From positions 1 to 64,000 of the forward strand of contig MQRK01225091.1 in assembly GCA_001938485.1 (NCBI GenBank): a DNA stretch of 64,000 bases, read 5' to 3'. How positions within the stretch are numbered: the stretch's first letter is position 1; each line of letters starts with the position of its first letter. Below, in pieces: positions 1-64,000 of this stretch. Source of the stretch: Girardia tigrina. Lineage: Eukaryota. A program made the position numbers and the translations under genes. The notes under the pieces were generated by a model. The model searched no databases and was not told where the DNA came from. It worked only from the letters and a program-made list of their open reading frames with translations.

Positions 1-11817: not shown

Positions 11818-13135
11818 GTTAATCAAGGAGTCAACAAAACCGCAGAAATCTGGTGATCGAGATGAGCGAGTCGAGGAGCGCGGATGATGGCAGTAAGATT
11901 ACGTTGAATTTGAACCCCCGCGTCCCGCAGATCATTCCCCAGTACCAACACACCGCGGGCATCACGCTGCGCCCGCTCTCCCACCAACAAATTGTGTTCA
12001 TATTTTTTTATAAAAACTTTTTATTGTTTTCAAAATGTATTTATTGACTAATTTATGTATTCAAGTTAATTAATTTTACAATATTTGTTTATCCTTCTAG
12101 TGTTTTGTTTCACCTATCATCTTTTCTCCTAAAAACATTAAAGCACTTTTAAGGAAAAAGACTGTCAAGCATGTCGAGAATTGATTGAAAAAATCGACTC
12201 TGATTGACAACAATCTTCCATTTTCTTATATTAATAAAATTAACTCAAATATTACGTGTTTTCATGTCTCATGAAATTTAAAAAAAGCAAAAGGATAATT
12301 ACCTTCAACTTGGTGTTAAAGATCTATCATAAATCTATTGACACACGACTATAAATAAAGATTCCTGTACAGAATCGTCAGGGTAAACAAGAAACTGTCT
12401 CAGAATATACATTAAGCAAAGGAAAGTGAGGATTACCTGACGCTGAAATCAAGAAAGAAGTAGGAACTACGAAACATTAAATCAAAGACTAATTCACTGG
12501 ATATGCTGAAGGAAACAACAATTTATACTGAATAAAATGGTCATCAGCAATCAAAACCAGGGCAACAAGGCCAAGCGATCCTACTTGGTTACCTGCAAAG
12601 CAGTATAAGGCAAACATCCTGAAAGGCGTCCTAAATCTCTAATGGAAAGTTCATCAGCATCTGGACATTAAATAATAAATCACTACTTTTCATAGTCGTA
12701 TTTCCATCCGATGAGATGCAAATCCTATGACAATCAGGACACTCTCGAAGTATGGCTGAAAATTCACTTCGACACCAAATTAGGCGAAATGGCATTAATT
12801 TATCCAGTCATGTGTCCGTATGTCGTTTCTATCGTAATTCATTTCGAAAAAGACGAAGAAAAAATATATTTAATATTTCGTGTCATAGAAACGTAACTAC
12901 TAAAGAATAAAAACCCACAATCATTTCATTCCGGCAGTATAGTTATATCACTTCAGGACATATGCTTCAACAAAGCAACCAAATTGAATTTAAATTTCAT
13001 AATAAAAAGCTTAATTTTCAATAAGTTCCTTGAAAAATATTTTTTGAAGAAACCCTCCCGTCAACGTCGTCCATAAATTTCTAAGGTTTGACTGCAATCA
13101 ATGTCATAGTTTCTGAGTTCATACGGAGTACACAC

Positions 13136-13187
<52 letters not shown>

Positions 13188-13237
13188 NNNNNNNNNNNNN
13201 NNNNNNNNNNNNNNNNNNNNNNNNNNNNNNNNNNNNN

Positions 13238-13634
13238 AATATGATTAGATGAATCACCTTGCACGTTTAAGCATGGTTTATGATGCTTTATTAACAATGC
13301 TTCGGCGATAATCCTTTCATAATTTGTGTCAAAATTATTTAAAATCACTTTAAAATCTTTATTGTAATCCATAAGATTACCTTTACATCTTTTAATATGG
13401 CTCAATATCGAACTATTTGCTGAACATACTCAATCGAGTAGAAATAGTTCGATATTGAGCCATATTAAAAGATGTAAAGGTAATCTTATGGATCACAATA
13501 ATGATTTTAAAGTGATTTTAAATAATTTTGACACAAATTATGAAAGGATTATTGCCAAAGCATTGTTAATAAAGCATCATAAACCATGCTTAAACGTGCA
13601 AGGTGATTCATCTAAACATATTAAAGTTTTTTAA
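13238..13634. mobile_element. Penelope-like 3' fragment with inverted pseudo-LTR (palindrome)
   Basis: Arms ~13247-13418 and 13442-~13613 are near-perfect reverse complements. Plus-strand 13419-13634 reads AEHTQSSRNSSILSHIKRCKG...DFKVIL...ERIIAKALLIKHHKPCLNVQGDSSKHIKVF* (GIY-YIG C-terminus). (TA)n lies on both sides. Confidence 0.9.
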
Positions 13635-14650
13635 AATATCATTAAAAATATTTTTCTTTTTTTTTAAGAAAAGAAAAAAAAGTATGTTTTTGAGATATAT
13701 ATATATATATGTATATATTCATTTTAAATAGTAAGATAAAAGTTAAAATTTACAAAAGTGTTTCTTTATTTTTCCACAATTAACCATTGTTTAATTTATA
13801 ATAATTTCTTCTGTAATTTATTTTTAATTGACTTTTATTGAAGAAAAACATTCATCATTTTTTTCTGAAAATTAATTAAAAATGTAGAAAAATAATTTGT
13901 TTTCATAATAAATCGGCATAATTTGCAAATAAACGTGCTTCAATGATTGAGACCGCAAGGAAAAAAAAATTATGCTCCATAATTATGATTGTATTATTCA
14001 AACCTGTAATTTATAATTTATTATTCCCCTACTTGAAACACAGTACAAATTATACAGGATTTTATAAAAATTAATTTTCTTCATCATTTTTTTATAACCT
14101 TTTATCGAAGTTATTGAATTTCAAATTGTTTTTAATTAAAATGTAATTGATCGTTACGGAGAGTAAATAATTTACTTTGTAGAAATAACAATTAGAACAA
14201 CCCACAGCTTTAAATAAAAATATTTTTAATCTTTGATGTTAGAAAGGAAACATTGAGAACACTTCCTTTTTAGATTTAATAAAATAAAGCGAATACATTT
14301 TCTAAAATCAATTTGTATAAAATATACATTTATATAACCTTACTCTCCTAACATGAAGGGCAAAAAAAGTTCACGCTTTCAAATTTATAGACTACAAGTT
14401 TTTTGCAAAGTATTTTTTAATAAAAGATCAGTAAAATAAATTGTAATTTTTCAGTAAAAAAATATATTATATGGGTAAAATATAGGTAAAATAAATAGTT
14501 CTTGCTCATTAAAAAAAGTTTTCGCCCATTATTCTTTTATTTTATTTTAGTAAAAGTTAAAAAATACATTAAATTTAAATGAATTATTTTCAGTAGAATA
14601 AAAAAAATTCAGTATTTTTATTTTATATTAGTTTGTTAATAATACTCGAG

Positions 14651-14780
14651 TCACTTTTTTGGTCGAACTCTTACTCTTTTCTTGACAATTGCTTTTTGCT
14701 TTGCACTTGCTGGAGGTTTCACATATTTTAAGCACATTAGCAAGACAATTACATGCTTGCACTTGTATTGCTTTAATATA
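14651..14780 (-). pseudogene. MULE (Mutator-like) transposase C-terminal SWIM/AT-hook fragment
   Basis: LKQYKCKHVIVLLMCLKYVKPPASAKQKAIVKKRVRVRPKK, with a SWIM-type CKH and a degenerate KRGRP. Confidence 0.7.
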
Positions 14781-14799
14781 TGAAATTTATTATTATTAT

Positions 14800-15307
14800 T
14801 ATTAAGAACACCAACATGGGTTTTCGAACTTTTATTTTCAATACAATCAGAATTGTCTTTTGGACAACTCTCAGCAAAACTCTCGTCATTCGACATCGAT
14901 CTAAATTGATGAATTTTAGTTAATGTATTTTAATAAACAATTTTTTCATTATTTTCAAATTTTATTTTTAAAGTTCAAATTTTGTAATTTTAGTAATAAT
15001 TTTATCTACATATTAATTTTATTTAAAAAAATGATTTTATGTAAAGAAAGAACATTTATTTAATTTAAAACTTAGTTAAAACTATTTACTTTATATAAAT
15101 TTTGAATATGAAAATTTGAAACGATTTAATATTTTTAAAGTTTTTTAAATATCTTATGCTGTACTTTAAAATGCAAATTATACTCAAATAATTATCTATC
15201 GTGAACATCTAAAATATCAATTTTCCATCTGGGTGGGAGAAACACATTTCCAAATACTAAACTCAACATACAAAATGCAACATAACAAATTTAAAATATT
15301 CCTCACA
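14800..15307 (-). repeat. TGTGAGG-family dispersed repeat, copy A (Cys-rich ORF start at 14896)
   Basis: Begins tgtgaggaatatt, carries tgtgtttctcccacccagatgg, then MSNDESFAESCPKDNSDCIENKSSKTHVGVLNN. Closely similar to 27968-28503 and 29028-29539. Confidence 0.85.
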
Positions 15308-15631
15308 ATTATTTTTATATATGAAATTGTATACGCCATCTTGCCATGAATGGGAGTCGTGACTATTGTGAACTTTCTAAACTACAAAATTTAGGTTCTA
15401 GGTGCTTTGACCACAGGTGCTTTGACCATAGGGGCTTTGTCCATAGGGGTTTGTCCACAGCGGAGATTTGACCATAGGGGTTTGTCCACAACGGGTGTTT
15501 GACCACAGGGGGTTTGACCATAGTTGATATATATATATATACACTATATGAGAACAAAGAATTTGTTTGTTTTTGATCCCCATTAAGGCTAGTGCCAGGC
15601 CTACTAGATTTAATATTAAACAGAAAGTATT

Positions 15632-16190
15632 CACATACATCATCATCAGCAATATTTGGAAATTTAGTATTTTAATATTTGTATAGTTCTCCATGATTTT
15701 GGCTTGTGTGGGCTAGAATCTAATATTTTAATTGTTATTAATAATATGATTTTAAAATGTATATTAAGTTTAAATAGAATATTTTTTTAATGTATTTTAT
15801 TTTATTAAAGTATTATTGGGTAATAATGGAAAAAATATTTTAATTAAAAATTTTAAGTATTGAAATGACCTTAATGGGCAAAGTAAACTAATTTCAAATT
15901 TAAAAATTTTTAATTAAAATATTTTTGCCATTATTACCCAATAATACTTTAATAAAATAAAATACATTAAAAAAATTCTATTTAAACTTAATAAACATTT
16001 TAAAATCATATTATTAATAACAACTAAAATATTAGATTCTAGCCCACACAAGCCAAAATCATGGAGAACTATACAAATATTAAAATGCTAAATTTCCAAA
16101 TATTGCTGATGATGATGTACGTAATCATCGAAACATGTCCAATAAATATATAAAAGAAGCTTTAATCAAATTATATTTTAAAAATATTAA
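15632..16190. repeat. About 230-bp-arm inverted repeat (PLE pseudo-LTR fold-back)
   Basis: 15636-15866 is the reverse complement of 15891-16119 with few mismatches. The unit is homologous to 44276-44532. Confidence 0.9.
16101..16144 (+). ncRNA. Minimal type-I hammerhead ribozyme
   Basis: TATTG-CTGATGA-T-GATG(tacgtaat)CATC-GAAAC-AT-GTC-CAATA: helix I TATTG/CAATA, complete core, palindromic ACATGT helix III and a GUC cleavage triplet. Confidence 0.85.
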
Positions 16191-16309
16191 AAGCTGTGGA
16201 CAAACCATCTATGGTCAAACCCCCACTGTGGACAAACCTCCTGTGGTCAAACCCCCTATGGTCAAAGCACATGTGGTCAAAGCACCGCGTACCAAAATTT
16301 ATTTTCTTG

Positions 16310-17220
16310 TACGTGCAAATGTGTTCCACTTCTGCTCTTCGATGAATGTTATCACTTCAGTTACACCCCTTGGATAGTAATAAATCGTGTTACTTTCGAA
16401 CCTACATTATCCGAGTTTTATATGAAGCTTCATCCACTGATATGGTGTCGACCAATCTTGATGTTTAATTGTCCGATAGGTCAACACAACAGATTTATCA
16501 TAATGTAAATATTCATGAGACTATTTATTTTCAGTATCAAGAAACGCTTGAAAAAATCTTCCTTGCGAGGGGCTTTTCTCTACGAGTTTCCTCTTTCTTT
16601 CTTACTAAATGAAATGACTCAAAACCATTTTAGTAGTTGGTGTATTATTTCTTGCATCTTTAAATCAATTTTGATAGAATGAGAACCACATATCATTTAT
16701 ATACGAAATCACTTTCATTTTTTCCATTTTTTTATAAAACACTCAAACATACTACTACTTGATGCCAACTTAAGAATACCAAGATCTTCTTCAACTTGCT
16801 CTCCTTTGACTTAGAAAAGAAAAATTAAATGCTTAATAATATTTTATCACACAAGCATCCAACACATAATTAAAACATTTTTGCCGAATTCCTTCAAAAA
16901 GCCCCTCGTATAGCTTCCGAAGCATCGATATCAAACATTTGAAATTAGTAGGCTCTTTTGAACTATCTAAAATTGTTTGAAATATACAAATTTAAAGTCA
17001 TTCTTTCTTTCATTCAAACAAACAGCAATGTAAATCGCATGAAAGGGTCGATCGATACCAGTAATACAAATAATCAACACTGATATACCTTTCCAATTCC
17101 ACTTATATGTTGCATCAGCATCCAATTTGTTCGACTTGTAAACATTTTTAGTCAATCATTTTGTCGAAATGAATTATCTTCAAATTTAACCTCTTCATTA
17201 TCATCATCAACAAACAGCCT
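16310..17220 (-). pseudogene. MULE transposase core relic
   Basis: LDADATYKWNWKGISVLIICITGIDRPFHAIYIAVCLNE, and further downstream NNTPTT../NGFESFHLVRKKEETRRE. Many stops and frameshifts. Confidence 0.8.
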
Positions 17221-19184
17221 TGATGTTTTTATTTTTTTTCATTTTTTATTATATTAAATTCATCATATTATAACAAATAAAATTATTTAATTAATTACTG
17301 AAATTATTAAATTAATTAATCAAGAAATACATTTTTTACTGATCAAGAGCCATTTTTACAGAGCAAAAATGAAAAATAATGTCCATTTAAATACTGAGCA
17401 TTTATTAAAATATATTAATAAAATAATTAAAATACTGATAAATTGAAATAAAAAAAAATACTTACCATTAAATTATAAGCAAAATTTATAACTCGTTTTT
17501 AAATATAAATTTTTGAAAAAAATTATTAAAAAAACTTTTTTAAATCAGGAAACTCAATAAAGTATTAATTCTTCAATAATATTTTTTGTTCAGATTTTTC
17601 CAATTTTATTCGTTATTAATAAATTGCAAAAATATAAATAAAGTTAGAATTCAATATTTCTTTCATCAACGGAAATGCGGCTTGGAAAAAAAACATTACC
17701 ATAGAATGATGAAAAAATAAATTTTTGATTTTTCTTTTCTGTTTAAAAAAATTACAAATGTATATATTCTTGAGAATAATAATTCTTATATTTTATAAAA
17801 AAGAATAATTTAGAGAAATTCGTGTTCAAATTATAATAAACTGATTTTTGCTAAAAAAATCTTATTTTTTGTGAATATTTAAATAAGAGAGTTATAAACC
17901 AGATCAAAGGTTTTCCATTTTAAAATATTTTTATAAGTATAATTAAAATAAAATAGTTTGAATGATATCTTACAAAAATGTTGGTTGACTTGAAGAACAA
18001 AAGAAACTGAATTAAATTATACATGTATTTATTTATAAATGATATGGTTAATTATATAAGCATTTTGTCAAAGCAAGTTTAGATTTTTTTTCATACTTAA
18101 ATTTTATTTTACGGAAAGATCAACATTTAGATCAACATAGTTTTTTCAAGACGTAACTTCTCTTTCTTTCAATATACGTTTCCCCTAACTACAGTCAAAA
18201 AAATGTTTTAAAAGAAGAAACATTTGTCATTAAAAGAAGAATTACAAGTATTTTGCCTGATAGAAATGTAGAGGATGAGTTTTTGGTCTTAAAATAATAA
18301 TTAACTAATAGATTTTTTTTACGTATTTGTCATGTTATATAAATTTTAAACAACTATTTTTAAAAGATTTGACACAATATAGAATATCGGTTTATATTAG
18401 GACAAACTCAAAATGTGTCAGAAGTTTTTGGACAAAAGTTCATCAAGATCCTAAACAAGATTTAGTAGTAACGCGCCTTTTAAATTGTTTTAAATATATC
18501 TCATTAAAATTCAGAAAGTTTGAGACGAAATTTATAATCCGTTTACTAATATAGAAATTGTAAAAATTCTGATATCTACAACAAAATAAAAAGAATCACA
18601 ACTTATATTTAATAGCTAAACTATAAAAAATATTTATTTTAAAAAACGCACATATATTGTTATTGATTCGGCAAGGAAAACTGTTGAGGCCCCAAAGATT
18701 GACGGCATTCTGCTGGATTTAAATATCAGATCAGGGTCTCATCTGAAATGATGTTTCCTAATCGACTGGACAAGGACAATTTCTGAAGTTAGACTTTGAA
18801 AGGATAGCAATTTTCTACAATTTAATGGATTTGGAGTTGAGATTTCGTGTCCACGACTCAAAACTGTTATCTCATTGAGTCAGTTAGAGTTGTAAAATGA
18901 CCGGAAAAATAAAGGAAGCATTTTAGTATGTGTTTTAATGGGATCCAATTAAAAGATTTTACTGAATAGTTTGATGTTAATTACTGATTTCGATAGTCTG
19001 GTCTTTGGAGTGATGTTTTCGCATATAAAACTGTCAAAAAGAAGTTTTTCTAGCTGGAAATAATGGTAAAAGTTTGGATATTCCGGAATCTTCAAATTAA
19101 TAATTGGTTTTTTTAAACAATTCCTGATTAAAAAAGTTAAATCAAATAAATTATAATTAGTGAGGAATCCATAAAAAGTATTTA

Positions 19185-19646
19185 TTATGAAAAAATATTA
19201 AAAGAATCATAATTATTAACAACATCACAATTTGAATGTAAACATTTATTTTCAATACAAACAGATTCTTCACAACAATTCTCAGAGGTCATCTTTCTTT
19301 GATTGATATAGTTTTTTGTTAATATATTCAAATCTAAAAAAACAATGAATGGGAAATTTTTTAATATTAACTTTTAATTTCTCATAATTTTATTGGATAA
19401 AAGTCATTACGTAATTTTTTTAAATAAACATTAATTTTTAAAATATATTAAATTTCATAAGTTAAAATCGTTTACTGAAATTATTAATGAAATTCATAAT
19501 TATCAAACTTTAATTAATTAGTACTTAAAATTAATATCATTAGATTCAAATAATAATAAACATATCAATCCCATCTGAGTAGGAGAGTCACAAATCTAAA
19601 CAGCATAAAAACAACAAACTTACAACATTCCAAATTATCCCTCACA
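19185..19646 (-). repeat. TGTGAGG-family copy D with Cys-rich ORF 19185-19292
   Basis: tgtgagggataat...tgtgactctcctactcagatggg; ORF MTSENCCEESVCIENKCLHSNCDVVNNYDSFNIFS*. Confidence 0.7.
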
Positions 19647-19950
19647 ATAATATTATGACAAAACGAAAAAAAACACAAATTTGAATTTCAATTATAAAGA
19701 ATAATAAAAATAAGCAAAATATACATTTATAATAAACAAAATTTAGACACAATTTCCGCTTCTTTTCCTAATTTAACAATCATTTTATAACAAAATTATT
19801 GTTAATGAATTTTGACCTTTACTTTAAATATATTATTATTTTACGTTAATTTTAAATTCAAAAAATAATATTTAATTCAACTTTAATTTTAAATCTTTTC
19901 AAAAACTAAAATGAATATTTTTTTAATATTTAAAATTTTTCGAAAAACCA

Positions 19951-20214
19951 GGTCTCAAGACAAAAATGAATTTTAAATCAGCTTATATAAGCTAGCAGTG
20001 ATTATGTCATCATTGGATTATTATGTCATTTAAACAAGCTTAATAGAGTTTTTGAGAGATCGATTTGGACATTAATCATAGGATCTAAAGATCTGATATA
20101 AAGTGCTTCACATGCCACCCTCTCCCAATAGTTCTTAAAACGAGCAATCTATTGATGACATAATTCCTGCTTACCGATATAAGCAAATTTAAAAGTAATT
20201 TTTTTCTTGAGACC
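19951..20214 (-). mobile_element. Penelope-like 3' fragment with inverted repeat
   Basis: Minus 20026-20148 reads IARFKNYWERVACEALYIRSLDPMINVQIDLSKTLLSLFK*. 19951-20012 and 20153-20214 are diverged inverted copies. Confidence 0.8.
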
Positions 20215-20589
20215 TATTGATGACTGTTATAACATCTTAAAAAATAAAAATTTATTTTTTTTATAAATTGCGTATTTAATTTACCATAAATTTTAAATAT
20301 TTAATTCTTTTTACCTAGATTTATTCTTTTGTAAATTTATTTTAAATGTTAAATTATTGAATCTCGATCAGCTGAATGAAAATTAACAAATTTCTCATAA
20401 AGATAAAAGTATAAATTTGGAAAAATTATTTCTAATTGTTAGATGAATTTTAATTTTCAAAAAATATTTATTAATGCAACAAAAAAATTATTAAAACAAA
20501 TTTTCGTTTTTATTTTATTATGTTTTTTAAATTTTCTAGATATATATTTTTTCTAGATTTATATTTTTCGTTAATTGATTTACATTTTG

Positions 20590-20895
20590 ATTATTTCGTG
20601 GGGGACCCCTTGACCACGTTTATTTTTCTTGTTTATTTTCTAAATAATTGAGGTTCAGGGCCCATTTCGAGTGTTGTTTGGGTAAGATTCACTTTAATGA
20701 AACGACCTTGTATTCGATCGTTATTTTGTCTTTACGATGCGCATTGCCGGAGCGGAATATTTCATTCTATAGGAAACATGTTCTTTCAGTCGTAAAATCT
20801 TGGCCATGTTTTTAAACACTTCCTCTGCTGTACGACCAAGTTTGAATTAGTGGACCAAAATGAAGTTTTCTTCACACTTTTAAACATTTTAATTT
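20590..20895 (-). pseudogene. Highly degenerate mariner transposase N-terminal fragment
   Basis: FKLGRTAEEVFKN...FRSGN...(W)VPHEI across frameshifts. Confidence 0.55.
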
Positions 20896-21584
20896 GTTCT
20901 TAAAATCAATAGCTTTTACAGAAAATACCCTACCAAGCGAATAATTTATTTAAATTCTCCTGAGAATATATAATAAATAAAATCCATATAATATCTACAT
21001 TTATAGGTTTTTTAAATAAATGACAAAACTTTAGTTCTTGTCTAATAAAAATTCAAAGCAGACTTGTCTAAATGTTCCTAATAGTAACATAGGGATATTA
21101 TTTACCATGTATCATTAAGAACTTCAAATTCAATTATAAGGCTCCTCCGATATGACGGGTAACTGAGTTTCGACGTTTACAGTAAACTACAGTACCAGCA
21201 TTGTAATACAGGGTACTGGAACATAGACTCTGTATCGGCTAGGAACCATAAATAGATAATATAGAGCCTATTGACTTTCTTTCACGGCTTTAGATGCAAA
21301 TATTCAAAAATATTTTCATTGCCCGTGTCTCTATATAGTTCAGTGGTTTTCAGAAAACGAAGATTAAGGATTTGATGAACCAAAAGATAGAATGGATTCA
21401 ACTTCCTTTTTTAATTAATAAAATTAATACATTCGAACTCTGGTTTAACGAAAAACATGAGGATTGAGAAAATATTCGTTAAAACGGGGTTTGACTGTAA
21501 TGGCCGATCGCTCCCAATTTTATTGAGTATTCATTTTTAACATTTAAAGAATAAAAATCCATATACTTTATCGAAAACATTTTG

Positions 21585-21868
21585 TTAATCAAGACACAAA
21601 AATCCGTCCATTATGGCTTTACGTCGTCGACCTAAGGCAGATTTCATCAGACTTGCTTCCAAATCTACGACTAAAATGTTACCGGATATGCCGTGTTCAC
21701 TGCAAAACTGACAGATCCCAGAGAGACCAGCAATTGCTTCAGATAGTGATACTGATTGTTGTTGGAAGAACATCTTCTCCTTCGTCATTTTCACTTCCAG
21801 CCTGTTTCATCATCAGTAAGAATTTCTTCCATCACAATATCTTCATCGATGTTAACAAATTCTTCCAT
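21585..21868 (-). pseudogene. pogo/Tigger-like transposase C-terminal fragment
   Basis: MEEFVNIDEDIVMEEILTDDE, then SVSLSEAIAGLSGICQFCSEHG...RRKAIMDGFL. A Tigger-like TIR (ttcgttaaaacggggtttgactgta) lies nearby at ~21476-21499. Confidence 0.55.
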
Positions 21869-22279
21869 AGATGGTGTTGAACTAAATGTGGAACCAAAAT
21901 AAGTTATAATTCACTTACATATATTCTTAAGCTTTATTGTTAAAATTTTATATGTTTATGAAAATATCCCCTTATTTACTTATAATGTATTACATTACCG
22001 TTAATTCGAAATGAAAAACTACAATGAGTATACTCGTATGCATTTTCATTATTTTCTCAAAGGGGAAATCGTTGTTTTTAAGTTCATAAGTATACATGTT
22101 TTGTATATAAAAGTACATTCTTAAAACTTAGAAAAAGTCAAAGTTGCTTTTCTAAATATCATTGTAAAGAATTTGGTTTGAAGGATGCATCTGGTTTCAA
22201 TGACCATTTGAAGTTGGCGAAGAAAAAATAACAAAGACTGTAGAAACCTTAGATATATTCATATATGAAGATTAAAATC

Positions 22280-22765
22280 ATTTGAAGAAACTACAATTCG
22301 TCAGGAAGCTCAATTTAATATTTCAAATAATTAACGATAAAAAATAATTCATTTCCATTATATAAAACGCCGACCCTCATGGATAAAACTTTATGAGCCT
22401 ACTAACACCATATCAAAAGCAGAAATTCACCCGAGGAAGATAATGAGTAACATTTAGTGTTTTTGAACTCCTTTAGCTGAATTTATCATCAATTCAAACA
22501 TATCCGCTGGAGAAATTTGCTCCTTCCATTCAATAGAATTATCCTGAATCGGTAAATCAAAAAGGATTTGTAATTGATCATGCAAGCATTATTACTAGTC
22601 AGAAATTTTTATATTTGGGCTGAATGTTTTTTGCTGTTTCTGTCATATTTCTCAGATATGGCTTAGATGTTACTTTTACTTATTTAGATGCCTGTAAAAC
22701 TCCAAAAATCGAAACAAAATTGTCTCTCATGATTGCATCAAATCATTTTTTGATGTCATTTTTGC
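22280..22765 (+). pseudogene. Very old mariner relic
   Basis: SKAEIHPRKIMSNI*-like segment and other residual motifs; heavily decayed. Confidence 0.35.
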
Positions 22766-22769
22766 ATAC

Positions 22770-23207
22770 TGTGAGGAATATTTTGAATATTTGATGTTTT
22801 GTGTTTGAATGTGTATGTTGATTTGGAACTGTGTCTCTCCTACTCAGATGGATGATTAATGTTTTAATTCTTATTATCTAAAAATATTTAATGTTTAAAT
22901 ATTTTTTAATTTCATATAATTTTAAAATTTTAAATAAGCTAATTAATTTTTACAATTGTTAATAAATAAATCAAATTATTATTTTTTAAATAATTAAAAA
23001 TCATTTCAATTTTTATCCAATAAGTTTTGAGTAAATATTTAAATAAATTATTTATTTCTTCATTTGCTAAAAAATAATAATTATTAATGCATTAATCAAA
23101 TTAGTTTAGAATGCAATCGTATGAAAGCTTTGACAACAGATTGTCTAAAGGACAATCAAAATTGTTGTGTAAATAAAAATATGAAAAGTCAAATTGGTGT
23201 TCTTAAT
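22770..23207 (+). repeat. TGTGAGG-family copy E
   Basis: tgtgaggaatattttg...tgtgtctctcctactcagatgg. ATG at 23111 gives MQSYESFDN, then a frameshift to DCLKDNQNCCVNKNMKSQIGVLN. Confidence 0.7.
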
Positions 23208-23733
23208 ACATATAAAGACGAGATTCTTTATGAATCAGGAATAAGGAAGCTACCGATAAGATAGTAGAAAGAGATTGAAAATAGTATACAGTATATCGGG
23301 TAATCTTATCTGTACAATCGTGACATTTTTTATGATAATTGTAATGTTTTACCTTTCCAACACCAGTAAAGTAAATCAGATTCAGCACAAATAAAATATT
23401 ATATGAGTATATATGTATGTGTATATTTGTGTGAATATATATACGATTGAACAAGTGATTTCTTTAGTCGTTTTTTGTGAGATTTCGTGGATGATATTGT
23501 TTATGTTTGGTATGCGCCTCAACTTTATTTGTAGTATTTTATTTTTATATTTATTTTTTTATCTAATTATTTATTATTATTACCCGTATTTAAATAGTTA
23601 TTATCATTTACTTACCTAAAATTATCCATGGATAATGATAATTACCATGGGATAATACAACTTCAAAAATAAAATCAATAAATAATAGAATTTAAAAAAT
23701 TAATTAATAATTATTATTCGCTGTTTAATAATA

Positions 23734-25010
23734 TTAGGTTGGTCGAAAAATAATGGCGGTTTTGGGACACAAACTTCAAAGACGTGCAAATTCACAGAAA
23801 CAAAAGTTTATTAATCAAAGTATGAACCGTTGGCATCAATACATTTTTGCCAACGAGAAACAAGTTCTTTTATTCCATCAGCATAAAATGTATCGGTTCT
23901 CGAAGCGACGAATTCTTGGAAGGCATTTTCAGCATCATTTTGGTTTTTGAAAGTTTTTTCACGTAGGAAGTTGTACAAATGTCTGAAAAAGTAGAAGTCC
24001 GTTGGCGAGAGGTCTGGTGAATATGATGGATGAAGCAGGGTTTCATAGCCCAACTCATTAAGCTTTTGAAGAGTCCCTTTTGAAATATGAGATCTAGCGT
24101 TATTATGAAGAAGGATGGGACTTTTTTCATTGACCAATCCCGGACAAAAGGGTTTCAATTTCTTATGCATTTCATCAATTTCATGACAGACCTCTCCGCT
24201 GTGATTGTTTCACCTGGATTCAAGAAACTATAGTAGATGATTCCAGCATCACACCACCAAACTGTCACCATAACCTTACGGGGTGTTAGTTTCGGTTTTG
24301 GAAAGTGTNNNNNNNNNNNNNNNNNNNNNNNNNNNNNNNNNNNNNNNNNNNNNNNNNNATCCATTTCTCATCACAGGTAACAATACGATCAAGAAATGGA
24401 TCGTTTTTATTGCGAAGATGATTGACAGAACAAATTTCATAGCGTCGGTTCTTTTGATTTTCATTCAAATCACGTGGGACCCATTTATCAAGTTTTTTGA
24501 TTTTTCCAAGTTGTTTTAAATGACCTAGGACTGTTGAATGACTAATGCCCAACCCATCTGCAAGTTCTCTGCTTGTTGTATGGGGATCTGTTTCCACCAT
24601 TGTCCTCAAATTGTCGTTGTTCACAGCAACTGGACGACCACGACCTTCTTCATCTTCAAGGTTTTCATCTTCATCAGAAAATTTTCAGAACCATCATTGC
24701 ACTATGCGCTCAGAAGCTGTTCCCTTTCCAAACGCTTTATTGATATTGTGAGTCGTTTCTGCTGCTTTACGACCCAGTTTGAATTTGTACAAGAAAATTG
24801 CTCGAATTTTAATTTTTTCCATTATTAATTTAGCACCGTAAATATTCTAAAAAATAACAGCAATATGTTAATAATGGCTATATGAATATACAGCTAGGCA
24901 TAAGAATTCAAATAATATCTAACACTAATGCATTTAAACTTATATACATATAAAAGTAGATAAACAAAGTATAAAGCTCAAAAACCGCCATTATTTTTCG
25001 ACCAACCTAA
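23734..25010 (-). mobile_element. Mariner DNA transposon, full-length, same family as 1286-2541; disrupted transposase about 23811-24822
   Basis: Perfect TIRs ttaggttggtcgaaaaataatggcggtttt with TA TSD. WVPRDL, IVTCDEKW, HNNARSH, HPSYSPDLSPTDF and RWQKCIDANGSYFD are present, with frameshifts. Confidence 0.95.
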
Positions 25011-25429
25011 TACACGATTGCTACAATTATTATTAGTTTTGCTAACGTGGATAATGTATTCCAACAAATACTGAGAATCCTAAAGAAAATACTCATTTTC
25101 GACAACTTATCAATTAAGTAATTACTAGATTAAATCATTGTAACTTTTTGCAACTCTTGAATGCACTCTAGATTAGTTTCGTTCGTTTTCAATTCGTTTT
25201 CAAGCTTTTCCTTACATAAAAGTATCTATTTGTTGTTTTTTTTAAATGAAACTGCAATTTTTTCAAAAAATACTCATAAATGCAACTTTAATTGCAACTT
25301 CAGATGAAAGATAGTATTTTTTTCCACTATGTTGACCTTTTCATACAACCTACTTATGATTTTTTTTCTAAATTTTATTTGATTTTTTCATTTTTTCTGA
25401 TATTTACCCGAATTTTTCATTTTTTAAAA

Positions 25430-25552
25430 TTTTAATTTCCGAGACTTAATTTTTCTAGACTTAATTTTCCAAAACTTAATTGTCTGAGTTTTAATTTTCC
25501 GATACTACATTTTCCGTGACTTAATGTTTGAGATCGAAATGTCGTGCCCCCC
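25430..25552. repeat. Sub-repeated TIR arm of a MULE-like element
   Basis: Tandem ~15-bp units gacttaattttcc ending in aaatgtcgtgccccc. The partner arm is not seen. Confidence 0.45.
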
Positions 25553-27967
25553 TGGACACGATTGTAAATCAAGAAATATTAAAAATTAGATATTAAAATT
25601 GTAAATAAAAATATATTTACATTAAAAGTAAATGTTTTTAATATTATTTTTGTTTAAATTTATCACTAATTACTAAAGAAATTTCAATTTCAAAAAAAGA
25701 AACTAAAAGAAATAAAAACCTCCTAATACGACTATTTCTGTATACAAAATAAAGATACCTTTATTTGACTGTCCATCCATTGAACTGTTAACGAAAAGTA
25801 ACTTTACGAATTTAGTTTATTTAGTAATTTCTTATTAGACCTTTTCCTGTTTATTTTTGTCTGTGATATTCTTTTTTTCTTCTTTCCGTTGTAAATTTAA
25901 AGTGTTTAATACAATTTATATCCTTTTAACTATTATTATTATTATTTGTTCTATTACATATACTTTGCAAAATTGTAAAATTGAATAAGTCTAATAAAGA
26001 TAATTAGTCCGACTACAACAATTTTTTTTTATTTTTATTTCAATTTTACAACAATAATTAAAAAAATACCTTTTGACTTTTAACCAATTAAATAATTTAT
26101 ATTGTTTAAAAAAATATTTAATTAACTTTGTCAAAAACGTTTTTTTTATTTAATTCATTTTTGAAAAATTAAAATAAAATATGATAATTTTATTTTGTAT
26201 TAAAAATTTATAAAACAAAGTAATTTCTGTTGTAATTTCTCACAGTATTAAATTTTTATGTTATAAAAGAAAGACTCAATTTTGAGTCACTTCGAGCGTA
26301 CACAGCTCAAACGCAAACAAAAAAGAAAATATTATTAAAAAGTAATAAATTTCCCTAAAGAGACTCAATAAAGTAAAATGAATAAAGTTACAAAATTATT
26401 GATTAAAAGTTTTGGCTGACCATAACATCCTACTCATTAAAATTTTATTATTTATTTAAAAAATAAAAGAAAAAGCCAAAAATAATGTTTATTAATTTAT
26501 ATTTTAAATTTAATATTTTTTTTTATAAAATTAAAAAAAAACTTTGATAAATTTTCTTTTATAATCCAAAATTTTACAACGATTACTTGTAAATAAATAA
26601 ATAAATATAATAAATTATAAATAAATAAATGTTTGTTTATTTATTTTTTATCGTAATTTCTTAGAATTTTATCACAAAAACAGATTGATAAATATTTTCA
26701 ACTCAAATTGTTCTGGGAGAATTAAAATAAAATTATTATTATTAAAAAAATAATTTTCGGTAATTGTAATTATTAAAAAAAACCAAATTGCATTTAAAAT
26801 AATAAATTATTATAAGAAAATAATTCATTGAAAAATTTGTTTATTAAAGATAATTCATTATCCATTTGCTTTTCAATAATCAAATTTTATTTTTTAATAA
26901 AAAAATATTATTTCATATAACAACATATTTCTTCAGTTATTTTTTCTTGTTCTTTCTTAAGAATTTTGTTTGATTTCATCAAGAACCAGTGTAATCAGAA
27001 TGAGTGATATGAAATAGATTATTTGAACCAGAAATATTTATTTCCTGACAAGTTGAGCAGCAGATTGAAGATGGATTAAGGCTTGTTAGAATCTGATTGA
27101 ATGGTTGGGAATTATCTGATAAAGATTCCAGTCCAAGACTAATCATGGCGGGTTGTAAACATCCACACTGGTTGTAGCTAATACTTGGTAGAAGAGTGTA
27201 ACAACACATTTGAGGGTTTAATTGTTTCAAGAGTTGATTGGCTGAAATTATATTTCATTAAAAAACAGAAATTGTTTAAGGTTTTTGAATAATAATAATA
27301 ATAATAATAAAAATATAATAACTGAATTTAATTTTTTTCATGTATATAACATCCAAAATAATAGACTACTTTACAGTGAAATCAACAATCAACAATAAAA
27401 AATATTAAATTTATTAGGTTCAGATTCACAATTTAAACTTATGACAAAAATTTATTTCTATCACAAAAAAGTTTTTTAAACAAATGTTTTCGAGGAACCA
27501 AAGCAAATTATATTTTTTTACACAAACCCTTATAAATAAAAAATATATATAAATATAGATATTGTTATTTAATTTATTAAGAATTTAAATTTTATACTCG
27601 TTTTTTTTTAAATTATAAAGGTATTTTATTAAAACTGTCATAAGATTTTATTTAATTTTTTATTAAATTTCCGTTTTACTTTTACATTTAATTTAATCGC
27701 GTTAAAATTATATTTTTATATTTCGATAAAATCATAATTTAAAAAATAAAATTAAAATCATATTTATTTAATTTATTTTACTTAAAGTTTTTTAAATTAT
27801 GATAAATTTAGATAAAAGTTACAAAATAATATTTCAGTTTATTAACATTTTCAAAATAAAATAATAAATTTTATAATTATTTGTATTTTACTTCAATTAA
27901 ATATTTCAAAAATAAAATATTAAATTTTATATTCTATGCAAAATTAAAATTTACTTTATTACTTTAT

Positions 27968-28503
27968 AATTATTAAGAACACCAACATGGGTTTTCAAAC
28001 TTTTATTTTCAATACAGTCAGATTTGTCTTTTGGACAACTCTCAGAAAAACTCTCGTCATTCGACATCGTTCTAAATTGATAATTTTTTTGTTAATGTTT
28101 TTAATAAACAATTATTCGAACAAATATTTCATTATTTTCTGATTTTATTTTTACAGTTCAAATTTTGTAATTTTAGTATCAATTTTATTTACATATTAAT
28201 TTTATTTAAAAAATATTTTATTGAAAGAAGAAACATTTATTTAATTTAAAACTTAGTTAAAACTATTTATTTTATTTAAATTTTAATATGAAAATTTGAA
28301 AAGATTTAATATTTTTTAAGTTTTTTAAATATCAGCATGATGTACCTTAAAAATATAAATTATACTCGAATAACTATTTATCGTGAACATCTAAAATATC
28401 AATTTTCCATCTGGGTGGGAGAAACACATTTCCAAATACTAAACTCAACATACAAAATTCAACAAACCAATTTCAACATACCAAATTTCAAATATTCCTC
28501 ACA
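27968..28503 (-). repeat. TGTGAGG-family copy B
   Basis: Highly similar to copy A; ATG at 28067 gives MSNDESFSESCPKDKSDCIENKSLKTHVGVLNN. Confidence 0.85.
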
Positions 28504-29027
28504 ATAATAAATCTTTTTACTGACTCTAAATTAAATTTTAATAAACCTGCTGTAAAATTTATTTTATTTTTACATAAAATAATTTGTACATTAAATTGGA
28601 AAAATTTTAACATATATATAACTCTTCTTTACGAAATTTAATTATTTAATTATTGATTTGATCAAATTTTAAGTTCGAAAATTTTATGAACTCACCAAAG
28701 CTCCTAACAAAATTAATGTTTATTATACTATGTATACTATGTATATTATGTATACTGTGTATATTAACAATGACTTAGAAGGATTTGGAAAGAACGAAGA
28801 TATTCAAAACTGTATTACAAAACGTATTTTTTGCACTTTTCGAATATTTTACTATACTGAAAGTCATCATTTCTAACCACGCACAGTTAAGAAAACATAA
28901 AGTTCTCTTGAATCGACATTTAGTATGATATTTCAGTCCAATTGAATCGATTAAATTTCGAATAGTTTTGGATTTGATCTGAAGTCTCAAATTGAGTTAT
29001 TGCATTGATTGGAAGAAGTTTCATATC

Positions 29028-29539
29028 TGTGAGGAGTATTTTAAATTTGGTATGTTGAATTTTGTATGTTGAGTTTAGTATTTTGAAATGTGTTTCTCCC
29101 ACCCAGATGGAAAATTGATATTTTGGATGTTCACGATGAATAATTATTCGAGCATAATTTGCATTTTAAATTACAGCATAAAATATTTCAAAAACTTTAA
29201 AAACATTAAATCGTTTCATATTTTAATATTAAAAATTTTAATAAAATAAATAACTTTCAACTAATTTTTACATTGATTAAATGTTTTTCTTTAAATAAAA
29301 TCATTTTTAAAATATAATTAATATGCAGATCAAATTATTACTAAAAGTATAAAAACTTTAAAAATAAATTCTGAAAATAATTAAACTATGTTCGAATAAT
29401 TGTTTGTCAAAAAACAAAAAATTATCAATTTAGAGCTATGTCAAATTCTGAAAGCTTTGCTGAGAGTTGTCCAAAAGACAATTCTGATTGTAATGAAAAT
29501 AAATGTTGGAAAATCCATGTTGTTTTCTTAATAATGTGA
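29028..29539 (+). repeat. TGTGAGG-family copy C (divergent from copy B)
   Basis: tgtgaggagtatt...ctcccacccagatgg; ORF 29438-29539 MSNSESFAESCPKDNSDCNENKCWKIHVVFLIM*. Confidence 0.85.
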
Positions 29540-29672
29540 AAGATTAACTTTTGGTTAGTAAATATATTTAGTAAACATTTAGTAAACATATAGTTTTCTC
29601 AAACGACATTTGATGCCCATTGTTTGTTTGCGCGCTCTTGCCAAAATATGTTGTGGTTAAGTACCATTATGT

Positions 29673-30522
29673 TTACAACTGTAAATAGGACTGTTTCAAA
29701 ATTACAAAATCTCGAGACATGACAATATTATTATTAACAACATCAATATGAGTTTTACAACATTTATTAATTATCACAAGCGCATTCACTATTTGGCATT
29801 TTTCTTGATATAAATAAAAATATATTTCTGAATTCATACTAATTATTTTCAATAAATGAAAATCTGGTAATAAAAATGATCTTATCTTATAAAAGCCCAA
29901 GTCACTCACTGCCTGCCTCACTGCCTCACTAACGCTGTAAGGTAAATTTTTGAAATGATTTTATAATCAATAAAGAAATGATTGTATATTAATNNNNNNN
30001 NNNNNNNNNNNNNNNNNNNNNNNNNNNNNNNNNNNNNNNNNNNNNNNNNNNNNNNNNNNNNNNNNNNNNNNNNNNNNNNNNNNNNNNNNNNNNNNNNNNN
30101 NNNNNNNNNNNNNNNNNNNNNNNNNNNNNNNNNNNTATACTCGAAACACTGAAATTTTCAATAAAAATGCTTTCAGAAAAAAGTCGCGTGATCTAATAAC
30201 ATTGAACCCCCGGCAAGAGAGGGCCGCGAAGCGGGCCGAGCGCGCTAGTTAATTATAAAGAATGTAATTGGTTGAAATTAAATCTAAACATTCTTGAAAA
30301 AGAACGTATTAAATTAATACATTAAAATTTTAAATTACATTAAAAAATAAATAATAAATTCAAAAATTATTTTAAATCTTTTTACTTTAAAATATAATTA
30401 AATTATTTTTAATTAGTAGGAATCAAAGAAAATACCAATCATCCATTTGTGCAGGAGAGACACAATCCGAATAAACACACAACATGCACAATATCAACAC
30501 ACGATTCAAAACATTCCTCACA
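29673..30522 (-). repeat. TGTGAGG-family copy F, interrupted by a Helitron-like insertion
   Basis: tgtgaggaatgtt...tgtgtctctcctgcacaaatgg at 30522-30440. The ORF remnant NKCCKTHIDVVNNN lies at ~29725-29770. Confidence 0.6.
29880..30248 (+). mobile_element. Non-autonomous Helitron-like element
   Basis: Starts TC after A, has a cact/gcct microsatellite, a subterminal GC hairpin ggccgcgaagcgggcc and a CTAG end before T. Contains an N gap. Confidence 0.75.
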
Positions 30523-30610
30523 CTGGTGAAGGTTCATTACTGGATTCTATAGATAGGAGGATTTCGTTATCTTCAGCATGTCTTATGTTTGGAGGAAGAA
30601 AATAAAATCA

Positions 30611-30653
30611 GTGATCTGAAGATGACGGTAAAACCATCGAAATATATTATCAC
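30611..30653 (+). ncRNA. Minimal type-I hammerhead ribozyme (second sequence type)
   Basis: GTGAT-CTGAAGA-T-GACGG(taaaa)CCATC-GAAA-TATATT-ATCAC: helix I GTGAT/ATCAC, palindromic ATATAT, AUU triplet and one mismatch in helix II. Confidence 0.75.
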
Positions 30654-32339
30654 AACAAAATATATTTTGACATTAGATATATGTTTATATTTTAAACCCC
30701 CATTTGCAGGAAAATAAGCTATGACTTGAAGCTATTAATTTGTCCTAATACAAATCAATTTTATCATAATTATATTTGAAAATTCGCATTTTTGGAGATA
30801 CTTGGATAATATTTTCTTAATGTTCCTTGAATTTGATATATTCAGATCGTTTGTCTAATTTTCTATGCATCCATGAAGTCTATAAATTGGTATTCCATTT
30901 ATTTTAATATATATTTCTGGGTAAAGTTGAACGAAATATTTGCTTTTAAGATACAGAAATTTCTATTTTTTCTATGTTATCTGACATTTGACTATCATTT
31001 TTGGTACATATTAACAAATTAACTTGAAATAAGAAGCAAACATTTATTTTATTGAGCTCTTGAGCGAGTGAAACAAGTGTCATTTTACTGTTTATTACAG
31101 AAACCAATTCCAAACAAGTGTAAGTCGTGAATATAAAATAGAAAATTAGAACTGGTTATATTATTTATTATGAATATAAATTGTATTTACAATATTAACA
31201 AGAAAATATTTTTGATTTTTTAAAAAATTTTCAACATTATTTTTTTTAATTTATTTTGTTTATTTTCAATTTATTAATAATTTATGGCTGAAGAGCTTTC
31301 AGAAAATATTATTGAGGATATAAAAATTTATAGTAATTTTTAAATGTTATTAATTTTTTTTGAAAGAATGTAAAATTAAATATGCCAATTAAAATGTAGA
31401 AAATTTTAAAATACGCAATTATTTGATGAACTAAAAGAAATTGTAAAATTAATAAACTTTCATAAAACGAATAAGTATTTGATAATGTTAGCGTAATTTA
31501 AATTTATAAAATGAAAATAAAATCAAATATTAATATTATAAGTGCATTTATTTATTTTGGTTTAAGATAATTTGTTTTATGAGATAAAACAATTTTTTAA
31601 TTATATTATATTTTAAATTATTTGACTGTCAACTACAAGATAAATCGAAGATAGCGTTTTTTTCTAGGACGCCGACTACGAGTAATTTTACACAGTGTTT
31701 ACTCTCCATATTCGTGCAGCTACTATTAAACTCGTAATATATCAGTGCTAATATGAGTAAATAGCTTCTGAGAAGAGAGCAAAAAAATAATGCTAGGTTA
31801 CATAACCAGAAAATTTATTAATAAATGAAAGCAAACTATAATTATAAAAAATATATTCAAAATATAAGTAAAAGAATAGTTTTATTATTTGCGAAACATT
31901 TTAAAACAATCGTTCATACAATGTTCGTGCGTCTCTTTACGTGTCGGACAACACATTTTTAGGCATTTTTTACTTGTATAGATTTATAACATGACTCTGT
32001 CAACCGCTGTGCTTTTCCGGACGGACCGATCCATTCAAAATACAGCCAATTTACTGATTGCTACTAAAATATTTAACATTTTTTTCATTTTTATTTGTAA
32101 GGATATTTTTGTTATAAATGTGTATGTGCCGAATTTATGGGGCCTCCTGTGGTCACACGTATTTGCGATCCCAAATAGGCACCTGCAAATCAATGGTATG
32201 TAATAAGTTTATACAAAGGTTCTTGGTATTTTTAAGTAAATTCTTTGAAAAATTTCAGAGAAAGTGCAAAAGACTATTTCACAAAGTAATCTATATCGAC
32301 ATCTAATATCAGTTGCCGGGAAATTTTTTACTAGATTGA

Positions 32340-33280
32340 ATGAGATAAAATTATTGATACAATTCCTCCAATCAGCCTCTTTCTAAAAGCGCTATCCAAC
32401 CAAAGAGTGCTTCAAAGATCTGAAAAGATAAAATTAGATAAAGGCAGATCTGGAGAAAAGACGTAAAATTGTATATTTCGTTGTGGTAATAACATAGGGG
32501 CGAGCATTGTCAAGGAAGAGGATGATCTTCCTTGTACTATGACCAAATAAAGGCCGCAATTCTTCGATTTTACTTCTGGGTTTGAGTAACTCATAGTAAA
32601 TCACTCCTTTTGTCATCTTATATTACAGAAGCTTCATTCCAGTCTGACAGTGAGATTATTACTTGAACAGGGTGTATCCATGATCTTTTGTGCTATTGAT
32701 TCTCGTATTGAACCAATTTCTTGTTGCCAGTGAAAATTCACCAAAGAAACAATTTTCGATGATGACGTGCGTAAAGTTAGATGCATAAACATAATATTCT
32801 AGTAATATTTGGTAGAATATTACCCAGGGCTTGCAAATTCACTAGAAGAGCGGATGGGTTCATTCCAAGTTGTAAACTAAGTTCACTTTGCCATGGACAG
32901 TATCCTTATATGATAGTGCTTGCAATTCGGTACTCTCCATTTCTTTGGGTCTGCAATTTCTCTTTTTATTCTCCAGGACATATTCCCCACTTCTGAACTT
33001 TTGGAACCAAAGCTTAATCGTAGTAAAGGCCACTGCATCATATCAATACAGTTGACATATCAAAGCCTTTGTTTTTGAATGGTTTTTCCAAGCTTAAACA
33101 TGAAAAGCATATAATGTCTAACATGCATCTCGTTGGTTTCCATTATTAAACGTATTTAGAAAACGAAATGTGTAAAAAAGGATTTTATTGAAAACAAAGA
33201 TCGAAATATAGATACAAAATATTGAATATATATAAACATAATATTAAGGGAGCAGCAATAACTTTTGCATGAAACTAATA
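32340..33280 (-). mobile_element. Degenerate mariner element
   Basis: METNEMHVRHYMLFMFKLGK (start ~33143), WFQKFRSG, KGVIYYELLKP and IILFLDNARPYV. A TIR-like aacttttgcatgaaactaata lies at ~33260-33280. Confidence 0.8.
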
Positions 33281-34652
33281 CAACTTTTCATAGTGTATTA
33301 TATTATTTTATAAAAAAAAATGTTACGTAATTAATCAAAAATTTCTTTTTGGATATTTTAAAACAAAAAAGGTTTATTAAAAGATGTTCTTTCATTAATA
33401 AAAAAAATATATTAAAAAGTTTTATAGAATATTAAGAATATTATAAATAAACTTAATTTATTAATTATTTCATTAACGAAATTTTTCTTATCAGAAATAA
33501 TTATTTTTTGTCTTTTTTTGAAAAACTTTCATAATATTTCATATTTAATTTGAAATATTCCAAAAGAGAAACTCTGTCAAAAGTCATCAGAATTGAATAA
33601 ATTTGCAATTAGATTCAATTGTTATACATTTATTTTTTTAAAAAAAATAATAAAATTAATTTAAAATTCAAATTATATTTAAATGAACCTTTTACAATAA
33701 AGTTAAATGACTTCAATCAAAATAAATTTTAAAGTAATAAAATTATTAAACATAATATGGCTACATGATACTTTCAAACTGATTATCTAATCTTGAAAGG
33801 TATTACAAAACAATGATTATTATTATTATTATTTTTATTATTATTATTATTATATTTACTATCATTATTATTATTTTTATTATTAAAATCACTCCATTAT
33901 TTTTTTGAGGTGAACTTTAATTTGATATCGTCAAACTGTTATGAATACAAAATTACTAAATTATGATTAAAAATAAATATATAAAACAACAAATTAAATC
34001 TTTGCTGGATTCTTTTTGCTTTGATGATACAGACAAATAATCTGAAAAAATCAGATTAGAATCATAATATGCCATTATAATAATATATAAAAATTATATA
34101 ATGACGTTTCTTAATTCCTGAAATTCTATATTTTTTTAGAAAAGTTATTCAAGATTTTTTTTCTGTTTAAAATTAAAATCAAGTTCATTGAAAAGTTAGC
34201 AGAGATTACCACATAGATTCAGTTGTTTGGTTTATAAATTTTAATACATATTTTATTTTATGTGCGAAAAATAAGTAAGACCTCGTTCACTTGAAACTTT
34301 ATGTAATAATGTTATTTATATTTCCTTTTATTAAATGTTAGAAATACAAAATAATTATTTTTTCATTAAATTTCATATATTTGGACATCAAACGAAAGGA
34401 TTCAATAATAATATGCATTGAAATAGGAATCTTAAGACCAATTTTACTGAAAATGTTTGTTAGAATCCATAAGCACGAGACAAAGAATGAAGATGAGGAA
34501 GATTGTATTAGGATTATTCTAATTCAGTTTTCATAAGGATTATAAAGATTTTTTGAAATAGCATCTATAAAATAATCATTATTCTTAGTGCAATGTCAAA
34601 GAGTTCGATAATCAGAGACTTCCAAGAATTAAAATTGAAAACTGGCTGTATG

Positions 34653-35035
34653 TAGGGAATGCAATAGCGGGATACCGTCTAAATTTTCGCCAATACTAAT
34701 ACCGGTATTTTTGGTATTGGAACATTAGCGCTAGTTGAAATACGTTACATGGAAGCTTGATTCTTGAAATCTCCCATTTATTTAGAATTAAATTGGATCC
34801 CGTCCAGATCCGAAAAGAATTGAATTTGCCGTTGGATGTCATAACACAACGGAATAGTTTACTTATTATGTTGGAAAGGTTTTACCACTTACGGTATTGT
34901 GTCCAAAAAGCGTTAATTGATTTAAAATCAAATATAGTCTTTTCCAGAGGTGAGATTCTATTAATTTCTGAAATCATTGATGCATTGTCACCAAATAAAT
35001 TTTCAGTAGAAGCCATATGCAGAAGAGATATAATA
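34653..35035 (+). mobile_element. hAT transposon relic
   Basis: TIR-like tagggaatgcaatagcgggataccg. RKELNLPLDVITQRNSLLIMLERFYHLRYCVQKALIDLK...EAICRRD corresponds to the hAT 'DVxTRWNS..MLER' block. Confidence 0.75.
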
Positions 35036-35202
35036 ATATACACCTGTATATTTAAATCTAATTTGAATGAAGACATTGAATTACGATCACATTTTGTATA
35101 GCGTATACACTGTATACTATACAGTGCTAGCCAGTTCACTATATTTTTACTTAGGTTAATGTCAATACTTCACAAAAATATAAATCTATTGTATTTTTAT
35201 CA

Positions 35203-35372
35203 TGTCATCTATGTGTACTGAGAGATTCTTGCTAAAAAATGCACTCTCGATCACCGAAGAACATCAACCAATTAACTAATTCGGAAAAAAGGTTGAGTTT
35301 AAAAAGGTAACTCACCAAAGGTGAACCCCCATGGGACCAGGTGCTCCGACAGCCCCTCCAGACCTTGTTACA
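35203..35372. mobile_element. Possible solo LTR (170 bp)
   Basis: TGTCA...TTACA termini flanked on both sides by ATCA (35199-35202, 35373-35376); GC-richer than the flanks. Confidence 0.4.
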
Positions 35373-36299
35373 ATCAACAATTAGACTGATACAAAACGTT
35401 TCACGATTATAATAAACATATCTAATTATTAAACAAAAATATATATTCATTTTATTTATATATATCAAAAGTTACAAGAATCAATTCAATTTATGGTTTT
35501 TTGGAATATTGATTATAAATCCGGATTAAAAGGATTATAATTGTCTTGCTTGATATAAAGACACAAAAGACGTCAGATTTCATCTAATTAAGTTGATAGA
35601 AATGTTTTTTTTAATTTTCTATTTCTGTTAAAATTACAAAATAACATTTTTTGTGACTTATATTTCGATTAGTTTATTATTTGCTTTCTCTTTCAGACTC
35701 ATCAATATTCTGTTTTTTATATCAAATTGTATATTCTTGTCTCTGTTGTTAATTAATATATTTCTATCACATTTCTCTTATTTATTTTATAAAATATTTT
35801 TATATGTCCTAAAAAAATATTTTTATAATTGAATTTTTGTTTACATAATTATCAAACAAACATTTTTGAATTTGTTTTTCTTTTAGACAAATGGATGATT
35901 GGAAAAGTAAAGAAAACTGAAGTTGAGGATTGAGAGAAAGTTTCTGGTCACTAAATGTTTTTATGACATCCATTTGAACGGAGTAACATGTTAGAAGGAA
36001 TAGTGTTTCTACTATTAAAGGCATGGAAAATAAAAACTATTTTCATCCTTCATATTATGTAATTACGTATGAAATGTAAAGATTTAATTCAAAAAAATAT
36101 TTATTATTTCTAATTAGATCCATTACAATATATAATTTTGTAGCATCGACCCACAGTTGCCACTCTCTTATAACTCATTTATGTATCTAAGGATAAAGTT
36201 TGAAGAATGAGAGCCAACAAAATCTAGGAAGACATTTTCCATTGTCAATGTCAAATTGAATATTTTCCAGACTTATTCATAGGAATGTTATTTATATGA

Positions 36300-36967
36300 G
36301 AATCCGATGGGAATATCCCATGATGGGATGGGATGAGACAGCATACATTTATATACCAATGGAGCAGTAACCATGTCATAGTAATTTCATTTCCGTCAGA
36401 TCTTTCATTTATTTTATATTTTTGCCTTTATAAACTACCTAATCTCCATTTTACTTTGTGTAATTGTATTTATGATTGATTTGTAGTGAGACACCGGATA
36501 AATAAATAAATACAGACAGCAATGCTTGTCCATAGAAGCGGCATTTCTATGAGATAAGATAACATACCTATATATTTCCCATGGGACATTATTTCATGTA
36601 ATCGTAAGAAGATCTACGTCATAGCTACATTTATTTAATATTTTATACCTTTTAAGAGCATTCCGCACCTCTTCTTTACATTTATATTTATTATTTATTC
36701 TTTGTGGGACACCCCGGCTAAATAAACACACATAGCCTTTTATTATATGAGATTACGTTTTGGTGCATCACCAGCAACTTAAATTATAAAAGTGTGACGT
36801 ACCTGGAAAAAGGTTGTAGAGCACATAATTTGGCAGCAAAAAACGTAATATGCAAGCTTATACATAAGAATGTTGTTTGCATGGGAATGCCATTGAAAGG
36901 GACAGACTTAAATTGGTATGGGATATGATGGGATAAGACAAAAAAATATGCTCCATGGACAACCCTG
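36300..36967. mobile_element. hAT-like MITE (ccatggga/gatggga motifs) with nested Helitron/DINE-like insert 36483-36752
   Basis: Right end ccatggacaaccctg and repeated gatgggat motifs. The insert begins TC(tcatataataaaagg) on minus and carries a duplicated gacacc(cc)gg.taaataaa. Confidence 0.45.
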
Positions 36968-37644
36968 ATATTTTCCCTTCTTTGAAGTTGTCTATGTTCT
37001 AGAAGAAATGGTAATCCGTCGGAGCAACGTGCAATAAATACGAGAATGATTCAGAATTTTTAAATCAAAGTGAATTTTTTTTAATTGATTCAATTTTGCA
37101 GTGGATGGCGGAGCATTAATTTGCAATAAATTTGGTCAATTTCTTTTCACTAATTTTGGCTGTTTTTTGGTTGAAGTTTATTCATCATTTCATCCAATTC
37201 GTTACAGTATACATGTAAAAATTTGAAAATTTAAAAGAAATAAATTAAATAATGTCGAGTAAAAATATGATAAAATACATACTTATTTAAAATATGCTTA
37301 CAGTAATAACAATTGATATATTTTAATAAAATTTATGAAATAAGTTTAAATAAATTTTAAAATAAATAATTAACGGATTAATATTTTAAGAAATAATTTT
37401 TTTAATAAAAGGGTCTATCGTAAATTTAAATTAATTAGTCTTTATGATAAAGTTTCGTAAAATTATTTTAAGGTTTAAATTTCGTAAAAGTTCGTAAAAA
37501 AATGTAAAATAATTTAATGTTTAAATTTCGTAAAATTTTCAAAATATAATCGAAAAAAATTATTGAATTAATTTTTTGGTGTTAAATTATGACTTCGGAA
37601 TTTGATAATAAGGAAAGTGGCATAAACGCTACTCAAATACATCA

Positions 37645-37841
37645 TTATGTTTTTGTCTCTCATGGTCTCATTTTCAAAGTTTTTTACTTTATTGATTTAA
37701 CTCAAATGATCTAATTTTGTTGGAAAAGAAACATCAAGAGCTGCTGCTAATTCACTTGTAGTTTGAGATAGATCCCTTTCTACTAAGACCTTCAAGTCAT
37801 TATTATTGGTTATGGCTTCAGGTTATCTACGTGGTTCATAT
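37645..37841 (-). pseudogene. Mariner transposase fragment
   Basis: EPRR*PEAITNNNDLKVLVERDLSQTTSELAAALDVSFPTKLDHLS*INKVK (second HTH). Confidence 0.75.
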
Positions 37842-38746
37842 TTCGAGCCAAAAAAGAGGGTTTTTGCTTGCCCTAACTACCAAACCATTTTGGGTATTTT
37901 CAATTATGGCCTTCTTATTAGTTGATCTAAAAGCCCTATTTATCAAATGCAAGGATGCTATTTAAAAACAGTTGAGGTAAACATAGATGTAGTTCTAGGC
38001 CTTAGAGAAGGTTTTTGGAAAGCTTTGTTACATTTGGTTGAACCTTTTACAAACGCATAGGAAACAGACAACAATGAAATATTCATTATAACTAAGTTTT
38101 AATGAATATTCAAGAAAATTATACTTTTTTAAAAACATAAATGCAAAAATTAGAAAAAGGTAATGAATTTATAAATCATTTTTTAGAAAAACAATTTTTT
38201 CTTAATTTTCTTCATAAAAATTATTAAATAATAAAAATTTTTGCATCTTTCCTACAAACAAATTTAGAATATTTTTACAATAAATATTTCATTTATATGT
38301 GCCCCTTTTTGTCTAAAAATAAAATTTATTTTTATCTTTTTTTAATATTAAAAATAGTAATAAATTGTATAAACATATTTTTTTTCAAAATTATTGTAAA
38401 TGAAAAAAAATGAGTTTCCTGATTTACAACTAAATAATTAATATTTGAAATGAATGAAGTAAAGCCGTCTCAAACCTTGAATTAATTCACGTATTTTTAT
38501 ATAATTATTTAATCAGATTTTTCTTAAATAAATTTAATTTTTATTAAATATATCTCTTAATTTTTAAACATTTATAATTTTTTAATCTACCATTATTAAC
38601 TGCGCATAACCCGCATCTCAATTTTCGATCATTAAGTTCCTTTTGAAAATAATAATGTAATGTAAATAATAAATAATGTATAACTCACACCCATAAATAT
38701 TTCAAAAAATCGTCTTTTTCCATCATATTACCCGAGGATTATCCAC

Positions 38747-38860
38747 TGTAAAAGAGCTAACTGAAAACGCGTTTCAGTGAACTCCTTTTAACGTAAAAAA
38801 TAAAGGTAAATATGTATAAAACTTTTATTTTTATACAATATAAATAAACATATATAACAA
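38747..38860 (+). repeat. Dispersed repeat shared with ~62140-62256 (inverted)
   Basis: ctgtaaaagagctaactgaaa(a)cg.gtttca.tga.ctc.ttttaacg is present at both loci. Confidence 0.6.
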
Positions 38861-39258
38861 AAAATATCACATACGAGAGAGAGAACGGCACAGATAAATC
38901 TCGATTTCGATTTGTGTTTCTTGTTCAAAGGTTTCAAGGAACGATCTTCTGTTGTAACAATATCGATGGAAACGTCAGAGAACCATTCGGTTGCACAACG
39001 AGATTTTGAGAAAATAGATCACATGAAGAGGAGCACTTTCAGGGAGAATATTGATAAATTGGCTTGCAGAAAATTCCTTTACGAACCGATTTTAAAAGAA
39101 AACGCCCCGCAGGCAATATAGTATAATAATATTAATATTAATAAACAATAATATTAATGATTGTTTTTATCGATTGTTTATATATATATATATATATATA
39201 TANNNNNNNNNNNNNNNNNNNNNNNNNNNNNNNNNNNNNNNNNNNNNNNNNNTCGATT

Positions 39259-39315
<57 letters not shown>

Positions 39316-40188
39316 ATATAATAATTGACTAGGTCACTACATCCACTGTAAATTAGGGTAATTAAACATCGAAATGTGTTTAATAAATCAAACTTCTGTA
39401 AGTTTTAATTAAATTTTTTTTTAAATTATTTATCAATAATATTAATTTAACGTTCACAAGATTTATGTATTAAAATGATCATTAAAAATATTTTTTAAAA
39501 TGTTTTTTTGGATTGATAAATCGAGAAAGTAAGTTGAAATATTCATATATTTTTGCAAAACGTTATTCTCATTTTTCTACTCAACTTCCATTACAATCGT
39601 CCAAAATGTTAAACAATATGAGCATTACACTGGCAACTTGGTTTTGAATAGCTTTTATCATGAATGTATTTGAATGAATGTTTAAATAATTTATGATATT
39701 ATTCCTGTCATTCAATTCCAACAAATGTTCTTTCATAGGAGAACAATATCTTAATAAAATCACCTCTGTCTGAATGGTATTGATTTTCATCACTAGCTCC
39801 GTGCCCGGAGTCTGTGCTTGAACATTCCAATTCGTGACAAACGACCGGAGATTTGATCAACCCACTTGGGCTAGTGGCATTCTAAATAAAAATATTCATA
39901 ACCATATCTCTTTTAATTTATTAATAAGTTACTAAATTACAAAATTATTATTTTTCATTTAATGTAATATTACTTTATTTGGTAACAGATTTTATTTTTG
40001 ATGAGAAGTTAATATTCGAAGAAAAACAATAGAAAGGTTTACTTGATTACGAAGAAGGATTAGGAAGCTCATAAGTTTACTGCCAAGACCATTAGAATAT
40101 CCTTATTTACTTTCATTTACTTTATAAAAAAAAATACTTTTTACATAAAAAGTGCTTTTATGTTACTATTAATATAAATGTATATATA

Positions 40189-40341
40189 CAGGGTGTCCCA
40201 AAAATATGTATACACATTAAAAATTTAATTTTATTGAATTTTATTGAATTTTATTTATGTTTAACTTTCATTAACATAATGAAAGTATAATAAAAGTTAA
40301 ACATAAATAAAATTCAATAAAATTCAGTAAAATTAAATTTT
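40189..40341. mobile_element. Palindromic Tc1/mariner MITE (right end lost in N gap)
   Basis: TA-CAGGGTGTCCCAAAAATATGTATACACATTAAAAATTT... is mirrored by ...aaatttttaatgtgtatacatattttt before the gap. Confidence 0.75.
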
Positions 40342-40887
40342 TAATGTGTATACATATTTTTNNNNNNNNNNNNNNNNNNNNNNNNNNNNNNNNNNNNNNN
40401 NNNNNNNNNNNNNNNNNNNNNNNNNNNNNNNNNNNNNNNNNNNNNNNNNNNNNNNNNNNNNNNNNNNNNNNNNNNNNNNNNNNNNNNNNNNNNNNNNNNN
40501 NNNNNNNNNNNNNNNNNNNNNNNNNNNNNNNNNNNNNNNNNNNNNNNNNNNNNNNNNNNNNNNNNNNNNNNNNNAAATTTTATTTACATGTGGCTTTAAT
40601 TGTACTTTAAGTGAATTCTGACTACAGTTTTTAATGCGATGTTCTAATAATAAATATATAAAATTGCTGGAACGAACAACTAAACAACATATTTATGTTT
40701 GAAAATCTCAATAAAATGTTTTGCTATTTGAAAAACAAATCATAAAAGTACTTGGCAAAGATTATTTAATTTGAAATTTTCTTTTCTATATCAAGTTAAT
40801 TGTTATACAAACTATTATTACAATTTCAGTTACTATTTTATAATTACTATAAATGTTGAAGGAGGTTTTCGATCGTAGAAGTATTTA

Positions 40888-40917
40888 GGGGTGGCTGGTG
40901 AATTATGGCCGCGACTG
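40888..40917. repeat. Isolated Tc1-type TIR
   Basis: ggggtggctggtgaattatggccgcgactg-TA (the reverse complement begins TA-CAGT). Confidence 0.5.
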
Positions 40918-41549
40918 TAAATTAAGTGATAAAATTGGTTTAATAAAAACTTGTTAAGCTGAAATACCGCAAAAATTTTTAAAAATAAAAAAACTATAAA
41001 AGTTGAATTACCGTCTTATTTAATTTATTAACATCAGTGACGTGAACGAACTACATCTAAAACAACTCAAATTCAAAATCGGTGACGTGAAAGAATTAAA
41101 AAAAATGAAAATGTACAAATGCGAAATGAACTTACTAATCGAAAAAAATGAAAAATTGTTGAAGAAGAGCAAGACTAATACGAAATTAAAAAGTCTAAAG
41201 AGGTTTTAGAAAACTTGTTAGCCTGGAATGGTTCCAAATTATTAGACGCGATTGACAACTGATGTCTACGACATGGAGCAGATCATCAAGGATTCCGTTT
41301 TCGATTTAGTGGACAAGGAGACATTCAAAATGGACATGACGCAGTTGGAGAGAATCAATCTTTACTATAAGGTTGATGCAAAAGAAGTGTCGTTTTTAAT
41401 GTATTTAATTCATTTTATTCATTGTTTGAAATATTTAGAAAAACATTATTAAATAGATTCATATTTAAATTTACTTTAAAGCTTAAACTTTACTCTATAT
41501 TTTGATACCAAGTATGACATTATTGTTGCTAATTTAAGGTGTATTTATT

Positions 41550-42539
41550 TTATGTTAGAAAAGAAAGAAATGTGACCAATTTTATTCCACGATTTCTAAC
41601 TACAGAAAAGAGACCGAAACGGCTCGGAATATTAACAATGTGTTTGGGCAACATACCACTAATTTACGAACAGTACAACATTATTTTTACGAAGTTTCGT
41701 AGTGGCAACGAGAGTCTTGAAGATAAAGAACACGGTAGTCGACCATCACAAGTTGACGACGACCATATGAAGTAGTTAATCAATGCCGACCCGCATAAAA
41801 ATTCACGGAAAGGCCCTCAAGTCCATCTGAAGAAAATCAAGACAGTGAAAAAACTGGACATGTCGATGCCGCACGAATTAAACAAAAATCTAAAAAATCG
41901 TCGTTTTCACGTGTGTTCTTTTCTGCTTTTGCGTAATCAAAGTAACCCGTTTCTATATCGAATTGTAACATGCGATGAAAAATGGATTCTAAACGACACC
42001 CAGCGACGTTCAGCTCAGTGGTTCGATTTCAATGAGGCTCCAAAGCCTTTCCCGAAGCCAAAATTTCACCAAAAAAAGTCATGGTAACTGTTTGGTGGTC
42101 CGCACACGGTTTAATTCATTAAAGCTTCCTAAAACAAGGCGAAACAATTACAGCGGAAAAGTATTGTCAGCAAATTTACAAAAAGCACCAAAAACTACAA
42201 AAAAACAACCGGCATTACTCAATAGAAAGAGGCCAATTCTTCTGCATGACAACGCTCGTCCACATGTTGCAAGAAAGACCATGCTGAAGTTAAACGAACT
42301 GGAATATGAAACTTTGCCTCATCCTCCGTACTAAGCAGACCTTTTTCTTACAGACTATCAGCTTTTCAAACATTTCAGCCAGTTCCTTTGCAAAAAATGC
42401 TTCAGAAACCAAAGGAGATGCTGAAAAAGCCTTGGACGACTTCATCGCCCCCAGAACTCCAAAAATTTATGAAACTGGAATAAAAAAACTTGTTACCCGT
42501 TGGCAACAGTGTGTTCAATGTAATGGTTTTTATTTTTAA
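41550..42539 (+). mobile_element. Degenerate mariner element
   Basis: KFRSGNESLEDKEHGSRP, MPHELN, IVTCDEKWI, LLHDNARPH, LPHPPY and RWQQCVQCNGFYF over several frames. Confidence 0.9.
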
Positions 42540-43992
42540 ATAAACTTTATAAATAAATAAAAATAATAAACATGAAATAAAATAATGATAAAATAATCCA
42601 CAATTAGAAATAATATATTATATTAAATATTATAATAATAATTACGGATCTTGTAACAATATTATTTAATAAAAATAATGGTAATATGTCTTCAAAAACC
42701 CATTATAATAAAATTTATTTTTCGTAATCGCCTTTTATAATTTTAATGGGTTTATTTTATTTAAATTCAGCATTTTCTTAATAATAAGATCAAACAATTT
42801 TATAAATTCTGAGCGACAAAAAATCAACAAAAATGTAAATATAGCTCTCCTGAGAGAGATAATAAAAAAGTCGAAAATAGGTTGAATGAATTTTATAACT
42901 TAGCAATATTTATTGAAATTATTTCTTACTAATAAAAAAATATTATAATTTCTTCGAATAAATAAACAAATTGTATAAAAGATCAAAAATATTTATGTTA
43001 ATGTGAAAAACAACCATGACAAAAATAATTTAAAAAATATTATTTATTTGTTATTATATGATGAAATGTGTTTATATTTCCCTAAAATATATAATGGTAT
43101 TGTTTAAAAAATTGTATTTATTTATTTATATTAATTATGAATTTTTTAAATAATGTTCAATAGAATATTCAGAAATGTTTTTGTAAATTATAGGATCATT
43201 TATTTTCTTCTAAGAATTTAAAAATATAAAAAGTGCAATTGCATACAGACAGCGGTTACTATGGACAATTCATACGTTCCTATAAAAAAAGATAAAAGTT
43301 AACTTGAAAGTGGTTCACTTTATCCTTTAATTGTATGGTAGTTGAAATAGAAAAGGATTTAAATATTGCAAATTTATGGTATAAATAATTTTTTATACAA
43401 TAATGAATTAAAATATTAAGAATTAAAAATAAAATGAACCTTTATTATTTGTAAAATCTTAAAATGGAAAATACAAGTTATTTAAATCAAAATATTTATA
43501 TGACTCCAGTCTCGATCGTTGATGTTTTCGATTAATTATAGAATAGATTCTCTTAGAATAAAGTTAAAGTTGATATTGAGATAGACAAATAATGTGATTT
43601 GTTAGATGGGGTCCTCAATAGTTTTGTTTCGGTAAATCTTTGGCAATAGTGTAGATAAATTAATGGTTTAATAATAGAACAAGGACGTCTGTAGGATAAT
43701 TTCGTTCGTTAATAATTTTTGTTATTGATGAGATAACTCCAAATGAGTAAAAAATTATCTAATATGAGTTAAAAACAGCTCACAATAAAAAATAATGCTA
43801 ATTAGTTACGACTTATATTCCATAACTAAATCAATATCACTATGAAATTTGTATAATGTATTTAAATATTGCATTTAAATATAATATAAACAATTACTAT
43901 TGAATTAAAATTTTTATGTAATTTATTATAAATGTAACACTTCTGATTGTGGCTGCTTATAGTATGGCTCAACAGATAGGACTAATATTAAA

Positions 43993-44048
<56 letters not shown>

Positions 44049-44079
44049 AATAATTTGATTAAAGCTTTTTTTATATAAT

Positions 44080-44123
44080 TATTGGTAATTTTTCGATGTT
44101 TACATACATCATCATCAGCAATT
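44080..44123 (-). ncRNA. Hammerhead motif, mutated helix III and cleavage site
   Basis: ATTG-CTGATGA-T-GATGT(atgtaa)ACATC-GAAA-AATTAC-CAAT; the GUC is replaced by UAC. Confidence 0.6.
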
Positions 44124-44451
44124 TTGGGAAAATCGTCATCGCAAAACCCGGATTAGCGAGTACTCGCAAATGAGTCGATCGAGTAAGGTTCTTGATCATT
44201 GGTTATGTTGTAAGGATAGAACCTCATCCATTCAAAAGATGAGTTTTCTGTTCTACAAAAGGGTTTTGATTCACATTAAAATATTTCAAATTTTTAATTA
44301 AAATATTTTTTGCCATTATTACCGAATAATATTTTCATAAATAATAATGTTTAATTTTTTTGATACCTTTTAAAGTAAATTATATCTATTAAAATTGTAT
44401 TAAAATTGTTTTATTCAAACAATTCAATATTCATTTACTAAACATCCGAAA

Positions 44452-44493
44452 ATTGCTGATGATGATGTATATAAACATCGAAACATGTCCAAT
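44452..44493 (+). ncRNA. Minimal type-I hammerhead ribozyme
   Basis: ATTG-CTGATGA-T-GATGT(atataa)ACATC-GAAAC-AT-GTC-CAAT; intact core, same family as 16101. Confidence 0.85.
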
Positions 44494-44565
44494 AATTATA
44501 TAAAAAAAGCTTTAATCAAATTATATTTTCGAAATACTAAACTTGCGTTCACAATATTAAATACG

Positions 44566-45815
44566 TTAATTATATCATTTCAATAATTTCTTGTTTCTCG
44601 TCTTTCTTTTCTTTTGAATAATATGTTTTTCGTAATGTAGTAAAATAATCGGTTTAATATTAATTGTTTCGTCTTCTATTTACAAATAAAATCGGAAAAT
44701 ACGATAATAACACTAAATGAAAAAAAGGTTTTTTTATACAATGATCACAAGGATAAAAGGGAAATGATTCAAAGGGAATAACGAACTAATAAAATTTTAC
44801 TTTGATCAAATAAAGTTCTTCGTTTTTTAATTAAAAACTTATCTCTGCCAAATTTCTTACAAGCAAAACTAATTGTTTCGTTGTCCTTTGTATTACGACA
44901 GTTGATCAATTTTTTATTCTTAAAGTAACTGATTCCGATTACTTTTATCGCTTCACAAAGTTTATGGTTATTTTCTTATTAATTATTATAAATTTCTTTT
45001 TAAATTGTTCGTATTATAAATTTAGTTAATTATAATTATATAATTTTGGCGATTACGGGGGAGGCAAATTTTCTATTTGACATGACTTGTTTTTTTCTTT
45101 GATTTAACATTTTCATTTAATTTTCTTTCTTTTACCCTTTTTTCAGTTAACCAAGAAAAAAGAAAAATGTAAATAAAAACACAAAAACAGCAGGACATGT
45201 AAATACCTTTGGATAAATAAAAATAAACGACAAAAAAATAAAAAATACAAAATTCAACAGGCTTAGACATGAATACAGATTGTAATATAAATATTAATAT
45301 AGAAATTAATGTTGATATAAATATTTATTATTTTAAATGGATTCCATATATAAATTTTCATATGACGTGGTAGTGTTACTAAAATATATATTAAAATAAC
45401 ACGATTTCAATTTATAATTTTTATTTGAAAACATGTTTCACTCCTTTTTGGTGTCTTCAATTCTATATTTAATTTATTGCTAACTAATAAAATTTCTAAT
45501 TACTTTTCAAATAAATCTAAAACACAGATTACATCTAATAAATCTAATTAAGATTTAAGATATTGGATGAAGATTTTAAGAAACATACTAAAAAATAGAA
45601 TCATGCATTATGATAATATTGTTAAATAGCAAAATACAAATTATCAAGAAAAAAGTAAACGTAGTTAACATTAATTAAATCATTTCAATAATTTCTTGTT
45701 TCTTGTCTCTTTCTTTTCTTTTGAATAATATGTTTTACGTAATGTAGTAAAATAATCGGTTTAATATTAATTGTTTCGTCTTCTATTTACAAATAAAATC
45801 GGAAAATACGATAAT
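44566..45815. repeat. About 145-bp direct repeat (44566-44708 and 45671-45815)
   Basis: catttcaataatttcttgtttct...aataatcggtttaatattaattgtttcgtcttctatttacaaataaaatcggaaaatacgataat occurs twice. Confidence 0.85.
45427..45463 (-). ncRNA. Degenerate hammerhead motif
   Basis: GAA-tTGAAGA-cacc(aaaaa)ggagt-GAAACATGTT-TTC, with a C3-to-U core change. Confidence 0.45.
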
Positions 45816-47040
45816 GGTATTTAGAATGAGGAATTCAATATAGGACAAACTAGTTTGTGAACACTTTTCCAGCATCTTACAAGATCCAAGAAGCCATTTT
45901 CATCCTTTTTAGCGTTCCGTGTTTTGCAAAAAAATATCTCCAACTTGCTCTAATGTCATGAGATTTGCCTAAAACAAGCTGAATCTGTTATTTGCCCACT
46001 TCACTTGTTAGGAAGAGTCGAACGAACCGTAATGAAAGTTTTTTAAGGTCCATAGACTTTATCAGGATTTCTAACATATTTTGCTCTCATTCAGACTATT
46101 TCATTCTTGTTGTGATATGTTTTTCAAATTTGCCAATATTTTTTTTTCTTTTATGTTTTAGCCAATTTGTGAGTATCTTCAGGTACTTTTGTCATCAAAA
46201 ACGATCTGTCGACAATACTTAAATTTTTTTAATCCAGGCATAAATAGTAGTCTTTGATCGGCTTTCATCGTGGTATACATTCCTAAACTCCTCAATTATG
46301 TGTTTTGCAAGGAAATTAATTACAACATTTAAAAATAATAATTTTTTAAGGAAAACTTTTAACAAAGAAAATTGTTTTTAAAGTTTTTAGTAATTTCGAT
46401 TCATTTTTTAAGTGTCAAAGTTTTTTACAAAATTATTAAAAAAATAATTTTAATTAAGTTATTTGATATATATTAAATTTAATATTAAATATATTTTGCA
46501 AATAAACTCAATGTTATTTTGAAAGAATTCAGAACGATAATTAAATAATTAATTTAAATTAATTAATTAACTTATTTAATCACTATTTGAACACAAAGTA
46601 GGAATTATTTTTTTTAATGTTTTTTATATTACTTGTTGGTATATAATTGAAAGGTTGGTATATAATTACTGTTAGGTTGGGAATTATCTTCCATTCTAAA
46701 TCAAAACAAATTAAAAACTTGCAAAAATTTATTAATCTACAACAGTTTAAATTTGTTATTTAAACAAATTTACTTTTTTTATTTTCGTTTTTTTTATTTC
46801 TATTTTCTATTATTTTTTTTAATTTCGATTATAATTCGAAATTTTTAAAAACCAAAATTCTTATTTCTGAAAATTAAAAAATTAACAACAACACTCTCTT
46901 ACAATTACAATCTTTAAAATCCTTTGAGAGAATGGTAACTTTGCTTATCAGGTGCAAAGGTTGGTTGAACAAAATCACTAAAACAAATTAAAACCTTCAA
47001 ATAATCCAAACATAATTTTATTAAAAAAAATTTATTATTT

Positions 47041-47244
47041 TAATTTTATTATATAAAAAAATATGTTTATGGTTCTAGATTTCACAATCAAAATTAAGTA
47101 AAAAATAATTATTTATTTATTATTTTATTTATTTTTAATTTATTTTAATTTAATTATTTTATTATTTTGATTATTTTAATTTTATTATATAAAAAATATG
47201 TTTATGGTTCTAGATTTCACAATCAAAATTAAGTAAAAAATAAT
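47041..47244. repeat. Local duplication of about 68 bp
   Basis: taattttattatataaaaaa(a)tatgtttatggttctagatttcacaatcaaaattaagtaaaaaataat at 47041 and 47177. Confidence 0.8.
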
Positions 47245-49231
47245 GCACTCAAAATTATTTTAGAAAAAAAAAGGGAATCTTAAAACTAATTTATTTGTAA
47301 ATATGCAATTAAAAGACTAAAAATTGGAAAAAATTTAATTTGTTTAAAGTAGAAAACGATTAATTTGGAAAGAACGTATTTTTTGTATCAAATATTAAAA
47401 GGAAATGTTAAGCTTCCGAATAAATTAATGACTTTTGTTTAAGCATTTATATATTCGTGCCAATAAAATATTTTGCAATTGAAGAAAGGAAAAACAGTAG
47501 CTGGTAAATTTGCTTTTAGTGAAATGGAAATCGTTTTTTTTCATATAATTAATTTAATTTAATTTATTTTGTTTTAAAGATCAATCATTCCACTTGAAAT
47601 AAAAATATCTCTTTTTTATTTAATTCTGTTTTAAAGTTTATCTAATTCTCTTTGTCTTTCAGCGCTTCGTACTTTTTTTGTTAAGTTTCCATTTAATGAT
47701 ACTCTAAAATTTAATTTTATTTATTTATTTTTTTAGTGATTGAAAATTTAGAAAAGTAAAAAAAACTATTTCTGAGTCAAATACGAAATTCTTTTAACTT
47801 TTTTGGTTTTAATTCAATACTTATATTTTCGATAATTCTTTATTTTTTATTGACAATAATAGTTTTTTTAAGATAAAAACCTTCCAACGTTTTAAGAAGG
47901 TCTTGGGCTTGTATGTTTAGGTCTAAAGAAACAGTTTTCACTAAAATTCTCCTAAGTTTTAAGTCATGAACGTATTGAAATAGTCATGAAATGAAAATCA
48001 AATTAAGAATAAAAAATAAAAAAAAATATTTTAAAAATGTAAATTTAGATAAAAATTAATAAATTATTTAATTCAGAAGCATTTTAGAACATAACAATAC
48101 CAGTATTGTAATTTTACTTGTTTCTATTGTTTTATTGTTTCTATTTACAAACTTTATTCTGTCATGTGTATTATTTTCATCTTTTTTTAAAAGTATTATA
48201 AATATGGAATTTTAAAATTTAACTACAAACAATTTAATACTTATCTATAGAGATTAATGTTTCATTTATTTTTAATTTTAACGGTTTTTACGAAGTTTCT
48301 GAAAGCACAAAACATTATGATATGAAACTATTTATTAAGCATTAAGACGTTTTTAAACATTTGTCCTTAAATAAATTATTATAAATTTTGCAAAAATATT
48401 ATCTTTAAAATACCATACAACAACAATTTTTATTCAAATTTATCTCTTAAATAATTCAAGAAGGTTTCTGTCACGACATGACAACATATTATGAGAGCCT
48501 CCCAGAAGCGTCGTCTTACTCTTTAGCGAAAATATTTTTTTAGTGAAGTAAAAAATAATTATCCAAATACTGACATTTTGCTATTTATCACTACAACAAT
48601 GGGCATTATTTGGTTGCTTTCAAGTATCTTTTTTGTATCAGTCAGCAAAATTTAATCGTTTTATAGAAATGGTTGTAGTATACGTCTACTGTAATTAACA
48701 TATACGGGTTTATCAACCCTTAGATAAAATAAAGCAGCATAATCATTCAAACATAAAAATAATTATTTTAGTCAGTATTTAGTTTTAATCAATTTTAGTG
48801 CTTCATAATCTAAAGTAACTTGCAATTTTTTTTGCAATTGCAATTACAAAGTAATTCAAACTTCGAGACAATAGCTACTATACATTACATGAAACCTGTC
48901 ATTAGGAACAGGACTTTTATTCTACCCATTTATTTACAGGATTCAATGTTTTTAAATTATAATATCAAATCATGTTACTAAGTTTCTTACAGTCTGAGAT
49001 TAGATTTAGTTTGTTCTTCTAGGTTAACACAAACATATCATTTTCAAGAACAATATCGCGAAAACTTTTTTCTATAATTATTAACTTATACTCTGTTTTA
49101 CATCTTCAAAAAACATAACATTGATATTTTAATAGTCTAAGTATTTGGTCTGTGATTTGATTTTTATCTTAAAATTCTAATACTTACAAAATAATTTTAC
49201 GAAAACCCGTTGAGAGATTAAAAATAGTAAT

Positions 49232-49362
49232 TAAAAAAACCAATTAGAACGATGTCAAACCGTAAACGATCGTCCGAGATTTGTAATGACACTAAATGTG
49301 CTAATAATAAATATTTTAATGAAAATTATCTCAATGTTCTTAATCTTTATATTCTATTTTAA
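49232..49362 (+). repeat. Partial TGTGAGG-family copy H (ORF part only)
   Basis: aaaaaaaccaattagaacgATG; ORF 49252-49362 MSNRKRSSEICNDTKCANNKYFNENYLNVLNLYILF*. The start is near-identical to that at 58582. Confidence 0.6.
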
Positions 49363-51514
49363 ATAACGACAGTTTTGATAATTAATTTATATTATAAACA
49401 TTTTTATTTGTCTTCGAAAACTATGATGATCTACAGAAAAATAATAATCAAGAAAGATGTCGTAATAAAATCATATTAATATTGTTAATATCTACAATGC
49501 GCAATTTATTTTGCAATAAAATGTATGTTGATGGTGTAAAATTATATTTGTTTGTTTTATTTCTGTTGTCATGTGTGAATATGTATTGTTATTATTATAT
49601 TTTCCCACCGCAATAAAATAATTATTATAATTATTAGTAATGAATAAAATTGAAAAATCAATAGAAAATTACATGTAATTACTTACCAAGGAATTGGACA
49701 GTTTGGTTGGAAACTTGACGTCTACAGTCTGAATTCGTGAGAAAATAAAACAGAAGACCGATTACATTTTTTGCCCGAAGTAAGAAGATCTGTTTAGGAA
49801 TTTCGATTCCTTTTTCAACTGATTTATTTCAACTATAAAATTCAATCCAAATCCCTATCATTGTTTAGCTCTGCCTTGGAAGACTTTTATTATATCAGAA
49901 TATTCCACCTGTTATATTTGTGGCGGAACATTGCTATTCTAATCCTTAAATTTCAAAATAATTCAGCTATCGTTATTTCCATATCATCATAATAACTTTG
50001 TGCGCCCTTGGAAAATGGTTATTTGCTTTATTAAGTTGTAGTTTGGTAATTGTCACTCGTTCAATCATATTCATTATTCACTAATACATTTTTGTCGATC
50101 ATTAATCCTTTTTTTTGTTATTAATTGATACATAGTGTGTTGTATGACTCAATCAGGATTAGTTTAATGTAACGTTGAATTACTTTTGGTTTGGATTGGG
50201 TAATAATATTAGGTAATGTAAAAACTTTATCGGGTTTATTCCTTGTACTAACCATAAATCTTTTCGATAAAGGCTTTACAGAGGGGGTATAGGAGAACAG
50301 TCGTTTTCGCTGATAAAACAGATTGCTACTTATAAGACGGTTTACTAATTGTTCCATACTATTCACAATACTTAAATACTTACAAAATGTGATTTGATAA
50401 AAATATTGAGATAAAATGCGGTGGATTCAAATATGAATCCCGGCACACTGCAGGGTTAATTACTTGTCCTCCTAATTGAACTTGTATGCTTCTGAGACTT
50501 TATGTCGAGTATATTTATTAATTAATATAAGTTTTCACGTTATTAATTAAATCACAGTAAATAAATTCTGCAATTTTAGATTTTATTTGAGTAAAGTTTA
50601 TTCAAGATTTTATTAGGTATAAAATATTATCGGGTTTCATACAAACTTTTTTTAACGAAAAAAATATATTTCAAAATAAATTATTTATTTTAATTAGTTT
50701 TTTTTATTTTTTCTTGGATTTATTTTAACTTTTACTTAAATAATAGTAACTCAATAACTTATACAATACTAATGGGAAAATGGAATTTTTTATGTTTTCA
50801 GAGATGAATTTTTAGTGAACACTCTTTGTGTTCACTATGTTTGAATGCTTTTAAGAATTTTGACGCAGTCAAGATGAGCTTGTGTAAAGATTAATCTATT
50901 CAGTTTGGAACAAGTGTTTTGAGAGGTTCACAAATTTGCATTGATAATAATAGTGAATATCTTGTAAAATTGTAATACCTAATAAATATTTGGCAAAATA
51001 TATTATGAGAATTAAAAAATATTTGAATGATTTTCATTTAAAGAAAAGTTGTAGTAACTGCATATGTGAAGTATAGGGATTATGTTCTTTGAAAAGTACA
51101 TCATAAGAATAAGAGACTAGAATTTATTTTAAAAATTTAATTGTTCATAATTAAACAAAAATGATGTACTAAAAAATAATATAAAGGTTTTTAGAAGACA
51201 TTTATTTGGAACCGTCTACTTATGTAAGTTTTAGTTTTTAAAGTATGTCAGCTTATTATATTAATCTAATCTTAAAATTTTAATTTATTTACATTAAAAA
51301 AGGTATAAAATTACTTCAGTTTTGCCACTTCAACAATTTACAAAACTTATAAATATTTTGAGTAAATATAAAAACTATTTTTTAACTTATGTCTTCCATG
51401 TGAAATATTAAGTTTGTGAATGAGCAGAAATGTTAGAAAAATATTGTATTAATTCATAATGATTAATAAATTCATAACGATTTTCATGTGTTGTTTAATT
51501 AATAATTTATAATT

Positions 51515-51815
51515 AATTGTATTAAGAACATTTAAACACGTCTCATTTGAATTTTTATTGCAATTACATTTAGAGTCATTAATTGCAATAATTTTACTAA
51601 AAAAAATATTAAACTTAATTTTAATTTCGAAATTAACGATATGAACTTATCAAATGATTATTTTAATTATGTTGGAATAGTCAATCACTTAAATTTAATA
51701 AAAAATACCAATTTCCATCTGGGTGTGAGAATCACCATTCTAAATTCAACATACTTAAATCAACATACATCATCCATACATTTACACATTCAAACAATTT
51801 AAAATATTCCTCACA
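51515..51815 (-). repeat. TGTGAGG-family copy G
   Basis: tgtgaggaatattttaaatt...gtgattctcacacccagatggaaattgg; ORF remnant NDSKCNCNKNSNETCLNVLN. Confidence 0.7.
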
Positions 51816-53849
51816 AATTGAATATATTTTGTTATGAAAAATTGTGTTTTTGTTTAACAAAATGCTTGTAAAAGATTAAGATAATACCAATTAACATTTT
51901 ATTAATATTGAATACAATATTAATTTTGAATGTTTCGTTTTAGAATATCGCAAAGAAAATTTTAATTAGTAATATTAAATTGATATTTTACAATAATTTT
52001 ATGTGATAAAATCTTTCTAATTAAAGTAAAACTTAAGAAATAATTCAATATTTTTATTTTTACAGATCACGGATACATATTGATACGCTGTCGAAATCAT
52101 CATGGGCTCTGCTACGGGGTAAACCTATTAATTTATCAAGATCGAATATAACTGACTTTCAATTTATTGAATTTCTGTTTATACTGATTATATCAATTAT
52201 ATTTCAAACTTTATTTTTATATTATTTTAAATCATCAGCAGACATAACACAATATTGCTTTCTTTCACAAATGCTGTTCAACTTTTTTCTTGAAAGAATT
52301 GTTATTGGAAGCAATATATGACCTGAATGATGTTGGAATAAGGTGCGTTGGAACGAAAGTAATCAACCAACAAGTTGTGGACAACGTAGGACAAACTGGC
52401 AAAGACAAGATAGAGAATCAAGAATTTATTAACAGATTGCACAAATTGTTCAAGGAATTTTGAATAGAAATCAACAAAATAAACAAAATAATGATCTTAA
52501 AAGCTGTAACAACAAGGTCAAACTTAAGATACATTTTGAAATGTAGATATAAAGAGTTTAAAATATGTAAGCTCTACCAGTGATAATAAATTAAAACTTT
52601 TGTTTCCATGTGGTCAGACCGTGGGATTATGGTCGAATCCCTATGCAAACTTATTTTAGAAATAGCTTTAAAATATTTTACGGTATGTTTAGAGTCCGAT
52701 TGCTGTTTCGCATGCCCCTGTATTTGGGTACTGTTTAAGATTTTTAAGTCATTATTAATTTATCCTTTTCCGCGGTACACCTATTAGAAAAGATTGATAT
52801 AATTTATATTATAAATAAAGATAAATAGTAAGGCACTACATTAATTAAATCTTTTAATTGTTTTAGAAGTCATTTTGATTTCACAACTGTGCAGACTTTC
52901 AACTCATTCGAACCATTGAAAGTGCTATACAATTTGTTTGCCATATTTTTAGTTAATATTGAAAGAAGTGAGTGAAATATAAGCATGATATAAAAAAATA
53001 AAGAATTCGTTCCACAGTCTAACTGCAGATTAATACTTTATTCTTTTATTGTATAAAAAAAATCTTAACTAGGTTAATCCAACTAAGTATTTACTGGATT
53101 AACCTTTTTAAGACGATTAAAAAAAACAAATGTAACGAATAAATGTAAATAAAATATGAATCTAGCTTTAACGGTTAACGCTTTAATTTATACAACAGTA
53201 CTCACAAAGTAGTAAACAATCGGATATTCTTAATCAGTTCTGAACTCCCTTTCCTTAACAGACCGTTACAAAAACTTGGATCCCCTTCCCCCTCTTGAGG
53301 TAACATAGTAGATACCTTTTCCATATAAAAATAATAGGTCAACCTCATTATCATAAAATGGTCGGCAGTCTATTAAATAGACTTAATATACTTCAAAAAT
53401 TTACCAATAAAATCTAAATTTATATAAAAATTGACCAATAAAACAACAATTAACTTTTAATTAAAAGTAGACCATACATGACCAAAATATAAGTAGAAAA
53501 CATTACCATTAAAAATCGTTAATTTAACTAAAAGTAAATTTTAACATTTTCAACATCGAAATTTTTTTTAGAGAAGATAAAAAGAGAAAATATCTTTTGG
53601 GAGAAATTTTTTTATCTAAAATAAAACTTCGCTCAACAGAAGTGCTTGGGTATGGAGCTGTCATTAAAAGCACATACATTTAAGGAGATATTTGTTGATT
53701 TGGCACTTCCCACGACAAAAAATATCATTTTTGACAATCTCTTGATTTCAATTGACAATTGCTTGATTTCAGTTGGGTTTTCTTCAAAATTTTTAATTTC
53801 GAGCTACAGTTGTGAATAAAAAAGTTTATATATTTGTTTTCGTTCAGTA

Positions 53850-54230
53850 AATGAACAATCCGATCGTATTCTAGTATGATTTGAACCAATTAAAATGTTA
53901 AATTATCAACTGAAATGGCTTTTTTGACATTTTGTACAATTTTTCCATCTTCTTCGAAATTCTTGACTTTTTCACGAATTTCAAGCAATTACACTGAACA
54001 ATTATGAACTGCATTCATCCATGTACCCCACTTTGTAACAAAATCTGGTGGCTTCTCAACGTCTACAGATTTATCTGAACATTTACTATTTTAGAGCATA
54101 TCAAAAAATCAACGCCTTTGAATTTCAAGCAAATTTTCATACAGCAGTTGTGCAATAGTTTGGAGATACATGTGATATGGACCATTTCTGAATACATTTT
54201 CTTCTGAATTTCAGTGGCCAAAATATTTTC
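53850..54230 (-). pseudogene. hAT-like transposase fragment
   Basis: VEKPPDFVTKWGTWMNAV resembles the PPxxxxTRWGTWL block of hAT/CGGBP-type transposases. Confidence 0.45.
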
Positions 54231-54637
54231 AAAATATTTACTGATCTAAGGACTATTTTTATTTTCTCAAATCAAATTTTTCAGTTTTTACAACTTTTCT
54301 AATTCACTTTTTCAAATAAAATTTGACTTAAAATCTAAAATTTAACGTAATAGACCAAACAAAAGTTTCTCCCAATACTAAAAAAAGCATATTTAGCAAC
54401 TAAATTTATATTTTTATGCATTTTTATTAGAAATTAAAAAAAATCACTTTATTGGTTGCCCTTTTTTGGGTGGATTTTAACTGTTAATTAATTATAAAAA
54501 TATTAGGGACCTGGCTTTTAATAGGATATAGCAAGGTTAGGGTTATATCAATCACAGTTTTAAAAACAAAATAAAATTTTTGTTAACGAGACTTTTTCTT
54601 GAATTAAAAAAGGGCAAATAAAGAAAATATTTGTATC

Positions 54638-56062
54638 ATGAATAAATTCCTGTTTAAATCACGAAAACAGATGAATCAAAACGATATTAGCGATAATTGT
54701 AATAATTGGGCGAGCAANNNNNNNNNNNNNNNNNNNNNNNNNNNNNNNNNNNNNNNNNNNNNNNNNNNNNNNNNNNNNNNNNNNNNNNNNNNNNNNNNNN
54801 NNNNNNNNNNNNNNNNNNNNNNNNNNNNNNNNNNNNNNNNNNNNNNNNNNNNNNNNNNNNNNNNNNNNNNNNNNNNNNNNNNNNNNNNNNNNNNNNNNNN
54901 NNNNNNNNNNNNNNNNNNNNNNNNNNNNNNNNNNNNNNNNNNNNNNNNNNNNNNNNNNNNNNNNNNNNNNNNNNNNNNNNNNNNNNNNNNNNNNNNNNNN
55001 NNNNNNNNNNNNNNNNNNNNNNNNNNNNNNNNNNNNNNNNNNNNNNNNNNNNNNNNNNNNNNNNNNNNNNNNNNNNNNNNNNNNNNNNNNNNNNNNNNNN
55101 NNNNNNNNNNNNNNNNNNNNNNNNNNNNNNNNNNNNNNNNNNNNNNNNNNNNNNNNNNNNNNNNNNNNNNNNNNNNNNNNNNNNNNNNNNNNNNNNNNNN
55201 NNNNNNNNNNNNNNNNNNNNNNNNNNNNNNNNNNNNNNNNNNNNNNNNNNNNNNNNNNNNNNNNNNNNNNNNNNNNNNNNNNNNNNNNNNNNNNNNNNNN
55301 NNNNNNNNNNNNNNNNNNNNNNNNNNNNNNNNNNNNNNNNNNNNNNNNNNNNNNNNNNNNNNNNNNNNNNNNNNNNNNNNNNNNNNNNNNNNNNNNNNNN
55401 NNNNNNNNNNNNNNNNNNNNNNNNNNNNNNNNNNNNNNNNNNNNNNNNNNNNNNNNNNNNNNNNNNNNNNNNNNNNNNNNNNNNNNNNNNNNNNNNNNNA
55501 GCTTTTGGACTACTCGATTATTCCAGACAGTCCATTGCCTTCTAAAGCTATACCTTGTCCGGATAAAAAAGATAAAAACATTTCCTCCAACATCAATGAT
55601 AGAACCATTGATTTTTCACGTGAAAACTTTGACAGTCCATTAAGAAAGAATAATTCTTGTATACTGAATCAAGCTGTGATTCTTGAATCACCCAATACAA
55701 TATCCGACTTAGATGATTCTTCTTATGTCTTCAAAACACTTCAGAAACCGGTCAGGTCGGCCGTAAACAAATCGAATGTGAATGATGTATCTTATATCTG
55801 TTCACCTATTGTACGTCAACGATTTAAAGCGATGTCTAATTCTAACGGTCACAGTTATGAGAATGAATCTGACGCAATTAGTTTCCTTAATTCATCAATG
55901 CTGACAGAAGTATCAAGCTTATGCTTTCAAAAATACAAATGCCTTAAAGTACTCGGAGAAGGAGGATATAGCAAGGTGTTTGAAGCTATCAAATTAAGAA
56001 CCTCTGCGGAGATACAACAAGCCCTATATATAAGTAAACATTTATCTATAAAACTACTTTAA
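54638..56062 (+). CDS. Protein kinase gene fragment (Ser-rich N-terminal region plus kinase subdomain I); partly in N gap, possibly truncated
   Basis: Open frame 55500-56062 ends FQKYKCLKVLGEGGYSKVFEAIK (GxGxxS Gly-rich loop). No downstream catalytic motifs were found. Frame continuity across the ~780-nt gap is unverified. Confidence 0.6.
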   Translation: MNKFLFKSRKQMNQNDISDNCNNWASXXXXXXXXXXXXXXXXXXXXXXXXXXXXXXXXXXXXXXXXXXXXXXXXXXXXXXXXXXXXXXXXXXXXXXXXXXXXXXXXXXXXXXXXXXXXXXXXXXXXXXXXXXXXXXXXXXXXXXXXXXXXXXXXXXXXXXXXXXXXXXXXXXXXXXXXXXXXXXXXXXXXXXXXXXXXXXXXXXXXXXXXXXXXXXXXXXXXXXXXXXXXXXXXXXXXXXXXXXXXXXXXXXXXXXXXXXXXXXXXXXXXXXXXXXXXXXXXXXXXXXLLDYSIIPDSPLPSKAIPCPDKKDKNISSNINDRTIDFSRENFDSPLRKNNSCILNQAVILESPNTISDLDDSSYVFKTLQKPVRSAVNKSNVNDVSYICSPIVRQRFKAMSNSNGHSYENESDAISFLNSSMLTEVSSLCFQKYKCLKVLGEGGYSKVFEAIKLRTSAEIQQALYISKHLSIKLL

Positions 56063-56920
56063 ATCATCGAAATTTCTTATAAGCAATTTTATTATAAAAT
56101 AGTTAAGTATTTTATTTACAAACTTCTGATGTAAAAGAAATATTTAATTTATTTTTATTATAATATTTTTTTAAATAAAATCGAATTTAATTAAATTATA
56201 TTTGGAAAATTAATTTCATTTATCACTTGAGATATTTATTTCATTTTTATGATTTCATTTATTTCCTAAATGCTTGACATTTAAATATTATATATTTCAT
56301 TTTTAACAGAAACCACGACGTAATTAAAACTTGACTAATTAAAATATTTAATTATGTCAATAATTAAAATTAAAAATATTTTTGTTGAAAAATAAATTTA
56401 AAATTTTTAAAATTGGATTTTTTTCATATTCCCCTGTTTTATAAAAAAATATTTAAAGGTAATGGAGTAATAGACAAATAAATTATGTAAAATGTTATAT
56501 ATATACATATATATATATATATATGATTGTGTGTATTTATATATAAACAAAATATAAATGAACAAAATACACATCCATAAATTTATAAATAATTTAAATA
56601 CTTATGTTAAATTTTTCTTTTTTATAGTTCAATTAAGTTTGATAAAGAAGAAAAAGTAAAATAATATTTTTTTCAAAATATATTTTTAACAGAAGCTCGG
56701 ACATTCATTTCAGAAAGTGAAAAGAAGTAATTAAATGGAGAATGCATTAAAATAAATTGGATAATAAGTTATCAAATTATTTAAGTCATTCATGAATAAT
56801 TTAACTTTCTTTATTTTATCTTTTTTTAAAATAAAGGTAATTTTTTTTAGTTAAAATTTGTTAAATTATTAAAATAAATGTTTTAACCTTTAATAAATAA
56901 ATTTGTTTTAAATATAATTA

Positions 56921-58204
56921 TTAGGTGTATAACTTAGTTTGTGGATTTTTTTGCAGAACAGACAAGTTTATTTATATGACATAATAAGTTTTATTCTAAT
57001 CAAAATATTTTCCATAGTTTATTATGACTTTCGACATTCTTGCAGGCAAATTATGAATTCCATTGAAAAAAAAGTTTTGGTCTTTTGATGCGATCCATTG
57101 TTCCAGTTATTTTTTATATGTTCCTGGTTTCTGAAGTGCTGGTCCCGAAGAGCGCTTTGCATTGATCGGAACAGACGATAATCTGATGGGGCACAATCTG
57201 GTGAATAGGCAGCATGCGGTAGAATTTCCCATTTAAGTGCTTCCAAAGTGTTTTTTATTTGTTTTGCGACATGTGGCCGAGCATTGTCATGGAGCAAAAT
57301 CACTTGCGCTGTTTGTTGGCTGGAATAGGACGTTTTTCCTTCAATGCATCGTTCAATTTCATTAACTGTTGTTGGTAACGTTCTGCATTAACAGTTTCAT
57401 TCGAATTCAGCAGCTCATAGTACAGTACACCTTTCTGATCCCACCAAATGCACAACATAACCTTGCTTCCATGAATGTTTCTTTTTGCTGTTGACGTGGA
57501 CGGTTCGCCGGGATGATTCCACGATTTCTTGCGTTTAGAGTTAACATAATAAATCCATTTTTCATCTCCAGTCACAATATTATGCAAAAACGACCACCTT
57601 CGTTGTCTTGTAAGCAATGAATTGAATATCAGTAATCGACTTTCAATGTTGGCTTGATTCAATTCATGTGGTATCCATTTTCCTTCTTTTTGAATCATTT
57701 TCATAGCATGTAGACGTTTACTTATGGCTGCTTGAGTAACATTTAACTGTTTTGCAAACTCTTTCTCTGTTTGAGTAGAATCTTCCTTCAGTAATGATTC
57801 CAAATCTTCATCTTCGAATCTTTTTGGTTGACCAGAACGCTCTTTGTCACTTACGTCAAAATCTCCACTTTTGAAACGTTAATACCAGTTCTCGAAAGTC
57901 TGTTGAGTTGGTGCATGTTGACCATAAGTTTCTTCAAGAAGCCGAAAACTGTCTGCAGCTTTTTTCTTGTGATTAAATCAAAACAGTAGTGCTTCCCGCA
58001 AATGCTGTTTTGTTGGTATGAAAGTTGTCATGCTAAAACGTGATTAAAAATATGTTTATGACGCATTTAAGGTCAATGACTTATTTAATTTTAATGCCTC
58101 GATTTCAGCACTTTAAAAATCTGTACGTACGACTGTAAAATAATGCTTATTACAAATGTTACACCATCTCTTAGAAAATCCAAAAAACTAAGTTATTCAC
58201 CTAA
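56921..58204 (-). mobile_element. Mos1-like mariner, full-length, disrupted transposase about 56996-58031
   Basis: TIRs ttaggtgtataacttagtttgtggatttt / aaaatccaaaaaactaagttattcacctaa with TA TSD. MTTFIPTKQHLREALLF, WIPHEL, IVTGDEKWIYY, VMLCIWWDQKGVLYYELL, LLHDNARPH and YSPDCAPSDY are present, with stops and frameshifts. Confidence 0.95.
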
Positions 58205-58581
58205 TAATATATTATTCAAACAAATCAGAATTCATCCATTAAATGACAGATTTCATAAGAAATTAGACAGTGTTTGCTTACTGCGGCTAAAATTCAAATC
58301 AAATTTTATTTTTGTAAAAAAAGAAGAGTATTTAAATGTATTTTATAAGTTTCGAAAATATTAAAGTATATTTTTTATAATAGATTTTTGTCTGGGATGT
58401 TTAATATAATGAACTTTTAAATTAAATTTATTTTTTACAATTTGATAAAAAATTTTATTATTTGGAGTTCTTATAAAGAAATGGTTAAAATTATTAATAT
58501 TAATAAATATTTATGGACAAAAAATATTTTATTAAGATTTAGAAATTTTTTTCGAATAATCATTATTAAAAATAAAGAAAT

Positions 58582-58718
58582 AAAAAAAACCAATTAGAAC
58601 GATGTCAAACTGTGAACGATCTTCCAATAGTTGTGATGACTGTAAATGTGATAATAATAATTGTTCAAATAAAATTATTTCTGTGCTCCTACTCTCATCG
58701 ATTACTTTAATAATCTAA
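58582..58718 (+). repeat. Partial TGTGAGG-family copy I (ORF part only)
   Basis: ORF 58602-58718 MSNCERSSNSCDDCKCDNNNCSNKIISVLLLSSITLII*. Confidence 0.6.
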
Positions 58719-59862
58719 AAAGTGCTAGATTATTCATTGCCTAAATAATTAATTTAAATTACATATATTTAAATTCAAAGAATCAAGATTTTAATAACAA
58801 ATTTAATTAGAAATAAAAACTATTAACCAAATAGTTATTTTTTAATATTTTATCGCAATTTTCCTGAATTTCCCGTGGGCGAATAGTGGGAGACAAGTTT
58901 TCTGAATTGCCTAATAAAAAAATAATAAAAAAAATAATTTTGACGAGGACAAATTCTTTGGATCCCTGTGAAGGAGTAACATCTCTACAATCCGCATTGT
59001 TAGGATTGTCTTGTAAAGGTTCTTTTTGTATTTTGTATTTGGGATGTTGTTTTTGTATTGTCCCTTTAACAAGGTGGATGATTTTTTGGATTATTCGGAC
59101 AATATTTTTATTAAATCGCAAAGTAAAATCACTAAATTACAAATTATTTCTAATTAAGTATGGGATGTTCATTATATTTTTTACTTTATAAAAGACAAAT
59201 TAAATGATATTTTAGTTGCGAAATAATTTTTAATGTATTAAATGTGTTAAATATTTAAATAAAAATTATAATGCAAACATTGTTCAAATAATCAGTTCTT
59301 TGAATGACATTCTTAATTTATCAATCTAGAACGATGCATGTTCGCGATGTGATTTTCTTTGTCACTGACTTGAGCCCACTGTCGTAATTATATTATAGTA
59401 TCAAGTAAGTAAACTGTTTTTTTACAAGTAAATTTATCATTTGTAATTGAATCAAACGATTTAATGCTTGCTTATTTCTATTAATTAAAAAATGGCAGAT
59501 GCCAAAACTAAAAACAAAACATTATCAAAAGAATAAAATCTTTATCTTTGTGAGCGTTGCCTTTTCTGATTACCCGATCGATAATCGATCGAATTTGTTT
59601 TAGTTTTCAGTTGTTTAAAACGATCAGATGTGGTAAAAATAAAATGGCAAACATTAAAACTTGGATTACGTGTTATTTATTTTGATTAAATTATTTTCAA
59701 TTTAATCAACGCGTTTAATAAATTCAATCGCGTTTAATAAAGTAAATGTAATTAAAGTTAAATTTTTCCGTCAAACTCTTATACGAATTAAGTAAACAAA
59801 CTGAACAATCAAATATTTGTCGATTTTATTTTATTACGATCCTAAACGATATAATCGAATTA

Positions 59863-60681
59863 TTGATGAATTATTCGAACACGGAATTCAATTTGTGTTT
59901 ATTGTCGGTTTTGTTTTCGTATTTCTCCAATGCAAAGAACTTCAAAGACATTTTGATGAAAATAACTCACGTAATTTTATGCGCTAAATCGATTGAGAAC
60001 ATTTTCAAAATGATACAAATAATCTCTCAAAAATTCTCTTTGGAAAAAAGTAAAATATACCATTTGGAACTGTTAAAAATTATCGCTAATTTCACAACCG
60101 ATATCGACGAATTATTAGAAAAATCGATAATTATTTGTGTGCTTAATTTAAAAGTAATCGATATCAATGTCTTAGACGTTCTAAATCACTTCTTCTCTCA
60201 ACTGATGAAATTTTTAACTGAAAAAGAATTTTCTGCAATCAAAGCTGAAAATGACGTTAAAAACCTTCCTCTGATATGAAACAATGCAGGCTTATGAGAG
60301 TTTTGTTAATAATTGTCATGAGAACAATTCAAGTTGCATCATTAATAACATGTTGAAAACATTAATTTTCGTAATAAGCTGCATTTTAAAGGGACCTTCG
60401 GCTACAACAGAGCACCTTGAAGCCCAAAATAAACACATATTTGTTTGGATTTATAAACTATTATTGCAGCTTAAAGATTCCCATGAAAATCATATATAAT
60501 CCTTCAAGTTCGTAAACATCCAGATTAAATACAAGCACAGAAACTACTATTTTAGTAGAAGGTCACTTCTCGTTGTCTGATTTACATCGTGGAATCTAAC
60601 AAAGCAATTAAAGCTATTTGAAGTTAGGGAAATATTCCCTGTGTATTATGAAACTTTTGTCTTCAAAAATTGCTTCTAAAG
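59863..60681 (+). pseudogene. Unidentified disrupted ORF (Leu/Ile-rich, probably alpha-helical), possibly a host-gene exon
   Basis: Consecutive same-strand ORFs 59863-60279, 60284-60499 and 60618 onward, with a possible donor AAAG|gtaagc at 60681. The upstream region is CpG-rich. Confidence 0.35.
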
Positions 60682-62713
60682 GTAAGCGTACAAAATATGA
60701 AACGCAACTGTGTGAAACTCTATGTCCTTGGATATTTATTATGTTTAATTGTTTTTTAATTTTTTTTTCATTGTTTCGCCTACATTACCTTTATTTGTGA
60801 TTAAAACGGACAAAACTTTGATGTGGCATTCATTATGAACAGTATTGTCTATGATTAAATTATGAAAACTTTTGAACTTATAAATATGATATGTGAAGAA
60901 TTTAAAAGGAATTAGAATAATAAAATGAAGTAAAAAATGAATTATTAGAATCTTTACTTTTAACCTAAATAATTTATTATTCCCTTTTTGGATTTATTCC
61001 CTTATTTTTACAATTATATTTCCTACAATGAAATGAGAGGACAATAACTCGTCATTGTTTCATAGTTGATAATGATATAAAAGTATATTTTTTCATTAAA
61101 CTACAAATTTTCTCAAGTATTGTTGAGTACTGAGAGAAGAACTCGTTTGTTAGGCCTAAAGAATCTAGTTGTCTTATGTCTAAACTATTATTGACAAAAG
61201 CAATGTTGGTTCTACAACATTGACACACAACTTCCCATCATTAGAATATTTTTTTATAATTTACAAATTCATTTTCCAAGTAAACGTCGGTCACAGAATT
61301 TTAAGAAATTATAAAATTAACTTCCATAAACATTTATTTATTTATTTGCACGTTGATTCTTGATTACTAAAAACTGTGATTAATAAATTTATAAAATAAT
61401 ATTTCCTTAAATTATGATGAGACGTTTGTCAATTTTCATTCCACTGTTATATTGAGATTTAAATAAGATTATATTTTTAATTTATAATAATTTATAAGGT
61501 TAATTTTTTTTAAATTTATATTAAAAACTTTTACAAATTTTCTGTGTTTTGATAGACTTCTCCTTTATTGTTTTTGGATTTTTAAAAGGTCAATGGACGA
61601 ACCACCTGTCGACGTTCTACTACATACAAATTTAGGGTTATTGAAAACTAACTACTTATTATAAAATAACTGTTTTAGAGCTATCATCTTTGGCTCCTTG
61701 ATTAATTTCCTAAATGATAGTGTAGTGACCTACTACTTATATTTTTATCTCTATAAATAACAATATACTTTATATAGTATAAATTATATGATATAAATTA
61801 TATTATAAAATATTGATTGAATAATTGATTGGAAGAATTAAAAAGTGCAAACATAAGCGTTTCCGACAAAAAAATTTGGATTAATTTTGATCTGTTGCTG
61901 TAAACTGAAAGTTTATTCATCCGTACAGAAGAACAGAGTGAAGTCCAATTGCAAATTAATTAACAGAAAAACCATTTGAAAACTACAATTCAAAAACAAT
62001 TTCACAACAACATTACTACATAGAACCTCAATTTCTACAATTCCGTTGTTATCCATCTTCGTCTTTTTCAATCAACAAACAGAATCTCAACAAATAATTT
62101 TCTCCCTTTTGTGATGACTTCTATGATTTTTCAGTAAGTCATTTATATTTGTTTATAGTGGATTAAAATAAAAATTTATTATATTTATTTATTTATCTAC
62201 TTTTTTTCGTTAAAAGAGATCATTGAAACATCCGTTTCAGTTAGCTCTTTTACAGACAGAATGGCCTATCAAGAGTTTTTCCGAAAAATAATAATAATTG
62301 AAAAATAATAATCCCCATCTCGCGCTTCACAACCATAAATAATAGCCCTAAGGAAGACGTTTCTCTTTATCTAGAGATTCTTTCACACAACATCGTATTG
62401 TTTATTACTTTTACATTATATACATTATACATTTGTTATTATACATTTGTTATTTATGTACTTTGCTCTCAGACTTTTGGCCAATACTGTATATATATTC
62501 TAATAATTTATAAGCACTCAGAGCAAAGCAACCCTAAGTAACTGTAATTAATAATTGAAATATAATTTATACGGTTAATAAATACCATATTACACGGATA
62601 TAGAGAATATATTACAGATAAAGAGAACGCTGAGATCGCTCGCAAAACAATAGGATCTCGGGCTAATTGGGGACCGGTCCGGTATCCCCTTAGGCGAGGT
62701 TCGCGTTTTGGTT

Positions 62714-63869
62714 TAAAGGTCTGTACATTGAATGTGCGTGGTTTCTATGATGAAAAAGTTTTCAGCGTCATAAAAACTTTTGAAAAACTAAATGCTGATG
62801 TAGCTATCATGACAGAAACACATAAATGGGGCCACGGGACGGAAAAGTACGATAAGTTGACCCTTTACAACAACGGTCACCAATTGGACAGAAAAGGGAA
62901 AAGGGGTTGGTCTACTGACCAGACTGCCTACAGTTGAATATGAATACAAAGGTACACATGCTGTTTACACAGATACCTTCTGTGTCCAATCATCTCATGG
63001 TTGGTTACTATCAAAAGCTTTTCGAAACTCGCCTGCTCAACCAGTGGACAGATAGGATTCGATACCCTGGATAATGCTGCGTTAGTGTTGACTCTTCTGA
63101 AAAGGTTTAAATAAAGCTTGTTATATCGCAGCTGAGTAATGGGAAGGCGCCCGGATCGAATAGAGTGATTGCTGAAGTTTTAAAGTTGGGTGAGCTGAAA
63201 AAGTTCACTCGCTGAAAAACTGAAGCTTGATTTTGAACTAATATGGAACGGTGTTCAAGAATTTCCACCAGCTTGGAGGAGAGCTAAAGTGGTGACATTA
63301 TTCAAAGGGAAAGGTACAAGATCCGACCCGAACAACGATAGGGGTATCTTTCTCATAGAAGTTAATGGTAGGGTTTTTGCGCGAATCATCGTAAATATAA
63401 TCCTACTGATTATGGAAGAAAGACTAGATCCCTGGCAATTTGGTTTTAGCCAAAAAGAGGCACGTTGCAGGCCATTAGTGTACTCAGGCGTATGCAGGAA
63501 ACATTTCGATACAGGAACCAAAAGGTATATGTAATCTTCATTGATTTGGAAAAGGTATTTGACAGTGTCCCGGTTGAAGTTCTGTGGGCTTGCCTAAAAA
63601 GATTCATTTTAACCGACAAGATTGTCTGTCTTATCAAAGAAGTTCATCAGATTGTTATTGCGACTGTAGGAAACAGTAATTTTCCCATTGAAAAAGTTGT
63701 TAAGCAGGGATGTGTAATGGGACCTAGTTTATTCAACTTCGTCTTCGATGAAGTGATCAAAACGACTATACTGAAAAGATTCAGAGGTGTCATCTTGATC
63801 GATGAGCAAGGCACTGAATTTCAAATGAACAGACTTGTATATGTAGATGATCTCTGTTTCATCGAATAG
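62714..63869 (+). mobile_element. RTE-clade non-LTR retrotransposon relic (APE endonuclease fragment plus RT), internally deleted
   Basis: LKVCTLNVRGF...ADVAIMTETHKWGHG (APE). RT motifs NGKAPG, VVTLFKGKGTRSDPNNDRGIFL, QFGF, FIDLEKVFDSVP, VKQGCVMGPSLFN and YVDDL. Confidence 0.9.
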
Positions 63870-64000
63870 TGATTGAATACGTCACAGAAAAACAATGGGG
63901 AAATCAGCTTGTAGATTTTTCCAGAGACTAAAATTAGCGGATTTCGAATTGTCTAGAATACTTAGGCATTGAATAGGAACAATATAATTATATTACTCCG

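Follow-up and report, generated by a model that had tools for sequence, protein, structure and literature searches.

The repeat family and its members

The window analysed here, a stretch of 64,000 nucleotides from Girardia tigrina contig MQRK01225091.1, contains seven whole copies and four partial copies of a dispersed repeat family (Table 1). The word TGTGAGG is found exactly seven times in the window by word count, each time heading one family copy; the initial annotation had given all seven termini with the correct coordinates and strands, and the family it described is real, the seven whole copies sharing both of their ends. A profile covering the initial 140 nt recovers the same seven copies from which it was built (E ≤ 7e-19), with no other match below E 0.5 and none in the reversed window. 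Whole copies, named hereafter by the coordinate of the TGTGAGG terminus, are 296-533 bp in length, apart from a single 791-bp copy holding a nested insertion, and represent approximately 4.9% of the window. The family comprises at least four subfamilies.

Two copies that had been thought to keep only the start of a reading frame, at 49252 and 58602, are found by profile search to be genuine 3'-end fragments, and the same search adds two that were absent from the earlier list, at about 9020-9144 and 60282-60376. The E values of the four fragments (4e-8, 2e-7, 5.5e-7 and 1e-4) compare with a best value of 2 in the reversed window. The 3' end is retained by all four partial copies, and there are no 5'-only partials; the missing 5' ends of the fragments could not be found within 0.9-1.2 kb, either by profile or by a search for TG and a target-site duplication (TSD).

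The surrounding sequence contains other repeats. Copy 15307 is inserted in a MULE/SWIM remnant, and the insertion nested within copy 30522 is putative Helitron-derived sequence, which we take it to be from its end motifs. Searching 210 stop-free frames of the window against Pfam identified mariner/Tc1 sequences, one reverse transcriptase (RT), a SAICAR synthetase and weak matches; the RT, at 63450, is apparently of the LINE type. A homology search with a kinase-like frame in the window returned no matches, and a frame at 59752 gave HEAT-like leads at a low level of recognition only. An ADE2 fragment indicates an animal host, though no particular group.

Table 1. Coordinates of family members, example motifs and adjoining features in the window
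Feature	Position	Strand	Remarks
3'-end fragment of probable related LTR	9020..9144	+	canonical YNYAACA end, 7/7 positions
SWIM zinc-finger / MULE C-terminal remnant	14654..14779	-	flank, not element; supplies apparent 15307 peptide tail
Probable solo LTR, subfamily A, 508 bp, TG...TA	14800..15307	-	perfect 5-bp TSD
Cys/Asn-rich frame, 32 codons, without own stop	14801..14896	-	last 97 nt of LTR 15307
Probable solo LTR, subfamily D, 433 bp	19214..19646	-	perfect 5-bp TSD
Probable solo LTR, subfamily B, 439 bp	22770..23208	+	TSD 4/5; frame broken near start
Conserved 5' box, example copy	22837..22851	+	motif; presumed U3 cis element
AATAAA, presumed polyadenylation signal, example copy	23172..23177	+	ends 31 nt before 3' end; GT-containing stretch after
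Probable solo LTR, subfamily A, 533 bp	27971..28503	-	perfect 5-bp TSD
Probable LTR copy, subfamily A, 506 bp	29028..29533	+	TSD 3/5, decayed or recombinant
Probable LTR copy, 791 bp with nested insertion	29732..30522	-	without TSD (2/5)
Nested insertion in copy 30522	29878..30251	-	includes N gap 29994-30135; candidate Helitron-derived
3'-end fragment, subfamily C (formerly 49252)	49217..49345	+	profile match
Probable solo LTR, subfamily C, 296 bp	51520..51815	-	internally shortened, without ATG; perfect 5-bp TSD
3'-end fragment, subfamily C (formerly 58602)	58565..58694	+	profile match
3'-end fragment, B-like	60282..60376	+	weakest profile match, E 1e-4

Termini, duplications and internal signals

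Extending the alignment to the other end of the element and looking for a TSD, as had been suggested, was informative on both counts. The initial annotation had noted neither this far end nor the 5-bp TSD, nor the AATAAA at its fixed position described below. The far end, which had been placed by eye in the alignment before TSDs were tested, is fixed at ...TTAATA in all seven copies that begin TGTGAGG, and a 5-bp TSD is perfect in four of them, matches at four of five bases in one and at three and two of five in the remaining pair, such that two of the seven whole copies lack a clear TSD. Over all seven copies, 29 of 35 bases match at this length, which lies within the 4-6 bp usual for LTR retrotransposons. 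When lengths from 3 to 10 are scanned, perfect pairs are observed only at 5 bp (a length of 2 bp gives three); at 4 bp none of the seven is perfect, and 6 of 28 bases match. Re-pairing the flanks reaches the observed score in 8 of 5040 permutations by total matches and in 24 of 5040 by perfect pairs, while none of 200,000 sets of random sites does so. The weakest of the TSDs is that of copy 15307, which, despite being perfect, sits in an (AAT)n run within a 12-bp direct repeat, a length reached by 3 of 1500 random pairs. An exchange of TSDs by inversion between copies 29028 and 30522 was considered and rejected, the cross-matches being just 3/5 and 2/5.

Both ends resemble the LTR terminal consensus TGTTRNR...YNYAACA, as given in the available text of PMC3601003: the 5' end agrees at six of seven positions in every whole copy, and the 3' end at six of seven in five copies and five of seven in two. 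The canonical CA end is seen in fragment 9144 and in none of the whole copies, all of which end in TA; TGTA is a non-canonical LTR end reported from plant genomes in the accessible part of 10.1101/137141. The size range of the whole copies overlaps the average LTR lengths of 174-695 bp in the training data of PMC3601003 (Table 1 of that source). End-anchored comparison found no long inverted termini in the seven whole copies, the inverted ends matching at 4-6 of the first 10 nt and 12-19 of the first 40 nt.

Internally, the box CTCC..C.CAGATGG described in the initial annotation is exact in five of the seven copies and present as variants in 30522 and 51815. The intervening spacer, with a GC content of 10-19% in the six copies without the nested insert, is indeed hardly alignable, since alignment between subfamilies is no better than that of shuffled sequence. 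The persistence of motifs across such divergent spacers, previously thought suggestive of function, is observed; LTRs normally have ends better conserved than their middles, according to the available text of PMC3601003. Near the 3' end, AATAAA is found in all seven copies, ending 31 nt before the terminus in five and 30 and 34 nt before it in the others, relative to a background rate of 0.022; the opposite orientation has no fixed site. This is presumed to be a polyadenylation signal, a role suggested by the LTR models in the same source. As for a U3 promoter (TATA/Inr), TATA[AT]A is found in three of seven copies at unrelated sites. A TTAG 1-4 nt before the ATG, proposed as a splice acceptor, is present in 8 of 11 copies, but these represent one inherited site rather than independent occurrences, and the splicing idea is weak, as a donor-like GT follows the box in just two of seven copies.

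The whole copies are thus discrete two-ended insertions with LTR-type heptamers and a fixed AATAAA, without long inverted repeats. Very probably, the repeats are solo LTRs, together with shortened LTR remnants, left in an AT-rich animal genome by a family of LTR retrotransposons of ordinary type that has TG...TA ends, and of the options raised initially the LTR-type TG terminus was the right one. Judging by established LTR biology, an integrase would have inserted the full element through a 5-bp staggered cut, and LTR-LTR recombination would then have removed gag-pol, leaving one LTR between the TSD halves. Carrying the signals for integrase, promoter activity and 3' processing, the ends would stay similar from one subfamily to another, while the middle of the LTR (U3) would drift. 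Within the 64-kb window the analysis found no full-length parent, primer-binding site (PBS), polypurine tract (PPT), gag, integrase or LTR-type RT, as expected for solo LTRs; the family is known here from its repeats alone, and Gypsy, BEL/Pao or Copia affiliation is possible. Six X-read frames over the 2.1 kb beyond copy 30522 contain no Pfam families, and 12 such frames after the four fragments gave one weak, irrelevant Pfam match. A PBS lead, TGG at +1 beside 30522, was discarded, since it lies in the opposite orientation, where there are no Pfam families and no fixed AATAAA. Several points count against the solo-LTR reading: the lack of any parent or internal domain in the window, the two whole copies without a clear TSD, the microsatellite setting of one perfect TSD, the placing of the end by eye ahead of the TSD test, and the plant origin of the reported non-canonical ends. 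In addition, all the partial copies are 3'-only, a bias that the decay of solo LTRs does not predict.

The Cys/Asn-rich frame

Each copy had been thought to encode a short Cys/Asn-rich peptide from an ATG. This frame is intact to the element end only in 15307, 28503 and 19646 (26 codons in the last); in 22770, 29028 and 30522 indels downstream of the ATG shift the frame, and in 51815 the ATG itself has been lost. Beyond the element end, all seven window copies read into unrelated tails of 4-49 aa, and the 81-aa read-through of copy 15307 has one homology match, which is to the flank alone. A search of 1.84 billion representative proteins with the peptide (E ≤ 0.001) returned five matches (P0008-P0012), of which four were used; P0009, an unrelated repeat protein, was left out of the counts. 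These four match residues 1-31/32 only, halting at the LTR end, and have tails of 7-50 aa, with all six tail pairs within the shuffled range. The residue that follows in each of them (M, I, N or T) can be encoded with a first A, as an element boundary predicts. No stop or C-terminus is shared among the seven window copies and the four database proteins, and no Pfam family was found for the peptide.

A comparison of substitutions between copies, of the kind initially proposed as a check, reveals no synonymous excess: 11 synonymous changes are observed against 11-13 expected, and 8 against 12-15, in two sets of five pairs each, while the multiple alignment gives 7 against 10-14. The three codon positions differ about equally often (88/90/94). 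The short frames give such comparisons low power, and single close pairs show pN/pS of 0.29-0.65 on 4-13 differences. The frame is most likely the R/U5 end of the LTR read as codons, with AATAAA lying inside its 'ENK', and in a solo LTR it would read on into whatever target DNA adjoins.

The scarcity of in-frame stops nevertheless leaves room for a tentative refinement of the solo-LTR explanation, rather than a replacement for it. It is possible, though rather unlikely, that the frame is real, being the start of a Gag or leader ORF that begins approximately 97 nt inside the 5' LTR and continues through the PBS, much as in Ty1, in which the GAG frame starts inside the LTR. Running off the LTR end is the behaviour expected of such a start, and the ATG-to-end distances of the intact copies, which come from different subfamilies, share one register (97, 94 and 79 nt). 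No in-register stop is present in 11 aligned copies (322 codons), whereas the other two forward registers have 9 and 75; neutral star-tree simulations predict 6.5-10 stops in eight lineages (P(0) ≤ 0.001). However, the pairwise stop deficit is weak (2 observed against 4.4-6.7 expected, P 0.035-0.18), and the choice of register was made post hoc; 31% of random 96-mers from the window have one such stop-free register. The flat codon positions and lack of synonymous excess also count against this reading, as does the failure to find any Gag-sized protein beginning with the peptide among the 1.84 billion representatives at E ≤ 0.001. The available text of PMC4974528 places the Ty1 PBS within the GAG ORF, providing a precedent for a GAG frame across that site. 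A more specific version, an animal LTR lineage with fixed TG...TA ends and a Gag or leader frame starting inside the LTR, possibly behind an LTR intron, is a little less likely again. A literature search on LTR-internal Gag starts and animal TG...TA ends gave nothing on point, which does not imply absence from print.

Other readings and relation to known systems

A cut-and-paste DNA transposon that is non-autonomous and whose terminal inverted repeats (TIRs) are very short and degenerate, mobilised by a Ginger/Tdd-like or other integrase-type transposase, would account for the TGT start, the short TSD and the lack of an RT-bearing parent in the window, but is very unlikely. In the available text of PMC2836005, Ginger ends are TGTNR and Tdd-4/5 have 5-bp TSDs. 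Ginger2 shares an AT-rich target with the present family. However, PMC2836005 gives TIRs of about 40-270 bp for Ginger1 and 45-297 bp for Ginger2/Tdd, far exceeding the inverted matches found here, and metazoan Ginger TSDs of 4 bp (CCGG/CCGT in Ginger1), with 5 bp only in Tdd-4/5. No transposase was found, and a position-fixed AATAAA close to one terminus is characteristic of LTRs. The Ginger option of the initial annotation consequently fails, there being no TIR of 40-270 bp and the TSD being 5 bp.

Marginally less probable still is a SINE-like retroposon copied by a LINE, with some copies 5'-truncated and a (TAA)n tail. This would explain the retention of the 3' end by the partial copies, the (AAT)n run at the end of copy 15307 with its 12-bp direct repeat further out, and the 5-bp match 129 nt upstream of fragment 60376, and an RT of apparent LINE type lies at 63450. 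Set against these are the single exact 5' end common to seven copies, the TSD fixed at 5 bp, the fit of both ends to the LTR consensus, a repeat tail in only one of seven copies, and the want of a tRNA or relevant Rfam head, ARAGORN detecting no tRNA genes and Rfam one microsatellite-driven miRNA match outside the family. Least probable of all is a lineage-specific family of small Cys-rich genes with its own promoter and intron, or the mobile promoter first envisaged: the intron-like AT-rich spacer ending in TTAG and the scarcity of stops agree with it, but there is no common stop or C-terminus, homology stops at the TSD, a SWIM/MULE remnant makes up the 15307 tail, four of seven whole copies have frameshifts or no ATG, donor-like GT is rare, and neither a Pfam family nor a synonymous excess is seen.

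If the repeats are solo LTRs, the main relevance is to annotation. Tools demanding TG...CA ends would miss the window copies, and gene callers turn such LTR ends into spurious small Cys-rich proteins, as the four database proteins appear to be. A Gag start inside the LTR, if real, would modestly extend the anatomy described for animal retrotransposons. It would also offer a source of new ORFs that lends itself to testing: every solo LTR would place a promoter and a start codon with about 32 codons in front of its flank, and at 11 pieces in 64 kb such ready seeds of new genes would be dense.

Among known systems, the closest likeness is to the LTRs of animal Metaviridae (Gypsy/Ty3, e.g. the Sushi and Mag clades), BEL/Pao and Copia, which are alike in their size of a few hundred bp, terminal heptamers, better-conserved ends, short fixed TSD, and an AATAAA close to the 3' end accompanied by a GT-containing stretch; the Sushi LTR also has AATAAA close to its end and a T-rich U3. 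They differ in that the window copies end in TA rather than CA and carry a frame of 26-32 codons running off the 3' end. The non-canonical (TGTA / TACA) LTR retrotransposons of the LTR_retriever survey share the TG...TA ends, 5-bp TSD and short LTRs, but are mostly Copia elements of plants, whereas the present host is an animal. Finally, yeast Ty1, with its delta LTR, offers the precedent of a GAG frame covering the PBS, a possible anatomical parallel to the window frame.

Termini and target sites

The dispersed TGTGAGG family is real and very probably ordinary in kind, consisting of solo LTRs whose 3' end is TA. This reading rests on discrete insertion, a target-site duplication (TSD) of 5 bp, LTR-type ends, a fixed AATAAA and the absence of a TIR; the LTR-type TG terminus offered as an option by the initial annotation is thereby upheld, the 3' end being TA, not CA. 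All seven TGTGAGG starts lie exactly where that annotation placed them, and the window contains no others. Extension of the alignment, which it had proposed, located both the far end and the TSD. Agreement among the copies ceases at a ...TTAATA motif, which lies 296-533 nt away from the start except in copy 30522, where the distance is 791 nt and a nested insertion is present, and the five bases preceding the start reappear after this far end, which was chosen from the alignment prior to the TSD test. Four of seven copies carry a perfect duplication and the other three match at 4/5, 3/5 and 2/5 positions; among lengths of 3-10 a perfect pair occurs at 5 only. The total of 29/35 bases was reached in 8/5040 permutations of the flanks, and in 0/200,000 trials at random sites, the target sites being AT-rich and similar to one another. 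One perfect TSD sits in an (AAT)n run within a 12-bp direct repeat, and two whole copies without a clear TSD are left without explanation.

Under the solo-LTR reading, an integrase would have inserted the full element, LTR-LTR recombination, a route to solo LTRs described in 10.1101/137141, would have left a single LTR, and the copies would then have undergone decay, deletion and nested insertion. No internal domain turned up in 210 stop-free window frames, made up of two added frames and the 208 with GC>=25% out of 263 of at least 50 aa, nor in 18 X-read frames adjoining five copies. The family may already be named in Dfam or Repbase.

Conservation is concentrated at the ends, as had been claimed: between subfamilies, identity is 61-76% in the 5' part up to the box and 54-69% in the last 105 nt (shuffles, ~46-54%), while the spacer is at shuffle level. 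The box has its annotated form in five of seven copies, with variants in the remaining two. A 3'-end profile (best match in the reversed window, E 2) recovered the partial copies annotated at 49252 and 58602 and two further pieces; all four retain the 3' end and none the 5' end only, which is left without explanation.

Features of the window (whole copies named by start)
Feature	Position	Remarks
Whole copies, subfamily A	15307-, 28503-, 29028+	81-95% identity over full length
Other whole copies	19646-, 22770+, 30522-, 51815-
Partial copies	~9020-9144, 49345 (annotated at 49252), 58694 (annotated at 58602), 60282-60376
Weakest 3' fragment	60248-60376	Perfect 5-bp repeat on both sides, 129 nt apart (perhaps a coincidence, perhaps a small inserted segment); frame extends to 71 codons
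Very weak profile matches	59263-59347, 21042-21083	E 0.03-0.26; may be further LTR scraps
Nested insertion in 30522	29878-30251	~370 bp; GC-rich near-terminal stretch, short tandem repeat; presumably similar to Helitron-derived HINE/DINE elements
MULE-type SWIM zinc-finger remnant	14654-14790, 15308-15400	Split by copy 15307
mariner/Tc1 remnants	1283-2543, 23731-25012, 41776-42548, 56901-58225, 7799-8227, 32863-33042	First two 90-97% identical
SAICAR synthetase/ADE2 fragment	11180-11900	Broken, in-frame stops nearby
Endonuclease-like and RT frames	62566-63869	Both broken; apparently a LINE, of RTE type by our own reading beyond the Pfam label (RVT_1 only)
Long palindromes/MITE-like inverted repeats	3987-4197, 13238-13622, 15387-16300, 19950-20215, 40200-40361, 44041-44541	Two adjoin N gaps and might have arisen in assembly; 13238-13622 is a palindrome, and its frames presumably look like a Penelope-type GIY-YIG protein's tail (no Pfam match)
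Host-like frame	55502-56062	Kinase-like start at its end
Host-like frame	59752-60279	Helical; weak HEAT-repeat look-alikes in Atlas

The window itself is eukaryotic, ~25% GC, and contains one RT as well as many palindromic repeats and remnants of mariner/Tc1. The 12-bp repeat encloses copy 15307 together with the (AAT)n run, which suggests that something small had inserted there before. The ADE2 fragment, with 49-56% identity to five ADE2 proteins (the three named being from one mollusc and two hemichordates), looks from its sequence like a pseudogene or degraded purine-synthesis gene; these matches make an animal host probable.

The Cys/Asn-rich frame

The frame takes up the final 79-97 nt of the element and continues across its end. 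In a register picked after the fact (31% of random 96-mers have an open one), the 11 aligned copies hold no stop, against 6.5-10 expected by simulation in eight lineages (P<=0.001); intact ATG-to-end distances (97, 94 and 79 nt) share this register, and pN/pS in close pairs is 0.29-0.65 on few differences. By analogy with Ty1, whose PBS PMC4974528 places within GAG, Gag might start inside the LTR and its frame run out through the LTR end, for which an open yet unconstrained frame is the expected look. This reading is doubtful. The pairwise stop deficit is weaker (2 observed, 4.4-6.7 expected, P 0.035-0.18).

The evidence speaks against the small Cys-rich gene family previously suggested. Tails beyond the element end (4-49 residues) are unrelated, that of copy 15307 being the SWIM remnant of its target, and of the seven whole copies four are frameshifted or lack the ATG. 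There is no surplus of synonymous differences (11 against 11-13 expected, 8 against 12-15 and, in a separate test, 7 against 10-14), and differences by codon position are 88/90/94. Run against 1.84 billion proteins with a threshold of E<=0.001, a profile of ten window peptides matched five, one of which, an unrelated repeat protein, was dropped. The remaining four align over residues 1-31/32 and diverge thereafter, their tails falling within the shuffled range in 6/6 pairs. Two are similar to copy 22770 and the other two to 51815/49345/58694, which links fragments 49345 and 58694 to the whole, TSD-flanked copy 51815.

Comparison with known elements

PMC3601003 lists as conserved LTR features the termini TGTTRNR...YNYAACA and an AATAAA followed by a GT-rich stretch, with U3 less conserved than R and U5. 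The 5' heptamer fits at 6/7 positions in all seven copies; the 3' heptamer fits at 6/7 in five and 5/7 in two, the constant difference in whole copies being TA in place of CA, and at 7/7 in fragment 9144. AATAAA ends 31 nt from the far end in five copies, while the remaining two have it at 30 and 34 nt (background rate 0.022); the copies being related, these are not seven independent events. No fixed AATAAA site is shared among the copies in the opposite orientation.

A Ginger-type terminus, also raised initially, is rejected, since the first 40 nt match the inverted other end at only 12-19 positions and the TSD is 5 bp, whereas Ginger1 and metazoan Ginger2 have TIRs of 40-270 bp and 4-bp TSDs (PMC2836005). 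The TG...TA ends are like the TGTA that 10.1101/137141 includes among non-canonical LTR ends; those reports are from plants, whereas the host here is probably an animal.

Follow-up and report, generated by a model that had tools for sequence, protein, structure and literature searches.

Organisation of the locus

The window analysed here is a stretch of 64,000 nucleotides of Girardia tigrina DNA, AT-rich (GC content of 18-36% in 2-kb bins) and interrupted by eight runs of N. It holds a unit of 900 bp, at 15394-16293, which is bounded by sub-repeated terminal inverted repeats (TIRs) and an 8-bp target site duplication (TSD), and which contains no N run. These boundaries agree with those proposed in a previous sequence-only reading of the same DNA. 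The interior is mainly occupied by a fold-back of a Penelope-like element (PLE) carrying a hammerhead motif. Coordinates of the unit, of its parts and of a related copy elsewhere in the window are given in Table 1.

Table 1. Features of the 900-bp unit, its flanks and a second copy of the same PLE family
Feature	Position	Strand	Description
TSD, left copy	15386-15393	+	AAAATTTA; 9 bp, starting at 15385, when the shared C is included
Left TIR	15394-15523	+	7-nt terminal motif and 8 sub-repeats of 14-17 nt each
(AT)7.5 run	15527-15541		Inner edge of left TIR; ~90 nt from PLE
88-nt segment	15542-15629		Original MITE interior or filler copied in with PLE
Inverted PLE arm	15630-15872	-	Last 10 codons and stop (15872-15840), 3' UTR, truncated hammerhead (15656-15633)
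Direct PLE arm (pseudo-LTR and tail)	15873-16191	+	Last codons and stop (to 15917), 3' UTR, hammerhead, candidate ORF start
Minimal type I hammerhead	16101-16144	+	Predicted cleavage between 16139 and 16140
Candidate PLE ORF start ("tail"), 19 codons	16135-16191	+	Open here and in 44485-44541
Right TIR	16192-16293	-	7-nt terminal motif and 6 sub-repeats; abuts PLE 3' end
TSD, right copy	16294-16301	+	AAAATTTA
Flank (target DNA)	15313-15385 and 16302-17200	-	Decayed MULE-type transposase gene
Second copy of the same PLE family	44046-44541		No TIRs; inverted 86-bp ends, endonuclease fragment 44131-44276

Transposon debris is abundant in the window and includes mariner transposase fragments and a fragment of a non-LTR-type reverse transcriptase (RT). 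The mariner relics (1283-2543, 23731-25012, 41776-42548 and 57025-57878) belong to at least two families. A decayed ADE2/PAICS-like sequence, possibly a pseudogene, is present on the plus strand at 11180-11830; its 11180-11419 part is most similar to animal proteins, with five hits of 49-56% identity. A repeat of about 530 bp has copies at 14786-15312, 27955-28508 and 29028-29535 that are 84-87% identical, two of them inverted about 520 bp apart, and shorter pieces of one end occur at approximately 19512, 22770, 30397 and 51702. An array of about six 15-bp units with a GC-rich tip, at 25432-25560, may be an isolated foldback TIR from a different family, and the 24900-27500 interval contained no partner for it. 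Short fold-backs with arms of 74 bp and 86 bp are present at 40200-40361 and 3987-4197. A bacterial promoter scan, a method not applicable to this DNA, found 9 promoters where 7.1 were expected, which is chance level.

The DNA transposon and its target

The length of the TSD is 8 bp, or 9 bp if the C at 16293 is assigned to the flank. Of 62,511 window positions, 36 carry the 8-mer AAAATTTA. Random pairs of positions 900 nt apart shared an 8-nt match in 0.017% of 200,000 trials with fixed ends, and allowing for 25 alternative boundaries raises this proportion to 0.37%. Over the part that they have in common, the two TIRs align with 87 matches, 12 mismatches and 3 gap events. The differences fall at 2 of 60 positions in the repeat cores (defined from these same TIRs) against 9 of 37 outside them. 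Both termini begin with GG, and the 7-nt terminal motifs differ between the ends at 3 of 7 positions. Beyond the unit, no TIR units were found in the window save one 10-nt and one 13-nt chance match; the TIR pattern was also absent from a bacterial and archaeal genome collection, a result that is uninformative on a eukaryotic genome.

The short (TA)n run that had been placed beside the hammerhead palindrome does exist, as (AT)7.5, but it adjoins the left TIR. At that distance from the PLE end it is at best a candidate for the PLE target. The 88-nt segment that follows matches other parts of the window over 18 nt at most. It contains a small hairpin near 15599-15617, and its positions 15579-15588 form a 10-nt inverted match with the fold-back junction (15869-15878; E of 3.9 for the window), probably by chance.

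The unit lies in a decayed MULE-type transposase gene: the 16970-17155 part of the flank has an ESM Atlas score of 0.92 to clusters with PF10551/PF21056, and Pfam returned nothing in six of six flank frames. The reading frame of the flank continues across the empty site, which fits the boundaries of the unit. As far as tested, the flanking transposase gene is unrelated to the TIRs. The locus thus appears to be built of three nested layers, a PLE in a DNA transposon in a dead transposase gene, of which the two flanks may both be parts.

Family of the outer element

By its sequence architecture the outer element is most likely a non-autonomous MULE of the Muta/Phantom type and of the foldback kind. 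Its TSD falls in the range of 8-10 bp found in these MULEs, and its long TIR is composed, as in them, of a terminal motif and subterminal tandem repeats. In the Muta families of Aedes, according to the available part of PMC5225508, the TIR measures about 130 bp and combines a short terminal motif with 15-bp sub-repeats, and the TSD is of 8/9 bp; these families group with Phantom (PMC6446971, excerpt). Compared in register with the Muta1 end primer, the left end agrees at 11 of 18 positions (chance 0.002, from random 18-mers of TIR composition) and the right end at 8 of 18.

The closest known systems are Muta1 and Muta5 of Aedes aegypti, type 2 foldback MULEs which, in the excerpts of PMC5225508, PMC5499845 and PMC6446971, have TIRs of more than 100 bp built of a terminal motif and 12-15-bp sub-repeats, an 8/9-bp TSD, and non-autonomous copies whose repeat numbers are unequal and whose interiors are foreign. 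All of these traits recur here. The element differs from Muta1 and Muta5, as there described, by having no transposase and by terminal motifs that are non-palindromic and unequal between the ends; its interior is a retroelement insert rather than a fragment of a host gene.

No coding sequence was found inside the unit and no transposase between these TIRs. Since a linked transposase is missing and Merlin elements share the GG ends and the TSD length, membership in the MULEs is likely and no firmer than that: the MULE label of the sequence-only reading keeps the Muta-type architecture and the left-end match in its favour. The alternative is that the outer element is a Merlin or another non-autonomous element with 8-9-bp TSDs, the nesting being otherwise unchanged. 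Merlin TIRs start with GG, may be imperfect and are flanked by TSDs of 8 or 9 bp (PMC8101967, in part), and TIRs without linked transposase would be compatible with this assignment; GG termini with an 8-9-bp TSD are present here, a combination that does not discriminate between the two. The whole set of terminal motif, 15-bp sub-repeats, 130-bp TIR and 8/9-bp TSD fits what is described for Muta5 and Muta1, and the left-end match to Muta1 also counts against Merlin, which we regard as quite improbable. Pfam found no IS1595-type DDE transposase in 119 stop-free stretches of at least 62 aa (of 198 listed, at least 55 aa long).

The interior is a Penelope-like fold-back

The palindrome announced for the interior is real. 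Its arms (15633-15873 and 15884-16122) measure 241 bp rather than about 230 bp, with 229 matches, 9 mismatches and 3 gap events, and instead of nearly filling the interior it accounts for 490 of its 668 bases (73%); the PLE as a whole accounts for 562 of 668.

That the interior derives from a PLE, as had been proposed, is borne out by its coding remnants. The reference protein was reached in two steps: P0008 was found with a frame of the 44046-44541 copy (one match, E<=0.001), and P0009 with P0008 as query (one match among 525 candidates). P0009 carries an RT domain and aligns to P0002 over 495 aa, through the endonuclease, with 49% identity; in P0002, Pfam identifies RT and GIY-YIG, while on P0008 and P0009 themselves GIY-YIG was not called directly. 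No relatives of P0009 were found in the bacterial and archaeal genome collection, again uninformative on a eukaryotic genome. The left arm encodes 10 of 10 residues identical to the P0009 C-terminus, and 13 of 17 residues encoded at 15864-15914 in the right arm match it. Because the C-terminal peptide is read at the apex in both arms, the arms meet head to head; the joint is at 15872/15873, with the right arm starting 12 nt further upstream. Each arm has the order ORF end, UTR, hammerhead. On these sequence grounds the interior is the 3' end of an endonuclease-bearing PLE. We also considered whether the interior might be another MITE, nested in the first, whose (TGA)n "cores" had arisen by chance; this was rejected: the apex encodes the PLE C-terminus and the hammerhead descriptor described below beats shuffled sequences.

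The right arm is prolonged by 19 open codons that begin at an ATG inside the hammerhead and end at 16191. This ATG, at 16135, would be the start of the PLE ORF; no homologous N-terminus was found for the codons of 16135-16191. This candidate tail is shared with the copy at 44 kb: 82 of 91 nt of the hammerhead-tail stretch are identical to 44451-44541 and the 3' end is at the same base. A shared tail with a common 3' end agrees with the pseudo-LTR plus tail described in the available part of PMC3846280. No TSD longer than 4 nt was found around the PLE insert.

Such a form is routine for PLE inserts. Head-to-head palindromes are reported as the commonest inverted form, and an ORF-start tail is described (PMC3846280, excerpt); inverted 5'-truncated copies are general among PLEs (PMC8557442, excerpt). 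Pen2/Pen2a of Adineta vaga (PMC3846280, with a scheme in PMC8557442, both in part) share with the present insert the inverted head-to-head junction, the 5' truncation, the tail on one arm, a pseudo-LTR that contains the hammerhead and is composed of ORF end, UTR and what is here a candidate ORF start, and, in some inserts, the absence of a TSD. Unlike Pen2/Pen2a as described there, only the last 10-15 codons are left here, RT and endonuclease being gone, and the host site is a DNA transposon.

The window holds further examples. The 44046-44541 copy, which came to light when the window was compared with itself and in which P0009 matched 44131-44276 with 34 of 39 and 15 of 15 residues (tblastn, E of 4e-20), contains two hammerheads, at 44452-44493 on the plus strand and a mutated copy at 44123-44080 on the minus strand, and abuts a (TA)25 run. 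No TIR units were found near it. Having the same 3' end in the absence of TIRs, it indicates that the PLE passenger moves by itself. At 13238-13631, a head-to-head fold-back of the endonuclease C-terminus represents a second PLE family (92-95% to P0002); it is flanked at either end by (TA)n, in one case beyond a gap. In a third relic, at 19950-20215, inverted ends of 70 bp enclose an endonuclease C-terminus. Other PLE endonuclease fragments are present at 5989-6156 and 45459-45530.

An amplification or assembly chimera could also produce a palindrome, in an assembly which is gapped by eight N runs and in which several fold-backs adjoin gaps (13238, 40361). We consider this highly improbable: there are 5 differences between the arms in the 219 positions outside the apex and additional ones at the apex, no gap lies within 15394-16293, and the junction falls in the last PLE ORF codons, as it does at 13238-13631, in a form documented for PLEs.

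The hammerhead motif

Positions in the hammerhead are numbered according to standard usage. The motif at 16101-16144 consists of a stem I of 5 bp, the core CTGATGA, one extra T, a stem II of 4 bp closed by G-C, GAAA, the self-complementary ACATGT and C17 at 16139. A descriptor of our own, written after the motif had been seen, finds two sites in the window, 16101 and 44452; 200 dinucleotide shuffles gave 0.005 sites on average. A loose core pattern finds 13 sites, three of them in this PLE family. The minus-strand copy, 15633-15656, stops in loop II and contains neither the GAAA nor the cleavage site. A Rfam scan of the whole window gave no hammerhead family (0 of 4 matches, E<=1). Isolated, the 16101-16144 stretch is no more stable than its shuffles (z of -0.67). 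The stems show no compensatory change in 10 pairs, in a set of three near-identical copies that is uninformative on this point.

The motif is of the type of the minimal hammerheads of metazoan PLEs, and the traits given in the available part of PMC4209133 are all present: the CUGANGA/GAAA/UH core, stems I and II, the additional nucleotide 9a, G10.1-C11.1 and a palindromic helix III. With 4 bp here and 5 bp in the 44-kb copy, stem II is shorter than in Schistosoma, where it has 7-8 bp. The same excerpt describes opposite-strand hammerhead pairs 100-700 bp apart, and in contrast to these pairs one of the two motifs is truncated here. The sequence-only reading of one intact and one truncated hammerhead therefore holds for a PLE-type motif and its shortened copy, with the reservation that the "intact" one is a minimal, dimer-type motif which Rfam does not recognise.

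Non-LTR retrozymes (bioRxiv 10.64898/2026.07.22.740005, in part) are likewise non-coding, PLE-related and equipped with a type I hammerhead. As described there, they are arranged in head-to-tail tandem with at least two complete motifs on one strand, whereas the present arms are head to head with one complete motif. We rejected this identification: no tandem array covers the interior, whose arms are in inverted orientation, and the second motif is incomplete.

Degenerate hammerhead-like motifs were also seen in other sequence families, at 30611-30654 and 6617-6650 on the plus strand and 6400-6374 on the minus strand. In the one at 30611-30654, stem I and a palindromic helix III are present, but stem II contains a mismatch, and the motif fails our descriptor.

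Predicted folding of the unit

Folded as DNA, the whole unit reaches -321.6 kcal/mol against -83 for shuffles (n=20). This is in line with the earlier view of the unit as a single giant hairpin, except that the PLE fold-back arises without the TIRs, so that the hairpin is the sum of two unrelated inverted repeats. In the predicted fold of a plus-strand read-through RNA, 16101-16122 pairs with 15654-15633. Forcing the hammerhead stems in the full transcript would cost about 30 kcal/mol, and the probability of stem I is about 1e-19, compared with about 0.25 without the left arm. When two copies were co-folded, a helix III dimer was not the best structure.

Minimal hammerheads need a tandem partner, single ones having shown no cleavage (PMC4209133, excerpt). 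Since the left arm is predicted to pair over the motif, the minus-strand copy has no 3' half and there is no tandem partner, the hammerhead of this locus is probably silent as a ribozyme. In Anolis a protein assists the hammerhead, and insertion in vitro does not require this motif (PMC11167929, excerpt). The transcript, if made, would provide a double-stranded RNA of about 240 bp directed against the PLE family and no active ribozyme.

Nested insertion or movement of the composite

The locus is best explained, and we think with good reason, by a one-off nested insertion of a PLE into a non-autonomous DNA transposon, the composite most likely not having multiplied. A presumed transposase acting in trans would have cut and pasted the non-autonomous foldback element by its sub-repeated ends, and transposition would have left the 8-bp (or 9-bp) duplication. 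An endonuclease-bearing PLE would then have inserted into this element by target-primed reverse transcription, the mechanism known from the literature, as a heavily 5'-truncated copy with an inverted second copy joined to it head to head. The insertion probably deleted inner MITE sequence, as suggested by the lack of a duplication flanking the PLE and by its abutting a right TIR two units shorter than the left one. The hammerhead would have arrived simply as part of the PLE pseudo-LTR. As no empty MITE copy was seen, we infer both the order of nesting and the deletion.

Divergence is 12% between the TIRs against 3.8% between the arms (Fisher p of 0.006, or 0.054 without the terminal 7 nt). It is unsafe to conclude that the MITE is older than the PLE, and the element is not datable as long dead, because the TIR differences lie mostly outside the repeat cores. 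Nor does the asymmetry of the TIRs prove that the element is immobile: with 3 repeats at one end and 7 at the other, Muta1NA1 still moves (PMC5499845, excerpt), so that 8 and 6 repeats here are no bar to movement.

The sequence-only reading had left two possibilities. One was that the unit had moved as a whole, which would require that a MULE transposase moved the 900-bp unit at least once after the PLE insertion and that a family of hammerhead-bearing fold-back MITEs exists. The termini would permit it, with GG at both ends, near-identical repeat cores (2 of 60 positions differ) and a perfect TSD. According to the available part of PMC5499845, Muta1 in yeast needs no more than one terminal motif and one repeat at each end, and asymmetric Muta ends still transpose; however, active Muta1 ends differ in linkers only, unlike the terminal motifs here, and Muta1 terminal mutations lower end joining. 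A precedent exists in the rice MULE Os0548, amplified to 107 copies with a nested MITE, while nested insertions in coding MULEs of maize were independent in 191 of 191 cases (PMC3903597, excerpt, for both). The single copy in 64 kb is weak evidence either way. Against such movement, the PLE passenger spreads unaided (44046-44541), and no duplication surrounds the PLE, which abuts the shortened right TIR. We judge it unlikely that the composite has moved. Pack-MULEs and MULEs amplified with a nested element, such as Os0548, resemble the locus in having foreign DNA between MULE TIRs; in contrast to Pack-MULEs, as far as the excerpt of PMC3903597 describes them, the capture here is best read as an insertion by the passenger's own enzymes, in one copy in 64 kb.

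The other possibility, a one-off PLE insertion into a MITE, is the one favoured by our results: a member of the same PLE family stands without TIRs at 44046-44541 and ends at the same base, and fold-backs are normal in PLEs. A DNA transposon spreading a ribozyme cassette is supported by no result, and the ribozyme is predicted to be locked in a duplex.

Significance

PLE fold-backs, opposite-strand hammerhead pairs and MULEs that amplify with a passenger are all already known (PMC3846280, PMC4209133 and PMC3903597, each in the part available). Among the literature titles listed we found no case in which a class II element spreads a class I hairpin; this speaks only weakly for the absence of such cases. 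As a single insertion the locus has little import: it provides a tidy example of a PLE fold-back and a new Muta-like TIR for a repeat library. Should the composite be multi-copy, which seems doubtful, a MULE transposase would be spreading a 240-bp PLE hairpin with its hammerhead, in other words ribozyme seeds or double-stranded RNA triggers against the PLE family; this would be a class II element spreading a class I hairpin able to seed small-RNA silencing of the PLE.

Follow-up and report, generated by a model that had tools for sequence, protein, structure and literature searches.

Three hammerhead motifs with a complete core (A, B and C, Table 1) are present in the window, the whole 64,000-nucleotide stretch of DNA analysed here. 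It is very probable that they are minimal type-I hammerheads from the pseudo-LTRs of EN-bearing Penelope-like elements (PLEs), carried by 5'-truncated and decayed insertions. The three motifs had been noticed in a sequence-only reading of the window, and all are borne out, each with an extra U and a 6-nt palindrome. Their assignment in that reading to the minimal type-I hammerheads of PLEs, with a self-complementary helix III that implies a dimer, fits the published consensus. A and B are each fused to an inverted, truncated twin, with (TA)n adjoining or near.

Table 1. Positions of the hammerhead motifs, the insertions that carry them, and related features in the window.
Feature	Position	Strand	Remarks
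Right arm, insertion A	15873..16191	+	PLE ORF end, 3' UTR, hammerhead, tail
Hammerhead A	16101..16144	+	ACAUGU; predicted cut after 16139
Inverted twin of A	15633..15872	-	ORF end (10 codons and stop), 3' UTR, truncated hammerhead
Inverted arrays of 15-bp subrepeat	15387-15526 and 16194-16300		bracket insertion A within 15387..16300
Hammerhead C	30611..30654	+	AUAUAU; cleavage predicted after 30648 (AUU triplet); sequence family other than A/B
Right arm, insertion B	44131..44541	+	GIY-YIG fragment, ORF end, 3' UTR, hammerhead, tail
Hammerhead B	44452..44493	+	ACAUGU; predicted cut after 44489
Inverted twin of B	44041..44131	-	hammerhead with helix III AAAUUA (U16.1 lost), tail
Relic D	5698..5735	-	U4 replaced, ACAUGU; read by eye, outside the 49 matches of the four-sequence model
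Relic E-	6359..6410	-	diverging partner of E+; 15.7 bits, E 0.43, weak alone; pairwise alignment with E+
Relic E+	6607..6656	+	AUAUAU type, G12 lost; 22.9 bits, E 0.007, four-sequence model
Relic F	45423..45469	-	ACAUGU; position 3 is U; 16.3 bits, E 0.31, weak alone

A, B and C each combine CUGANGA, the extra U, a G10.1-C11.1 pair closing helix II, GAAA, the palindrome and UH. Helix I has 5 bp in A and 4 bp in B, and helix II has 4 bp and 5 bp, respectively; C, delimited at five helix-I pairs, has one C.A mismatch in helix II. Cleavage is predicted 3' of GUC in A and B and 3' of AUU in C. Helix III is in each case a palindrome that pairs only between two copies, with 6/6 pairs for both ACAUGU and AUAUAU. 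A relaxed descriptor, which was composed after the motifs had been seen and is consistent with the published consensus of PLE hammerheads, gave four sites scoring at least 8 (A 13, B 13, C 11 and the inverted twin of B 8), and none in 60 block-wise dinucleotide shuffles, where the best score was 7.0. The CTGANGA core itself occurs 26 times in the window (13.0 +/- 3.9 expected). Three further core sites (24677, 26936 and 30576) were discarded, being without matching helices or within mariner coding sequence. Across four sequences, three of them from one family, 44 of 48 cells of the helices are paired, and double changes are found at 6 of the 12 pairs, nearly all due to C alone. A scan of the window with Rfam returned no match of any kind at the gathering threshold and no hammerhead up to E 10, where the six weak matches are all unrelated to hammerheads. 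A, B and C are genuine minimal type-I hammerheads, far beyond chance expectation. The idea that the motifs are chance matches, or that the inverted twins are assembly artefacts, has next to no credibility. The window is AT-rich and comes from a gapped, short-read-type assembly with 8 N runs, and the weaker relics E-, F and D score near noise; however, the shuffles already refute chance for A, B and C, and the arms differ at 3-8% of aligned positions, which is not expected from a duplication artefact.

Insertion A consists of two arms joined head-to-head at 15872/15873, which align with 226 matches and 12 mismatches. The right arm opens with the last 14 codons and the stop of a PLE ORF at 15873-15917 (+), followed by a 3' UTR of ~185 nt, the hammerhead and a tail of ~50 nt. 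This coding end is identical to the C-terminus of P0151, an ORF of the RT-plus-GIY-YIG type, at 13 of 15 positions, the best match among 127,906 six-frame positions. The inverted twin matches the same C-terminus at 10/10 residues, and its hammerhead, with the core at 15649, ends within loop II. With a general profile built on the endonuclease end of PLEs, the fragment of B was matched but nothing at A, whose coding remnant surfaced only with the close relative P0151. A remnant of 14 codons thus suffices to expose a seemingly non-coding unit as a PLE end.

The sequence-only reading had described the unit at 16101 as free of coding sequence and had suggested that it might propagate as a non-autonomous, retrozyme-like unit. 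The former statement is contradicted by 15873-15917, where the C-terminal residues and stop of a P0151-type ORF are encoded, and the latter fails because the unit begins with the last 14 codons and stop of that ORF; it is a 5'-truncated end of the PLE family of B. We regard it as highly improbable that the unit is an independent retrozyme-like element spread via tandem transcripts and circular RNA. Its length of ~320 nt is within the retrozyme range (PMC7229834), its coding remnant comprises only 14 codons, and animal retrozymes have been proposed to descend from PLE ends (bioRxiv 10.64898/2026.07.22.740005). However, both arms of A bear the ORF C-terminus and stop, truncated at different points; no head-to-tail repeat of the unit is present in the window; and ribozyme A is minimal, whereas retrozymes typically have a canonical type-I ribozyme with loop contacts.

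The subrepeat arrays around insertion A presumably belong to a foldback/MITE-like host element. Since they flank A on both sides in inverted orientation, the palindrome of A might have been captured by this enclosing element and moved as cargo of a DNA transposon, which we consider very unlikely. A (TA)7 run at 15528-15541, within the left array, fits instead the insertion of a PLE into a pre-existing element, and such a composite occurs only once in the window.

The linkage of the copy at 44452 to a GIY-YIG fragment, also noted in the earlier reading, is confirmed by insertion B, in which 44131-44276 (+) corresponds to residues 453-501 of P0151 (33/36 and 15/15 identical across one frameshift; tblastn with P0151, E 6e-34). 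About 25 codons, the conserved Glu among them, are absent after 44276. The inverted twin of B meets the right arm head-to-head at 44131, aligns to it with 82 matches and 7 mismatches, and terminates in (TA)n at 43996-44045. The minus-strand inverted twins of both A and B had been overlooked in the earlier account.

P0151 matches both arms of A as well as B, and the hammerheads of A and B sit 175-190 nt past the stop of the P0151-type ORF. The two insertions are 43/48 identical in the ribozyme and 42/48 identical in the tail, and are diverged in the middle of the UTR (80 matches, 27 mismatches and 49 gap columns). The differences between the ribozymes fall in loop II or beyond the four common helix-I pairs, and none affects the core. 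Judging from these alignments, A and B are the 3' ends (pseudo-LTR) of one PLE family. A single ORF with an RT and, C-terminally, a GIY-YIG bearing CCHH is found in the relatives P0151 and P0002, and 20/20 closest relatives have no CX2-5CxxC linker finger in the stretch from RT to EN, its absence being a clade diagnostic (PMC8557442). The parent family would accordingly be of the Penelope/Poseidon type, with an RT plus a C-terminal GIY-YIG, by the motifs of database relatives, the tree of which contains unnamed proteins only, without named Penelope/Poseidon references. The window holds endonuclease-end fragments only, and no RT-bearing full-length copy.

At both A and B, 5'-truncation, an inverted adjacent copy and a short tail are all present, and inverted 5'-truncated copies with a 30-40-bp tail have been described for PLE insertions (PMC8557442). 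Head-to-head is the most frequent arrangement (PMC3846280); the layout is seen again at 13238-13631, and a further case is an unrelated PLE locus with opposite-strand hammerheads. Also on record are opposite-strand pairs of hammerheads at a spacing of 100-700 bp, as well as truncated PLEs with a single motif (PMC4209133). A scan of bacterial genomes gave 23 loci, none DNA-similar to the window, and most of the first 19 of these loci are apparently eukaryotic PLE contigs inside bacterial assemblies.

Upstream of C, no PLE coding flank was detected by tblastn with all 257 PLE proteins or with the endonuclease-end profile. A PLE ORF fragment at 45474-45530 (+), 17/19 identical to P0153, stands head-to-head with relic F. 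The GIY-YIG fragment at 6195-5956 (-) has relic D on its 3' side, and the tail of D terminates in (TA)n at 5653. We infer that C and the relics are PLE hammerheads of other families, for C by the form of the motif alone. The window was said to contain about nine motifs at a high density. The count stands: three motifs are intact, one has lost U16.1, one is cut short and four are relics. The nine derive from about six old insertions, and the density is raised by twins and relics, in a window chosen because the motifs are in it.

Cleavage of dimers in tandem transcripts had been predicted at these loci, which is not supported by their layout. No tandem copy of the hammerhead unit exists in the window and no direct repeat of it is nearer than 28 kb; intact motifs on the same strand are 13.8-14.5 kb apart, and the nearest neighbours are antisense. 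In fold predictions, strand-swapped dimers with 6/6 helix-III pairs can be drawn for A:A, B:B, C:C and A:B (about -12 kcal/mol), not for A:C. The active A:A dimer, at -12.0, is not the predicted minimum-energy fold when compared with a mispaired duplex at -25.4 and two monomers at -14.6. In modelled read-through RNA, distant pairing takes up 37.6 of the 42 nt of B and 24.3 of the 44 nt of A, and the ribozyme would lie hidden within a hairpin. Dimer cleavage is likely to be the design of the parent element, and is unlikely at the A and B loci, which are probably silent relics, inactive in their present place, because a cis partner is lacking and the twin upstream is antisense.

The genomic copies could alternatively be live ribozymes that cut host transcripts through dimerisation in trans (e.g., A with B) and have perhaps been co-opted. 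The cores of A and B are perfect, their twins being damaged, and a full swapped A:B dimer is possible on paper. However, antisense twins are predicted to sequester the cores in read-through RNA, and modelled transcripts beginning at the junction reach a helix I/II probability of 0.19 at most. Furthermore, the minimal motifs on record show no activity as monomers and only weak activity as dimers, and the Anolis motif requires the PLE protein, with no reads ending at its cut site. Live ribozymes at these loci are very unlikely.

For PLE insertions such as A and B, the literature suggests that an AT-rich nick would be where reverse transcription sets out, within the tail, and that it would stop early; early stops would leave short 3' ends with inverted copies. 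In the parent element, the two hammerheads of a tandem transcript may swap strands, their palindromes pairing into a common 6-bp helix III. This common helix would permit a slow cut after GUC (or AUU), probably with the help of protein, that trims the element RNA.

A tentative and rather doubtful extension is that, in this PLE lineage, the AUG of AC-AUG-U is the start of the ORF. The dimer would then hide the start codon, cleavage two nucleotides later would sever the AUG from the ORF, and the ribozyme would act as a switch of the tandem transcript from mRNA to template. ACAUGU is common to motifs tied to P0151-, P0002- and P0153-like lineages, whose other helices differ. From its AUG, A, B and F have a reading frame that stays open across the tail (the chance of an open frame this long is 10-17%), and the tail peptides of A and C have 8/13 residues in common. 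The pseudo-LTR and tail of a rotifer Penelope contain the first 12-22 codons, and the ORF of an Anolis PLE begins within its hammerhead. On the other side, relic D has a stop in frame from the palindrome AUG, and the likely start in related loci is past the cut site. Local alignment of the tail peptides with 257 PLE proteins gave no N-terminal match. With an N-terminal profile of 71 full-length proteins, the candidate frames scored 2.0-3.5 bits, at noise level (a wrong frame scored 3.7), and the score of a Met-anchored alignment with the three closest full-length relatives was equalled or exceeded by 24-29% of the 2,098 ATGs of the window.

A and B add one further uncharacterised family to a class numbering thousands in animal genomes. 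The relevance of A, B and C is chiefly to repeat annotation, as Rfam misses such motifs. The role of PLE hammerheads is a question for the field that dead copies do not make more testable, with the exception of the start codon in helix III, if borne out in a full-length element.

Among known systems, animal non-LTR retrozymes (Cervera and De la Pena, 2020, PMC7229834; bioRxiv 10.64898/2026.07.22.740005) resemble these insertions in their type-I hammerhead and in an AT-rich unit whose length is a few hundred bases, and a common PLE ancestry has been proposed for them. Unlike retrozymes, the insertions form no tandem array in the window, retain an ORF remnant and have a minimal rather than canonical ribozyme. 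Similar too are the Penelope/Poseidon EN+ PLEs (Craig et al., 2021, PMC8557442; PAc of Anolis, PMC11167929), with an RT, a C-terminal GIY-YIG, CCHH and DKG, without a linker zinc finger (as in the closest relatives), and with an inverted 5'-truncated copy, a tail and AT-rich targets. In contrast to these elements, the window has dead fragments only, placed in the clade by the motifs of database relatives and not by a named-reference tree. Several ends in the window adjoin (TA)n, a bias linked mainly to clades with the linker finger (PMC8557442). The ribozymes themselves are like the minimal hammerheads of metazoan PLE pseudo-LTRs (Cervera and De la Pena, 2014, PMC4209133), with CUGANGAH, a G...C helix II, GAAAN-palindrome-NUH and a short helix I, and share with them the occurrence as single motifs on truncated PLEs and as opposite-strand pairs. 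The ACAUGU of A and B is absent among the 56 motifs in the text of supplementary figure S3 of that study, in which ACUAGU and AGAUCU, for example, occur as 6-nt palindromes, and is a trivial variant. AUAUAU followed by U, as in C, is also found in PLEs of Drosophila rhopaloa, D. elegans and D. ficusphila (PMC4209133).

All three minimal type-I hammerheads that the sequence-only reading had placed at 16101 (A), 30611 (C) and 44452 (B) are present as described, and their class, the minimal type-I hammerheads of Penelope-like elements (PLEs), had been recognized correctly. A and B consist of CUGAUGA, an extra U, GAA and ACAUGU followed by C, with a helix II of 4 bp in A and 5 bp in B; in C the corresponding elements are CUGAAGA, U, GAA and AUAUAU followed by U, and one C.A mismatch interrupts helix II. 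Cleavage is predicted after 16139 (A), 44489 (B) and 30648 (C). A strict scan returned A and B only, and C was picked up by a relaxed descriptor. With this descriptor, which was composed after the motifs had been seen and agrees with the published PLE-hammerhead consensus (supplementary figure S3 of PMC4209133), four sites score ≥8, against none in 60 dinucleotide shuffles (2-kb blocks; best 7.0). No Rfam model detects A, B or C in the window. When the four best motifs were made into a covariance model, it matched 49 sites of the window at E values up to 10; one of these, at 20394 (E 0.42), is AT-rich and was taken for noise. The earlier estimate of about nine motifs agrees with our count of nine, from approximately six insertions, three of the relics being weak taken singly and called by their context.

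Features of the window (CM, covariance model)
Feature	Position	Strand	Remarks
Hammerhead A	16101-16144	+	
Hammerhead B	44452-44493	+	
Hammerhead C	30611-30654	+	
Hammerhead, truncated twin of A	15658-15612	-	among best CM matches beyond its own four
Relic hammerhead D	5735-5698	-	recognized by eye
Relic hammerhead E+	6607-6656	+	CM, E 0.007
Relic hammerhead E-	6410-6359	-	CM, E 0.43
Relic hammerhead F	45469-45423	-	CM, E 0.31
Head-to-head PLE palindrome, GIY-YIG C-terminus of second family	13238-13631		92% identical to P0001/P0002
Further PLE ORF fragments, several families	6195-5956, 6820-6767, 9840-9947, 20169-20023, 45474-45530	-, -, +, -, +	
Mariner/Tc1 transposase relics	1283-2543, 23731-25012, 41776-42548, 57022-57878, 7796-8227		
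520-bp non-coding repeat	14786-15312, 27955-28508, 29028-29535		three copies, 84-87% identical
LINE-like endonuclease and reverse transcriptase frames, broken	62566-63869	+	Pfam RVT_1, E 1.7e-16
Protein kinase domain start	55502-56059	+	likely host exon
Helical-repeat-like protein	59752-60279	+	likely host exon
Further inverted repeat	40200-40361		
Further inverted repeat	19950-20215		PLE endonuclease-end fragment inside
15-bp array	25432-25533 (region 25362-25533)		sequence unlike that around A

A and B are remains of PLE insertions, dead and 5'-truncated, each paired with an inverted twin (a minus-strand, 5'-truncated copy joined to it head-to-head); such insertions are a known kind. The 43-residue translation adjoining B matches a single protein, P0151 (536 aa, RT domain), with 87% identity. 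The flank corresponds to P0151 residues 453-501 (33/36, then 15/15 past a frameshift), which bears out the proposed link of B to a GIY-YIG fragment; about 25 codons, a conserved Glu among them, are absent from the ORF after this match. In A, 15873-15917 encodes the last 14 residues of P0151 and the stop (13/15 identical), contrary to the claim that this unit is without coding sequence. This match scores 62, compared with 27 for the best unrelated among 127,906 positions, and on the minus strand the twin (15872-15840) encodes the last 10 residues and the stop. Because the P0151 C-terminus and stop are readable on both arms of A, A is read, like B, as the end of an ORF followed by a 3' UTR, a hammerhead and a tail. 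At the start of the 3' UTR, 40 nt that span the stop are kept at 40 of 42 positions (15906-15947 vs. 44290-44332), level with the ribozyme, and are a possible cis-element. P0151 and P0002 share 49% identity, and Pfam assigns RT and GIY-YIG domains to P0002. The CCHH and DKG motifs are found in the 20 closest relatives and a linker zinc finger in none, a combination described as the Penelope/Poseidon-type signature (PMC8557442); by the motifs of these relatives, the P0151 family bears the signature of this type.

C has the consensus of PLE hammerheads, and AUAUAU followed by U also occurs in Drosophila PLEs (PMC4209133). From this motif form we infer a PLE origin for C. Upstream of C, none of 257 PLE proteins matches; a weak RT-active-site-like peptide ~130 nt downstream (30775-30861, +) is matched by eight of the 257 (best E 0.028).

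The sequence-only reading had further suggested that A might propagate as a retrozyme-like unit. Animal retrozymes are described as tandemly arrayed units whose ribozymes are mostly of the canonical type I and which are expressed as circles (PMC7229834), and their descent from PLE ends has been proposed (bioRxiv 10.64898/2026.07.22.740005). A fails in both features that were tested, as tandem units are absent within the window and coding sequence is present, and we regard a retrozyme at A as highly improbable. A sits between inverted, foldback/MITE-like arrays of 15-bp subrepeats (15387-15526 and 16194-16300), so that capture by a foldback-like element is conceivable but improbable; insertion of A into that element is the simpler reading.

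The hammerheads of A and B are probably not functional at their present loci. On the shared strand, intact motifs are separated by 14,510 and 13,840 nt. In plus-strand read-through RNA the core is predicted to pair with the antisense twin (37.6/42 nt in B, 24.3/44 nt in A), and in transcripts starting at the junction helices I and II form with a predicted probability of ≤0.19. In the parent elements, the hammerhead was probably functional, judging from what A and B have kept in common: their hammerhead regions agree at 43/48 positions, with no difference in the ribozyme core, and their tails at 42/48, whereas the mid-UTR has diverged (80 matches, 27 mismatches, 49 gap columns). Among four aligned motifs, 44/48 pair cells are standard and 6/12 pairs are doubly changed, nearly all from C alone, so that the covariation signal is weak. 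Strand-swapped dimers with full helices can be drawn for A:A, B:B, C:C and A:B (approximately -12 kcal/mol) but not for A:C, and they are not the predicted lowest-energy state (A:A mispaired duplex, -25.4). Such an unfavored fold is consistent with the reported lack of monomer activity and low dimer activity of minimal motifs (PMC4209133), and with the protein-assisted hammerhead of an Anolis element, whose insertion in vitro does not need cleavage (PMC11167929). Dimer cleavage is the topic of Lunse et al. (2017), summarized in a review (PMC6765202).

The AUG inside the ACAUGU palindrome, two nucleotides ahead of the cut, is an unlikely start for the PLE ORF. ACAUGU occurs in A/B, D and F, whose adjoining fragments belong to three PLE lineages, and the frame read from this AUG crosses the tails of A, B and F without a stop but meets one in D; open frames this long are expected by chance in 10-17% of cases. 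Three tests against the N-termini of relatives gave no support, and in the portions consulted of the literature on Penelope hammerheads and start codons, helix III is nowhere described as containing an AUG. In C, A9, the extra U and G10.1 form an AUG opening 31 codons, reminiscent of the Anolis element, in which the ORF start overlaps the hammerhead (PMC11167929). The tail peptides of A and C have 8/13 residues in common, a score matched by 2 of 48,240 unrelated positions, for a stretch selected after inspection in which a DNA-level motif would give equal likeness. Two PLE loci from a bacterial genome collection (L008, L010) have a hydrophobic, Poseidon-type-like start past the cut and outside the core (by eye; profile 4.5 and 2.7 bits).

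The window is AT-rich and eukaryotic (GC 18-36% per 2 kb), is gapped by eight N runs, and abounds in mariner/Tc1 relics and small repeats. C-terminal-endonuclease PLEs are reported almost exclusively from animals (PMC8557442), which makes an invertebrate the probable host. The first two mariner/Tc1 relics in the table are ~90-95% identical copies in equal orientation. The 520-bp repeat is probably a MITE, and further copies of its end lie at 22770-22911, 30397-30522 and 51702-51822. At least eight PLE pieces are present, none of them full-length.

Neither A nor B lies in tandem; each is paired with its inverted twin. The arms of A meet at 15872/15873 (226 matches, 12 mismatches), and the left arm stops inside loop II. 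Seven of the 12 mismatches cluster within ~21 nt of the junction (15852-15900), where the left arm agrees with P0151 and the right arm departs at two residues. The 90 nt that separate the truncated left arm from a (TA)n run (15542-15632) have a 10-nt word in common with the junction. The twin of B (90 nt; 82 matches, 7 mismatches) has AAAUUA as helix III, and its tail continues into (TA)n. Three of its seven mismatches fall inside the 6-nt helix III (44085-44091, -): C to A and G to U preserve the palindrome, and the third eliminates U16.1. This cluster could reflect another template, or chance. In the P0002-family palindrome, laid out as A, no hammerhead is visible; its right arm ends at (TA)n ~60 nt past the stop and its left arm enters an N gap and (TA)n.

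In the scan of the genome collection, a minimal hammerhead scoring ≥8 was found in 6 of 19 loci examined. Several bacterial assemblies contain apparently eukaryotic PLE-ORF contigs with minimal hammerheads (helix III ACGU or AUAU; e.g., L010, 1579-3865), which are probably contamination; 11 of 23 loci came from a single assembly. The unrelated L010 has the layout of A and B as well: both strands of its 912-bp inverted repeat bear a minimal hammerhead. The arrangement of A and B, with inverted twins, truncation and tail, is already published in all its parts: opposite-strand pairs lie 100-700 bp apart and truncated PLEs carry single motifs (PMC4209133), PLE insertions have a 5'-truncated inverted copy and a tail of 30-40 bp (PMC8557442), and head-to-head junctions are the commonest form (PMC3846280).
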